64,000 nt of DNA, taken from positions 176,206,001 to 176,270,000 of the forward strand of contig NC_086097.1 in NCBI RefSeq assembly GCF_963921235.1, in the 5' to 3' direction. The notes under the pieces are model-generated. The model was not told where the DNA came from. It saw nothing but the letters and a program-made list of their open reading frames with translations, and made no database searches. This DNA comes from Mobula hypostoma (lineage: Eukaryota). Below are positions 1 through 64,000 of the stretch, piece by piece. The position numbers and the translations under genes were made by a program. Each line of letters opens with the position of its first letter. The first letter of the stretch is position 1.

Positions 1-859
1 ATATTCACAAGGTTTAATTATGTTCAATGTTATTATGTAATTAGCCATTTCCTCTTTGACGGTTGATTCTAGCACTTTGCCAAAATAGAGTTTGAACTAT
101 TTTACCTCTTACAAGTGAGCTACATAGGCTGCTTTCCAATCTCTGGTATCACTCCTGACATAACGAGCTCTGAAAACTTTTGGCCAATGGCTCCACTGTC
201 TGTGCAGCCACTTCCTTCAATGGGCACAAACCATCAAGTGTCACCCATTTGTCAACCCTCTTGAATATTTTATTCCTTGTAAGTGGGATTATTACCAACT
301 CCTCCCTGTCACTTGAAGTTAGCCTGCCTATTACCTTGGGCAGTTCCCCATGGTGAAGACTAATGAAAAATAAAGATTCAACACCTCTTTCATTTCATTA
401 ATTCCTGTTATTAATTTACCCGGTGCATTCTTTAGCAAACCCACACCAACCACAGCTACCTGCAAAAAAAAACCTTCTGGAAGATCTCAGTTGATCAAAC
501 ATCATTCTATGTCTACAGCCTTGGCCATCTTCATCCTATTTATGCATTCACAGAAATTCTTAGTATTTGTTTTGCTCTTGTACGCATTTTTCCCTCAAAA
601 TCATTTTTCTCCCTTCTTGTGAGCTTTTTAGCCTTTTGCTGCTGAATCTTATCACTTTGCACCTTAACTTTAGCCCTCACGTCCTTGTTAATGCAGATCA
701 TGCTTCTTTTGTGAGGAATCTCTTTTTCCTATTGGGATCAATTCCTGCTGAGTTTGCCAGACCAGCTGTTTGAATATCTACCATCCTTCATCCACTGACC
801 TACATATATCTCTTAGCTTATTTTCCCAATCCACCTTGATACCTTTAAGAAATCCCTGA

Positions 860-1345
860 GGATGGATGAGATCTATCTATCTATATGATCCACATCCCTC
901 CATTCCGCCCCCCCACATATTCATGTGTCAGTCTAAGAATCTCTTAAATTCCACTATTGTATTTGCTTTCAACATCACACCAGGCAGTACAACTGAGGCA
1001 GCCATTAAACGTTGTAGAAAAACATTGCCCCTCCCATCTTCTTTAACTTTTCCCTTCTCAACTTAAATGCACGCTCTCTTGAACTTAGTATTTCTACCCT
1101 GAGTGAAAGAATCTGACCATCTACCTTATATATGCCTCTCACAATTTTATAAAGTTCTATTGGGCTCCCCTCAGCTTCTGATGATCTAGAAAAAACAATC
1201 CAGCTCTTTCCAGCCTCTCCTTATAGCACATACTCTCTAATGTAGGCAGCATCATGACAGACCCTCTCCAAAGCCTTCACATTCTTCCTCTAATGAGGCA
1301 ATTGAACTGAACACAATACTCGAAATGAGGCCAAACCAAAATTTC
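860..1345 (-). mobile_element. Degraded CR1 LINE 3' fragment
   Basis: Resembles the CR1 3' ends found elsewhere in the window (e.g. 33632-34355); heavily decayed, boundaries approximate. Confidence 0.6.
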
Positions 1346-1480
1346 ATACAGAAGACCAATAAAGGCAGAGCAGTAGATTTACATATGGACTTTAGGAAGT
1401 CATTTAACACTGTAATGTGTTTTTCTGATGAGAAGCATATGACCACTGGTTAGCCTCTGGAACTGGTGCTAGAATATACA

Positions 1481-2370
1481 GTACACCTGTATCTGAAAGG
1501 TCCAACGGCTGGTGAGTCAGTATCTGGCAAAAACCACACCACGAAGACAAAAGAACACTCCAAGCAACTCCGTGAAGAGGTTATTGCAAAGCACAAGTTA
1601 GGAGATGGATACAAGAAAATATGCAAGCCAGTGGATTACAGTTAAGTCACTCATCAAGAAATGGAAAGAACATGGCACAGCTGTAAATCAGACTAGAGCA
1701 GGCCGTCTTCAAAACTTGAGTGACCGTGCAAGAAGGAGACTAGTGAGGGAGGCCACCAAGAGACCTATGACAACACTGGAGGGGTTACAAGCTTCAGTGG
1801 CTGAGATGGGAGAGACTGTGCATACAACAACTGTTGCCCAGGTGCTTCACCAGGCAGCTTTATGGGAGAGTGGCAATGAGAGATTCACTGCTGAAAAAAA
1901 TTCACATGAAATCTTGGCTAGAGTTTGCCTGAAGGCATGTGGGAGACACTGAAGTCAGCTGGAAGAAGGTTCCATGATCTGATGAAACCAAAATTGAGCG
2001 TTTTGGCCATCAGACTAAATGTTTAGCTTTGGCTTAAGCTAAACACCACACATCATCAAAAACACAACATACCTGCCGTGAAGCATGGTGGTGGCTGCAT
2101 CATACTGTGGGGATGCTTCACTGCAGAAGGCCCTGGAAGGCTTGTGAAGGTAGATGGTAAAATGAATGCAGCAAAATACAGGGAAATCCTGGAGTAAAAC
2201 CTGCAAGAGAACTGTGACTTGGGAGAAGGTTTGTTTTCCAGCAAGACAATGACCCCAAGCTTAAATCTACACAGGAATGGCTTAAAAACAACAAAGCTAA
2301 TGTCCTGGAGTAGTCAAGTTCAGAGTCCAGACCTCAATCCAATTGAGAATTTGTTGCTGGACTTGAAAAG
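1481..2370 (+). mobile_element. Truncated Tc1-family transposase pseudogene
   Basis: ORF 1605-1952 (VKSLIKKWKEHGTAVN..GR...RRLVREATKRPMTT) is a Tc1 HTH region. Downstream DETKIE, VKHGGG and SPDLNPIENL motifs are broken by stops and frameshifts. Same family as 31034-33467; no terminal inverted repeats (TIRs). Confidence 0.9.
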
Positions 2371-2640
2371 GTGTTAACGGACATTTTTAATATCTCTCTG
2401 AAACAGTCCACTGTACCTGCAGGCTTCAAGACAGCCACCATCATTCCGGTGCCAAAGAAAGTCGTGGTAACTGGCTTAAATGATTACCACTCAGTGGCAC
2501 TGACTTCAACAATCATGAACTTCTTTGAGCAGCTGGTAATGGATCATATAAAATCCCACCATCCAGCTGCATTGGACCCATTCCAGTTCACCTACTGCTC
2601 CGCTCATGATGTCATAGAGTCGGCCCCCCCCACCCATCCT
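2371..2640 (+). mobile_element. Rex1/Babar LINE reverse-transcriptase fragment
   Basis: LTDIFNISLKQSTVPAGFKTATIIPVPKK..LNDYHSVALTS..LDPFQFTY matches the N-terminal RT region of Rex1-type LINEs. Confidence 0.8.
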
Positions 2641-3529
2641 GCCTCACCCAGGAAATGGCTGACCCAGCTCCTTTGTATGGTGCTCCTCAGTTCCAGCTCC
2701 TGCACTCTCTCGTGTCCCAGCTTAGCTTTTGCAATGCTTTGCACGTTAACGTATTGCTAATATACACATTCTTTTCTTGCATATCGTTCATACAGATCAA
2801 ATCATCACACACTGCATTGAGGTAGAATGAGGTAAAAGAACAACTATACAGAAAAAGTGTAAAAGCTACAGAAAAAGTGCAGTGCAGGTAAGCAATAAAG
2901 TGTAAGATCAGGAGGTAGTTTGTGAGCTCAAGTGTTCATTTTTAGTGTACAATCCATTCAAAATCTTATGACAGCAGATAGAAGCTGTCTTTCAGCCTGA
3001 TGGAGCACACTTTCTTCTTTTTTTAATTTTGGGCCCAATGGAATTGGGGAGATGCAAAAATTGCTGGTGTGGGAGAGGACTTGGATTATTCAGGCTGCTT
3101 TTCTGAGGCAGTGAGAAGTGTAGTCAGAGTCTATGGAGGGGATGGTGGTTTTTGTGATGTGCTGAACTGTGCCCAAGTCTGCAGTTATTTGCAGTGTTTT
3201 ATTGTATCTGCCTTTGTCGCTTCTTCTGGCAGCTCATTCCTCTGTGTGAAAGAGTTACCTCTCAGATTTTCACACTCTCTCCCTAAAGCCCCTCGTTCAT
3301 GTTTCCCCAGCCCTGGGTAAAAGAGAGACACCAGTTCAGGGCCAACAAAGGATACTTAATGAATGTCAGCATTTCCAATAAAAAACATTCCTCAGGATAA
3401 AAAACCGAGCTGCACAGTGGGAGTGCAGCACTGTATAGAGCCATTATTATATTCTGATGAGGGTTAACAAGAACATAGGATCCAGTCAGGGTGGGTTGGC
3501 CAATAGGAAGTCAGTGATCCCCATGGTCA

Positions 3530-4099
3530 ATGTTCAAGGCCAGTGGCCCCCATGTCAAAGAGATCCCCCATGTTTCTGGGTCCTGGGATCAGAGATCCAT
3601 GTGGGCAGGAGGCTCAAGGGCTGGTGAATCTCCAGGTTGGCAAGTCCCAGGTTCAGAAATCTGGAGTTCTGTGTCCAATGATCAGCGAGTTCTGGGGTCA
3701 ATAATGGAGACTGAAGACTGAAGTTGGTGATTCCAGAAATAAAGGTTCGATGTTCAAAACCCTTGGGTTGGCAAGTTTGGAAGTCGGAGGCCCAATGTCC
3801 GTGGGTGTGCGAGTCCGCTGGAGGCTGGAAGCCTATAGGCAGCCTGTTCTGGTATTGAAAGCCTGTCTCTGAATGTGATTTCAAGGGTGGTTGGAAGAGA
3901 GGACAGAGACTTGTTTTGCTGTTTCTGTTTTATTGCTGTTGTTGTTGTTCTATCTGAACATCGTGGACATGCTACGTTGGTGCTGAAATGTGTGGCAACA
4001 GTGGACTGCCTTCAGTAATGTTGGTTCTAACGTTAGCAATGCACTTCACCACATGTTTCAATGTACACGTGATAAATAAACGAATCTGAATCTGAATCT
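3530..4099 (+). mobile_element. Non-coding retroposon-like repeat with AATAAA-(GAATCT)n tail
   Basis: Ends in aataaataaacgaatctgaatctgaatct, a LINE-type microsatellite tail; no coding motif; 5' boundary uncertain. Confidence 0.45.
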
Positions 4100-4417
4100 A
4101 TTGGAACACACGCCCAACCGTGCCAGCTTCTGGGGTTCAGATGCTCTAACTCTCCAGAATATAGATAGCTGGCACAGCCCCTTTAAAGATGCAGGCCATC
4201 CACCCCCCATTGGCAGTCATATTTTGGCCCCAGGATTTAATATTTAAAAGAGCACAAATTGGGATTCAGTGCTCAATCATCAGCTCAGTTCTGGATTGTC
4301 ATCTAGTATCTAGCTCAGAACCCTGTCTTCGTTTCAGTCTTCTATCCTGTCCTAATTCTAGTCTTGGATACTCCAGGACTTGGGTCCTAACCATCCTCAT
4401 CTAGCTCTCTCATCACA
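4100..4417 (+). repeat. 5' LTR remnant of the chromovirus-like Gypsy
   Basis: Collinear with 9003-9297 (ggatttaatatttaaa..gagcac, attctagtcttggatactccag..cttgggtcc..aaccatcctca); ends in CA; start not resolved. Confidence 0.85.
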
Positions 4418-6997
4418 GTACAATTGAGTCAACATGGATTCAGGAGGGTTTTGAAGCCTTTTGTCAGCTGCGGACAGCCACAGTGAGAAAATTTCAAGAC
4501 AGAGCCTGGAGATACACCACCTCTTGGTTGCTGTGTGCCAACTATCGCAGTGAGGAAGTCAGAGTCACTCAGGTGAGGCTGTTGGTCACTCTGCGGAGCC
4601 AGTCCATCTCCAAACCAAGAGAAATTCGCTCATGGCCTGAGTTCTTGCCACAGCTTCCTTACTCAACGTTCATTGAAGTCCAGCTGGCCCAGTTCCATAT
4701 GGAACGCGAGAAGGTGGCCTTCATGATCTCTCCTGACTGAGAAAGCCCTGGCATGGGCCACCATGTATTGGGAGTGAAGGTTGGAGATTTGCTTGGATGC
4801 GGAGGAATTCATGGTCGCTATGAAGAGGGTGTTCCATCATCCTGCCAGAGCTAAATGAGCCTCGGACCGCCTGGTGAAGGTGCGTTAGGGCAGTCAGTCA
4901 GCAGCCGACTATGCCATTGAATTTCAGACTTTGGCCTAAGAGAGTGGGTGGAACGAGGACGCCTTGGTCACTCTGTACCACCACAGACTCCGAGGCAAAC
5001 TAAAAGACGTCCTTGCCTTGGGGGAGTTGGTAGAGGACTTGGAGGCTCTGATTGATCAGCCCATCTGTCTTGATAATCGCCTGGCAGAGTGAGAGTGAGA
5101 CTACCTCAAGAGACTCGTCCAAACCCAGACTCAATGCACTGCAGTTCCATGCCCCAGCCTCAGGCAATGCTCAGGATCCTGTCAAGCCCATGCAAATTGG
5201 CTGCATAAGAATCTTCACCAAGTAGAGACTCTGGTGTAGGAGTTGAGGTTGCAGCTACAACTGTGGGGAAGCTTGTCACCTGTGTGCCAAATACCCTCGA
5301 GAAAACTATTAAGCTCATTTGGTGTTGGGAGGACTGTAATGGTAACAGCCACTATTCTCAACCTCTCAGAATTTGGTGTCACACTGAGGGCGGAGATCTC
5401 CTGGGGTAAGAACCAATGAGAAGTGAGTGCTTTATCAGACTCTGAGGCTGCTGGAAGTTTTCTGGACCTGGGGACCGCCCAGCAGCTCAATGGACTGCTG
5501 CAGGAGTTGAGCTAGCCCATGCCCGCCACTGTCTTGGACAGCTGTCTGCTTGGTTCCGGACAGATCCAGCAGCAGACATTGGTTCTGTGGATGAGGATAG
5601 AGGATCATGCTGAGGCCATTGGCTTCTCTATCACTGAGTCTCCTCACATACCCCTGACCCTCGGGCACATTTGGTTGTCCTAGCAAAACGCTTCCATGGA
5701 CTGGAAGGAAGGGAGCATCATCAAATGGTCCAGTCACTGCAAGAAGGTTTGTTTTCAGCTTGGTTCTGACCTCCAGACCCCCAGATCTGGAAGAGGCATT
5801 AAGCAAGGGAAAGGCTTCGACTCTTCCACTGCACTGACCCCACGACTATGCTATAGACTTATAGCTTGGTACTTGTCCAATGTGGAGTCAATTATACATG
5901 TTCTGAGGCCCAGAGAGAAGTGCTATGGAGGAGTATATAAAGGAGGCTCTTGCCCTGGGATTCATTCGACACTCTACCTCTCTAGATGGTGCTGGCTTCT
6001 TCTTTGTACAGAAGAAGTACAGGAGCCTGCAGCCGTGCATTGATTATAGAGGACTGTATCACACAATGGTCATGAATCGTTACTCTTTTCCACTCATGAG
6101 CACTGCCTTCGAGATTCTCCAAGAGGCTAGAGTATTCTCGAAACTAGACTTGCAGAGTGCGTACAGTCTGGTTCGCATAAAGGAGGGTGACGAGTGGAAG
6201 ATGGCATTCAACATACCGATAGGGCACTATAAGTATCTGGTCATGCCTTTCAGCCTTTATCAAAGGCCTGCAAATTCATCACCTTGGACAAACTACCATC
6301 TGTGGTGGAGATGGCTGAAATTGACCTGCACCAGGTCTTCAGGATCCACAGTTTTCCAACGGCCATTGTGTCAGATCGCTGTCCACATTTCATGTCATAT
6401 TTTTGGAGGGCACTCTGTGAGCTGATTGGGGCAAACATGAATCTTTCCTTTGGCTTTCACCCACAGTCCAATGATCGGTGAACCAAGGCTTGGAACAAAC
6501 CTTAGGATACCTGGCCTCTGAAAGACTGGACGAGAGGTGTGACCACTTGATGTGGGTAGATGTGCCCCTGACACTTCACAGCATTCAGCACACAGGATGT
6601 CCCATTTCAACTGCCAATTTGGATATTCTCCGCCACTCTTCCCTGAGCAGGAGGCTGAGTTTGGGGTTCCTGCTGCCAAAGATGTTGTCCGACTCTGACA
6701 GGAGAAATGGACTAGGGTAAGGGAGATTTTGTTAGCTTCTACCTGGAAAGCTGAAATGAAGGCCGATCACAAGAGAAAACAGGGACCAGATTTGCAGCCT
6801 GGGCACCAGGTACGGCTGTTGACTCAGGATTTGCCTCTCCGGGTGGAGTCTAGGAAATTGGTGCCCTTCGAGATTCTCAGGAAAGTTAACTCAGCGGCCT
6901 ACACCTTGTGGCTCCCCAAGGCCCCTAAGATCAAGCAACATACATCAAAGTTGCTGGTGAACGCAGCAGGCCAAGCAGCATCTATAGGAAGAGGCGC

Positions 6998-7033
6998 AGT
7001 CGACGTTTCAGGCCGAGACCCTTCGTCAGGACT
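6998..7033 (-). ncRNA. Minimal type-I hammerhead ribozyme motif, inverted copy
   Basis: Exact reverse complement of 8595-8630. Confidence 0.8.
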
Positions 7034-7330
7034 AACTGAAGGAAGAGTGAGTAAGGGATTTGAAAGCTGAAGGGGGAGGGGGAGATCCAAAATGATAGGA
7101 GAAGACAGGAGGGGGAGGGATAGAGCTGAGAGCTGGACAGGTGATAGGCAAAAGTGGATACGAGAGGATCATGGGACAGGAGGTCTGGGAAGAAAGACAA
7201 GGAGGGGGGGGTTGACCCAGAGGATGGGCAAGAGGTATATTCAGAGGGACAGAGGGAGAAAAAGGAGAGTGAGAGAAAGAATGTGTGCATAAAAATGAGT
7301 AACAGATGGGGTACGAGGGGGAGGTGGGGC

Positions 7331-7657
7331 CTAGCGGAAGTTAGAGAAGTCGATGTTCATGCCATCAGGTTGGAGGCTACCCAGATGGAATATAAGGTGT
7401 TGTTCCTCCAACCTGAGTGTGGCTTCATCTTTACAGTAGAGGAGGCCGTGGATAGACATGTCAGAATGGGAATGGGATGTGGAATTAAAATGTCTGGCCA
7501 CTGGGAGATCCTGCTTTCTCTGGCGGACAGAGCGTAGATGTTCAGCAAAGCGGTCTCCCAGTCTGCGTCGGGTCTCACCAATATATAAAAGGCCACATCG
7601 GGAGCACCGGACGCAGTATATCACCCCAGTCGACTCACAGGTGAAGTGATGCCTCAC
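7331..7657 (-). pseudogene. PLE GIY-YIG endonuclease domain, open C-terminal remnant of a 5'-truncated ORF
   Basis: HFTCESTGVIYCVRCSRCGLLYIGETRRRLGDRFAEHLRS..PVARHF..LRLEEQHLIFHLGSLQPDGMN: VIY/YIG motifs with CxxC typical of Penelope-like endonucleases. Confidence 0.92.
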
Positions 7658-8594
7658 CTGGAAGGACTGTTTGGGGCCCTGAATGGTGGTAAGGGAGGAA
7701 GTGTAAGGGCATGTGTAGCACTTGTTCCGCTTACACGGATAAGTGCCAGGAGGGAGATCAGTGGGGAGGGATGGGGGGGACGAATGGACAAGGGAGTTGT
7801 GTAGGGAGCGATCCCTGCGGAATGCAGAGAGAGGCGGGGAGGGAAAGATGTGCTTAGTGGTGGGATCCCGTTGGAGGTGGCGGAAGTTACGGAGAATAAT
7901 ATGTTGGACCCGGAGGCTAGTGGGGTGGTAGGTGAGGACCGGGGAACCCTATTCCTAGTGGGGTGGTGGGAGGATGGAGTGAGAGCAGATGTACGTGAAA
8001 TGGGGGAGATGCGTTTAAGAGCAGAGTTGATAGTGGAGGAAGGGAAGCCCCTTTCTTTAAAAAATGAAGACATCTCCCTCGTCCTAGACATCTACGCTCT
8101 GTCCGCCAGAGAAAGCAGGATCTCCCAGTGGCCACACATTTTAATTCCACATCCCATTCCCATTCTGACATGTCTATCCACGGCCTCCTCTACTGTAAAG
8201 ATGAAGCCACACTCAGGTTGGAGGAACAACACCTTATATTCCGTCTGGGTAGCCTCCAACCTGATGGCATGAACATCGACTTCTCTAACTTCCGCTAGGC
8301 CCCACCTCCCCCTCGTACCCCATCTGTTACTCATTTTTATGCACACATTCTTTCTCTCACTCTCCTTTTTCTCCCTCTGTCCCTCTGAATATACCCCTTG
8401 CCCATCCTCTGGGTCAACCCCCCCTCCTTGTCTTTCTTCCCAGACCTCCTGTCCCATGATCCTCTCGTATCCACTTTTGCTTATCACCTGTCCAGCTCTT
8501 GACTCTATCCCTCCCCCTCCTGTCTTCTCCTATCATTTTGGATCTCCCCCTCCCCCTCCAACTTTCAAATCCCTTACTCACTCTTCCTTCAGTT

Positions 8595-8630
8595 AGTCCT
8601 GACGAAGGGTCTCGGCCTGAAACGTCGACT
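8595..8630 (+). ncRNA. Minimal type-I hammerhead ribozyme motif in the PLE terminal repeat
   Basis: AGTC (stem I) - CTGACGA - AGG gtctcgg CCT (stem II) - GAAA - CGTC, predicted cleavage after 8626 - GACT (stem I). Stem III is reduced to palindromic ACGT. Confidence 0.8.
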
Positions 8631-9002
8631 GCACCTCTTCCTACAGATGCTGCCTGGCCTGCTGCGTTCACCAGCAACTTTGATGTATGTTGCTTGAATT
8701 TCCAGCATCTGCAGAATTCCTGTTGTTTGTCCTTAAGATCAATCCCACTTTCCATGTTTCCAAATGAAAGGCTGTGAACACCAGCCCTTTAGTCCACCAC
8801 CATCAGTTTTCTGCTGCCTGGGTTTGCCGTTAGCAGACTTTGGATTCACGAACTGTTCGGGGTGTTTGACAGTTCCCTGTGGACTAGGAAGGATTCGGAC
8901 CTGAGGAACGGTGCTGAGTTCCTGAAAGGAACATCTTGGATCTGGCTCTCATCCACGACTACCATCATCGTCTCTCTGAGCAGCCAGGACCATCAGGGGA
9001 GG

Positions 9003-9297
9003 ACACAGGCCAGCTTCCAGGGTTTAGACGCACTAACTCTCTGGAATATAGCTAGCTAGCATGGCTTCTTTAGAGAGTCAGGACACCCCGCTAATCGGCA
9101 GCCGTGTTTTGGCACCGGGATTTAATATTTAAAGAGCACCTGATCTGAGTGCTCAATTATCGTCTCAGTTTTGGGTGCTTGTCTAGCATCTAGTTTAGAA
9201 TCCTGCCTTCATTTCTGTCCTGTATCGTGACTCGATTCTAGTCTTGGATACTCCAGCACTTGGGTCCCAACCATCCTCACCTAGATCTCTCGTCACA
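9003..9297 (+). repeat. 3' LTR remnant of the chromovirus-like Gypsy
   Basis: Diverged direct repeat of 4100-4417 ending cgtcaca; no clear TG start or polypurine tract seen. Confidence 0.85.
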
Positions 9298-9309
9298 AGA
9301 TCTGAGGAT

Positions 9310-10190
9310 ACAAAATTGGTTTGCTGGTAAGAGCAAAGGTATTGGGGTCCTGTGGTGTGTTACAGAGATTGATGCTCAGTCCCCTGTTTTCAGTCATGTA
9401 TATTAACAATATGAATGAGAGCGTAAGTGACACTAAAACTGGTGGTAAAGTGGACAATGAAGAAGATTGTCTAAGCTTGCCACTGGATCTAGATCAACCG
9501 GCAAAGTGGGCCAAGGAATGGCAGACTGAATTTAACTCAGACAAGTGGAGAGTTGAAATTTCCAAAATTAAACCAGGGCAGACTTACACAGTAAGTGGCA
9601 GAGCCCTGGAGAATGCTGTAGAAAAAAAGAGACCTAGCGTTACAAGGACATTGTTCTGAGTAAGCGATGTCACAGATAAGGCAGTGTGCTGGAGAAGGCA
9701 TCTGGCACCCTTGGCTTTTTCAGTCAGGACCCGAAGTACAAGAGATGGAATGTTGTTTAGATTGAACGTGGAGTATCTTGTGCAGTCTTTTTGCCACACT
9801 GTAGTAAGGATGTGTTTAAGCTGGAGAGGGTGCAGAAAAGATACACAAGGATATTGTCAGGACTGGAAGTCTTCATTTTTTAGGGGAGATTGGATAGGGT
9901 GGGACATTTTTCACTGGAATGAAGGAGGGTGAAGGCTAACTTTGTCTTTTTCCCAGAGTAGGGGAGTCTAAATTTGAGGGCATTGCTTTAAGGTGAGAGG
10001 GGAAATAGGTAGAGGTCCTGGTAAAGACAAGTATAGTTACAACATTTAAAATATATTTTGACAGGTACACAAACAGGAAAGGGCTAGAGGTAAATAGGAC
10101 AATTGGAGGGAAATGGGATTAACTTTGAAAGGCATCTTGATAGGTACAGACAAGCTGGACTAAAGGCCTTGTTCCCATGCTGTAGAAGTC
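9310..10190 (+). mobile_element. CR1 LINE RT/3' fragment, degraded
   Basis: LSPLFSVMYINNM..DTKTGGKVDNEED..DLDQPAKWAKEWQTEFNSDK is the CR1 RT C-terminal motif, followed by a CR1-like 3' UTR. Confidence 0.85.
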
Positions 10191-10754
10191 TGAATTACTG
10201 AATTTCTAGAGTTTCAGCAAATTTACAAAGTGTTCAGTTTGGCCCGGCAAATTTACAAGGCTGGAGAAACTGAGATATAATTATCACATATCAATATTTA
10301 GTTTTGATTATCTTGAGAAGCAGCTCCACCCACAAATTTGTTTATCCCTAAAGTATGAATTAATCACCTTCTGAAATTGCACTTATTTAGAACAGAAAAA
10401 AGGAAGCAAATATTGTGCCCGAGTTTTAGAGTCAGTGTCACGTTTTGAAAATATTTCAACAGAATAAGAAAATTACTAATGGATTTCTGCAACATCAAAA
10501 AACTATTTGGGTGTTTCAGTATAAATTTCACGAAGATATATTTAGCAAATTAAGATTAAATTCCATACAGTAGGTGTATGAGAAACGTGTTTGAAATGTT
10601 TAATTCTGAGGACGAAGCCTACTTTCAACAGCAGAGATTTATAGAGTTATACAGCATACAAACAAGTCCTTTGGCCTGACTCATTAGTTGCTGACCAGGT
10701 TGCTTAGCAGCACTAGGCAAACAATCTGAATGTTCCAGAAATTCATGAAAAATC

Positions 10755-11305
10755 AGAATCAGGAAAGATCAAAATCAGGTTTATTATTATATTTGACGTA
10801 TGTTGTGAAATTTGTTGTTTTGTAGCAATGGTATAGAGCAAGTCATAAAAATTGCTGTAAGTCCCCAAAATAAATAATAAATAAATAGATATATTAATGG
10901 ATAGATAGACACAGTAGTTAGATAGACAGATAAATAATACAGAAGGGGAATAGCAGGATCATGTTTGTGGGTTATCAGATTGTTCAGAAATCTGACAGCG
11001 GAGTCAAAGAAACTGTTTCTAAAATATTGAATGTGGGTCTTCAGAATCCTGCATCTCGTCCCTGATGGCAATAATGAGAAGAAGCCATGTCCTGGATGGT
11101 GAGGGTCCCTAACAATGAATGCCACTTTCTTGAGGCACTGCTCTTTGAAGATGTTCTTGATGGTGTGGAGGTTTGTGCCTATGATAGAGGTGGAGAAGTC
11201 TACAATACTCTGCTGCCTCATTCAATTCCGTGCATTGGAGCCTCAGTGGCAGGTGGCGATGTAACCAGTCAGTATGCTCTCTGTGTTACCTCAGTAGAAA
11301 TTTTC
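10755..11305 (-). mobile_element. Rex1/Babar LINE 3' fragment
   Basis: ORF 10787-11221: IVRDPHHPGHGFFSLLPSGTRCR..FRNSFFDSAVRFLN; (GATTCT)-like tail. Confidence 0.85.
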
Positions 11306-11444
11306 TAGCCTTTTTAAAATTTAAAATTTTATTTTATTAATTTTTGATCTATTCATTTATTTTTATAATTCGGGGATTTTATGTTTTCACATTGTACTGC
11401 TGATGCAAAGCAATAAATTTCATGTCATATATCAGTAATATGAG

Positions 11445-12125
11445 GAGGAGGAGAAGATGGTGGCGTGACGCAGCGCGCATGGCCACTTCAGTGGTGATGT
11501 CTGTTATTTGTCAAGTAGGGGACCATGCACAATTGTGATTTGATGGAGACTGATGTGACAGTACGGAGGAAAATCTGGAGAAACTTCTGAAATGCCCACT
11601 TTGCTGCCGCTGTTACTGTGGGGTCCGGAATCTCTGGGGGTTAAGGCCCCGAATCCTTGGCTTTGCTTGTTTCGGCAGCCGGGATGAAGTCAAAAGCGCT
11701 CGGCAGAGGATGGCGTTCGGGAGGCAGTATCGGAGGGGCTGGTTGGAGGCCCGAAGTTTTCGGATGGACGGACTCAGTGTCGGCTGTGGTTGGGTGCTTC
11801 CAATGCATCGGCAGTTGTCGGTGCCTGGAGGTTTATGGCAGGGAGTTTCTCCCTTTGCCGCCTGCTATCGGGGACTCAGGGGTCGATCGACTCGGGACTT
11901 CGAGACTTTTTTTACCGTGCCCATGGTCTGTTCTTTATCAAATTATGGTATTGCTTTGCACTGCTGTAACTGTGTGTTATAATTATGTGGTTCTGTCAGT
12001 GTTAGTCTTTGGTTTGTCCTGTTTTTCTGTGATATCACTCTGGAGAAATGTTGTATCATTTCTTAATGCATTCATGCATTTCTAAATGACAATAAACGAG
12101 GACAGAGTGTTCTCATAATATAATT
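11445..12125 (+). mobile_element. Non-autonomous retroposon: GC-rich 5' leader plus AATAAA tail, no RT
   Basis: Starts gaggagaagatggtggcg (AAGATGGCG-like LINE leader), CpG-rich, ends gacaataaacgagg..cataatataattata; splits another LINE tail (atcagtaata / gatctgattctgattct). Confidence 0.6.
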
Positions 12126-14099
12126 ATAGATCTGATTCTGATTCTTGTCCCGTTTGCCCATGTTTGGCCCATATCCCTTGAAACCCTTCATATTTATGTA
12201 CCTGTCCAAACTGTCCATTTACAGAAAGGCACAAGGAAGTCTCAAACATGCAAGAAGAGCTTGAGCCTCTTCATTTTTATCAAGATCAATATGGGAATTT
12301 TTTTCATGTTTGATTTCGTTTTTTTTCATGTTTGTTTCAATAAAACTCAGGCCACAATAAATATCTATGTTTACATTCAATTTTAAACAAATGTTAAGAA
12401 TCAAATTAGTAATACAGCATAGAAATAGGTACTTTGGCCCAACTTCCTGGAAACATTCTCCTAAATCTTTTTTGCACTCTTTCTAACTTGATGCTGAACT
12501 TTCCTCTAACTTCATGTGGGCTTAAAAAGGTCACTTGAACTACCTGTCCATGGCAGATGATCACTGGTGGGATGGAGCTGGAAAAGCCCAGAAGAGTAAA
12601 GGAATGGCGGTGGAGGAATGAAAAAGAAGAATAGGTAAGAAAGTAAACGGGATCCGAGTGACAGGAAAGCAAGTGAACGTACTGTAGAAGAAAAATAAAT
12701 CAAAATGAATTAAGCTGAAGCTAGGACTTGGAGTCGCAGCTGAAAAGAAAAGTGTTGCCCATTTAAACGAGGCAACTGTTTACTCTGAGTGTCTTCTTTT
12801 AATAATGACACAGAGGGAACCTATTTCATCTCTCAGCTCTATGGCTGCAATTCCTACATACTCTACAGTACTCTGGACTCCAGCAACGTATTGCAGAATT
12901 ACAGTGGAAAGCTTTGCAGGCCATCCATACAGATCAGTCTGTAACAGCAAGGACCTTTGTGATGGATCTTCACTGTCTGGGGGACTTTATCATCTTTGTT
13001 AAGTTTAGCTTTCTAAACACAACAGCTGACATTTCTATTGATCAAATTGTTACTTTTGAGTAAGTTAAACTTCCAAACAATTCCCTTTGTTTAGCTTCTA
13101 TTTGTAAATGGGAGCTAGTCTTTAGTGATTAATGTAACTGGCAAACTGTAATCTGTTTGAAGTTAAAAGGACAGCTTTGCAAACAAGCACGGCCTATGGA
13201 AAAGATTTGATGGCCCAAAAGCTCCTGGTCTAACTGCTACAGAGGTGGAGTATAAGAAAATGGGTTATTTAATTTGGCTTGATTCAAAATAGACAACTCT
13301 AGCTATGTAGTTGAGTTCAAGAAAGCTTACAGACCAGACTGATATTATTACAGCACTTTAACAACTGATTTGTTAATAGTTGAAAGGTTTGTGTATTCAA
13401 GAGAGTTGTCCTCACCACATTATTTATGAGTACCTAGGAACTTTTGCCTCCGGAAACTTTTAGACTGTTTGTGTTAAAAGGTATCTGAAAAAAAGTCATG
13501 TTTATAAAGTCACCTAAATGGCAAAGAAACAGTATAAATGTAGAGACCAGTTCAGGCTTATTAGAAATAGTCAAGGAACATCAAGAAGAATGACAGAAAT
13601 ACAACATGAATTAGAATTCATTCCTCTGCCTTTGATTTCTGTGATGGATGATTAGCTTCTCGGAAACTCATGGGTATGTCTTCTTAGCTTAGATGAATTC
13701 TCCTTGTGTTTCGGAAATCATTTGTGTTTTAGAATGGTTTGTAGATTGAAAGTGTTTTTATAAGATAGAAATCCTCCGTGATTTTTAAATGTGTTTTAAA
13801 AATGTTGTTTGTAGATGCTTAACACTGAAAATAAATGAACTGTGTATAAACTACTTTGTTATCTGGACGTATCTCCTTCTTAGAAGTGGGGTTGGAGGGG
13901 GGAGCAGCAAAACACACCATGGAACTAGACTTTGAAGGTTGGGTCATTACAGTAGAATCTCCCTTTAGTGGGGCTACCTGTAGCTATCTATATCGGATAG
14001 GACTTAGGGTCTTTGTTTGAGTATAGAAATTTGTAGTCAGCAAACCCACACCTTTCAGCTCCCCATTTATTCTTTTTGCCATAATATGCATACTTAGGA

Positions 14100-14280
14100 T
14101 AACTTACAGAAACTAACTCACCCACCTAACTTTGGAATGTGGGAAGGTGCACCCAGGGAAACCACAGTAACTGCAGTGAAATAACTGGCAAATTCTATAT
14201 ACACAGCACCCAAAATCAGGAATGAACTCAGGACCATGAAGCCACCAGGCAGCAGAACTACCTTCTACACCACTGTGCCT
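14100..14280 (-). mobile_element. Degraded V-type SINE
   Basis: ctttggaatgtgggaagg..cacccagggaaaccac is the reverse V-domain core, followed by a B-box-like segment. Confidence 0.55.
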
Positions 14281-15764
14281 GCTACTTGAACCCAGACTGC
14301 AGGAGCAACCCAGTGGGTAAGCATATCCGCAGGACAGAGTACGGGAGAGGAGTTCTCGGCATCCCTGCATCAGCACTGAGAGTGGAGACAGTAGATAGCC
14401 GGTATCCTATTGTGTCTCCACTTGGAACTCTGTTCCTCAGAGGATAGTGGAAGCAGGACCTGTGAACATTTTCAAGGCAGAGGTAGGTTGACTCTTGATA
14501 AGCAAGGAGAATGAAATAGGGAGGAATATGGAGTAAAGGCCACAGATAGATTAGTTGTGATTAAAATGGTCATGCGGACTTGGTAGACAGAGTGACCGTC
14601 TCCTGCTTCTAAGTTGTACGTTTGGTAGGTATGATTACCGATTTTGGTTTAGCTGTGTTTTTTTTGGAGAATGAATGCTAATGCATCTCTTTTGTGGAGT
14701 TCTTTCTTACTATTGAGGGAACATAATCCACAAAAACGTCCTGAACTCAACACGAAGTGAGTAAACAAAAATTTAACCCGACATGGGATATATATTCAAA
14801 TTGAAGCAAAGGAATGATGATATTTTACAATGCTGTTGGGGCGTGTAGCTTCAAAGTTCAAAGTAAATTTATGAACATATAATTGACCATATACAATCCT
14901 GTCAATCATTTTCTTGCGGCCATATCAGTATATCCTATAAACACAACAGAATCAATGAGAGACTGCACCCAACAAGGTGGACAACCAGTATGCAAAGACA
15001 ACAAACTGTGCAAATATAAAAGAGAAAAAGAAACATGGAAGTTTATGGCTACTCCTGGGAGTTGGGTGTGAACTAAAACAAGACTTTGAAAAAGTGATCC
15101 CATTTCATTTTGTTCTAGTTGTGTTGTTTCTTGTAAAAATTGTTTATAACTTAAGTTTCATACATATTTTTCTTGTGAATGCTACTTGTATGATATGTTC
15201 CTGTGCTGCTGCAAGTTTTTAATTGTGCTTGTGCATACATTCATTTGTGCATATGATAGTAAACTTGACTTTTGTTTTGAAATCTCTGGCATCCCCCAGC
15301 CCCTACCCACCCAACTCACCTCAGGATCAGTCTACAAAATTCATCCCAACTTAAGTGAGACTGTGCATAGGAAGACCGCATAAAAGGATGTCGATTTCTA
15401 GTGGGAAAGATTAATACCAACAAAATGGCTCTGTATCTGTTTCCTGGCAAGAGAAATTCATGTCACCAACTGACTTTGCTATCTTCAATCTGTTGTCCAT
15501 CCAGTAAGGAATATTTATTCTTATTACTGGATGCAAATCCAGCCGAAACTATATACGATTATGTTAACTGGAAGGTTAAAAATGCTGATGCTGAGATATT
15601 GAATTTCTGAAAATAAAGCAGAAATGTTGGAAAGATCCAGCATCTCGCCAGCTCCTGTTGACCTGAAATATTAACAACTTCTCTCCTGAGTGATGTTACT
15701 TCTTCTGCTAACGATTTCCAACATTTCTCCGCTCCTGCCTCCCTGCCTGCAAACGCTGAAGACA

Positions 15765-15970
15765 ATTAACCCACTGACTTTACATGTCTTTGTGATGATG
15801 GAGGAAATCTGAGAGCGTGGGAGAAATTCATATGGTCACAGACAGACAGAACATGCAAACTCCACCCAGACAATGGCCGACTTCTACTCCTTTGTCTTAT
15901 GGTCTTATGGACAGTACTGGACGTCAGGATTAGACCTGGCTCTCTGGAACTGTGAGTCACCAGTTTCAAC
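15765..15970 (-). mobile_element. Degraded V-type SINE
   Basis: aattaaccc..tgtcttt..ggaggaaatctgagagc..ggtcac..agaacatgcaaactccac matches the other V-SINE copies in the window. Confidence 0.55.
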
Positions 15971-16316
15971 AGCCATCTGATTTCATTCCAAACCTTCTAT
16001 CAATTAGCCTAACTCTCTGTCGTTTGGCTGCTCAGCCTAAGAAAACAATCCTGTTTATCTCTCTGGGTCCCTCCTAGTTTTCTCAACTGCAGTTAAACCT
16101 CTTTCATTCTGAAAGAAACCATCAGAACATGGACCGTCTGTGTTTGAAGCAACTGATAGGCATGACTCATTGTGCTCTGTAGATTAGATACTCTTTCTGA
16201 TTCACGTATAATGTCTACATGTGACTGACTCTCTGTGAAAATATTTATTATCCTCCCTTAACTTGTTTGATTGGTGTAAACAGTTATGTTGAAGTATCAA
16301 TGGATCTGGAGTTACA

Positions 16317-16538
16317 GCAACACTCACAACACGCTGGAGGAACTCAGCAGGTCGGGCAGCATCCGTGGAAAAGATCAGTCGACGTTTTGGGCCGGAAACC
16401 TTCGTCAGGCCTGACAAAGGGCTCTGGCCCAAAACGTCGACTGATCTTTTCCACGGATGCTGCCCGACCTGCTGAGTTCCTCCAGCATGTTGTGAGTGTT
16501 GCTTTGACCCCAGTATCTGCAGATTATTTTGTGTTTAC
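16317..16538. mobile_element. PLE-derived palindromic (hairpin) element with 14-bp TSD
   Basis: Near-perfect palindrome centred on tcaggcctga (about 16410). TSD GATCTGGAGT(T/C)ACA at 16303-16316 and 16539-16552. Two inverted, mutated hammerhead cores. Confidence 0.9.
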
Positions 16539-16579
16539 GATCTGGAGTCACATGTAGGCCAGAACTGACTACAATAGAG

Positions 16580-18420
16580 CATAGAACTTAGAACAAGAGT
16601 GCAACACAAAGCAGTGCCTCTGGCCCATAATGTTGTGCTGCCTTTTTAATATACCCTAAGGTGTATCTAACCCTTCCCTCCCACATAGATCTCTGTTTTT
16701 CATTTATCCATGTGCCTATCTACGAGCCTCTTAAAGGTCGCTAATGTTTCTGCCTCTACTACTACCCCTGGCAGTGTGATCTGCTGTCTGCGCAAAATAT
16801 CTACCTCTAACATCCCCCCCCACCATACCTTCCTACAGTTACCTTAAAATTATGCCTCCTTGTATTAGCCATTTCCACCCTGGGAAAATATCTCTGGCTG
16901 CTCACTCTTTCTATGTCTCTTACCCCAATCAAGTCGCCTCTCATCCTTCACTCCAAAGAGAAAAGCTTTAGCTCACTCAACCTATCTTCCTAAGACGTGC
17001 TCTCTAATCCAGACAGTATCTTGGTAAATCTCCTCTGCACCCTCTCTAAAGCTTCCACATTCTTCTTATAATGTGGGATCTAGAAATGAACACAATATTC
17101 CAAGTGGGTCAAGATAGCACCAGCAAACAATGCTACCTTGGGTGACATCTTCTAGTTAGTCCACAAAACTGTTTCCTTCACTTCTTCTATGTCTTTTTTT
17201 TAAATTTTAAGTGTGTTTTTGGTACTGTTAGAGCCTTTGCTCTACAGACTGAAGATCGATTAAGTGATCTGGCACTTTGCTGTCTCCAAGAAGATTCCGG
17301 GAGGTGAGCAACCTCGATGCCTAGAAGCTTAGAGATGGACGTGAACCTACCATCGACCTCATTTCTCGACTATTAAAGCATCGGGGAAAATTTTGAGGTG
17401 AGTGTGGAAGGTGAATGAATGTTCAGTGCTATCTGCCAGCCTCTCACTCACTCTGCTGGAGGAAGGTGTCTGCCTGCGACAGTCTCTTGCTTGCTGCTCC
17501 TGGGGGAAGGCCCGTGTGACTGGGTGATCTCTCTCTCCTATGATGCTATCAGAGGATGGTACTGAAGTTCTGGGTCTGCAGTTTATAGATTGTACTGTGG
17601 TCTTCTTGGACTCATTCAGTTTTGTGTTTGATATTCTATGTTTTTGCCCATCCTTTCCTTTTGCTGTTTGTATGATTTGTTTTATTTTGCACAATGGTGG
17701 AGGGTTTGTGGTTTAATGTTCTTCTTGCTGTTTGTGCAATTCATTTGATGTTTTTCGTGTGGAGGATTGGGGCTTTGGTGTTTGTGGTTCTTGTTGCCGT
17801 TTGCACGATTTGTTTTTAGCGCATGGGAGTTGATGTTCTCGCCATTTGCACGATTTGTTTATTTTGTGCATAGAGAGGGGGAGTGTTGACATTTTTCTTT
17901 GAATGGCTTCCATGGCCTTCTTTGTTCCATGGCTGTCTGGAGAAGACAAATCTCAGAGTCGTATACTGTATGCATACTCTGATAATAAATGTACCTTGAA
18001 CCTTGAGCTAGAGTTTTATAGGGCTGTATCTCTTACCTCATGCCTCTTAACTCTTGAATTTAATCCCCCGACTACTGAAGCACACATGATATACCTTCAT
18101 AACCGCGCGATCATTTCCAAGGCACCTTTGAGGGATCAATAGACTTGGACTCCAAGTTCCCTCTGTTTCTCCACACTGCTAAGAATCCTGCCATTAACCT
18201 AGTATTCTGCTTTTTAGTTCAACTATTCAAACTGTATCACTTTGTACTTTTCCGCATTGAACTCTGTCTGTCACTTCTCAGCCCAGCTCTGCATCAATTA
18301 ATGTCCCATTCTAATCTGCAACAACCCTTTACACTATCCACAACACCACCAATCATTGTGCCATCTGCAAATTTGCGAACCCACCCTTCACCCAGGTCAT
18401 TTATAAAAATCACAAAGAGT
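16580..18420 (-). mobile_element. CR1 LINE 3' region interrupted by a non-coding retroposon
   Basis: CR1 3' end at 16580-17108 resumes at about 18010-18420 (RT region). Confidence 0.75.
17110..18006 (+). mobile_element. Non-coding retroposon with internal imperfect repeats
   Basis: Tail gataataaatgtaccttgaaccttga; several copies of ttgc(t/c)gtttg.a.gatttgttt..ttttgc between 17660 and 17870; related copy at 18580-19172. Confidence 0.6.
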
Positions 18421-18579
18421 TGTGGTTCCAGAAAACTAAAATCTGGGCTGGACGGGATACACAGTACCCCAGGTTACCATGTGAAGTGAAGGAACAGATT
18501 ACTGCACCTTTGGTGATAATATTTGCATCCTCACAGGCTAGGGGTAGATCGAGAAGATTGGAGGGTAGCAAAGGTTATT

Positions 18580-19172
18580 TCTTTGTCCCTTTAGATGTAG
18601 TTCTGGTACTGTTGGAGCCTGTGATCTACAGTTTGATGGTGTATTTTTGGGTCAATTTGAGTGATCTGGTGCTTTGGTATCTCCGAAAAGGAGGTGCGCG
18701 GGCATGAGACCAAGAAGCTTACAGATGGGATGTGAGCCCATGATCGACTCCATTTCTCACTGATTAAAGTGTCAAGGAAGACTGAAATCATTGTAGAAAG
18801 TGCGGAAGGTGAACAAGTGTTCGGTGCTGCTAACTGCCCTCGATGCTGTTGGAGGATGGTACCAAAGTTCTGGGTCTGCGGTTTATGGATTGGACTGTAG
18901 TTTGATTGAACTTTTAAAATCTTATGTTTTTATATTCTGTGTTTTCACTTGTTCTTTCATGTTACCATTTGTGCAATTTGTTTTTTTTTTTGCATGGGGG
19001 TTAGTTGACGTTCTTGTTGATGTTCGCGCAATTTGTACATTTTTTGCACGTGGGGGAGTGATGTTTTTCTTTGAATAGTTTCTATTTTTTTGTTTTGTGA
19101 CTGTCTGGAGAAGATGACTCTCAGAGTTGTATACTGCATACATACTTTGATAGTAAATGTACTTTGAACTTT
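18580..19172 (+). mobile_element. Second copy of the non-coding retroposon family at 17110-18006
   Basis: Shared blocks gtgatctgg..ctttg, ggatggtac..aagttctgggtctgc.gtttat, ctgtctggagaaga..tctcagagt, and tail aaatgtactttgaacttt. Confidence 0.6.
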
Positions 19173-19612
19173 AATTGCTGGGCGGGCTAGAGGTATAAGA
19201 TTTAAGAAGGATTCTGCATTTTGCTAATGATTTATTTCTCCTTTTGAGCATTATTATAATTTCTAATCTAAGCACATTCCCTCACTCTCTGTCAAAGGAT
19301 GAGTCAACAATTCGTCTCTGACTAACCTTTCAATCATCTTGCCTTGAATTCAATACGTCTAGACAAACTCTTTTTACTATTTTCATTATCTAAAGGAGCT
19401 TTATAAATGCAAATTTATACAGGTCACACAGAAGCAGAACGCATAATAAAGAATAAAGCTTATCAACAAACAGGGCGTCAGGGATAGTTGGTATAAATTT
19501 AAGAAGGGAAAGTGATTCTTGTCCAACCTCAGTGAGTTGTCTGTGGAATCAAGGGGAAGGGTAGACAAAGGGAACATAGTAGACGTACAGTATAACTAAA
19601 CACTCATGCACA

Positions 19613-19640
19613 GACACACACACACACACACACTCACATA
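19613..19640. repeat. (CA)n microsatellite
   Basis: Direct reading. Confidence 0.9.
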
Positions 19641-20562
19641 CAGACTAACACTCACACCCATCCATGCAAAACATGCACAAATGCAAACACACACAGAGAA
19701 TTCCAGTCAGAGTTTTATAATTATGCTGGCTGCTTGACCGAGACAATGAGAACTGTAGACAGAGTTCATGGTGGAGAGATTAGTTTCTGTGATATGCTGA
19801 GCTGTATCCACATCTCTGCAGTTCCTAGGAGCCAGAGGCAGAGCAGTTGCCAAACCAAGCTGTGGTGCATCCCGATAGGATGCTTCAGCAGTTATTTATT
19901 GGTTGTACACCATGTCAGAATGTATTTGTCTCAAGGTCTATATCATCCTTCTATTCGATGTCCATGATGTTGTTGCTCAGTCTTGAAAATAAATTGCCAT
20001 CCCTAATATCTTAATTCTTATGAATATGTCCACTTGATAAATTCATCTTACCATAATTTGCAAAAGATGATGGACCTGTGGAATGACAGCTGGAGAGAGG
20101 AAGGGGGGGGGAGAGGGGGGGAGGGGGGAGGGGGGGAAGAGGGGGGAAGCGTGGAAACAGGAACAAGGCTTTGGAAAGGTGATCCCAATTTTAGCTCCTT
20201 CTTTAACCAGGTTACTTTAATCAATTCGAGTTTGCTGTTATGTGCACAAGTATGATGAGGGACAGGGACAATGAAAAACCTGCTTGCAGCAGCATCACAG
20301 GCACATAGGTGCAGACAACACTCAGAATACAAATTATACACGTCCTATCCACCATGTGACTGCTTATTGGTCTGTCATGTGATTGGTCAATTTCACAGGC
20401 TTGTCCATCTATCAACTAACTTTTAACTTACTAACAAGACCACAAGACATAGGAGCAAAATTAAGCCATTTGGTCCACTGAGTCTGCTCTGTCATTCAAA
20501 CATGGCTGATTTTTTTTTCCCCCCTCCTTCACCCCTCTACATGGCCTTCTCACATAACCTTT

Positions 20563-22434
20563 TGTTGTGTATGTGGCCCAGTTACACAACAATGCTATTA
20601 ATAAAAATGCTGGAGACAGGAGATAAGGTTCATGGTTCTTTAGTGGCAGAAACTGAACTCTGAACACACACGTACGGATCAATACACGCCTAATTCAATG
20701 ATATGTTACTAAAAGATAAAGTAGTCCCTTATTATACTGTAGACTATTCGGCACACTTCTCCCCTTTTATTTTAATAGTTTATCAACTTTTGATTTACTG
20801 GGGCATTATGCTAAACAAATATGCTTACCCTTAACATACAAACGCCTACCATTTGTTTACTTAGTAACTTAATAATATCAAATTATAACAAGCCTTTTTT
20901 TTAAACTTCCTGGGGAGGTCTCCTCTGCCTCTCCGTTTGACTCGAAACGTTTGCTTCAGGGAATGAGTCTCCACAGGTACCTCAGGTGGGTCCTCAGCAC
21001 TGATGACAGGCTTATCTGTGGAGGAGGCTGATGTGGTCACATCAGGAGTGTTTGCTTCTATATCATGGGGTCCGGGCAAGGTGTTATTGTGTTTTCCACC
21101 CAAGCATCCAGGATTTGGTCCACATGCCATCTCCATATGTTCTCTCCCACCTGTACTCTATATATCAGTGGCCCATCTATGGCAGAAATTATATCCAGCT
21201 GCCACTTTTCAGTCCAGTAATCATGTGCAAGAACTGACTGTCCCACACTGAAGCTCCGTGTTGACTTAGCATTCAAGTGTTTGGCATATTCCAGAGATTT
21301 TTGTTGTATCTCGGAAGCACCCAGTGCCACTGTTTCCGTCGGTATTGCAATGTTTAGCACTTTCTCGAATGTAAGGTCTCTTTCACACAGAAGCTTCTTC
21401 TGTGTGGTTTCACAGTGCATGCCACACACTAACCTGTCCCTCAATGCGTCCGATAGACCAGCTCCAAATTGACAATGTTCTGATAATTTGCACAATTCAG
21501 CACAATATTCAGAAATGCTTTCATTTTTGCTCTAATTCTGATTTTGAAATTTAAATCTTTCAGCAATGACCAGTGGTTCAGGGCTTAAGTGCTGTTGGAG
21601 AGTGTCTACTATTTGCTTGAATGTTTTGTCAGCTGGCTTTTCAGGGGTTAACAAGCTCCGTAGCAGACCGTATGTTTTTGCTCCCATAATACTGAGTAAG
21701 ACGCCTGCTTTCTTTTCATCCTTAACACCGTTAGCCTCACAATATAACTCCACTCTTTCAATGTAAATTGCCCAGTCTTCAATGCCACTATCAAATGCTG
21801 TAATGGTTCCAATCATCGCCATCTTTGTTATGTTAATTAAGTCCCATTCTCCCCTTATTTTCCTTTTTGATTCATGTGCCCTTTTTGCTAGCGCCACGAG
21901 CACACTCCATCTAGATGTGTGTGTATGTTGCTCCTTTTTATCTCCCTTCTGGGGCAGGCAGACCCTCAGCCCCTGGGGCTCAGCGCCAGCTGTGGTCTCG
22001 GCTGGACGTGCTGCGGCTCTGACTGTGTCTCTTGGTCTCCCAACGTTCCTGACCCCGGCTGTGCTCCTGCTTCCTTTCAGACTTGTGGCCTCACTCTTCC
22101 TCCTTCTTCCGCTCCTTGTTTCATTCCTTGCGCTCTCCTTCCGAGTGTTGTTATCTATTAAAACACAGCGTTCCGACACGATGTAGGTTCATTAACCTCG
22201 TCGCTAATTTGTTGTATATGTGGCCCAGTTACACAACGATGCTATTAATAAAACGCTGGAGACGGGAGCTAAGGTTCATGGTCCTTTACTGGCAGAAACC
22301 GAACTCTGAACACACACATACAGATCAATACGTGCCTAATAGCACATGCTCAATATGCGCCTAATAGCACATTCAACGACGTTTTACTAAAACACAAAAG
22401 TAGTCCCTTATTATACTGTAGGCTATATGGTACA
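20563..22434 (-). mobile_element. Internally deleted Gypsy LTR element (Mag-like gag) with intact termini
   Basis: LTRs 22210-22434 and 20563-20755 (TGT..ACA); 5-bp TSD CCTTT (20558-20562, 22435-22439); primer-binding-site-like tagcgacgagg; polypurine tract aaaaggggagaag; gag (FDSGIEDWAIYIERVELYCEANGV..GAKTYGLLRSL..AERFKF; DALRDRLVCGM) and integrase tail (GPLIYRVQV..WRWHVDQI). Confidence 0.95.
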
Positions 22435-22577
22435 CCTTTGATACTGTGGCCAATCAAGAGCCTATCAATCTGCACCTTGAATACAGCCAACGACCCGGAT
22501 TCCGTAGCTGCCTGTAGCAACAAATTCCACAAATTTACCACACTCTGGCTAAAGAAATTTCTGTACATCTGTTTAAA

Positions 22578-22815
22578 ATTTACAAAGATGTTATCTGGAT
22601 TGGAAAGCGTGCCTTATGAGAATAGATTAAGTGAACTTGGCCTTTTCTCCTTGGAGTGACTGAGGATGAGAGGTGTGCAAGATGATGAGAGACATTGAAC
22701 ATGTGGATAGCCAGAGGTTTTTTCCCAGGGCTGAAATGGCTAACATGAGGAGGCTTAGTTTTAACATACTTGGAAGTAGGTACAGAGGGAATGTCAGGGG
22801 TAAGTTTTTCCACAC
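22578..22815 (+). mobile_element. CR1 LINE 3' coding fragment
   Basis: FTKMLSGLESVPYENRLSELGLFSLE..VDSQRFFPRAEM. Confidence 0.85.
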
Positions 22816-23788
22816 TTACCGTGCTAGCTGTAATATTGTTCTTTCATCTGCCTGCACTTCCTGACAGTCTGACTGTCCTGTGCATTGTTTCTGGGTGACT
22901 ACGAGTCAAGCAGACGTATTTGGCTGCACTGTACACGACAAACATTCTGTCCTAACCTCCGAGTTTTTCCTTAGTTGTAACAATACATACATTATACAAG
23001 ACAGTGAAGAGAGAAAAAAGCCATGCAAAACAAGATGTGAGTGCAAGAAAAGGACGCGGCAAAGATAAGGCCATGGTAGTGCAAGAGACAGTCTAATTAC
23101 CAGCTATTAGTTACCAATTGCCAATTACCTGGTAATTGTCAAGGTAGATCAGGGTTTTGGAGGTTCGTTCAAGAACCAGGCATTTGCAAGAAAGTAGTCA
23201 TTCCTGGTGGGGTGGGACTCTTTTCCAAATCTGCTGTTTTTCTCATTCTTTTCCCTGTCTATGTTGTTCAAATATTGGCAGGTTTGCTGCCTCTCTGATC
23301 CATTGCCAAACTGCTGACTGTAATCCAGCCACACCTGAATTAGATAATAGGCTGGCTGCTGTTGGTTTTTAATTAAATTCAGCATTGCTGTCATTTTTAT
23401 CATCGACTGTTAAGTGTCGTTCGAACATTGTTCCTTGCTTCACATCTCAAAGAAAACACATCACAGGGGGTTAGATCTATTGGGAGGTGGGGATGGCAGA
23501 TTTTCTTTAAAGTCACAGAACAGTACAGCACAGAAACAGACCCTTTGCCCCAACTCATCTATTGCACCCAAGTCGCCTTTTTGAACTAGTCTCCTGTGTT
23601 TTTGCCGTACCCTTCTAAATCTCCCATATTCAAGTACCTGTCTAAATATTGCAATTGGACCCGCCTCTACCACTTCTTCTGGCAGCTTGTTCCATGTCCT
23701 TACCATCCCCCATGTAAAAAATGTTGCTCCTCAGGCCCCTTTTCAATCTTTCCCTTCTCATTTTAAACCTAGGCCGTTTAATTTTAGA

Positions 23789-23851
23789 AACACACATCAA
23801 AGTTGCTGGTGAACGCAGCAGGCCAGGCAGCAGCAGAATTCCCCGTGTTTG
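23789..23851. mobile_element. 63-bp collapsed PLE-derived hairpin element with exact 14-bp flanking duplication
   Basis: aacacacatcaaagttgctggtgaacgcagcaggccaggcagca joined to gcagaattccccgtgtttg; flanked by CGTTTAATTTTAGA at 23775-23788 and 23852-23865, inside a CR1 tail. Confidence 0.88.
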
Positions 23852-24617
23852 CGTTTAATTTTAGACTTTGTTACCCTGGGAAAAAGGCGATGGCTTTTAT
23901 CATATCTATGCCCATCTTGATTTTGTAAGCATCTATAAATCACTCCTCAGCCTCCTTCGCTTCAGGGAGAAAAGTCCCTGCCTTTGCTCAAGGAAAATAA
24001 TGAACCAAATGCTTTTTTTAAATGTAATCAGGCATTTACATGCCCCCATTATAGCCAGAGGCAATTCTACTGCAATGATTTTCCATAATGTCAATTGGTT
24101 ACAACATGACTGATAGATGAGAGAATACTATGTATTTTACTTGCACCACACTGGTGATAGCACGATCACAATCTGGATAACTTGTTTAAATCTGTGCTTT
24201 CAAGGCAACTGCTGGCTATTCTGCCATAACATGACTTTCTATAACACAAAGTTTCTGAGGAATGTAGTTATCACATTATTGCAGAATTCCTTGCCCTTCT
24301 CATTACCCATTTATTTAGTGAATTGAATTTAACTCCCAGATATCATGATGGGTCTTGAGCGGTTGATTTGATTATTAGATGAAAACTCTCAGTTTGAGTT
24401 TTGTTATTTAACCACTACGCTGCTGCACTACTTTTCAATGGACTTCTTTGCACTACAATTGATTTGTATTTTTTTTGTTCTAATTGTGTTTTTTTGGTAT
24501 TTTTTTTGTATAATTTAGCACATAGAACAGAAAACTAGAGTGCATTAAGGACCCTAAGGCCCACGGTGTGTTGCTGACTGATGTACTTTGATAATAAATT
24601 TACTTTGAATTTTATAC

Positions 24618-27600
24618 TGTAGATTTTCACAAATAAAAAGCGTGAGGCATTTTATGTTTAAGAAAAACCATAACAACTCATTTATTGTACTCCTAACCCT
24701 GAACACAAAGTACGGTAACAGAACTTCATGTAATTACTTCATCACCCCAGACCAGCCTGTTAAGGTGGATTCCAACTCGACGTCGGAAACTGTGAATTAT
24801 GTACATTTCCAACAATTACATTACCCTAGTCTGCCCCCTCCTCCCCAGAATTCACTAAAACCGGCATTGTGATACTGTTTAGAGCCACACTGCTTGGTCC
24901 TATGTTCCATGGGTGGAAGAACTGCTGGTACCCCTGGCTTGTACAGAGGTGTGTTGATACGCTTATGATCATGTTGTGACGGCAGGGACATGGTAGCAGG
25001 ATCCTCCAAATCTTGGTGGGCCAGTTTAAGGTGACCTACCAAAACACATTCAGATTTACCCCTCTTATCTATGACAAAAGTCTTTTCCCTCCATTCCAAA
25101 GTGTGGAATGGACCACTGTAACGGGGTCAGGGGGGCTAAGGAGATGTTGGTGTTTATCATGACAGACAAATACCAACTCAGCTGTGGGCGACTGCAGGTC
25201 CTCCTTTGGAGCTGTTCTGAGCCCCAGCAGAACTCACAGAAGACCATCATATCAACTCTTATCCATCAGAGAAGCCCTCAGAGCAGCCTTAAGGAATGGT
25301 GAAATCATTTGCATATGCCATTGGTCTGTGGGTGATATGCTGTGGTGTGATGTAGCCTAACTGCCAGGTTCTGGGCCATCGCAGACCAAAGGTCTATTAT
25401 GAATTGAGGACTATGGTAGAAGGAAATATCAGATGGGGTGCCAAACCAAACAACCCAGGTGCTGATGAATGCCTGGGTCACATCTGTGGCTGATGTTGAT
25501 GTCAGAGGGATGACCTCTGGCCCTAGTCACCTGGTGGTACAGTCCACCATAGTAAACCACTGGGTGGGGGGGGGGGTCACGGAGGAGAGCACCAATAAGG
25601 TCCACATTGACATGGTCAAACCATCATTCAGTGGCGTCAAAAGATGCCAATGGTGCCTGGACATGACAGATAATTTTTTCCATTTTTGCCAGCTGGCACT
25701 CCACACAGGCTGAAGTCCAATCACGCATGTCCTTTCTAAGGCTGTGCCACTCAGACTTTAGTGCAACCAGTTTCTGTGAGGCCTTCCGGCCTGGATGCAA
25801 GAGGCCATGTATGGAGTTAAAAACAGTTTGCAGCCACTGTGGGGTGAGGTTGATTGGTTGAGACATTGCATGGAGAAACCCCCATCTTCCCTGAACAGCA
25901 GGCCCATGATTGCTGTTCAGGTGAGCCTGGGCCTCTAAGTCAGTAGCTTGATTGGTTGCCATGCCAGCATAGTCAACCCCAATGTGTATTGCCTCAATAG
26001 CTAGCCACGAGAGGCAATTAGGCACGGTATTATTCTTCTCATTGATATGTTGTATATCAGTTGTGAACTCCGATATGTAGGCCAGGTGGTGTTGCTGCTG
26101 TGCAGACTAAGTGCCTGGTATTTTGGCCATCATGTCCGCGAGGGGCTTGTGGTCAACAAATGCTGTGAAATGGCAACCCCCTAGAGGTAAATGAAAATGA
26201 CAGACAGCCAGATAGAGACTGAGAAGCTCACAGTCAAACGTGCTGTACTTCCTTACAGGGTGGGGGTGGAGTGAAAACGGAGCTGTCAGCTGAAGGTGAG
26301 CAGCTGCCACATGCCTCTGGCCAACTGTTTGTGCACAGCACCCACAGAACAGTCTGAAATGTCACTAGTAATGGCCATGGGTGTGCTGGGGAGTGGGTGC
26401 ACCAGTAGGGTCACGTTGGTATCATCAAATGCCCTGGTCATATCTGCTGACCAGTCAAGCACACAATTAGGGGTATTGTCTTTAAGCACACAATACAGAG
26501 GGAGCACAAGTTCTACAGCTCATGGAATGAAGCAGTGAAGTTCACCATACCTAAAAACTTCTGTAGTTCTTTCAGTAGCGCAGGGCGGTGAGAGATTTAT
26601 AATAGCAGCAAATTTGGATGGGAGGGGTTTTGCACCTTCTGCGGAGACATGATGACCAAGAAGGTCAATGGTTTACAACTCAAATTGGTATTTAGCAAGG
26701 TTAGTGATCAACCCGTGCTGACTTAATTGTTCAAAAATGTGCAGAGATGAAATGTGCGTTGGATTTGCATGCACAGGCGATAAGTATGTCATCCAGGGCA
26801 ACAAAACGGAAATCTAAATCTAAAATTAAATTTGTCCATCAGCTGTTGGAAAGTCTGTACTGCATTTTTCAGCCCAAACGGCATGCGCAGAAACTCAGAG
26901 GCCAAGCGGGGTTATCACAGTCATATTGGGTATGTCTTTTCCAGCACACAAGCACCTGATTGTAACCCCTACCCAAATCGACTTTAGAAAAAATTAACAC
27001 TCTGGCTAAATGTGCCAAAAAGTCCTGGATGTGTGGGACTGGGTAACAATCAGAAGTGGTGACCTCGTCAAGACATTGGTAATTGTTACATGGGCAACAA
27101 CTAGCAGCGGACTTCAGGACCATATGGAGGGGGTGAAGCTCGGAGCCCGTTCAACCGGCATACAATACCAAGTCTTTCCATGTTGGAAAACTCAGCCTTC
27201 GCAGTTGCCAGCTTTTTGTATATTTTTATATATTGTATAAGCACGTGGACATGGACTGGTGGGCCAGTTGTGGGAATGTGGTGGTCGACCCCATATTTTG
27301 TGACTGTAGTGGAGAATATGGGCTTGGTGAGGTTTGGGAGTTCACCCAGCAGTCGAGTAAACTCACATGCGGTGGTGCATACGCCTGACAGAGTCATAGT
27401 GGGGAACTTGCTGGGGGAGCAGGGTAATGATCCAAAGTCCTTGACATCTACAAGTTGGCAGTTCTTCAGATCAACCAACAGCCCTTGGGCACACAGGATA
27501 TTTGCACGTAGCAGAGGTCTAGCCACTTTAGCCAGAACTAGAGCCCATGTGTAAAGTCGCCCATTGATGCAGAGCATCACCTGCCATGTCCTGCAAGTTT

Positions 27601-28679
27601 GGATCCTGCTGCCATTAGCAGTCTCCTGTGAGGTTTCATTGCTCTTTGCCTTCTCATCAATAGACAATGCTGGCAGTACCCATGTGACACAGGAAACATC
27701 ACTCTGAAAGGGTATCTGTAATAAATAGCTGACATCCCTGGTGGCTGGAACCCATGGTGTTCACAGGCCTTTGATGTGCTGACACTGTTGAAGCTGCAAG
27801 GCAGTTGGCACTTCCTAGTATTTGTGCCATGCCAGCATGGTAAAAGCACAAACCTGGCATTGTGTTTCACAGCCACGGGCATCCTTGTTTTGGGGCCTTG
27901 CTGACTGGGCTTATTGAGGTAGAGAAAGGAGGAAGAATGATGCACCCTTGCCTGGTGGAGTGTAAACTGTCAGCCATTTTAGCAAGCTCCCTATAGTCCT
28001 TCAAAGATGCATTAGCAAGGGCTATGCGAACCTGATCGGATGTTTGCTACACGAAGAGTTCTTTAAAAATAAAACAAGGATGGTGATTTCCAAGGAGAGA
28101 CAGCATGTGGTCCATTAGCTCTGTTGGCTTAGCAACCCCGAGGCTGGACAAGGAGAACAACTGTTTGGTGCGCTCAGAATCTGATAGGCCAGAAGTCTGT
28201 GAAAGCAGAGTTTTCAGCTATCGGTATTTATTGCGTTCAGAGGGGTGTTCTAGAAGATTCACCACTCTCGATGCAGTAGAACTGCTGAGTGATGCTACCA
28301 CATAGTAAAATTTGGGGTTGTCCATGGTGATTTCTCGCAGCATAAGCTGGGCCTTGGTTTGTACAAACCAAGCAATGGCATTTTTCTCCAAAAACTCTGG
28401 CAGTTTCAAAGCAACTGCATTGGCAGACATGTTCAATAACCCTGGAATCATCCTAAAGCATTGGGGTCATCAATGTAGGTCTTCGTAAATAAAAAAGCAT
28501 GAGGTGCTTCATGTTTAAAAACCAGAGCTCATTTATTGTTCTCCAAGCACTGAACACAAAAGCACGGTAACAGAATCTTACATAACTACATCATGTCAGA
28601 TCAGCCTCTTAAAATGAACCGCTAGTTAATGTCTGTGGTTGTGAATTATACACATTTCCACCAATTACACTGCCCTACA
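24618..28679 (-). mobile_element. Decayed near-full-length Gypsy LTR retrotransposon
   Basis: LTRs 28474-28679 and 24618-about 24828; primer-binding-site-like ttgatgacccc; purine tract at about 24830-24846 (minus strand); gag MSANAVALKLPEF..WFVQTKAQ; RT (YPVPHIQDF..IFSKVDLGRGYNQV); RNase H (TSDISDCSVGAV, KYSTFDCELL, VDHKPL); integrase (HGLLHPGRKAS..CVECQ). No matching TSD seen. Confidence 0.92.
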
Positions 28680-28683
28680 CTTA

Positions 28684-30800
28684 AACAGGAGAAAGTCTGC
28701 AGATGCTGAAAATCTAAAGCAACACCTACAAAATGCTGGAGGAGCTCAGCAGGTTAGGCGGCATCTATGGAAATGAATAAGTAGTCGATGTTTTGGGCAT
28801 TCAGGTCTGAAAAGGAAGGGGGAAGATGCCAGAATAAAAAGGTGGAGGGAGGAGAAGGAGACTAGCTAGATGGTGATAGGTGAAGCCAGGTGAGTGGGAA
28901 AGATAAAGAACTGGAGAAGAAGGAATCTGATAGGAGAGAAGAGTGAACCAGAGGAAAATGGGGAGGAGTGAAGGATCCAGAGGGAGGTGATAGACAGGTC
29001 AGAAGAGGCAAGAGGTCAGAATCGGGAAGAGAAGTGGGGGGTGGGGGGGGGGTGGCGGAGAGAAATTTTTTTAACCAGAAGGAGAAATCTATATTCATGA
29101 CATTAGGTTGGAGGCTACCCAGGTGGAACCTGAGGGTGGTCTTATCTTGGCAAAGGGGAGGCTATGGACCAACATGTCAGAATGGGAATGTGAATCGGAA
29201 TTAAAATGTTTGGCCACCAGGAAGTTCCGTTTATGGTGGATGGAGCGGAGGTGCTAGACGAAGTGGTCCCCCAGTTTACGACTGGGAGGGGGGCGGGGTG
29301 CTCTCACCAAATGTCGAGGATGCTGCATTGGGAGCACTGGACTCAATAGACAACCTCAGCAGATTTGTAGATGAACACTGCTTCACCTGGAAGGATTGTT
29401 TGGGCCCCGAGTGGGGGTGAATGAGCAGGTGTAGTACTTAGGCCAATTGCAGGGATAAGTGTCGGGAAGGAAAATTAGAGGGGAGGGACAAATAGAACAG
29501 GGAATCACAGAGGGAATAATCCCTGCAGAAAGCAGCGAGAGAGGGGAGGTAAAGATATGTTTAGCAATAGGATCCCTTTGGAGATGGCAGACGTTGTGGA
29601 GGATGCTGTGTTGCATGTGGAGATTCAAAGGGTGGTAGGAAAGGACAAAAGGAACACTATCACTGTTAAGGCGGCAGGAAGATGGGGTGAGAGCAGCTGT
29701 TCAGGAAATGGATGAGATGCAGGTGAGGGCAGCATCACTAGTGGAGGAAGGGATACCCAGTTCTTTGGAGGAGGACATTTCTGATGTCCTGGAAAGGAAA
29801 GCCACTTCCTAGAAACAGAGCAACACACATACAAGTTGCTGGTGGACGCAGCAGGCCAGGAAGCATTACAGGAAGAGGTACAGTTGACGTTTCGGGCCGA
29901 GACCCTTCATCAGGTCTCGGCCCAAAACGTCGACTGTACCTCTTCCTATAGGTGCTGCCTGGCCTGCTGCATTCACCAGCAATTTTTATCTGGGTTTCTT
30001 GAAATTCCAGCATCTGCAGATTTCCTCATGTTTGCGTTCCTAGAAACAGATGCAGCAGAGGTGAAGGAACTGAGAAAAAGAAATAGCATTTTTACAGGAG
30101 AGGGGGTGAGAAGAGCTATAGTCAAAATAACTGGGAATCGGTAGGTTTATAAAAGATGTCGGTTTGTCTCCTGGGATGGAGACAGATCAGGAAAGAGGAG
30201 TAAGGTGCCAGAAATGGACCAGGTGAATTTAAGGGCAGGGTGGAAGTTAGGGGCAAGGTTGATGAAATTGACAAGCTCAGGGTGGGTGCATAAGGCAGTA
30301 CCAATGCAGTCAACAATGTAACAGAGGATAAGTTGGACAGCATCACCAGGGAAAGCTTGGAACACAGATTGTTCTACGCGACCAACAAAGGGGCAGGCAT
30401 AGCTTGGTGTATGTGGGTGTCCAGGGCTACCTTTTGAGTCTGGAGAAATTGGGAAGAGCCGAAGAAAACAATTGTTCAGGGTAAGGGCCAGTTCTGCCAG
30501 ATGGAGGAAGGTAGTGGCGAAGGGAACTGGTTGGTTCTTTCCTTGAGAACAAAGCAGAGAGCTTTGATGCCTTCTTGATAGGGGATGCAAGTGTATAGGA
30601 ACTGAGCATCCATGGTGAATATGAGGTGGTCAGCACCAGGGAATTGAAAGTTTTGAGGAGATTGAGAGCATCAGAAATATCTTGGATGTAGGTGGGAAGG
30701 AACTGAACCAAGGAGGATAGAACAGAGTCGAGATATGATGACACGAGTTCAGTGGGGGTAGGAGCAGGCAAAGGCAACAGGCCTATCCGGACAGTTAGGT
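28684..30800 (-). mobile_element. Older Penelope-like element: RT, GIY-YIG and terminal repeat
   Basis: PTELVSSYLDSVLSSLVQFLPTYIQD, LAELALTLNN, PSYACPFVG and NFHPALKFTWSIS PLE RT motifs; 3' part homologous to 6935-8087. Confidence 0.9.
29820..30036. mobile_element. PLE-derived palindromic element with exact 14-bp TSD, nested in an older PLE
   Basis: TSD TTCCTAGAAACAGA at 29806-29819 and 30037-30050; inverted arms; minus-strand core CTGATGA-AGGGTCTCGGCCC-GAAACGTC. Confidence 0.92.
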
Positions 30801-31033
30801 TATATAAACGTACTTCAGGATCAATCTAAACCTTCCATCCTACACAGCCCATTGTCCTCCATTTTGCTTTCATCTATGTGCCCAAGACTCTCTTAAATAT
30901 CCCTATTGTATCATCCTTTACTGCCTCTCCTCCCTGTGTGTTTCAGCCTCCTTTTCTGTGTAAAATATCCATCTCTGACATCTCCTCTAAACTCCCCATC
31001 ACACATCTTAAATTGATATCCTCCTGTAATTTA

Positions 31034-33467
31034 CAGTGTCCATAAAAAGTATTCAAACCCCTTCGAAGTTTTCATGTTTTATTGTTTTACAACATTGAAT
31101 CACAGTGGATTTATTTTGGGTTTTTTTTTGACACCACTGATCAACAGAATAGACACGTTTATGTCAAAGTGAAAACAAATTTCTATAAATTGGTCTAAAT
31201 TTATTACAATTATTAAACACAATAATTGATTGCATAGTTACTCACCCCTTTCAAGTCAGTATTTGGTAGATGCACCTTTGGCAGCAATTACAGCCTTGAG
31301 TCTGTGTGGATAGGTCTCTATCAGCTTTGCACATCTGGACACTACATTTTTTCTCCATTCTTCATTACAAAACTGCTCAAGCCCTATCAAATTGCAAGGG
31401 GGCCATGAGTGACCAGCTCTTTGCAAGTCCAGCCACAAATTCTCAGTTGGATTGAAGTCTGGAGACTGACTTGACCACTCCAAGACATTAACTTTGTTGT
31501 TACAAAGCCATTCCTGTGTAGCTTTGGCTTTATGCTTGAGGTAATTGTCTTGCAGGAAAACAAATCTTCTCCCAAGTTGCAGTTCTCTTGCAGACTACAT
31601 CAGGCTTTCATCCAGGATTTCCCTGTATTCATTTTATCCTCTACCTTCAGAAGCCTTCCAGGGCCTGCTGGAGTGAAGCATCCCCACAACATGATGCAAC
31701 CACCATTATGCTTCACGGTAGGGAAGGTGTGTTTTTGATGACGTACAGTGTTTGCTTCATGCCAAACATACAAGCATTTAGTCTGATGGCCAAAATGCTC
31801 AATTTTGGTTTCATCAGATCATAGAACCTTCTTCCAGCTGTCTTCAGAGTCTCCCACATGCCTTCTAGCCAAGATTTCATGCAAGTTTTTTTTAAAAACA
31901 CTGGGTTTCTCTTTGCTACTCACCCATAAAGCTGTGACTGGTGAAGCACCTGGGCAACAGTTGTTGTATGCACAGTCTCTCCCATCTCAGCCACTGAAGC
32001 TTATAACTCCTCCAGAGTTGTCATGGGTCTCTTGGTGACCTACCTCACTAGTCCCCTGCTTGCACGGTCACCCAGTTTTTGAAGACAGCCTGCTCTAAGC
32101 AGACTTAGAGCTGTGCCATATTCTTTCCATTTCTTGATATTTGACTTAACTGTTCTTCAAGGGATATTCAATGACTTGAAAATTTTCTTGTAGCCATCTC
32201 CAGACTTGTGCTTTTCAGTAACCTTTACACAGAATTACTTGAAGTGTTCTTTTGCCTTTATTTTCTATTTTTTGCCAGGATACTGACTCACCAGCAGTTG
32301 GACCTTCCTGCTACAGGTGTATTGTTACTACAATCAATTGAAACACCTTGACTGCACACAGGTAATCTCCATTTAACTGATTATGTGACTTCTGAAACCA
32401 AATAGCTGCACCAGTGATGATTTGGTGTGTCAGATTAAAGGGGGAGGTGAATTCTTATGCAATCAATTATTTTGTGCTTTATATTTGTAATTAATTTAGA
32501 TCACTTTGTAGAGGTCTGATTTGGTTGGTTGTTGACTTCAGAAGGAGTAGCGAACCGCAGGACCCAATTTACATCGGTGGTGTGCAAGTGGAACAGTTCA
32601 AAAGCTTTAAGTTCCTCGGGCTCCATATCACAAATGACCTGACTTGGTCCAACCAAGCAGAGTTCACTGCCAAGAAGGCCCACCAGTGCCTTTACTTCCT
32701 GGGAAAATTAGAGAAATTTGGCCTGTCCCCTAAAACCCTCACTAATTTTTACAGATGCTCCGTAGAAAGCATTCTTCTAGGGTGCATCACAACCTGGTAT
32801 GGAAGTTGTCCTGTCCAAGACTGAAAGAAGCTGCAGAAGATTGTGAACACGACGCAGCACATCACACAAACCAACCTTCCGTCCGTGGACTCACTTTACA
32901 CCACACGCTGTCGGAGCAGTGCTGCCAAGATAATCAAGGACATGACCCACCCAGACAACAGACTTTTTGTCCCTCTTCCCTCCGGGAGAAGGCTCAGGAG
33001 CTTGAAGACTTATATGGCCAGATTTGGGAACAGCTTCTTTCCAACTGTGATAAGACTGCTGAACGGATCCTGACCCGGATCTGGGCCGTACCCTCCAAAT
33101 ATCCAGACTTGCCTCTCGGTTTTTTTGCACTACCTTACTTCCCATTTTTCTATTTTCTATTTATGATTTATAATTTAAAATTTTAATATTTACTAATTTT
33201 AACTTTTTAATATCTTTAATATTTAATATTTGTAATCCAGGGAGTGTGAAGTGCAGAATCAAATATCGCTGTGATGATTGCACGTTCTAGTACCAATTGT
33301 TTGGCGACAATAAAGTATGAAGTAAAGTAAAGATCTGTTTTCACTTTGGCATGAAAGAGTCTTTTTCTCTTGTCAAAAAAGCCCTATTAAATCCACTGTG
33401 ATTCAATGTTGTAAAACAATAAAACATCAAAACTTCCAAGCGGAGTGAATGCTTTTTATAGGCACTG
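31034..33467 (-). mobile_element. Full-length decayed Tc1 transposon with long TIRs
   Basis: TA duplication (31032-31033, 33468-33469); CAGTG..CACTG termini; roughly 215-bp inverted repeats; EWSSQSPDFNPTENLW..CAKLIETYPHRLKAVIAAKGASTKY C-terminus; frameshifted. Confidence 0.95.
32520..33330 (+). mobile_element. Young 5'-truncated Rex1/Babar LINE inserted in the Tc1 TIR
   Basis: VVDFRR..FKFLGLHITNDLTWS..FYRCSVESIL..CITTWYG..LPSGRRLRSLK..RFGNSFFPTVIRLLN with one stop; tail aataaagtatgaagtaaagtaa. Confidence 0.93.
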
Positions 33468-33631
33468 TATGTTTAGATGTTGTGAATGTTTTGTGCCGAA
33501 TATGATGTGCCTGTGATGCTGCTGCAAGTAAGTTTTACACTGCACACATGTATTTATGCATATGAAATAAATTTGACTTTAACCTCATTCCTCTATGAAA
33601 GCTACCTCATGATGACACTGATACTCATTTA

Positions 33632-34355
33632 TATAGAACTATAGACATAGAACATAGCATAGTACAGCATATTACGGGCCCTTCAGCCCACAATGTTGTG
33701 CCGACCCTCAAACCCTGCCTCCCATATAACTCCCCACCTTAGATTCCTCCATATACCTGTCTAGTAGTCTCTTAAACTTCACGAGTGTATCTGCCTCCAC
33801 CACTGACTCAGGCAGTGCATTCCATGCACCAACCACTCTCTGAGTAAAAATCCTTCCTCTAATATCCCCCTTGAACTTCCCACCCCTTATCTTAAAGCCA
33901 TGTCCTCTTGTATTGAGCAGTGGTGCCCTGGGGAAGAGGTGCTGGCTATCCACTCTATCTATTCCTCTTAATATCTTGTACACCTCTATCATGTCTCTTC
34001 TCATCCTCCTTCTCTCCAAAGAGTAAAGCCCTAGCTCCCTTAATCTTTGATCATAATCTATACTCTCTAAACTAGGCAGCATCCTGGTAAATCTCCTCTG
34101 TACCCTTTCCAATGCTTCCACATCCTTCCTATAGTGAGGTGACCAGAACTGGACACAGTGCTCCAAGTGTGGCCTAACCAGAGTTTTATAGAGCTGCATC
34201 ATTACATCACGACTCTTAAACTCTGTCCCTCGACTTATGAAAGCTAACACCCCATAAGCTTTCTTAACTACCCTATCCACCTGTGAGGCAACTTTCAGGG
34301 ATTTGTGGACATGTACCCCGAGATCCCTCTGCTCCTCCACACTACCAAGTATCAA
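33632..34355 (-). mobile_element. Young CR1 LINE 3' end
   Basis: Open 215-aa ORF (EQRDLGV..LYKTLVRPHLEHCVQFWSPHYRKD..TRGHGFK..FTQRVVGAWNALP) with a (CTAT..)n-type tail. Confidence 0.95.
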
Positions 34356-34609
34356 ATAACATGGTTAAAATATCATAAAATACTTCACAGGAAGGCTTTC
34401 ACAAAGAGCTTGACAGCTTGGTATGTGAAGAGCAATTGGATTGAGTTGTTTTGAACCTGGCCCAGAGGTTTTTTCCCCTCCTGAGGTTTCTGAACACCCT
34501 TAGTCGCCTCTCTCAGATGCAGTGCTGTTACTGTATTAGCTGGACTCTGACATCAATCACACTTAGTCTTCAATCACATTTTACCCACTCGTGCACAAGG
34601 AGTACATCT

Positions 34610-35030
34610 CGGTCCCTGACACCAAAGTGTTCCAAAGACTCATCCAGCTCTCTTCAAGGGCACCGCACTCCCCACCATAGGACATCTTCAAGTGCCTGTG
34701 TCTTAAAAGACTGCCATCCATCATTAAAGACCCTCCCCATCCGGGAAATGCCCTCTTCTCATGACTACCATCCAGGAGGAAGGTAGGAGTCTGAAGACTC
34801 GTACATAATGTTTGCAAACAGCTTCTTCCCCTCCGCCATCAGATCTCTGAATCATCCATGAACCCATAAACGTTGCCTCATTTTTGTGTTCTCTTTTTGC
34901 ACTACTTATTTTTAAAAATATATTTCTGATTGTAATCTTTTGCAATGTTTTATGCCTTGCACTGTGCTGCTGCCACAAAACAGCAAATTTCATGACATAT
35001 TGGTGATAATAAATCTGATTCTAACTTTGA
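34610..35030 (+). mobile_element. Rex1/Babar LINE 3' fragment
   Basis: SIIKDPPHPGNALFS.LPSRR..NSFFPSAIRSLN and tail aataaatctgattct; a second tail follows to about 35190. Confidence 0.8.
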
Positions 35031-35909
35031 TCTCTGAAAGGCTCAGGAACCCATGAATATTAATTCATTATTCACCTTTTGCACTATTTGTTTATTTTTG
35101 TAACTAATTTTATAATCTTGCACTGCACTGCTACCACAGAACAACAAATTTCACAACATATGTCAGTGATAGTAAACTTGTTTCTGATTCCAAATTATGG
35201 GGTTTGATTTTGCAAGACTGTCTCCTTGGGCTGAAGTTGAGTGCCAGGTGTGAGAAGCATCCATACAACATCTCCAGCTCATTACAGTTCCACTTGAGTC
35301 ATCATTATTGAGTAGTTCAGCATAGAAACAGGTCCTCAGCCCAACTTATCCATGTTGATCAAGATGTCTATCTACACTAATTCCATTTGCCTCTGTTCAT
35401 TACATATTGCTCTAAATCTTTCCAATTCATGTACTGTATTTGTCCAAATACTTTTTAAGCATTGCAATTGTAATGCTCTACCATTTTTTCTGGCAGGTCA
35501 TTGCATCTACCCACCACCCAAAAGTTGTCCTTCAGGTCCCCTTTAAAGCTATCCCCTCAGATCTTAAACTTATACCTTCTAGTTTGGGACTCCTCTGCCC
35601 TAGGAAATAGATTGTGACCTTATCTATGTTCCTCATTTTTATAAAGTCCTCATCAGGTCACACCTGAGAATCTTTGCCATCTCAATAGAGAGTCCAGAAG
35701 TTCAGTGGAATTACGGCATCTCTCTCATGAGTAAGATTTCAAAGGTGGAAGGAAAGGATGTGGGAACACTGGACCAGGAATGATGAGTGCTTCCTGGCGT
35801 GTGGTAGAGCAGGGGATGAGTTAGACTTTTGAACATTTCAATGATTTTGGAGAATGGAAGAAAGCATCTCAATTGAGGGAAGTTATCATTATTCCAGTAA
35901 TCGATGGTT

Positions 35910-36265
35910 ACTAGGAGTTAGAGAAATCAATGATAATGCCATCAGTTTGGAAATTACCAAGATGGAAAATGAGTTGCTGCTCTTTCATATGTGTCTGACC
36001 TCATTGTGGCAGTAGAGGAGTCTGTAATCAGATGTGTACATGTCAGTGTGGGAATTGGAAGAGGAATTGAAATAGATGGCTACCAGGAGACTTTGACTGC
36101 TGTGAAGGACAGAGCAATATTGCCTGATGAAGCACCCCACCCCCAATCTGTGTCAGGTCTCGGCGATGTGGAGGAGGCCACACCAGAAACACCGGATACA
36201 ATAAATGACCCCGAAAGACTCATAGATGAAGCACTGCCTCTCCTGGAAGGACTGTTTAGAGCACA
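35910..36265 (-). mobile_element. Degraded PLE GIY-YIG fragment
   Basis: Collinear with 7335-7680 (gttagagaa.tc.atg..atgccatcag.ttgga..; ctggaaggactgttt). Confidence 0.75.
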
Positions 36266-36509
36266 CAGAGAGAGCAACAGCAGAGATACAGGATGGGAGA
36301 ACTTCACATCGATGACTTCACTGGGTCTAAACAACACTGGGATATTCTGAAGGAGTGTATGAAGCACTATAGAAATGCTGGTCTTGCTTTTATTTATTTT
36401 TCGATGTTTGGCTTGAACTGACAACCTTTGCTAAGATTCCTGTTATTGGATCTGTTGCAAGAAAATAAAATAACAGGAGAATGCTACAATAAACAGTTGG
36501 ATCATTTGC

Positions 36510-36700
36510 TGCAACTAACAATCTGCTAGAGGAACTCAATGGGTCGAGGAGTGGAAAGGAAATGTCAATGCTTCAGATCAAAACCCTGTACCAGGACACA
36601 ATATTGACAATTCCTCCCCCTCCCCTCATGTGCTGCTCGATGCACTGAGTTCTTCCAGTAGGTTTTTATTTCTGCAGGTTCCACCATCTGTAGTCTCTTG
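36510..36700. mobile_element. Old degraded PLE-derived hairpin element
   Basis: ctgctagaggaactca..tgagttcttccagtag inverted arms and ccaccatctgtagtctcttg end. Confidence 0.55.
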
Positions 36701-36704
36701 GTAA

Positions 36705-37170
36705 ATTGGCTTATTATTATCACATGTAGCGAGGTACAGTTTTATATCTCTGTTTCGCATGCCATCCATACAGAAGATTTCACGAGTACGTCAAGCTAGT
36801 AGAAGGAAAGAGTAATAGCAGAATGCAGTATACGGCATTGCAGTTACAGGGAGAGTGCAGTGCAGGCAGACAATAAGGTGAAAGGTCATGATGAGGTAGA
36901 TTGTGAAGTCAAGAGCCTATCAGATCATAATAGGGGGCCGTTCAATAGTCTTACAACAGCAGGGTAGAAACTATGCTTGGAACTTCCCGGTGTCTGCATC
37001 TTCTGCTCGATGGGAGGGGGGGGGAAGAAAGAAAATTTGGAATGGGTGGTGTCTTTGATTATGCTGGCTGATTTACTGAGACAGCGAGAAGTATAGACAG
37101 AGTCCATTGAGGGGAGGCTGAAATCAGTGATGTGCTGAGCGGTGTCCACAATTTTCTGCAGCTTCTTGTG
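36705..37170 (-). mobile_element. Rex1/Babar LINE 3' fragment
   Basis: DTAQHITDFSLPSMDSVYTSRCLSKSASIIKD..SFYPAVVRLLNGP. Confidence 0.85.
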
Positions 37171-37374
37171 CTTCCTCTTTCCAGAACATTAGACAAACAG
37201 AAGCAGAAGTAGCCCATTTCTTCCCATGCGCCTGCTCTGCTTTCTCCTCAGTTGCCACTTGCTTGTACCAACACCAACATGTGATTCCTCTAAAATCTGC
37301 TTATGCACTCAGGAACTCGTCATAAAACACAGAACATTGTGCAGCACCAGAACAGACTCTTCAGCCCACAAAAC

Positions 37375-37610
37375 CATGTAGCATAGTGGCTAGCACAAGG
37401 CTAGTATAGCCTGGGGCATCAGAGTTTGGAGTTCAATTCTGGGTTTCCTCCAGGTGCTTGGTTTTCCCTCACGGTCCAAAGACATACCAGTTAGTAGGTT
37501 AGTTGGTCATTGTAACTTGTCCTGTGATTAGGCATAGGATTAAATCAATGGGTTGCTGGGCGTCAAGACTCAGTGGGCTAGAACAGCCTGTTTGGCACTG
37601 TATGTCCAAG
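37375..37610 (+). mobile_element. V-type tRNA-derived SINE
   Basis: A-box-like tagcatagtgg, B-box gagttcaattc, V core gggtttcctccaggtgcttggttttccctcacggtccaaagac. Confidence 0.75.
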
Positions 37611-37619
37611 TGAGTAAAA

Positions 37620-39300
37620 GCCTGGGCTGTTTTTTCTGGAGCATCAGACATGGAGGGGAGAACTGATAAAGGTTTATGGAATTATGAGAGGCATGACTAG
37701 GGAAGATAATCAGAGCCTCTTTCCCAGGATAGAAACATCAACTACTAGAGGATGTGCACATAAGGTGAGAGCGGAATCGTTTAAAAGAGATCTGTGGATT
37801 GAATTCTTTTTACAAAGAGGGCGGTGGGTGCCTGGAATGGACTGCCAGGGGCAGTGGTAAAACAGACATGATTATGGTGTTTAAGAGGCCACCAGGCCAG
37901 TCCCTAAATATGCAGGGAATGGAGGGATATGGATCATGTACAGGCAGAAGAGAGCTGCTTCAATTCAGCATTTTGTTTGGCATGGATGTTGTAGGCCTGT
38001 TCCGGTGTTCCACGCTTAATGTTTCATGTAATATCTATGCTGGTCACACCAATCTGATTAATGGGATTTGCCTGCACAAGGTTTGTACCCTTCTATTTTC
38101 TGCCTGTTCTGTGTCTGTCCAAGTGTCTCAAATGTTACTGTTGTACCTATTTCCATCAACTCCCATAGCAGTTTGTCCCAGGAATCTACCACCCTTTGCA
38201 AAGAATCTTGCTTTGTAAACCTCCTTTAATCTTTCTCTCTCTCACTGCAAGCCACTGCCTCTAGTATTTGACATTTCCACCCTGGGGAGAAGACTGAATA
38301 TATACTCTATTGGTGTCTTTCACAATTTTATAATCTTCTGTCCCCACCCTCCTCAGCTTTCTACGCTCTTGAAAAAACAACTCAAGTTTGTCCATCCTCT
38401 CCTTTTATCTCATTGCTTTTAATTCAGGCAGCCTCCTGGTGAACCACTTCTCCACCTTCTCCATGGCCTTCACATCCTTCCTGTAATGCGGTGACCAGAA
38501 GTGGACATAATTCTCCAATTGTGGCCTAACCAGCATTTTATTCAGCTGTAATGTGACTTCCCAACTTCTACACTCAACACTAACTGTTGAAGGCAAGTAT
38601 ATTCTGTGCCTTCTTAACCAGCTTGCAACCTCAGATCCCTCTGTACATCAGTGCCCCCATGGTTCTGTCATTTATCAGAAACTTTCCTGTTGCATTTGAC
38701 CTTCCAAAGTGAACACCTCGCACTTGCCCAGATTATTGAGCATTGTATACTGGAATTAGAATGTTATGTTGAAGTGTGTAAGATGCAGGTGAGTTTAGAC
38801 TATTGTGTACAGTTCTGGTCACCTATCTACATCAATAAGCTTGAAAGATACAGAGGAAAAATACAAGGATGTTGTCAGGACTTGAGTTCCATGGAAAGGT
38901 TAAATACATTAGGACTTTATTCCCTGGAGCACAAGAGAATGTGGGGAGATCTTACAGTATAGAGGTGTATCAAGTTCTGAGTAGTACAGAGAGGGTGAAT
39001 ATATGCAGGCTTTTGCTCTTCAGGTTGGGTGAGACTAGAACTAGAGGTTATAGGTTGAGGTTGAAAGGGTATACTCCTGAGGGGGATCTTCTTTACTCAG
39101 AGGGTGATGTGAGTGTGGAACAAGCTGCCACTGGAAGTTCTGCATCCTGGTTCATTGGCAACATTTAAAGGAAGTTTGGATAGGTATATAGATAGGAGGA
39201 GTTTGGAGAGTTATGGTCTGGGTGCAGGTAGGTGGGTCTTGAGGGAAGACCAGGTTGGTGTGGTGTAGATGTGCTGAAGGGCCTATTTCTGTGCTGCAGT
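37620..39300. mobile_element. Cluster of CR1 3' fragments in alternating orientation
   Basis: Plus 37620-38010, minus 38030-38730 (LVRPQLENYVHFWSPHYRKD), plus 38740-39300 (LDYCVQFWSP). Confidence 0.8.
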
Positions 39301-39309
39301 GCTCTTTTA

Positions 39310-39600
39310 TTTATGTATTTAATTGTTTATTTGTTTATTTACTGAGATACGGCGTTGAATAGGCCCTCCCGACCCTCTGAGCCACGCCACCCAGCAGTCC
39401 CCTGAATTTAATCCTATCCTAGTCATGGCACAATTTACAATGACCAATTAACCTACCAAAGTTCTTTGGACTACGGGAGGAAACCAGAGCACCTGGAGGA
39501 AACCCACATGGTCACGGGGATAATGTACAAACTCCTTATAGGCAGCAGCGGGAATTGAACCTGGGTCATTGGTACTGTAAGCATTGTGCTAACTACTACA
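39310..39600 (-). mobile_element. V-type tRNA-derived SINE
   Basis: Reverse V core (tctttggactacgggaggaaaccagagcacctggaggaaaccc), B-box ggaattgaacc, (TTTA)n-like tail. Confidence 0.8.
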
Positions 39601-39839
39601 TTACATTACCATCCCATCCTGATGATTTATGACACTAAACCCCAGCTGCCATTTCTCCTATCGAATTTCTCACTGGAATATATTCTGCTGAATCCTTTGT
39701 CACTTTTCGCAACATTTTTCTCATTATCTGCAACTTTGCCAATTTTTGTTTCATCTGCAAACTTATTAATCAGCTCACTTCTATTTTTGTTCATGTTATT
39801 TATGCATATCACAAACAACAGAGACTCTGTGATTGCCAT

Positions 39840-39985
39840 CGTTGGCAGTTTATCTGGGAGGGAGAAAACTCTGATCTCAAACCTCCACTGCCTTGCAGCT
39901 ATACCCACTCATGAGGAAGGCTTCAGAAGTAAACTCCGAGGAAAAATCTGGAGTCCCTAAGGCAGTCCTAAGGCAATCCTGGAAA
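39840..39985 (+). repeat. Short interspersed repeat resembling an RTE-clade 5' UTR; inverted copy at 43575-43728
   Basis: ggagaaaactctgatctcaaacctccactgccttgcagctat..ctcatgaggaaggcttcagaagtaaactccgaggaaaaatctggag occurs as reverse complement at about 43.6 kb. Confidence 0.7.
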
Positions 39986-40079
39986 TCCCTCTCTAGCAGC
40001 ACTATAGGTGTACCTACACCTCAAAGACTGCAGTATTTCAAGGAGGCAGCTCACTGCCACCTCCTTTTGGGGTCCACTG

Positions 40080-41870
40080 GCACAGACAAAACAAAGATAG
40101 ATGAAGGGACAGGTAGTGTTGCTGAGACAAGTAGTCTGCAGAAGGAGTTAGACAGATCAAGAGAGGGGACAAAGAAGTGGCAGATGGAATACAGAACAGG
40201 GAAGTGGGGGGTTATGTCCATTGGTAGGAAGAATACATGTATAGGCTATTTTTGTAAATGGGGAGAAAATTCAGGAATCAGAGGTGCAAAGGTACTTGGG
40301 AGTCCTGAGTCAGAATTCTCTTAAGGTTAACTTGCAGGTTGAGAAAAGCAAATACAAATTTTACCATTTATTTTGAAGGAAAGACCAGAATACAAAAGCA
40401 AGGGTCTACTGCTGAGGCTTCAGAAGGCATTAATCAAGGATACATTTTGCTTATTGATAACGATTTTGGGTCTCATATCTAAGGAACAATATGCTGGCCA
40501 AAGAGAGGGTCCGGAGGAGGTTCATAAAACCTCAATGTGTACTTCTCAATGTGTACTTAAGAATGAATAAATAATTATAGTTTTATACATATAAAAAAAT
40601 GGAAAAGGTTATATGTGTGAAAAAGTACATGATATTTGTGAATTCCTTATCCAAATAAAAATAAAATTAAAAAAAAAATGATCCCAGAAATTAAAGAAAG
40701 AGTATTTGATGTTTCTGGGCCTGTATTCGTTGGAGTTCAGAAGGATGAGGGGGGATTTCACTGATATAGAGAGAGGTTGAATGGCCTGATAGATTGTGGA
40801 GAACATGTTTCAATTGCATAAACTATTTTCTAAATAGGGAGAAATTCACAAATCCAAGATGCAGAGGGACTTGGGAATCCTCATGTAGGTTTTCCTAAAG
40901 GTTAACTTGCAGGTTGAGTCAGTGGTGAGGAAGACAAATGCAATGTTAGCATTCATTTCAAGAGGACTAGAATATAAAAATGAGAATGTACTGCCAAGGC
41001 TTTATAAGGCACTGGTGAGACCTCACTTAGAGTATTGTTAGCAGTTTTGGTTCTCTTGTCTTAAAACAGATGTGCTGACACTAGAGAAGGTTCAAAATAG
41101 GTTCACTAAGATTATTCCGGAAATGAAAGGCTTATCATATGAGGGGCTTTCGATGACTCTGGGTCAGTACTCACTGGAATTTAGGAGACTGAGAGGGGAT
41201 CTTATTGAAACCTATCGATTGTTGAAAGGCCTCGATTGAGTGGATTTGGAGAGGATGTTTCCTATAGTGGGGGATGTAGAAACAGAGGGCAAAACCTCAG
41301 AACAGAGGCATCCATTTAGAACTGAAGTAAGGAGGAATTTCTTTCACTAGAGGGTAGTGAATCTGCGGAATTTGTTGCCACAGGCAGCTGCGGAGGCCAA
41401 GTCACTGGGTGCGCTTAAGATGGAAGTTCTTAATCAGTCAATATGTGAAAGGGTACGGGGAGAAGGCCAGGGAATGGGGTTCAGAGGGAAATGAATCAAC
41501 CATGATTAAATGATGGAACAAACTTGGTGTGCCAAATGGCCTAATTTCTGCACCTATGTCATATGGTCAGATATTCTTATTGGTAAGAGATTCGACGATC
41601 TGAGGGCACAGCCTCAGAATAAAGGGATGTCCCTTTAGAACTGAGATAAAGAGGAATTTCTTCAAACTGCAGTAGTGAAACTCTGGAATTTGTTTCCATG
41701 GAGATGTATCTAAGACAGGGATTAATACTCTTGATGGGTAAGGAGGTTAAAGTTTATTTGGAGACGGAGAGAGAATGTGTTGGAAAAATAATTCAGCCAT
41801 GATTGAGTAGCAGAGCCATTTCAAAGGGCCAAATGGCTCATTTCCTCTTTTCTTTCTTATGATCTTATGG
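40080..41870 (+). mobile_element. Stacked CR1 3' fragments
   Basis: Repeated LYKALVRPHLEYC / RGDLIETY-type segments and CR1 3' UTRs ending at about 41570 and 41870. Confidence 0.8.
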
Positions 41871-42211
41871 TCTTCTCAGGGGCAATTAGGAATGAACAAT
41901 TAAATGCTCTCTCGGCCTGAAAAGCCCACATCCCACATCCCTTGTGTGTGTATATATATATATCTGTAAATACAAGAGGACGTCACTTTAAGATGTGTGG
42001 AGGAAGGTTTAGAGGAGATGTCCAGAGGTAGTTATTTTATACATAAAGAGGCGGAAGCCTGAAACACACAGGGAGGAGAGGCGATAAAGGATGATACAAT
42101 AGGGATATTTAAGAGACTCTTAGGCATATAGGTGAAACCAAAATAGAGGGCTGTGGGCTGTGTAAGATGGAAGATTTAGATTATGCACACACATACAATA
42201 TGCTGTATATA

Positions 42212-42510
42212 GGCATCCGTTAGTCTCATGAGACCATGGATTTGCGCCTTGGAAGGTTTCCAGGGCTCAGGCCTGGGCGACGTTGTATGGAAGACCAGCA
42301 GTTACCCATGCTACAAGTCTCCCCTCTCCACGCCACCGATATTGTCCAAGGGAAGGGCATTAGGACCCATACAGCTTGGCACCGGTGTTGTCGCAGAGGA
42401 ATGTGTGGTTGAATGCCTTGCTCAAGGACACAACATGCTGCCTCAGCTGAAGCTCAAACTAGTGATCCTCAGATCATTAGCCCAATGCCTTAACCACTTG
42501 GCCATGCACC
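42212..42510 (-). mobile_element. tRNA-derived CORE-type SINE with RTE-like tail
   Basis: Minus strand: A-box tggccaagtgg, degenerate B-box, CORE-like tgtgtccttgagcaaggcattcaacc, tail ggtctcatgagactaacggatgcc. Confidence 0.75.
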
Positions 42511-43574
42511 AACACTATATAATATATGGAAAACAAAAGGTACTTTGAACAAAGTGGTGTTGAAATGAAGTGACAGGATTTCATAACAAATAAATTCAGT
42601 GGAAAAATCATTACATCCTCTTACTGAACATTCTTGTACTTTAAGCATGAAGCTACGTGTCTGAATTTTTTTTACATCTGGCTGAATTAAATATAGATTT
42701 GGTAGATATATGTAATATGTTATGGTTTCAGAGCCAGGCCAGTGAAAAATATTGAAATGCCAACAACATATTTGCACAGAGTACACATTGAATTCTATGA
42801 GAAATGTTGTTACAACAATAAAGTACCTACTGCACATAACCACCATTCAAAACAGATCTCCAAACAGATTGCCAAAGCAACTAAGGCACCAGTAACCCAG
42901 CTTAGCCCCTTCTCCTGTCAGTAGAAATAGATCTGCTGGGTTTAGTAGCTAAGACACACATGAAGGCCAGTAACTGGACTTTGCTGTCAGAGGGTATTTG
43001 AGATGCACACCATTGGGAGCATTTAATAGAGAGAGGGAGCTTATCCCTACTACCACTCCCCACTATCACAACCTAAAGGAACCCATAACAATCTTAAGCA
43101 ACAGTGAAGGAAGAGCAATATATTCTCGGAGCCATTGTTGGAGTGGACACTGTTAGAGTAGTTACTTGAGACTTTAGTTCTTCGAGGCTTTAGCGTGGAA
43201 AGGCTTAAGTGAGAGAAGATGAAAAACGTAGATAGATTTTTTTCCCCAGTTGATTTTTTTTTCCTTTATATTTGCACAGTTATAACCGTAGGGATGCCAG
43301 ACAGGCTACTTGAATGCTCCTCTTGTGGGATGTAGGAAAGCAGGGAGACCTCCAGTGACCCTGATGTCCACCAAGCTGCAAGACGACCATCCAGCTGCAG
43401 CTTCTAACACTCCACATTAAAGAGCTGGAGCTGGAACTGGATGAACTCCGGATCATTCCAGAGGCCAAGGGGGTGGTAGATAGGACATATAGAGAGGTAG
43501 TAACACCCAAAGTGCAGGACACAGGAAACTGGGTGACAGTCAGGAAAGGGAAAGGGGTTAAGGAGCCACAGGGA

Positions 43575-43728
43575 TATTTGCAGGATTGCCTTAGGACTGC
43601 CTTAGGGACTCTAGCTCCAGATTTTTCCTCGGAGTTTACTTCTGAAGCCTTCCTCATGAGTGAGAATAGCTGCAAGGCAGTGGAGGTTTGAGATCAGAGT
43701 TTTCTCTCTGCTAGATAAACTGCCAACA
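43575..43728 (-). repeat. Second copy of the RTE-5'UTR-like repeat, inserted in CR1 ORF1
   Basis: Reverse complement of 39840-39985 with a short indel. Confidence 0.7.
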
Positions 43729-43757
43729 AGGTTCCCTGTGACCATCCCTCTCAATAA

Positions 43758-43904
43758 CTCACAAACAAGGGAAGATCTGCAGATGCTGGAAATCTGAGCA
43801 ACACACACAAAATACTGGAGGAACTCAGCAGGCTAGGCAGCATCTATGGACTTTTTCCATAGACGCTGCCTGGTCTGCTGAGTTCCTCCAACATTTTGTG
43901 TGTG
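43758..43904. mobile_element. PLE-derived hairpin element lacking the hammerhead core, 13-bp TSD
   Basis: Arms acacacacaaaat.ctggaggaactcagcag..gcagcatctatgga / tccatagacgctgcc..ctgctgagttcctccaacattttgtgtgtg; TSD TCCCTCTCA(A/C)TAA at 43745-43757 and 43905-43917. Confidence 0.88.
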
Positions 43905-46010
43905 TCCCTCTCACTAATGTTGGGGGGGGGGGTGAGAGCAGAGGAAAGTCAAGCGATCAGGACTCTGGCACTGAGTCCGACTCTGTGACTCAGAAGGGAA
44001 AGTGGCAGAAGATGCAAGCTGTGGTGATAGGGGGTTCGTTAGTTGGGGAACAGACAGAAGGTTCTGCGGATGAGATCAAGACTTTCGGATAAAACGTTAC
44101 CTCCTTGGTGCTAGGGACTAGGACACCTTGGATCATGTTGCCAGTATTCTTAAGTGGGAGGGTGATTAACTAGAGGTCGTGGTTCAGTAGGTACCAATGA
44201 CATGGGTAGGAAGAGTGATGAGGTTCTGGAAAGTGAGTTCAGGGAGTTAGGCACTAAGGTAAAGGACAGGGCCTCCAGTGTTGTGATCTCAGGATTGCTA
44301 CCTGTGCCACATGCTAGTGAGGCCAGTAGTAGGAAGATCATACAGTTTTACACTTGGCAAAGGAGCTGGTGTAGATATCAGATTTTTGGATCATTGGGCT
44401 CTCTTCTAGGTAGGTGGGACCTGAATGGAAGAGACAATTAGCACCTGAACTGGAGGGGAACTCATTTTTTGCATCTATATTTACTCGGGAGATGGACATA
44501 GAGTGTATAGAACTGAGGCAAAGTGACATCAACTTCATGGACCGTACACCGATTACAGAGGAGGAGGTGTTTGCTATTCTGAGGCAAATTAGGTTGGATA
44601 AATCCCCAGGGCCTGACTATATATTCCCTCAGACCCTACGGGAGGCAAATGCAGAAATTGTCGGGCCCTAGCAGAGTTATTTAAATGATCCTTAGCAACA
44701 GGAAAGGTACCAGAGAATTGGAGGATAGCCAATGTTGTAATGCTGTTTAAGAAAGGCTCTAAACATAATCCAGGAAATTATAGGCTAGTGAGTCTGACAT
44801 CAGTTGAGAGAAAGTTATTGGAATGTATTCAACTGGACTGGATTTATACTGTACTGTAAGCATTTAGATAGACATTGGACTGGATTTATACTGTAAGCAT
44901 TTGGATAGTCAGCAAGGCTTTGTGCATGGTAAGTCATGTCTGACCTATCTTAAAGATGATTTCGAGGGAGTTACCAGGACAGTGGATGAAGACAAGGCAG
45001 TGGATGTTGTCTACATGGACAACATTTGATAAAATCCTGCATGGGAGGTTGATCAAGACAGTTCAGAGACTCGGCAGTCAAGATGAAGTACTAAATCGGA
45101 TTAGATGTTGGCTTTGTGGGAGAAGCCTGAGAGTGGTATTAGATGGTTGTCTCTCTGAATGGAGGTCTGTAATTAATGGAGCGCCACAGGGATTGATGCT
45201 GGGTCCATTGCTGTTTGTCATCTATATCAATGATCTGGATGATAATGTGGCTAACACTGGATCAGTAAATTTGCAGATGACACCAAGATTGGGGGTGTTG
45301 TGTACAGTAAGGTGGACTATCAGAGCTTGTAGCGGGAGCTGGCCCAGCTGGAGAAATGGGTTGAAAATTAGCAGGTGAAATTTAATGCAGATGAGTGCGA
45401 GGTGTTTTCACTTCAGTTGGACCTACCAGGGTAGGTCTTTCACAATGAACAGTAGGGCAGTGAAGAGTCTGGTAGATTCATTGAAACTGGAGGCACAGAT
45501 AGCTGGGGTCATTAAGAAAGCTTTTGACACATTGTCCTTCATAAATCAAAGTACTGAGTACAGGAGATGGAATGTTGTGTTGAAGTTGTATAAGACACTG
45601 TTGAGGCCTAATTTGGAGTACTGTTTTCAGTTTTGGTCACCTGTCTACAGGAAAGAGTAAAGAGAAAATTTAAAAGGATGTTGCCGGACAGGAGGACCTG
45701 AGTTATAAGAAAGATTGAATAAGTAAGGGCCTTATTCTTTGGAACTTAGAAGACTGAGGGGAGATTTGATAGAAATTTATGAGGGGCATAGATAGGGCAA
45801 ATGCAAACAGACTTTTTCCACTGAGATTGGGTGGGACTATAACATGGGTTCAGGGGAAAGGTGAAAAGTTTAAGGGGAACATGAGGGGAAACTTCTTCAC
45901 TCAGAGGATCGTGAGAGAGTGGAATGAGCTGCCAGCACAAGTGGTCCATGTATAAGAGAAGTTTGGATAGGTATATGGATAGTAGGGGTATTGATGGTTA
46001 TGGTCTAGGT

Positions 46011-47252
46011 CAGTGGTCCCCAATCACCGGGCCGCGACCGGTATCGGGCCGCAAAGCATTTGCTACCGGGCTGCGAGGAAACAATATGATTTGGCGATAT
46101 GAGTCAGCTGCACCTTTCCTCATTCCCTGTCACGGCCACTGTTGAGCCATTACGCATGTGAGGTCATTATCCGCGCATCATCCATGTTAGCGCGGGAAGG
46201 AGATCAACTCCTCGAGCTTGCAAATGACAGCGGGCTGAAAAGTTTGTTTGACATAACATCTCTGCCAGTATTCTGGATCAAAGTCAAGGCTAAATATCCT
46301 GAGATAGCCACAAAAGCACTGAAAACGTTACTTCAATTTCCAACATTTTTCTGCGAAGCGGAGTTTTCTGCAATGAATGTAACGAAAACTAAATTGCAGA
46401 ATAGACTGGACATAAGGAACCCCCTTCGAGCATCGCTGTCTCCCATCACCCTTCGATGGAACCGTCTTGTTGCAGGGAAACAAGCCCAGGGCTCCCCCTG
46501 ATTCAGCGATATTGGTGTGTTGCAATGAATTTATATGTTCATACGGGAAATATGTGCTGTGTGTTTAATGTCCAAACGTTACTTAAAATGTTATGATGCT
46601 ATTGACTTACTTATATAACCATATAACAATTACAGCACAGAAACAGGCCATCTCTGCCCTTCTAGTCCGTGCCGAACGCTACTCTCACCTAGTCCCACCC
46701 ACCTGCACTCAGCCCATAACCCTCCATTCCTTTCCTGTCCATATACCTATCCAATTTTTCTTTAAATGATAATATCGAACCTGCCTCTACCACTTCTACT
46801 GGAAGTTCGTTCAACACTTACTTCAAGCTCCCCTGTCCTCCCCTGATAATTGATTTATCAGTATATTCATGCGAGGAAAATATGCGCTGTGTGTTTAATA
46901 TTAAATTCGTTAGATGAACCCTTTTACAAACGAAATTGAGTGTATTAGCCACTTATCACCTATATTCTAGTCGTGATTAACAACCCCCCACCCCCCCAAG
47001 CAGAATCGCCAAAAACGATTTGCAGGGAAAAAAATAGGCAGGTACACGCATGGGCAGGTCACGCATGTGCACTGGTGCCCGCGCAAGGCTTCATGGTCAT
47101 TGTAGTCTTTCTCTGGATAAACGCAACATATTTGACTGCTACTCTTGTCCGTTGGCAACCCTACCCCCCCCCCGCCCCCCGGGTCGGCCGGTCCGCAAGA
47201 ATATTGTCAATATTAAACCGGTCCGCAGTGCAAAAAAGGTTGGGGACCCCTG
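46011..47252 (+). mobile_element. Non-autonomous hAT (Charlie/Buster-type) transposon
   Basis: TIRs CAGTGGTCCCCAA / TTGGGGACCCCTG; exact 8-bp TSD GTCTAGGT (46003-46010, 47253-47260); transposase C-terminal dimerisation remnant (LPVFWIKVKAKYPEIATKALKTLLQFPTFFCEAEFSAM..KTKLQNRLD..QAQGS). Confidence 0.96.
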
Positions 47253-47519
47253 GTCTAGGTGCAGGTTGATGGGACTAGGCAGTTTAAGTGTTTCAGCACT
47301 TAAAGGGCCTGTTTCTGTGCAGTGGCTTTCTATAACTCTATATCTCCAAGTTATAATAGTATGCGGCTTGGAGGGATAATTTCCGTGCTTTTGCATCATG
47401 ACATATGCACAAGTCCATGTATAGAACGTCGGACATAGAACAGTACAGCACAGGAACAGACCCTTTGGCCCACAATATTGTGCCAAACCAAATAAACTAA
47501 TAATCAAATGGCCAACTAA

Positions 47520-47551
47520 GAGAAGAAAAGAGAAGAGAAGAGAAGAGAAGA
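47520..47551. repeat. (AGAAG)n microsatellite, tail of a minus-strand LINE
   Basis: Direct reading. Confidence 0.85.
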
Positions 47552-48080
47552 ATATCTTTATTGTCATTGTTGTGGAGCAATGAAACACAGTTTAGCAGCT
47601 CAACGTTTTGCAGCATGACAAAGAATATATACATACAATAAACTCTAAAACCTCAGGAGTGCAGTCCAAAATTAATAATATATGGATGGGGGGGGTGGGG
47701 TAGGACTATTGCACACCTGCCATTCCTGGAAGTGTGATGCATTTAGCTGCTGCCGTCTTAGGAGGGGGGCAGGAGAAGGGAAGGGGGTGTTATACATTTC
47801 ACTGCTTGTGGGTAGAAGCTGTTAAGGAGTCTCTTTGTTTTCATCCTTAATGAAGGGAGAGGGGAAAACAGGTGATATCCAGGATGAGTGGGATCCTTTG
47901 AAATACAAGTAGCCTTCTTTTGAAGTCTGCCAGTATAAATGTCTCTGAGGGAGGGTAATGTTGTGCCAATAACCCGCTCTGCTACCCTCACCACCTGCTG
48001 CAAGTCCTTCCTGTTCTGTTCTGTGCAGCTGGCAAACCACACTGCACAGCAATATGTCAGGAGGCTCTCTATAGTTGTCT
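47552..48080 (-). mobile_element. Rex1/Babar LINE 3' fragment
   Basis: WFASCTEQNRKDLQQVVRVAERVIGTTLPSLRDIY..DPTHPGYHLFSPLPS..RLLNSFYPQAV. Confidence 0.88.
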
Positions 48081-49159
48081 AACTAATCCCTTATGCTTGC
48101 TCAATGTCCATATTCTTCCATTTTCCTCACATTAATGAGCCTATCTTAACACCTCTTAAAAGTTCCTAATGTATCTGCCTCTACCACCACCCTAGGCATC
48201 GCATTCCAGGCACCAAACTCTGTGTAAAAATCTTACCTCTCACATCCCCTTTGAAATGACCCCCTCTCACCTTAAATACACATCTTCTGGTATTAGACAT
48301 TTCAACCCTGGGAAATAGATACAGTCTGTTGTTGACCAGAAATAACTATGATCTACGAATTAGCCAATAGGAATGAGGTAAAACCAGTGAAAATAGACAA
48401 AGCAAAAGTCTTTGTTCTTGCCATGTAGTTGCAGGAATAGAGGCTTTCCTTGCAGCCGCCATTTTGTGAATTGTTAGGTTCTTGCCCAGCGATAACTTAA
48501 TCTGAGTAATTGAACGTGGACACAAGGAGCTTCTGCTGATGATCCGCTAAACCTGTAACCATTCTCAGATACAAAGCTGTTTATTATGTAAAGTAGCGTA
48601 CATGCAGAAGGAACAGCCTGTGATCCGACCATCTGGATCCAGTGTTTGGCTGATCTGGTTGAACTGGTCTGAACCAGTCTGAGTTGGAAAGAACTAAAGA
48701 CATTACCCAAGTCACTAGACTGGAGGGAACAACCATAAAGCAACACTGCTTGCAACCTTGGGCCACTTCCAATGAGAACTAATAAAGATCAGTCAGATGA
48801 TCTTGAGCCAATGAAACTGAGACATCATGGATCTGATAGGGAAAAAAATAAAAATGGAGAATATCAGGAGCACAGGCAGCAACAGCTCTCTGGAGATCTA
48901 CAACTGCAGGCGTGGATGACCCCATGTCAGAAGCACGGAGATTACATTGGGATCAGGAAGAACACCAGGCCAGTGTAGGTTCCTTTACCCAAGTATTACC
49001 TTTGCTCTTCTTTGACTGTTCATGGAGGGTCAGGAAACCTAGTGGATGTTCACACCAATATTCTGTTGTGTGTGTTCATGTGCCTCTGAACTGAGACCAT
49101 GAAGGTACTAGTCAGTAAATACAGAATTTCTTGTGCCTAACTGACCATTACAGAGAGCT

Positions 49160-52060
49160 ATGAACCTGGACCCCAAGATCCCTCTGCTCCTCAACACTGT
49201 TAGGTTTCTTTCTCTTAGCAGTGTGCTGTCTCTTCACAATTGATCTACAAACTGCAGCACTTCACATTTGGCTAGGATAAGCTCCACCTGCTACTTCTCC
49301 ACCCATATCTGCAACTGATCAATATTCTATTATGTTCTTTGCTAGTTTTCTATGCTATTCACAGCACCACAAATCTTCATATGATCTGCAAACTTTCAAA
49401 CCCACCCATTTACATTTTTATCCCAGTCATTCATACGCATCACAAACAGCATTGGACTCAGTACAGATCCCTGCAGAACACCACTAATCACAGACCTCCA
49501 GCTAGAATAGGTCCCTTCTACCCTCTGTCTTCTATGAGCAAGCCAGTGTTGAATCCAAATGGCTAATCACCACGGAGCGCATGCATCATAATCTTCTGGA
49601 TGAGGCTCCCATGAGGGACTATGTCAAATGCCTTAATAAACTAGATGCAGACAACATCCATAGCTCCACCTTCATCAATCACCTTCGTCACCTTGTCAAA
49701 AAACTCTATTAAGTCAGTAAGACATGCCTTGCCTTGCACAAAGCCATGATGGCTCTCCTTAATTAGGCTATGATTTTCCAAATGCTCATACATCCTATCT
49801 ATAAGAATTCTCTCAAATAACCAGTCTCACTAGTCTATAGCTTCCAGGATTATCCTTGGTTTCGTTCTTGAACAATGGAATAATATTAGTTACTCACCAG
49901 TCCTCTAGGACCTTGCCTGTGGCTAGAGAGAACAAAAAGATATTGGTCAAGGCCCCAGCATACTCTTCACTTACCTCTCTCAATAACCTGGGGTATATCC
50001 CATCAGGACCCGGGTCTTATGCACTTTAATGCTCGTTAAATTCCCAATGATACCTCCTCCTTTACTTCAAAATTCCGTGGCATATTAATTTTCTTGTTAC
50101 TGATCTCCCTATCCTCCATGCCATTTTCCTTGATAAATACTGATGTAATGTACTCATTAAGGACCTCACACATCCTTTGCATCCAAACAAATGTTCCTCC
50201 TTTGTCTTTGAATGATCTCACTCCCTCCCTAGTTATCCTCTTTCTCCTGGTGTATGTATAGAATGCCTTGGGATCCTCTTTAATCCTACTTGCCAAGTTC
50301 TTTTCATGGCTGCTCCTGACTTTCCTAATACCCTTCTTCCATTCGTTTTTGGCTTCTTTATAATCCTCCACAGCTCTGTTTGATTCTAGTTTCCTAACTT
50401 TTACGTGCTTTTACTTTTTCTTCTTGACTAAATTCATCAACTCCCTCAACATGCAAAGTTCTCTTACCATGTCGTCTTCATCCTTCCTTCTTACTGGAAC
50501 ATACCTATGCACTTGGTCTTTAAATGCTCTCCACATGTTTGAAGTAGACGTTCCTAAAAACAACTGTTCCCAATTAACTCTCCCTAGTTCCTGCCTAATT
50601 GCCCTTGTAATTTGCTCAGCTCCAGTTTAATACTCTCCCTCAAGGTCCATACTTATCCTTATCTAGAGCTATCTTAAAACTTAAGGAATTTTGCCACTGT
50701 TCCCTATTTGCTCGCCCACTGAAAGGTTGGTCACCTGGCCAGTCTCATTACACACCAGATCCAGTACAGCCTCTGCTCTATCTACAGCAGGGGTTCCCAA
50801 CCGTTTTCATGCCATGGGACCTTCCCTTTAACTGAGAGGTCCATGCATCCCAAGTTGAGAATCCCTGATCTACCAAATGATTTAGGAAACCCTCCTGGAT
50901 GCACATAACAAATTCTGCTCCATTTAAATCTTTTGCACTAAGAAGGTCCCAGTTTATAATAGGGAAGTTGAAGACACCCGCAACAACAACACATATAGGC
51001 TTAGTGGACACGCCCTTCATTATGTCCCTCTGAGTGCGGCTGTGATATTGCCCCTGACTGGTTGTGCAACTCACCCCCCTTTTGCCTCCCTTTCTATCTT
51101 TTCTAAAACATCATAGCTATGGGACATTGACTGCTCATTTTGTCCCTCTCCTAACCAAGTCTCTGTAATGGCCATAACGTTATAGTTACATGTACTGATA
51201 CATGCTTTAAATTCATCACCTTTACCCACAATACCCCTGGCATTAAAGTACACTCTTCAAACTACCCATCCAACCGTATTTATTACTTTGTTCCAGCCTG
51301 TTTTTAGTGGCTCTGAAATCTACCTTCCTCTGCATCCCTTTCTGACCTGGTGCTCTGGTTCCGATCCCCTAACATACTAATTTAAACCCTCCCCCGTAGC
51401 ATTAGTGAAGCTCCTGGCCAGGATATTGGTTTCACTCCAGTTTAGGTGTAACCTGTCCCTTTTGTATGAATCACTCCTGCCCCAGAAGAGGTTTCAATGA
51501 TCCAAGAACCTGAAACCTTGCCCCATGTACCAGTCCCTCAGCCACTCATTCAACTGTAGTATCATCCTCATCCCCCACTCCTGCTGACCAGCACATAGCA
51601 CCAGGAGTTATTCAGAGATTACAGCTCTTCAGTGTCTTTCCTAACTTCCTTTACCCTCTGTGCGGAACTTCCTCCCTCTTTCTGCTATGTCATCGGTGCC
51701 AATGTGCAGCGTGATCTCTGGATGCTCACCCTCTCTCTTGAGGAAATTCTGCAACCGGCCCAAACACATGGGAGGCAATACACCATCCTGGCATCTGGTT
51801 TGCAGCCACAGAATCTCTTGGTTGCCCCCTAACTATCAGGACTTCGATTACTATCGCTTTACCTGCTGAGCCTCAGAGCAGACTAGAGTGCCACTGGCCT
51901 GGCTGCTGCTGCTGTACTTCCCCCAGCAGTATCCAAAGGGATATACTTATCGCTGAGGGGAATGGCCATAGTGAAACCTTGTCTGACTGCTGACTCTCCT
52001 TACTTCTGGCACCCATCCATCTGCTGTCTGAATCCTGCAGTCTGGGTGTGATCACCTCAG
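49160..52060 (-). mobile_element. Decayed CR1 LINE: ORF1, endonuclease, RT
   Basis: MYFNARGIVGKGDEF..MAITETWL; VVAGVFNFPIINW; HEKNLASRIKEDPKAFYTY. Confidence 0.88.
50788..50867. mobile_element. 80-bp hAT (Charlie-like) MITE
   Basis: TIRs CAGGGGTTCCCAAC / GTTGAGAATCCCTG; flanks ATCTACAG and ATCTACCA (6 of 8 match). Confidence 0.8.
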
Positions 52061-52719
52061 GAAAAGTTTCATCAGTGGCGCATGCACAGATGCAGTGGGA
52101 AACTTACTTGCAGTTGCACCACAGGAGCAGAGTATCATAAAAGCAGCATTCTCAAAAATATATATAAATTAAGCAAAATTTATACACATCTTTTACAAGA
52201 AAGAACACAGTTAGAACATAAAAATATACAGTACATTGAATGCATACGATTAAAGCGGTCATGTAGTATAGCAATTAGGGTTGCATGGATGGGTTCCCAA
52301 CAGTCTGGTGATGTGAGTCCTGAGGCTCCTGTACCTTCCTCCTGATGGCAGGAGTGAAAAGGAAGCATGACCTGGGTGGTGGGGTTCCCTGATAATGGAT
52401 GTTGCTTTCCTGCAACAAACAACAGGTCAGGCAGCATCTATGGAAAAAAGTAAAGAGTTGATGTTTTGGGCCGAGACCCTTCTTCTGGACTGAGGTTCAA
52501 AAGCACCTCACGATCTACCTTGTGATCATCTTGCACTTATCATTAACCTGCACTGCACTTTGTTGTGGTGGCTTTTACGCTTGATTTTGCATTGTTATTG
52601 TTTTACCTTGTTGTAGCTCAATGCATTGTGTAATGATTTGATCTGTATGAACAACATCTGAGACAACTTTTCCCTGTATCTTGGTACATTTGACAATAAT
52701 AACCCAATACCCTATACCA

Positions 52720-52850
52720 TTCACCCACTCACCAACACACTGGGGGCAATTTACAGTGGCCAAATAGCCATCTTTGGGATGTGAGAGGAAACCCACATAG
52801 TCACAGAGAGAACATGCAGACGTCACACAGACAGTACTGGAAGTCAGGAT
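52720..52850 (-). mobile_element. V-type SINE fragment
   Basis: ggggcaatttacagtggccaa..tctttgggatgtgagaggaaacccacatagtcacagagagaacatgca. Confidence 0.6.
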
Positions 52851-53755
52851 TTAAGATGTATTGCTTTATTCTGGAGCAGCAGGTGTGTGAGCCACATTAT
52901 TGTGCTGTCAAGTCATGTATACTGTGAAATTTGCAGAACAGCTCCCTTATGCTCACACATAACACCAGTTTATGCAATTGCATTCAGACAAAGATCTTCT
53001 CTGTACCTCGGTACGTGTAACAGCAATAAATCAAATTTACATTAAATTTTCCAGCTTCCAGTAGCATGCTCTTCCTCTGTCCCTTTCCTCTCTCTTCCTG
53101 ACCTACATTATCTCTTCCCCAGCTCCCTGTCACCCTGTGGCTGTCCCTTTCTTACTCACTCTACCTGCCCATGGCCGATACCGCTTCCACTGGAGGGGGA
53201 AACATCTCTCTCACTCTTATATATACCCAAGGATACCACACTGGGCTTTTATGGCAAGGATCTCCAAAGATTATGAACCTTCTGAGAAAATAAATTATCC
53301 CTCATCCCAGCTATGAATGGGCTCCCCTTTATTGAGACCATGCCTGTAGTCTTGGACTCCCCTACAGCACGAAACGTCCTCTCAGTATTTACCTGTCTGC
53401 CCCATCCCTCATTCTTCTAAACTAGAACCTGAACAATCTTTCCTGAGGTGGTTTGTGGATTTCACTTCCAAATAATTCTGTCCTGTCATGAACATGTCAT
53501 TCTAATGATTGCTCCATTGATTTGGAACACACACATCAAAAATAGTTACAACTAAGAACATTACAGCTCAGAACAGGTTCTTTGACCCACAATGTCTGTA
53601 TCAAATTAAACCAACTCTCTTCTGCCTGCATGAATATTCATGTACTTGTCTAAACAAGTTTTAAGTGCCTCTATTACATCTGCTTTCGCTGTCATCCTTG
53701 CCAGCCTATTCCAGGTGCTTGACACCTGGTGTAAAATGACTTGCCCTGCATGCCT

Positions 53756-55978
53756 CATAGAAACATAGAGCAAATTAGAAAACCTACAGCACAATACAGG
53801 CCCTTCGGCCCACAAAGGTGTGCTGAAAATGTCCTTACCTTAGAAATTACCTAGGGTTACACATAGCCCTCTATTTTTCAACTCCATGTACCTATCCAGG
53901 AGTCTCTTTAAAGACCTTATCGTATCCAACTCCACCACTGTCACCGGCAGCTCATTCCACGCACTCACCACTCTCTGCGTAAAAAAACTTACCCCTGACA
54001 TCTCCTCTGTACCTACTTCCAAGCACCTTAAAACTGTGCCCTCTCACACTAGGCATTTCAGCCCTGGGAAAAAGTCTCTGACTATCCACATGAGCAATGC
54101 CTCTCATCATCTTATACATCTCTATCAGATCACCTTTCATCCTCCATCGCTCCAAGGAAAAAAGGCCGAGTTCACTCAACCTATTCTCATAAGGCATGCT
54201 CCCCAATCCAGGCAACAACCTTGTAAATCTCCTCTGTGCTCTTTCTATGGTTTCCACATCCTTCCTGTAGTGAGGCGACCAGAACTGAGCACAGTACTCC
54301 AAGTAGGGTCTGACCAGGGTCCTATATAGCTGCTATATTACCTCTTGGCTCGTAAACTCAATGCTACGATTGATGAAGGCCAATGTACCGTATGCCTTCT
54401 TAACCACAGAGTCAACCTGCGCAGCGGCTTTGAGTGTCCTATGGACTTGGACCCCAAGATCCCTCTGATCCCCTACACTGCCAAGAGTCTTACCATTAAT
54501 ACTATATTCTGCTATCCTATTTGACCTATCAAAATGAGCCATCTCACACTTATCTGGGTTGAACTCCATCTGCCACTTCTCAGCCCATTTTTGCATCCTA
54601 TCAATGTCCCGCTGCAACCTCTGACAACCCTCCACACTATCCATAACACCCCCAACCTTTGTGTCATCAGAAAACTTACTAACCTAACCCTCCACTTCCT
54701 CATCCAGGTCATTTATAAAAATCACAAAGAGTAGGGGTCCCAGAACAGATTCCTGAGGCACATCACTGGTCACTGACCTCCATGCAGAATATGACTTGTC
54801 TACAACCACTCTTTGCCTTCTGTGGGCAAGCCAGTTCTGGATCCACAAAACAATGCCCCCTTGGATCCCATGCCTCCTTACTTTCTCAATAAGCATTTCA
54901 TGGGGTACCTTATCAAATGTCTTGCTGAAATCCATATACATTACATCTATTGCTCTACCTTCATCTATGTTTAGTCACATCCTCAAAAAATTCGATCAGG
55001 TTCATAAGGCATCACCTGCCTTTGACAAAGCCATGCTGACTATTACTAATCGTATTATGCCTCTCCAAGTGTTCATAAATCCTGCCTCTCAGGGTCTTCT
55101 CCATCATTTACCAACCACTGAAGTAAGAATCACTGATCTATAATTTCCTGGGCTATCTCTACTCCCTTTCTTGAATACGGGAACAACATATGCAACCCTC
55201 CAATTCTTTGGAACTTCTCCCATCCCCATTGATGATGAAAAGATCATCGCTAGAGGCTCAGCAATCTCCTCCCTTGCTTCCCACAGTAGCCTGGAGTACA
55301 TCTCGTCTGGTCCCAGTGACTTATCCAATTTGATGCTTTCCAAAAGCTCCAGCACATCCTCTTTCTTAATATCCACATGCTCAAGCTTTTCAGTCTGCTG
55401 TAAGTCATCCCTACAGTTGCCAAGATCCTTTTCCATAGTGAATACTGAAGCAAAGTATTCATTAAGTCTCTTCTATCTCTGCCAGTTCCATACACACTTT
55501 TCCACTGTCACACTTGATTGGTCCTATTCTCTCATATCTTATCCTCTTGCTCTTCACGTACTTGTGGAATGCCTTGGGGTTTTCCTTAATCCTGTCCGCC
55601 AAGGCCTTCTCATGGCTGTTTCTGGCTCTCCTAATTTCATTCTTAAGCTCCTTCCTGCTAGCCTTATAATCTTCTAGATCTCTAGTTTTTTGAACCTTTC
55701 ATAAGCTTTTCTTTTCTTCTTGACTAGATTTACAACAGCCCTTGTACACCATGGTTCCTGTATCCTACTATCCTTTCCCTGTCTCATTGGAATGTACCTG
55801 CGCAGAACTCCACGTAAATATCCCCTGAACATTTGCCATAGTTCTCTGTACATTTCCCTGAGAACATCTGTTCCCAAATTATGCTTCGAAGTTTCTACCT
55901 GATAGCCTCATATTTCCCCTTACTCCAATTAAATACTTTCCTAACTTGTCTGCTCCTATCCCTCTCCAATGCTATGGT
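53756..55978 (-). mobile_element. Relatively young CR1 LINE, 3' 2.2 kb of ORF2
   Basis: [85 protein letters not shown]; several frameshifts. Confidence 0.95.
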
Positions 55979-56120
55979 CTCGCTTAAAGTCCGTCCCCCC
56001 ACCTTAAATATATGTCCTCAGGTGTGAAGTCCCATGCCACCAGATTCAGGAACAGCCATTTCCTTACAACCATCAGGCTCTTCAACCGACCTGTCGAAAA
56101 TTAACTCTATCTCAGCAGTG

Positions 56121-58037
56121 AATACCACGGACACTCTCAGACTACCACAGACACTCTCAGACTACCATGGACACTCTCAGACTACCACGGACACACTCAG
56201 ACTACCACGGACACTCTCAGACTACCACGGACACACTCAGACTACCACGGACACTCTCAGACTACCATGGACACACTCAGACTACCACGGACACACTCAG
56301 ACTACCACGGACACTCTCAGACTACCACGGACACACTCAGACTACCACGGACACTCTCAGACTACCACAGACACACTCAGACTACCATGGACACACTCAG
56401 ACTACCACGGACACTCTCAGACTACCACGGACACACTCAGACTACCACGGACACTCTCAGACTACCACGGACACACTCAGACTACCACGGACACTCTCAG
56501 ACTACCACGGACACACTCAGACTACCATGGACACTCTCAGACTACCACGGACACTCTCAGACTACCACGGACACACTCAGACTACCATGGACACTCTCAG
56601 ACTACCACGGACACACTCAGACTACCATGGACACTCTCAGACTACCACGGACACTCTCAGACTACCACGGACACACTCAGACTACCACGGACACTCTCAG
56701 ACTACCATGGACACTCTCAGACTACCATGGACACTCTCAGACTACCACGGACACACTCAGACTACCATGGACACTCTCAGACTACCACGGACACTCTCAG
56801 ACTACCATGGACACACTCAGACTACCATGGACACTCTCAGACTACCATGGACACACTCAGACTACCACGGACACTCTCAGACTACCATGGACACTCTCAG
56901 ACTACCACGGACACACTCAGACTACCACGGACACTCTCAGACTACCACGGACACTCTCAGACTACCATGGACACTCTCAGACTACCACGGACACACTCAG
57001 ACTACCATGGACACTCTCAGACTACCACGGACACTCTCAGACTACCATGGACACTCTCAGACTACCACGGACACACTCAGACTACCACGGACACTCTCAG
57101 ACTACCATGGACACTCTCAGACTACCACGGACACTCTCAGACTACCATGGACACTCTCAGACTACCACGGACACACTCAGACTACCATGGACACTCTCAG
57201 ACTACCACGGACACTCTCAGACTACCATGGACACTCTCAGACTACCACGGACACACTCAGACTACCACGGACACTCTCAGACTACCATGGACACTCTCAG
57301 ACTACCACGGACACTCTCAGACTACCATGGACACTCTCAGACTACCACGGACACACTCAGACTACCACGGACACTCTCAGACTACCATGGACACTCTCAG
57401 ACTACCACGGACACACTCAGACTACCACGGACACTCTCAGACTACCATGGACACTCTCAGACTACCACGGACACACTCAGACTACCACGGACACTCTCAG
57501 ACTACCACGGACACTCTCAGACTACCATGGACACTCTCAGACTACCACGGACACACTCAGACTACCATGGACACTCTCAGACTACCACGGACACACTCAG
57601 ACTACCACGGACACTCTCAGACTACCATGGACACACTCAGACTACCACGGACACTCTCAGACTACCATGGACACACTCAGACTACCACGGACACACTCAG
57701 ACTACCATGGACACTCTCAGACTACCACGGACACACTCAGACTACCATGGACACTCTCAGACTACCACGGACACACTCAGACTACCATGGACACTCTCAG
57801 ACTACCACGGACACACTCAGACTACCACGGACACTCTCAGACTACCACGGACACACTCAGACTACCATGGACACTCTCAGACTACCACGGACACACTCAG
57901 ACTACCATGGACACTCTCAGACTACCACGGACACACTCAGACTACCATGGACACTCTCAGACTACCACGGACACTCTCAGACTACCACACCACGGACGCT
58001 CTCAGACCACCACGGACACACTCAGACTACCACAGAC
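56121..58037. repeat. Minisatellite: about 95 copies of a 20-bp unit ACTACCA(C/T)GGACAC(T/A)CTCAG
   Basis: 93 in-register units from 56121 to 57980, then about 3 degenerate units. Confidence 0.99.
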
Positions 58038-58084
58038 CTGTGTAAGAGACTCTTTGGTCTTGCACTGAAGTCTCGTTTTTGCAC

Positions 58085-58525
58085 ACCTCAGCACACCACA
58101 GAAACCAACCTCCCATCCATGGATTTTGTCTATACTTCTTGCTGCTTCAGTGAAGGAGTCAACATAATCAAAAACTCCACTGACCCTAGACATTCCCTCT
58201 ACTCCCCTCTCCCACCAGACAGAAGATTCAAATGCTTGAGAACACCAACCACCAGGCTCATGGACAGCTTCGATCCTGGTCAATTCAGACTTTTGAATGG
58301 AGTTCTTATACACTAAAGATGAACCCTTGATCTCCCAGTCTACCTCACTGTAGCCCTTGCACCTTTATTTGTCTTCGTGCATTGTACTTTCTTGGTAACT
58401 ATAACACTATACTCTATATTCTCTTCTCCTTTCTACTACCTAAACGTACACCTCTATTGAATGATCAGTCTGGTACACAAACAATAGCTTTTCACTGTAT
58501 CACAGTGCATGTGACCAACTTACAA
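58085..58525 (+). mobile_element. Rex1/Babar LINE 3' fragment
   Basis: QHTTETNLPSMDFVYTSCC..DPRHSLYSPLPPDRRFK..TTRLMDSFDP..RLLNG plus 3' UTR. Confidence 0.85.
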
Positions 58526-58639
58526 CAGGTGGAACTCACATTAGCTTTGTTTCTCGCTCCCCATCAGTGGAAAGAGAAACAATGCTAATGCCTCATATGG
58601 AAGATTCTGACTCATGGAAACTCAACAACAGTTTTATAA

Positions 58640-60310
58640 AGTATGAAGGAATTGGAGATTTAGCTGGATGAACTCTGGATCATTTTGATGGCTGAGCAAT
58701 TGATCAACAGGACACACAGGGAGGTAATTACATCCAAGGTATAGGACACAGGTAACTGAGTGACCGTTAGGAGTGGGAATCATGATAGGCAGCTAGTGCA
58801 GAGTACCACTGTGGTCATTCCCCGCAGTAACAGGTATACTGTTTTGGATACTGATGGGGTTGATGACCTAGCAGAGGAAAGCCACAGCAGTTATGTCTCT
58901 GGCAATGAGTCTAGCTTTGTGGTTCAGAAGGGAAGGGGGAAGAAAAGATGAGCTAAAATGATAGGGGATTCATTGGTTGGGGGAATAGACAGGAGATTCT
59001 GCAGATGAGAAAAAGATTACCAGATGGCATGTTACCTCCTGGGTTCCAGGGTCCAAACATCCTGGATCAAATCCAGAGTATTCTTAGGTGGGAGTGTGAG
59101 TAGTCAGAGGTTGTGGTCCACAGCTGTATCAATGACATGGGGAGGAAAGTTAACAAGGTCCTGAAATGTGAGTTTAGGGAGTTAGGTGCTAAGTTAAAGA
59201 ACAGGACCTCCAGGGTTGTGATCTCAGGATTGCTCCCATTGCCGTGTGTTAGTGGGGCCAAGGATAGGAAGATAATACAATTTAACATGTGGCTAAGGAG
59301 TTGGTGTAGGAGGGAAGACTTCAGATTTTTGATCATCGGGCTTTCTTCCAAGGAAGGTGGGACCAGTACAGGTGGGAAGGTTTGCACCCGAACTAGAGGA
59401 AGGCTAATATCTTTGGGGGACTGTTTGCTGGTGCTGCAGGGTTTAAAATAGAGTTGCAGGGGAATTGGAACCAGAAGGCTAGAGCAGATAGTGGAGTGGT
59501 TGTGGGAGAAGAAGTTGTTAAGCCTATGTACAAAGTCAGGAAACAAAATGTTGAGCATAGTGGAACTAATGTACTGAGGTGTATATATTTTAATGCAAGG
59601 AGATTTTAGGAAAGGGCGATGAGCTTAGGGCACAGGTCAGCCTGTGAAAATATGATACTGTAGCCATTAGTAAGAATTGGTAACAGAAGGGGCAGGACTG
59701 GCAGCTCAGTGTTCCTGGGTTCTGTTGTTTTAGATGTGAAGAAGCAGGAGGGATTGAAGTTGGAGGGTTGGCATTACTAGTCAGGGAAAATGTCAGGACA
59801 GTGCTCAATCGGGACAGACTGGAGAGCTTGCAAACTGAAACTATGTGTGTAAAACTGAAGAGTAAGAACGGGGCAACCATGTTCATGGGATTATATTATA
59901 TGCTACCTAATTGTCAGTGGGATTTAGAGGAGCATATTTCGAGAGGGATTACAGACTATCGCAGGAAACATGAGGTTGTGATAGTAAGTGAATTAACTCC
60001 TCACATATTGATTGGATTCCCATACTGTAAAAAGTGCTGGATGGGATACAATTTGTCAAATATGTTCAGTAGAATTTCCTTAATTAATATAGTCTCAAAT
60101 AGAGAGAGTGTGATTCTAGATCTCCTATAATTAGAGATTCAGACATTGCAGGTGACAGAAGTTCATATAGGGGAACACTTTCCACCCAGTGATCAAATTG
60201 CCATTGGTTTCAAGTATAGGTTGAGATTCTAATTTGGATAAAGGCCAATTATGATGGCAAGTGTGGATTGGGATAGGTTGTTTCCTGACAAAGGTGTGCT
60301 TGGTCTGAAG
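58640..60310 (+). mobile_element. CR1 LINE 5' part: ORF1 and endonuclease, decayed
   Basis: MIGDSLV, NDMGRK, RVVISGLLPLP..NMWLRSWCRREDFRF; YFNARRF; ALLVRENV..GLYY. Confidence 0.88.
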
Positions 60311-62025
60311 TACATAGAGGCCAGTTGGAGTTCAGGATTCATTAGCAAGGTCAAATAAAAATAAGGCGGGGCAGGTGAAGCAGCCATTGTGTGAGTGGGC
60401 CAGTGTTAGAGCAGGAGACTTTAGGCTTTGGCTCACAGGCCTGGGCGATGTAAGTATTTGTTAAACTTTTTCTTGCTCATTCTTCATCTGTAAGTGTATT
60501 GTTAGGGCAGTTAGAATGCCTCTAGGGGCTGTGTTTTGTGTGAAATGTGGGAATTCTGTTTGTTCCCCATCCTCTCAGATAACCACACATACACCAGGTG
60601 CACCGAGCTGCAGCTCCTCAGAGAACATGTTAAAGAACTGGAGCTGCAACTTTCGGCACATAAGACGAACTGAGGAGATAGATGGGAACTATGGGGAGGT
60701 AGTCATCCCTAAGTTGTAGGATGCAGGTGAACATGTGGCTGTCAGGAGTAGGAACGGAAATAGATAGCTGGTTCAGAGTACCTCTGTGGTCATTCCCCTC
60801 AATAATAAGTACACCATTTTGGTACTGTTGCGGGGATCAACCACCGGTTGTGGATGGGGGGGCGGGGGGTGTGCAGAGACTGGCGTTGAGACTCAGAAGG
60901 GAATGTGGCAGAGGACGAATACAGTGCTGATAGGAGATTCCACCGTTAGAGGATAAGGTAGGAGAGTTTTTGGATGAGATAGAGAGACACAGATGGTATG
61001 TTTACCTCCCAGGCGCCAGGGTTGGGGAAGTCTCAGATTGTGTCCATGACATTCTAAAGGGAGAGGAGGAGCAGCCAGATGTCTTGTCACATATTGGTAC
61101 CAACGACACATGACAGAAATGAGAAGAGGTCCTAAAGAAAGAATTTGGAGAGTTATAATGCTGAAAAGCAGGACTTCAGGATAACAACCTCTGGATTTCT
61201 GCCTTTGCCACGTGCCAGTGAGGGTAAGAATAGGATGATTTGGTAGATGAGTGCATGGCTGAGGGGAAGGATTTCAGATTTATGGATCATTGGGATCTCT
61301 TCTGAGGAAGGTATGACCAGTACAAAAGGGATAGGCTACACCTGAACCTAAGGGGGGCCAATATCTTTCCAGGCAGGTTTGCTGGAGCTGTTGGATAGGG
61401 TTTAAACTAATTTGACAGGGGATGGACAACAGAGTGAATGGTCTAAGGATAGGGATGTTGGTTTACAAACAGAGTTAATGTATAATGTGACTATCAGGAA
61501 GGACAGGCAGTTGACTGGGCAAAATTGCAGTCAGTGGGATGGGCTGCAGTGTGATCAGGGACAAAATTGAAAAGGGTGACAAATACAGGACTGAAGGTGT
61601 TATAATTGAATGCAAAATAAGGCAAATGATCTTGTAGTGCAATTAGAGTTTGGCAGGTATGACATTGTGTGTATCACAGAATCATGGTTGAAAGAAGATT
61701 GTAGTTGGAAGCTTAATCTCCAAGCGTACACAATCCTGTAATGAAAAGACAGGCAGGTAAGCAGAGGAGGAGGAGGGCTCCACTGGTAAAAATGAAAACA
61801 AATCTTTAGAAAGAGGTGACATAGGATTAGAGGAAGTAGAATCCTTGCGGGTAGAGCTGAGGTACTGCAAGGGTAATAGGACCCTGATGGGAGTTATTTA
61901 TAGGCTTCCAAAAATAAACAGGTCTACAAATTAAAGCAGGAGATGGGAAAAATATCAAAAAGGCAATGTTACATTCGCCATGGGGGATTTCAATATGCAG
62001 ATAGATTGGGAAAATAAAATTGATG

Positions 62026-62116
62026 ATCAGCCATGGTCATACTGAATGGCGATGCAGGCTCAAAGGGCCGATTGGCATACTCCTGCACCTATTTTCTATG
62101 TTTCTATGTTTCTATG
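62026..62116 (+). mobile_element. Very short CR1 3'-tail insertion with 6-bp TSD
   Basis: Ends in (TTTCTATG)3; flanked by TTGATG at 62020-62025 and 62117-62122. Confidence 0.8.
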
Positions 62117-62344
62117 TTTGATGCTGGTTACCAAGAGAGAGAATTTGTGGTGTGCCTTGAGATGGCTTTTTGGAGCAGCTTGTGATTGAGCCTAGTAGAA
62201 GATCAGCATTTCTGGATTGGGGATTGTGTAATAAACCAGATATATTTAGGGAGCTTAAAGTAATGGATTGCTTAGGTAACAGTATGATAGTATTCACCCT
62301 ACAATTTGAGATGGAGAAACTGAATGCAGTTCAGTGGAAACTGG

Positions 62345-63575
62345 CACTTCCATTGTATCCTGGATAAATAATGGACTACCTGATTAGCAGAATGCAGATT
62401 TCGTGGCTTCAGAGCTGTGTGTCAGACACAACTATAAGCAGCACAGGGGCCCCACAGAGGACTGTATGGGCTCTCTTCCTGTTTACTCGTATATCTTGAC
62501 TTTAGATAGAGCACTGAGTCATGTCACTTGCAGAAATTCTCTGATGACTCAGTAACAGTTGGCTAAAAAGGGAGGACAGGAGGATGAATACAGGGCACTG
62601 CTGGAGGATTTTGTCAAATGCTGTAAGGTGAATCAGCTGCAGCTCAGTATCAGTAAGACAAAGGAGATGTACTTTAGAAAACTGAGCCTGCACTATTCCC
62701 TGTTACTATTCATACTGAGGATGTGGATGCGGTGAGGCTGTACACGTACCTGGGAGTGCACCTGGATGACAAACTTGGGTGGAGCACCAACATAGAGGCC
62801 GTGTACCAGAAGGGCCAGAGTCACCTCTACTGCCTGAGGAGACTGAGGTCCTTTGGAATATGCAGGTCTCTCCTTCACATGTTCTACCAGTCTGTTGTTG
62901 CCAGCAAATCTCCTATGTGATCGGTGTTGGGGCAATGGCATCAACATGAGTGATGCCAACAGGCTCAATAAACTGATTAGAAAGCCTGGTTCTGTTATAG
63001 GAGTCAAACTGGACACACTGGAGGCTGTGGTAGAACAAAACATCCTCAGGAAAATCTGGCAATATTGGACAATGTTTCTCACCCACTGAATGCCACCTTG
63101 GCTGAACAGAGGAACACTTTTAGTAATAGACCAAGACAACAGTGCTGCTCCAAAGAGCGCTATATGAGGTCATTCTTACCCTTAGCCATTAGGCTCTATA
63201 ATGAGTCAACCTATAGCTGGGGAAGTGAAGAACCCCTCCTGTTAGACTGTTTTTAGCCTCTGTTTACCAGAGGTCCGTTTAAGCTCTGTTTACATCACAT
63301 TACTATCACAGACACCCTGTGCTATACTACCATCACTTCTTATCTGGATGGTGTGAATGCGCACCCATTACTGTATAATTCTTGAACTACCATTTTATCA
63401 GTGTGAACTTGGAAATCTTGTAATCATTGCCTTGTAAATCTTGTACATCTTATTTTTAAGGTAACTTTTTAAAAATTCTTTCTTACATCTCTTCTAATGT
63501 TTGTATATCTGTGCACTTGTAATGCTACTGTGACACTGTAATTTCCTTTGGAATCAATAAAGTATCTGTCTATCT
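62345..63575 (+). mobile_element. Rex1/Babar LINE 3' half
   Basis: STGAPQRT, HLQKFSDD, YTYLGVHLDDKLGWSTN..LRRLRSFGIC..FYQSVVAS, RYMRSFLPLAIRLYN; tail aatcaataaagtatctgtctatct. Confidence 0.9.
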
Positions 63576-64000
63576 AAAGTCAGCTGTATTTGTATTACAG
63601 TGGAGTAAAGGGAATTACAGAGGCAGGAGAGAGGAGTTGGCCAAAGATTACTGGAAGCGGGCACTCTCAGGGATGACGGCAGAGCAGCACGGCTGGGGTT
63701 GCTGGAAGAGAATCTGAAGGCACCAGATAGATGCATCTCAGATAAGAGGAAGTATTTAAGATGATGCACCTAAGACTGACAAGGGAAGTGAAAGCCAACA
63801 TAAATGTAAAAGAGGGGCATGTAATAGATTGAAAGTTAGTGGGAAATTAGAGGATTGGGAATTTTTTAAAAACAAACTGAAGGCAACTGAAAAAACATAA
63901 GCAAGGAAAAGATGAAATATGAAGGTAAGCAAGCAAATAACATCAAAGAGGATACCAAAAGGTTTTTCAGATATATAAAGTGTAGAAGAAAGGTGGGGGA

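Follow-up and report, generated by a model that had tools for sequence, protein, structure and literature searches.

The window analysed here is a stretch of 64,000 nt of Mobula hypostoma DNA. Five hairpin-shaped insertions (A to E) were present in its sequence, all of them where the initial annotation had placed them. In each, two 3' ends of a Penelope-like element (PLE) face outward, and a tail is present on one end only. As a count of copies the annotated five fell short: a sixth, older two-armed copy (I) and one-armed copies at 28683 (F) and 52420 (H) had been missed. The features are as follows.

6921..6934 (plus strand) and 8729/8731-8742: left and right copies of the target duplication of A
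6935..8087, minus strand: tail-less arm of A, a 5'-truncated PLE 3' part of 1153 nt
7331..7948, minus strand: GIY-YIG endonuclease frame in A (PF01541, E 7.7e-5), 95% identical to a Mobula hypostoma protein
8088..8729, plus strand: tail-bearing arm of A, 642 nt, including the 36-nt tail at 8694-8729
8595..8630, plus strand: minimal type I hammerhead motif in the terminal repeat (core start 8599, predicted cut after 8626)
16303-16316 and 16539-16552: duplication of B
16317..16538: B, a 93-nt tail-less arm (minus strand) and a 129-nt tail arm (plus strand) with a common start base
23775-23788 and 23852-23865: duplication of E, exact
23789..23851: E, a 44-nt tail-less arm and 19 nt of tail
28683..30800, minus strand: F, an older one-armed PLE copy of about 2 kb and the host of C, with its tail end at 28683
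29806-29819 and 30037-30050: duplication of C, exact
29820..30036: C, a 95-nt tail-less arm and a 124-nt tail arm with 2 nt common to both
36497-36510 and 36698-36711: candidate decayed duplication of I, 10 of 14 positions matching (chance 0.016)
36511..36697: I, the sixth, older two-armed copy
43745-43757 and 43905-43917: duplication of D
43758..43904: D, in opposite orientation, a 93-nt tail arm (minus strand) and a 55-nt tail-less arm (plus strand)
52420..52492, minus strand: H, a one-armed terminal-repeat fragment

The candidate duplication of I was spotted by eye and scored afterwards; the duplication search itself had a best score of 4 there. For F neither a duplication nor a second arm was found, and a search for a duplication around H was negative. 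The host of A is a decayed Ty3/gypsy-type retrotransposon, the left flank matching PF24626 positions 22-47 below the curated cut-off. The right flank alone gave no Pfam match.

The proposed Penelope origin of the insertions was supported. The C-terminal GIY-YIG endonuclease in A scored 23.4 bits against PF01541 (cut-off 22.6), and its frame ends just before the 3' region. A C-x4-C-x2-C motif in the translation corresponds to the CX2-5CxxC linker before the endonuclease, a Neptune/Nematis trait that PMC8557442 gives as absent from Penelope/Poseidon; judged by its sequence, the endonuclease is thus of Neptune/Nematis type. A further feature of endonuclease-bearing (EN+) PLEs, involving histidines, was also present in the translation as far as that paper describes it, with the histidines assigned by eye. 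Insertion A is truncated before the reverse transcriptase core; PF00078 was found in 3 of the 27 homologs of its endonuclease, and these homologs also align to copy F. The hammerhead motif lies on the same strand as the reading frame (sense) and has a second copy at 7004-7029 (minus strand). The core pattern of this putative ribozyme had three matches in the window with 0.03 expected, and no Rfam match reached the gathering score anywhere in the window. Turning of the copy at the ribozyme cut site was ruled out, as no arm ends there. Retrozyme-like ends were likewise not found: no inner end of A-E, H or I falls at 8626/8627.

The two ends of each insertion are of different kinds. One lies at a shared position, 63-67 nt beyond the predicted hammerhead cut site; the tail-bearing end extends further still, by 36 (A), 36 (B), 38 (C) and 44 nt (D). 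The EN+ PLE hallmark of an inverted, 5'-truncated copy and a one-ended tail of 30-40 bp is therefore present. The arms of A to D diverge by 2.0%, 5.4%, 14.1% and 10.0%, respectively, and A has arms of 611 nt at 98% identity. Folding back at a variable internal point had been suggested for all copies. This description holds for B, a perfect zero-spacer palindrome in which the inner ends of both arms are equal; the inner ends of the two arms do not coincide in A, C, D and E. In these four, as in I, the tail-less arm extends deeper inward and the tail is confined to the other arm, and across the five or six cases the inward reach of the tail-less arm always equals or exceeds that of the tail arm. 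A single base just short of the ribozyme core is the end point of three arms, and another two arms end no more than 4 nt from it. The junctions differ in all six two-armed copies of the window, and those of A-D have 0-2 bases in common between the arms. The copies belong to at least three subfamilies, with B, C and D each in a different one. In the arms of A the outer half is the more divergent (10 versus 2 substitutions, P 0.037), and the arms of C are 14% different beside an exact duplication (P 0.12); both observations could reflect two templates. Folding of the terminal 145 nt was no better than that of shuffled sequences (z -0.81).

This arm structure bears on an explanation that requires a single priming, after which the first copy (or the antisense template) would fold back and copy itself, the tail arising when the endonuclease trims the hairpin unevenly by 36-44 nt. 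Palindromic inverted junctions have been proposed to arise in this manner (PMC3846280), the tail has been proposed to be an endonuclease resolution product of an intermediate (PMC8557442), and both the palindrome of B and the tail-less arm never being the shorter one inward are what fold-back predicts. However, the arms of A, C, D and E each have sequence absent from the other, which argues against simple self-copying and which plain fold-back cannot yield. In addition, A would require a loop of 546 nt with about 1 shared base to close it, and the tail boundaries match reverse transcription start sites that have been mapped (PMC11167929). Self-priming is considered unlikely; a mixed course, with only the tail primed by the second strand and the remainder made by fold-back, is conceivable.

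The flanking duplications, annotated as 13-14 bp, were found at 12-14 bp: 12 nt with 1 mismatch in A (13 or 14 nt with 2), 14 nt with 1 mismatch in B, 14 nt exact in C, 13 nt with 1 mismatch in D and 14 nt exact in E. The scores of A to E (9, 11, 14, 10 and 14) were above chance in every case; when the same search was applied to 300 random position pairs, 2 reached 9, 1 at least 10 and none 14. For C, a model with one copy of the duplication before insertion preserves the host reading frame and its spacing relative to six homologous proteins, whereas the two-copy model shifts the frame. For E, junction-spanning matches elsewhere in the window numbered nine for the one-copy model and zero for the two-copy model. 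The duplication thus arose at insertion in C and E, two of the four sites modelled, and the annotated duplication was for these a true one, single beforehand, by host-repeat comparison. At B and D no spanning match was present in the window under either model; a paralog suggests that about 21 nt are missing beside the second copy of the D duplication. A contig from a relative (~10% diverged) that crosses the E site is 74 nt shorter than the window sequence, where 77 nt would be expected of an empty site, and another contig departs from the window sequence at the duplication of A. A contig of run X5 at E stops at 23856.

The initial annotation recognised no shared target sequence among the duplications, a statement that appears too strong. 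Read with the tail side first, all five have A as their last base and, with the duplication of insertion A taken as 13 nt, Y-T-R-R at positions 4-7 (P 0.005 and 0.0013), in tests that were post hoc and mutually dependent on a sample of five or six copies. Past the tail-less end, the host flank agrees with what follows in the element itself at 26 of 50 positions (null 12.9, P 8e-5), a similarity that primer-RNA pairing would give.

In L1 twin priming, the element RNA serves as template for primers on both nicked strands, and internal joining of the two products leaves an inversion within one duplication. A similar course of events probably produced the insertions described here, as head-to-head pairs of truncated PLE ends primed in a single event from both nicked strands. 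The endonuclease of the element would place nicks 13-14 bases apart on the two DNA strands, and the DNA ends freed in this way would each prime a separate copy of the element RNA. The two copies would stop at separate points; their ends would be joined either bluntly or at 1-2 bases common to both, and the flanking duplication would result from gap filling. Somewhat more speculatively, both polymerases may work on one RNA with the one at the inner site ahead, and a fixed point directly ahead of the ribozyme core may be where short copies run out. The arm beside each duplicated word is the antisense copy that the 3' end of that strand would prime. The L1 segments copy different parts of the RNA, whereas both arms here copy the same region, so that the product is palindromic, unlike that of L1.

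The priming of both ends from the 3' region of the RNA, as put forward in the initial annotation, was supported as to its two start points; the starts themselves lie inside the terminal repeat and not at the RNA 3' end. This chemistry is not a new inference, as two start sites and the use of both strands have been published for PAc, a Poseidon element of the anole Anolis carolinensis (Frangieh 2024, PMC11167929). In vitro, both strands were cleaved and extended from two internal start sites that equal the tail boundaries, and a dimer was predicted. As here, the start sites are a tail length apart and shortly downstream of the hammerhead, and product length is not set by ribozyme cleavage. The PAc work is biochemical, whereas the present Neptune/Nematis element is known through its sequence. 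PAc starts in an AC-rich loop and prefers ATT targets, while the ends seen here are GT-rich in the sense strand. In that study PAc showed no strand difference in start site and no target-RNA homology, whereas every two-armed copy here has one end of each kind and the targets weakly resemble the RNA past the start. A more specific version can be offered tentatively and is rather doubtful as a whole: a Neptune-type dimer with a fixed 13-14 base stagger, in which two reverse transcriptases, one loaded at the inner start and one at the tail start, follow one RNA in fixed order and the second never passes the first. Targets would be chosen through loose pairing with the RNA immediately beyond the inner start (or through an endonuclease reading tail-like DNA), and the ~220-bp hairpins would represent run-off where the RNA ends on its 5' side, directly ahead of the ribozyme core.

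Under priming from both strands, the short hairpins were probably dead on arrival and do not form a mobile family of their own. The size series would instead be one of later deletion if long palindromes like A had lost their centres by slippage or hairpin excision. Long palindromes are unstable, and the junction of E lies no more than 3 nt from a 9-nt match (8644-8652 with 8703-8711), which turns into a direct repeat in a longer hairpin. However, two newly made copies could equally anneal through this match during insertion, A has kept its long, nearly identical arms, the A-D junctions share hardly any bases, and arm ends clustered at one base are not expected of random deletion. We consider this course very improbable.

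The suggestion that the short hairpins are a MITE-like non-autonomous family copied by Penelope enzymes received little support; an amplified family is not favoured by the copies of the window and is considered improbable. Non-autonomous PLE derivatives do exist (PMC8557442; bioRxiv 10.64898/2026.07.22.740005), B and C are near-equal in size (222 and 217 nt), and the three arms ending at one base fit such a family. One fold-back-like junction in run X5 had a depth of 316, about 5-10 times the 31-69 of single-copy contigs, and some junctions may therefore recur. On the other hand, no two window junctions agree, B, C and D come from different subfamilies, and the ends are asymmetric, with 36-44 nt on one end that are absent from the other and thus no symmetric terminal inverted repeats of the MITE kind. 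Among the 15 best-supported of 14052 joints, a count in which some joints were left out, there was no new fold-back within the terminal 640 nt. Beyond the A junction, ordinary element sequence follows in 204 contigs of run X1. MITEs and non-LTR retrozymes, as outlined in the same preprint, resemble the present copies as short, non-coding, repeat-ended or hammerhead-bearing derivatives; the present copies differ in lacking terminal symmetry, a common junction in the window and a tandem head-to-tail array. Pattern scans for further loci gave none in metagenome contigs, viral contigs or prokaryote genomes, as expected for fish DNA.

A-E are real PLE insertions in the already described shape of an inverted copy plus short tail, and this shape is standard for the element class, not new, as its published descriptions indicate (Arkhipova 2013, PMC3846280; Craig 2021, PMC8557442). 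The canonical EN+ PLE unit, as depicted in PMC3846280, PMC8557442 and Schostak 2008 (PMC2377424), shares with the present copies the head-to-head arms of variable length, the flanking duplication, the 30-40 bp tail on one end, palindromes at some junctions and the terminal-repeat hammerhead. The duplications are 12-14 bp here and 8-10 bp in Adineta, most of the present copies are only 63-222 bp and without coding sequence, and a direct pseudo-LTR tandem is absent from them. What is added, on five or six cases, are the non-nested arms, the order of arm lengths, the three arms that end at one base before the ribozyme core and the weak target similarity. How PLE integration is completed and how the inverted arms form are named as open in PMC8557442 and PMC11167929. 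A very abundant family of short, duplication-bounded two-armed copies would allow the nick stagger, the one-tail rule with the arm-length order, and the target preference to be counted from one assembly. If the fixed-order dimer reading is true, the very many copies in ray genomes would record, in vivo, how the second half of Penelope integration proceeds.

All five two-armed insertions of a Penelope-like element (PLE) claimed in the initial annotation (A-E) were present in the sequence. An arm profile made from eight arms matched the window 15 times and the reversed window not once; two weak matches of the 15 (E 0.012 and 0.57) were set aside. The copies, together with the retrotransposon split by A, are listed here.

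6935-8729: A, two-armed insertion, read in sequence
16317-16538: B, two-armed insertion, read in sequence
29820-30036: C, two-armed insertion, read in sequence
43758-43904: D, two-armed insertion, read in sequence
23789-23851: E, two-armed insertion, read in sequence
36511-36697: I, sixth, older two-armed copy, profile match; arms 22% diverged, candidate duplication 10/14
28683-30800: F, older one-armed PLE copy of ~2 kb that hosts C, end found by profile
52420-52492: H, one-armed terminal-repeat fragment, profile match
5907-6934 and 8730-8770: decayed Ty3/gypsy-type retrotransposon split by A, weak RVT_1 and SH3_Tf2-1 matches

The arms of each two-armed copy faced outward, head to head. A second arm and a flanking duplication were looked for in F and none was seen. 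Another decayed PLE endonuclease-region fragment lies at 35916-36482 on the minus strand.

The long arm of A carries a 205-residue frame on the minus strand that contains a GIY-YIG domain. Among the 27 relatives found, the top one was 95% identical and labelled Mobula hypostoma, followed by Hypanus and sharks, which points to a ray as the probable source of the window. The frame has a C-x4-C-x2-C linker, which PMC8557442 gives as typical of Neptune and Nematis and absent from Penelope/Poseidon; by its linker, the element is probably of the Neptune/Nematis type. A minimal hammerhead core was matched three times in the window (0.03 expected), on the sense strand of the terminal repeat, and was left unscored by an Rfam scan of the window.

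The duplications beside A-E measured 12-14 nt, close to the 13-14 bp first reported, with 0-2 mismatches and scores of 9, 11, 14, 10 and 14. When 300 random position pairs were searched alike, two reached 9, one reached at least 10 and none reached 14. Removal of C with one duplication copy kept the frame of F, with a residue spacing that fits six of the seven homologs printed (the seventh is an unrelated stretch); with both copies kept, the host frame shifts. For E, junction-spanning matches elsewhere in the window numbered nine under a one-copy model vs none under a two-copy model, and direct scoring of six paralog stretches favored one copy in three and gave a tie in the other three. B and D had no spanning matches within the window under either model. 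A gypsy-type SH3-like domain is split by A: the left part of this domain can be matched as far as the duplication, and the right flank alone gave no domain match. Beside D, comparison by eye with a paralog (58780-58900) showed ~21 nt apparently absent just after the second duplicated word (43905-43930), a loss that may have occurred before, with or after the insertion.

Contigs from 4 of 22 sequencing runs were compared over 7545-24500. In the ~10% diverged relative X9, one contig crosses the E site with 397 letters vs 471 in the window; the shortfall is 74, and an empty site would be 77 letters shorter with one copy and 63 with two. At A, another X9 contig, which departs from the window at 8732 with 100 letters unplaced, may be a paralog. 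A contig of the relative X5 enters B by 25 nt, and B is therefore common to both.

On the coordinates of the right, tail-bearing arm of A, the tail-less arms end at 8693 (A, B, C), 8691 (E) and 8689 (D). The tail runs 36, 36, 38 and 44 nt further in A, B, C and D, in agreement with the annotated ~30-45 nt. The inner ends vary by copy, as had been claimed for the fold-back point, but those of the two arms are equal only in B, where both start at 8598. Arms start at 8598 and 8608 in C, 8648 and 8711 in E, and about 8596 and 8618 in I; the tail-less arm reaches further inward by 546 nt in A and ~6 nt in D. The tail-less arm thus had the greater inward reach in five of six copies and the arms were equal in one. 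The base immediately preceding the hammerhead core, 8598, is where three arms start; I and H start at 8596 and 8594, and no arm in the window starts at the predicted hammerhead cut after 8626. This clustering at 8594-8598 is compatible with a stall as well as with an RNA 5' end. A pyrimidine-rich run ending in AG (8560-8598), where several arms stop, directly precedes hammerhead helix I and looks like a splice acceptor or initiator; the Drosophila virilis Penelope intron is described as ending at helix I (PMC4209133). By eye, the junctions share about 1 (A), 0 (B), 2 (C) and 1 (D) bases, and that of E lies at most 3 nt from a 9-nt inverted match in the RNA.

Each arm of A, C, D and E has sequence missing from the other, so neither is a plain copy of its partner, and a second priming on the RNA would be required at least for the tail. 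Self-priming, which was proposed in PMC3846280, is for this reason rather unlikely in its plain self-copying form, and later deletion is a distinctly improbable account of the two-armed form. We consider two-ended priming probable: a staggered nick pair would leave two free 3' ends, each of which would prime its own copy in exactly the strand and orientation observed. Two polymerases on one RNA, the inner one ahead, would agree with the order of inner ends; a hybrid with fold-back fits this order as well.

Whether the copies arose de novo or by amplification is only partly settled. Junctions were distinct in all six two-armed copies, although in X5 one fold-back-like junction stood at depth 316 vs 31-69 for single-copy contigs. 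This depth would suit an amplified family, which is nevertheless very improbable: besides the differing junctions, B, C and D fall into different subfamilies (within a copy, the two arms agree), and at the junction of A 204 contigs of run X1 carry ordinary upstream element sequence. Among the best 15 of 14052 contig joints, some joints being uncounted, no new fold-back fell inside the terminal 640 nt.

The initial annotation saw no shared target sequence. Past the tail-less end, 26 of 50 host letters agree with the way the element itself continues (6, 7, 2, 5 and 6 per site; null 12.9, sd 3.1, P 8e-5). With the tail side placed first, the last base of each of the five duplications is A (P 0.005). 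Five columns keep to purine or to pyrimidine throughout (P 0.0013), among them Y-T-R-R at 4-7 if insertion A is taken as 13 nt. These tests were devised post hoc on one set of five sites, and the duplication of I, with T as its last base, agrees with the motif only partly; the similarity is a lead only.

The tail end of the element (8718-8729) is joined to the start of another repeat (14850-14871; relatives at 19154 and 24595) in contig counts of 64 (X1), 35 (X5) and 10 (X9) over four joint rows; the element may prefer this repeat as a target, or the two may form a chimeric family. A B-type end (16494) joined to an E-type start (23789) in 6 X1 and 9 X5 contigs suggests that elements inserted at one another's ends. 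A 1.9-kb tandem array of 20-nt units (56123-58037; reported periods 40 and 100, 95% matches) is stop-free in three plus-strand frames.

Related structures are described in several papers: an inverted repeat with a 31-bp tail, 8-10 bp duplications, head-to-head order and junction palindromes (PMC3846280); an inverted 5'-truncated copy with a 30-40 bp tail as a general feature (PMC8557442); and inverted repeats that differ in size between copies (PMC2377424). In PMC11167929 both strands are nicked and extended, the tail is bounded by two internal starts, run-off products shorten with the RNA 5' end and ribozyme cleavage is dispensable; its supplementary figures may include short inverted copies. 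For rays, no paper describing copies of this kind was found in a literature without most subscription papers and Repbase, which is weak evidence. The insertion shape is real and already well described for Penelope-like elements, and the few countable regularities would make the joining step testable across the whole assembly.

Follow-up and report, generated by a model that had tools for sequence, protein, structure and literature searches.

The 36-nt motif at positions 8595-8630 of the plus strand is very probably a minimal type-I hammerhead in the terminal repeat of a truncated Penelope-like element (PLE) without its reverse transcriptase (RT), likely selected for weak cleavage, aided by dimerization or by protein, in the full-length source RNA, and predicted to be silent at this locus. 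The motif class, its location in Penelope repeats and the pairing of copies on opposite strands are already published, and the locus is an ordinary case of them. As a ribozyme sighting it carries little weight, the class having been published in 2014 and the locus being a poor candidate for activity. The large ray family to which it belongs could test the purpose of the hammerhead, as a subfamily with a G.U closing pair is still amplifying, and how the inverted arm arises, from one template or from two. The features within the window, i.e., the whole 64-kb stretch of Mobula hypostoma DNA that was analysed, are as follows:

5907-6930 and from 8731, plus strand: decayed LTR-retrotransposon remnant, the target, split by the insertion
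6923-6934, plus strand: left target-site duplication, 9 bp perfect at 6926-6934, 12 bp with one mismatch
6931-8087, minus strand: long arm, a 5'-truncated Penelope-like element with the end of the ORF, 3' UTR and hammerhead, and no tail
6998-7033, minus strand: second hammerhead copy, an identical 36-mer in the long arm, C17 at 7002
7331-7948, minus strand: GIY-YIG endonuclease frame (Pfam PF01541, 23.4 bits against a cut-off of 22.6)
8088-8730, plus strand: short inverted arm, a 5'-truncated copy of 7541-6931 plus the tail
8580-8594, plus strand: pyrimidine-rich leader; its predicted pairing with the core and the 5' strand of helix II would exclude the hammerhead fold
8595-8630, plus strand: minimal type-I hammerhead motif (from descriptor, core reading, folding and alignment)
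8595-8598/8627-8630, plus strand: helix I, AGUC/GACU, 4 bp, a fifth pair U.G possible; open end, hence type I
8599-8605, plus strand: core CUGACGA (from sequence)
8606, plus strand: unpaired A between positions 9 and 10.1 (from folding and alignment)
8607-8610/8615-8618, plus strand: helix II, GGGU/GCCU, 4 bp, 4-nt loop, closing pair G10.1-U11.1
8619-8622, plus strand: GAAA (from sequence)
8622-8625, plus strand: ACGU palindrome (15.2-16.2), no helix III in a monomer
8624-8626, plus strand: GUC cleavage triplet, C17 at 8626, predicted cut after C8626
8698-8730, plus strand: Penelope 'tail', 33 nt (37 nt counted from the target duplication), on this arm only
8731-8742, plus strand: right target-site duplication, 9 bp perfect at 8734-8742

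The motif and the insertion that carries it

A descriptor requiring the core sequences, a 3-bp helix II in one or the other register and a 4-bp helix I matched the 64 kb at two places only, 8595-8630 (plus) and 6998-7033 (minus), against a mean of 0.02 and a maximum of 1 match in 100 shuffles of the window; the two 36-mers belong to the arms of one inverted duplication, so they are not independent copies. The nucleotides of the minimal hammerhead core (C3-A9, G12-A15.1, U16.1 and H17) are all present in the 36-mer. An earlier, sequence-only reading had listed CUGACGA, GAAA, GUC and a stem I of AGUC/GACU, a stem III reduced to the bare ACGU palindrome that closes no hairpin in a monomer, and a mirror copy at 6998-7033, all of which were borne out, and its assignment to the minimal, dimer-type, type-I hammerheads of Penelope-like terminal repeats is supported by the element context and by the relatives. 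The check with Rfam models in Infernal that it had called for came back blank at E<=10 (over 1-20000 and 8540-8700), presumably because those models require a full helix III, and the folding energy of the 36-mer is close to that of its shuffles (z -0.37).

The surrounding insertion displays the traits of EN+ Penelope-like elements, namely a C-terminal GIY-YIG, an inverted 5'-truncated repeat, a one-sided tail and a target duplication. The endonuclease frame is 95% identical to a predicted M. hypostoma protein, with a frameshift near 7940 relative to it, and its nine best protein matches are ray and shark proteins (57-95% identity); the hammerhead at 6998-7033 follows the endonuclease stop codon at a distance of 302 nt. 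The truncated copy in the window has no RT core; in the relatives P0013 and P0024, PF00078 precedes the matching region. The last 4 bases of the long arm overlap the target duplication, and the target remnant yielded an RVT_1 match and a Tf2-1-like SH3 match, each below its own cut-off. The short arm (8088-8697) is 97.9% identical to 7541-6931, with 13 differences in 611 columns. The description of this copy as young is plausible in view of the intact 9-bp duplication and these arms, although a 2% arm difference may be no clock. The family is very large, with 144,201 matching contigs in run X1 and 10,378 and 7,480 in two runs presumed to be RNA, and the 3' ends of its contigs cluster at 8728-8729; the raw-read run X21 gave 0 matching reads. 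Five predicted ray or skate host proteins (P0003, P0007, P0010, P0026 and P0027, with isoform names referring to kinase-domain, mucin-2, chitinase-domain, neuromedin-U receptor and NACHT proteins) contain Penelope endonuclease sequence, either by exonisation or by gene-model error. Elsewhere in the window, at 55980-58300, a 20-bp unit is repeated in tandem over about 2 kb, and long open frames are a by-product of this array.

In three inverted insertions of the window, the long arm stops 100-105 nt past C17 and the short arm 66-68 nt past it, and the target duplications measure 9, 10 and 14 bp; this spacing of the arm ends fits the prediction of a two-start-site model, as laid out in the available text of Frangieh et al. 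(2024, PMC11167929). The palindromic mini-insertion at 16303-16548 consists of hammerhead-to-tail arms around a centre at 16409/16410, with a 10-bp target duplication; both arms begin at the same base, the 5' edge of the motif, and both carry G12>A. A second one, at 29806-30050 (14-bp duplication), has its centre near 29913-29917, inside the motif, and sits in an older decayed Penelope-like element (approximately 28680-30800, minus strand) that shows RT similarity.

Beyond the window, 12 of 79 metagenome loci with a related endonuclease showed a minimal hammerhead on the sense strand 96-301 nt past the endonuclease match, and 67 showed no downstream sense match; 58 of the loci had at least 350 nt downstream and 21 had less, and shuffled controls gave 0 hammerheads in each of 20 sets. 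These 12 loci are related to one another, and all 12 hammerheads have the unpaired base and G10.1-C11.1. The descriptor used here demands helix I, and helix II in either register, so that pairing in helix I is built in and only the comparison of registers is free. The metagenome contig L018 (3.5 kb) carries same-strand minimal hammerheads at 269 and 3421, 3,152 nt apart, flanking an ORF, and is apparently a full-length Penelope-like element. In L011, opposite-strand hammerheads at 1087 (minus) and 3582 (plus), which are distinguished by one base of the helix II loop and by the sequence around them, flank a related ORF, i.e., the mirror architecture in a distant host. Exact-pattern scans for copies of the family found 0 in metagenome contigs and 0 in viral contigs, and no endonuclease relative was recovered among viral contigs (0 of 9 candidates); the single viral match to a relaxed pattern (L001) was set aside, its flanks being unlike the element by eye.

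Helix II and variation within the family

Stem II had been drawn in the sequence-only reading as AGG/CCU (A8606-G8608 with C8616-U8618), which is the wrong register: its pair probability is 0.02 in the isolated 36-mer, and its first pair (A-U) forms in 1 of 14 aligned motifs. The helix GGGU/GCCU, which leaves A8606 unpaired, has a pair probability of 0.86-0.96 in the isolated 36-mer, and its first pair (position 10.1-11.1) forms in 14 of 14 motifs, as G10.1-C11.1 in 13. In this register 96% of the alignment cells are paired, with both-side changes in 3 of the 4 pairs, against 64% for AGG/CCU. The 14-row alignment omits some of the 18 descriptor matches, namely the plus-strand copy of L011 and L067 (whose motifs equal those of L009 and L062), the upstream copy of L018, L007, L030 and L038; all six omitted motifs have G10.1-C11.1, and L030 is the only one without the unpaired base.

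The closing pair of the window copy is thus a G10.1-U11.1 wobble in place of the usual G-C, a point missed earlier. By our own count in Fig. S3 of Cervera and De la Peña (2014, PMC4209133), in whose extracted text the GAAA columns stood apart, a G.U closing pair occurs in 8 of 56 published minimal hammerheads, including S. mansoni(1). G10.1-C11.1 is highly conserved and not universal, and the G.U of the window thus lies within the range of the family, off its consensus. A literature search found no direct measurement of the kinetic cost of G10.1-U11.1.

Within the family, U at 8618 (position 11.1) accounts for 72-81% of contig depth and C for 19, 20 and 28% in three runs, while decay alleles at ordinary CpG sites reach 6-15%; the mapping of short contigs may favour the reference letter and inflate T at 8618. 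Older copies in the window that retain the position have C in 6 of 6 cases and U in none, which speaks for decay to U in the young copy. A private CpG decay of the window copy was considered and is not supported, as both arms have U and C reaches only 19-28%, an argument that, given the mapping bias, weakens the idea without removing it. A protein search through the hammerhead frame, intended to count the 8618 alleles, returned 4 candidates, none at E<=10. The likeliest reading is that U11.1 marks a young subfamily, being apparently common in the family and probably not private decay.

The prevalence of U11.1, even though the relatives keep G-C, raises the question of whether cleavage is still under selection. 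The motif of the subfamily might be a catalytically relaxed relic, or a purely structural or protein-coding signal, with U11.1 reflecting lost selection on cleavage, a reading that we regard as rather improbable. It would agree with an insertion assay in which insertion was independent of cleavage (Frangieh et al., 2024, PMC11167929), and with G12>A in 5 of the 6 older window copies retaining the region (16410, 16409, 28798, 29913 and 52491), once in both arms of one insertion. This substitution could reflect CpG decay or an amplified dead-core subfamily; it is also what CpG decay would be expected to produce (5 changes, with 0 on the opposite strand, p = 0.06), and G.U closing pairs occur naturally, as counted above. 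Furthermore, among the 40 variants listed, the 36-mer varies at only 2 of its 36 bases, the freely variable N7 (8603) and 8618, against 12 of 71 flanking bases, a difference in the direction of constraint that is not significant (Fisher p = 0.13).

Folding and activity at the locus

In the predicted fold of the whole locus, 36 of 36 motif bases pair with the mirror arm on both strands. Since the antisense arm is transcribed first from either side, the motif in read-through RNA would be buried in a hairpin of 600 bp. It was correctly noted in the sequence-only reading that transcription from either side yields RNA with exactly one copy, but this counts against activity rather than for it. Because of this fold, together with the lack of the same-strand partner that a minimal hammerhead needs, self-cleavage at this locus appears unlikely on the folding model, and the motif would be a silent passenger. 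Two motifs in the source RNA would join through their ACGU palindromes, creating a helix III of 4 bp and allowing cleavage after C17. In published tests, a single minimal hammerhead, from S. mansoni, did not cleave, and dimers and trimers cleaved weakly (Cervera and De la Peña, 2014, PMC4209133). The anole PLE hammerhead cuts only with the protein of the element, and insertion in vitro does not depend on it (Frangieh et al., 2024, PMC11167929).

On the same model, RNA initiated within an arm, or between the two, would avoid the hairpin. With the mirror arm absent, the leader is predicted to pair with the core (pair 8590-8601, p 0.85-0.90), and RNAs that start at 8560-8575, and so include the natural leader, form helices I and II at p<=0.012. 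These helices rise to p 0.33-0.71 only with 5' ends at 8590-8595 and the 3' end at 8730, i.e., with the tail included; the same 5' ends with an RNA ending at 8660 give p 0.003-0.23. Where both helices form, the core is held in a rod of GACG with CGUC. For the intended dimer, the double hammerhead has an energy of -9.5 kcal/mol and the best fold of two RNAs one of -28.3 kcal/mol, which favours inactive folds; all these values come from nearest-neighbour energies, which are blind to tertiary contacts and to protein.

Among the 5' loose ends of family contigs, those with the most support are at 8595-8597 (484, 192 and 195 in X1), on the outer 5' edge of the motif and 30 nt ahead of the cut site. 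This stretch looks like a splice acceptor and also like an initiator, and part of the peak consists of older subfamilies with another leader; no GT..AG was found for the AG at 8595-8596 or 8645-8646 as splice acceptor among the joints listed (donors from 8300 on). A few contigs duplicate the motif itself, 35-37 nt, head-to-tail as natural tandem dimers (8629 back to 8595; 3 in X1 and 1 in X9), and similar head-to-tail joints occur at 8631-8632.

These predictions bear on whether the window copy could be active in vivo, with a transcript from inside an arm evading the hairpin and a second RNA, or the PLE protein acting in trans, restoring the fold. The core bases are intact in both arms, the wobble pair has natural precedents such as S. 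mansoni(1), family sequence is abundant in the two runs presumed to be RNA, and the RNA running from 8590-8595 to 8730 reaches appreciable helix probabilities. However, the natural leader is predicted to suppress both helices almost completely, and where they form the rod locks the core; no loose ends at 8627 were found among those listed, although contigs cannot show RNA ends, and no RNA-seq ends were found at the cut site of the anole element (Frangieh et al., 2024, PMC11167929). Activity of this copy is therefore, in our judgement, quite unlikely. A chance match or an assembly artefact (a fold-back chimera) is barely credible: despite the shuffle-like folding energy, the blank Rfam search and a contig mapping that reached the right junction and not 8087/8088, the chance rate of the descriptor is 0.02, distant relatives carry the same motif at the same place, the arms differ at 13 positions with a tail on one of them only and a target duplication present, and a contig of run X1 crosses the right junction (8708-8900) without a difference.

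Origin of the inverted arms and comparison with known systems

The insertion probably took the following course. The RT-endonuclease of the element would nick both target strands 9-12 bp apart, and cDNA would be primed at two internal start sites approximately 33-37 nt apart; both cDNAs, of 1.15 kb and 0.64 kb, would pass through the uncleaved hammerhead and would then be joined head to head at 8087/8088. The presence of the whole motif in both arms would mean that the template RNA was uncut at this site.

Whether one RNA or two served as template may have left a trace in the arm differences. The arms differ by 10 substitutions within 8300-8697, and at four of these (8396, 8561, 8633 and 8644) each of the two alleles is frequent in the family, with the left-arm allele reaching 31, 27, 14 and 30%, respectively, in X1 and lower values in X9 and X14 at some sites. 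At 8481 and 8502 the right-arm base is nearly private, and the other four substitutions are absent from the variants listed. With an assumed chance of 5-15% per site, a null rate that is itself an estimate, four common alleles in ten have p 0.001-0.05; leaving out the CpG site 8633, three in nine have p 0.008-0.14 under the same estimated null. Because decay after insertion would rarely land on common family alleles, the arms may have been copied from two RNAs of different source elements, with a protein dimer that loads both, primes one cDNA per target strand at the two internal start sites and joins the cDNAs head to head, a reading that we advance tentatively and hold to be somewhat less probable than its negation. 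The arm alleles suggest two RNAs with weak to moderate force, and gene conversion or recurrent mutation could also lie behind the shared alleles. If the two-template origin were general, every mirror-armed copy would record a two-RNA particle, a setting that could bring a dimer-only hammerhead together with its partner, and such insertions could not be dated by the divergence of their arms.

The inverted 5' arm, the one-sided tail of 30-40 bp and the duplications of 8-10 bp described for EN+ PLEs correspond to the architecture found in the window (Arkhipova et al., 2013, PMC3846280; Craig et al., 2021, PMC8557442). In those reports, as far as their available text goes, the inverted arm is ascribed to self-priming or to endonuclease resolution, whereas the arm differences of the window point to two templates. 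In Poseidon PAc of Anolis carolinensis, two internal RT start sites follow the hammerhead at approximately 100 nt, a layout that the window matches; the spacing of these sites gives the tail, both target strands are cut and extended, and the protein is predicted to dimerise (Frangieh et al., 2024, PMC11167929). PAc is a full-length element tested in vitro, while the window copy lacks the RT core and takes the Poseidon label by resemblance only.

Non-LTR retrozymes also carry a type-I hammerhead related to that of PLE terminal repeats (pLTRs) and are reported in one chondrichthyan genome (Li et al., 2026, 10.64898/2026.07.22.740005). They are non-coding head-to-tail tandems, which supply the same-strand partner, whereas the window holds an inverted, ORF-bearing fragment; an assignment of the locus to this class was rejected, as its copies are inverted and flank a GIY-YIG fragment. 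The closest counterparts are the minimal hammerheads of metazoan PLE pLTRs, with which the motif shares CUGANGA, one unpaired base, a helix II opened by G, GAAA, the palindromic CG, UH, a short helix I, a position 3' of the endonuclease and the occurrence of paired copies on opposite strands (Cervera and De la Peña, 2014, PMC4209133). The 56 examples given in the available part of that source include no cartilaginous fish, and compared with them the window copy stands out by its G.U closing pair and by a helix II of only 4 bp. Fig. S4A of the same work depicts a 5'-truncated PLE with a second minimal hammerhead on the opposite strand at its 5' end, the same arrangement as in the window.
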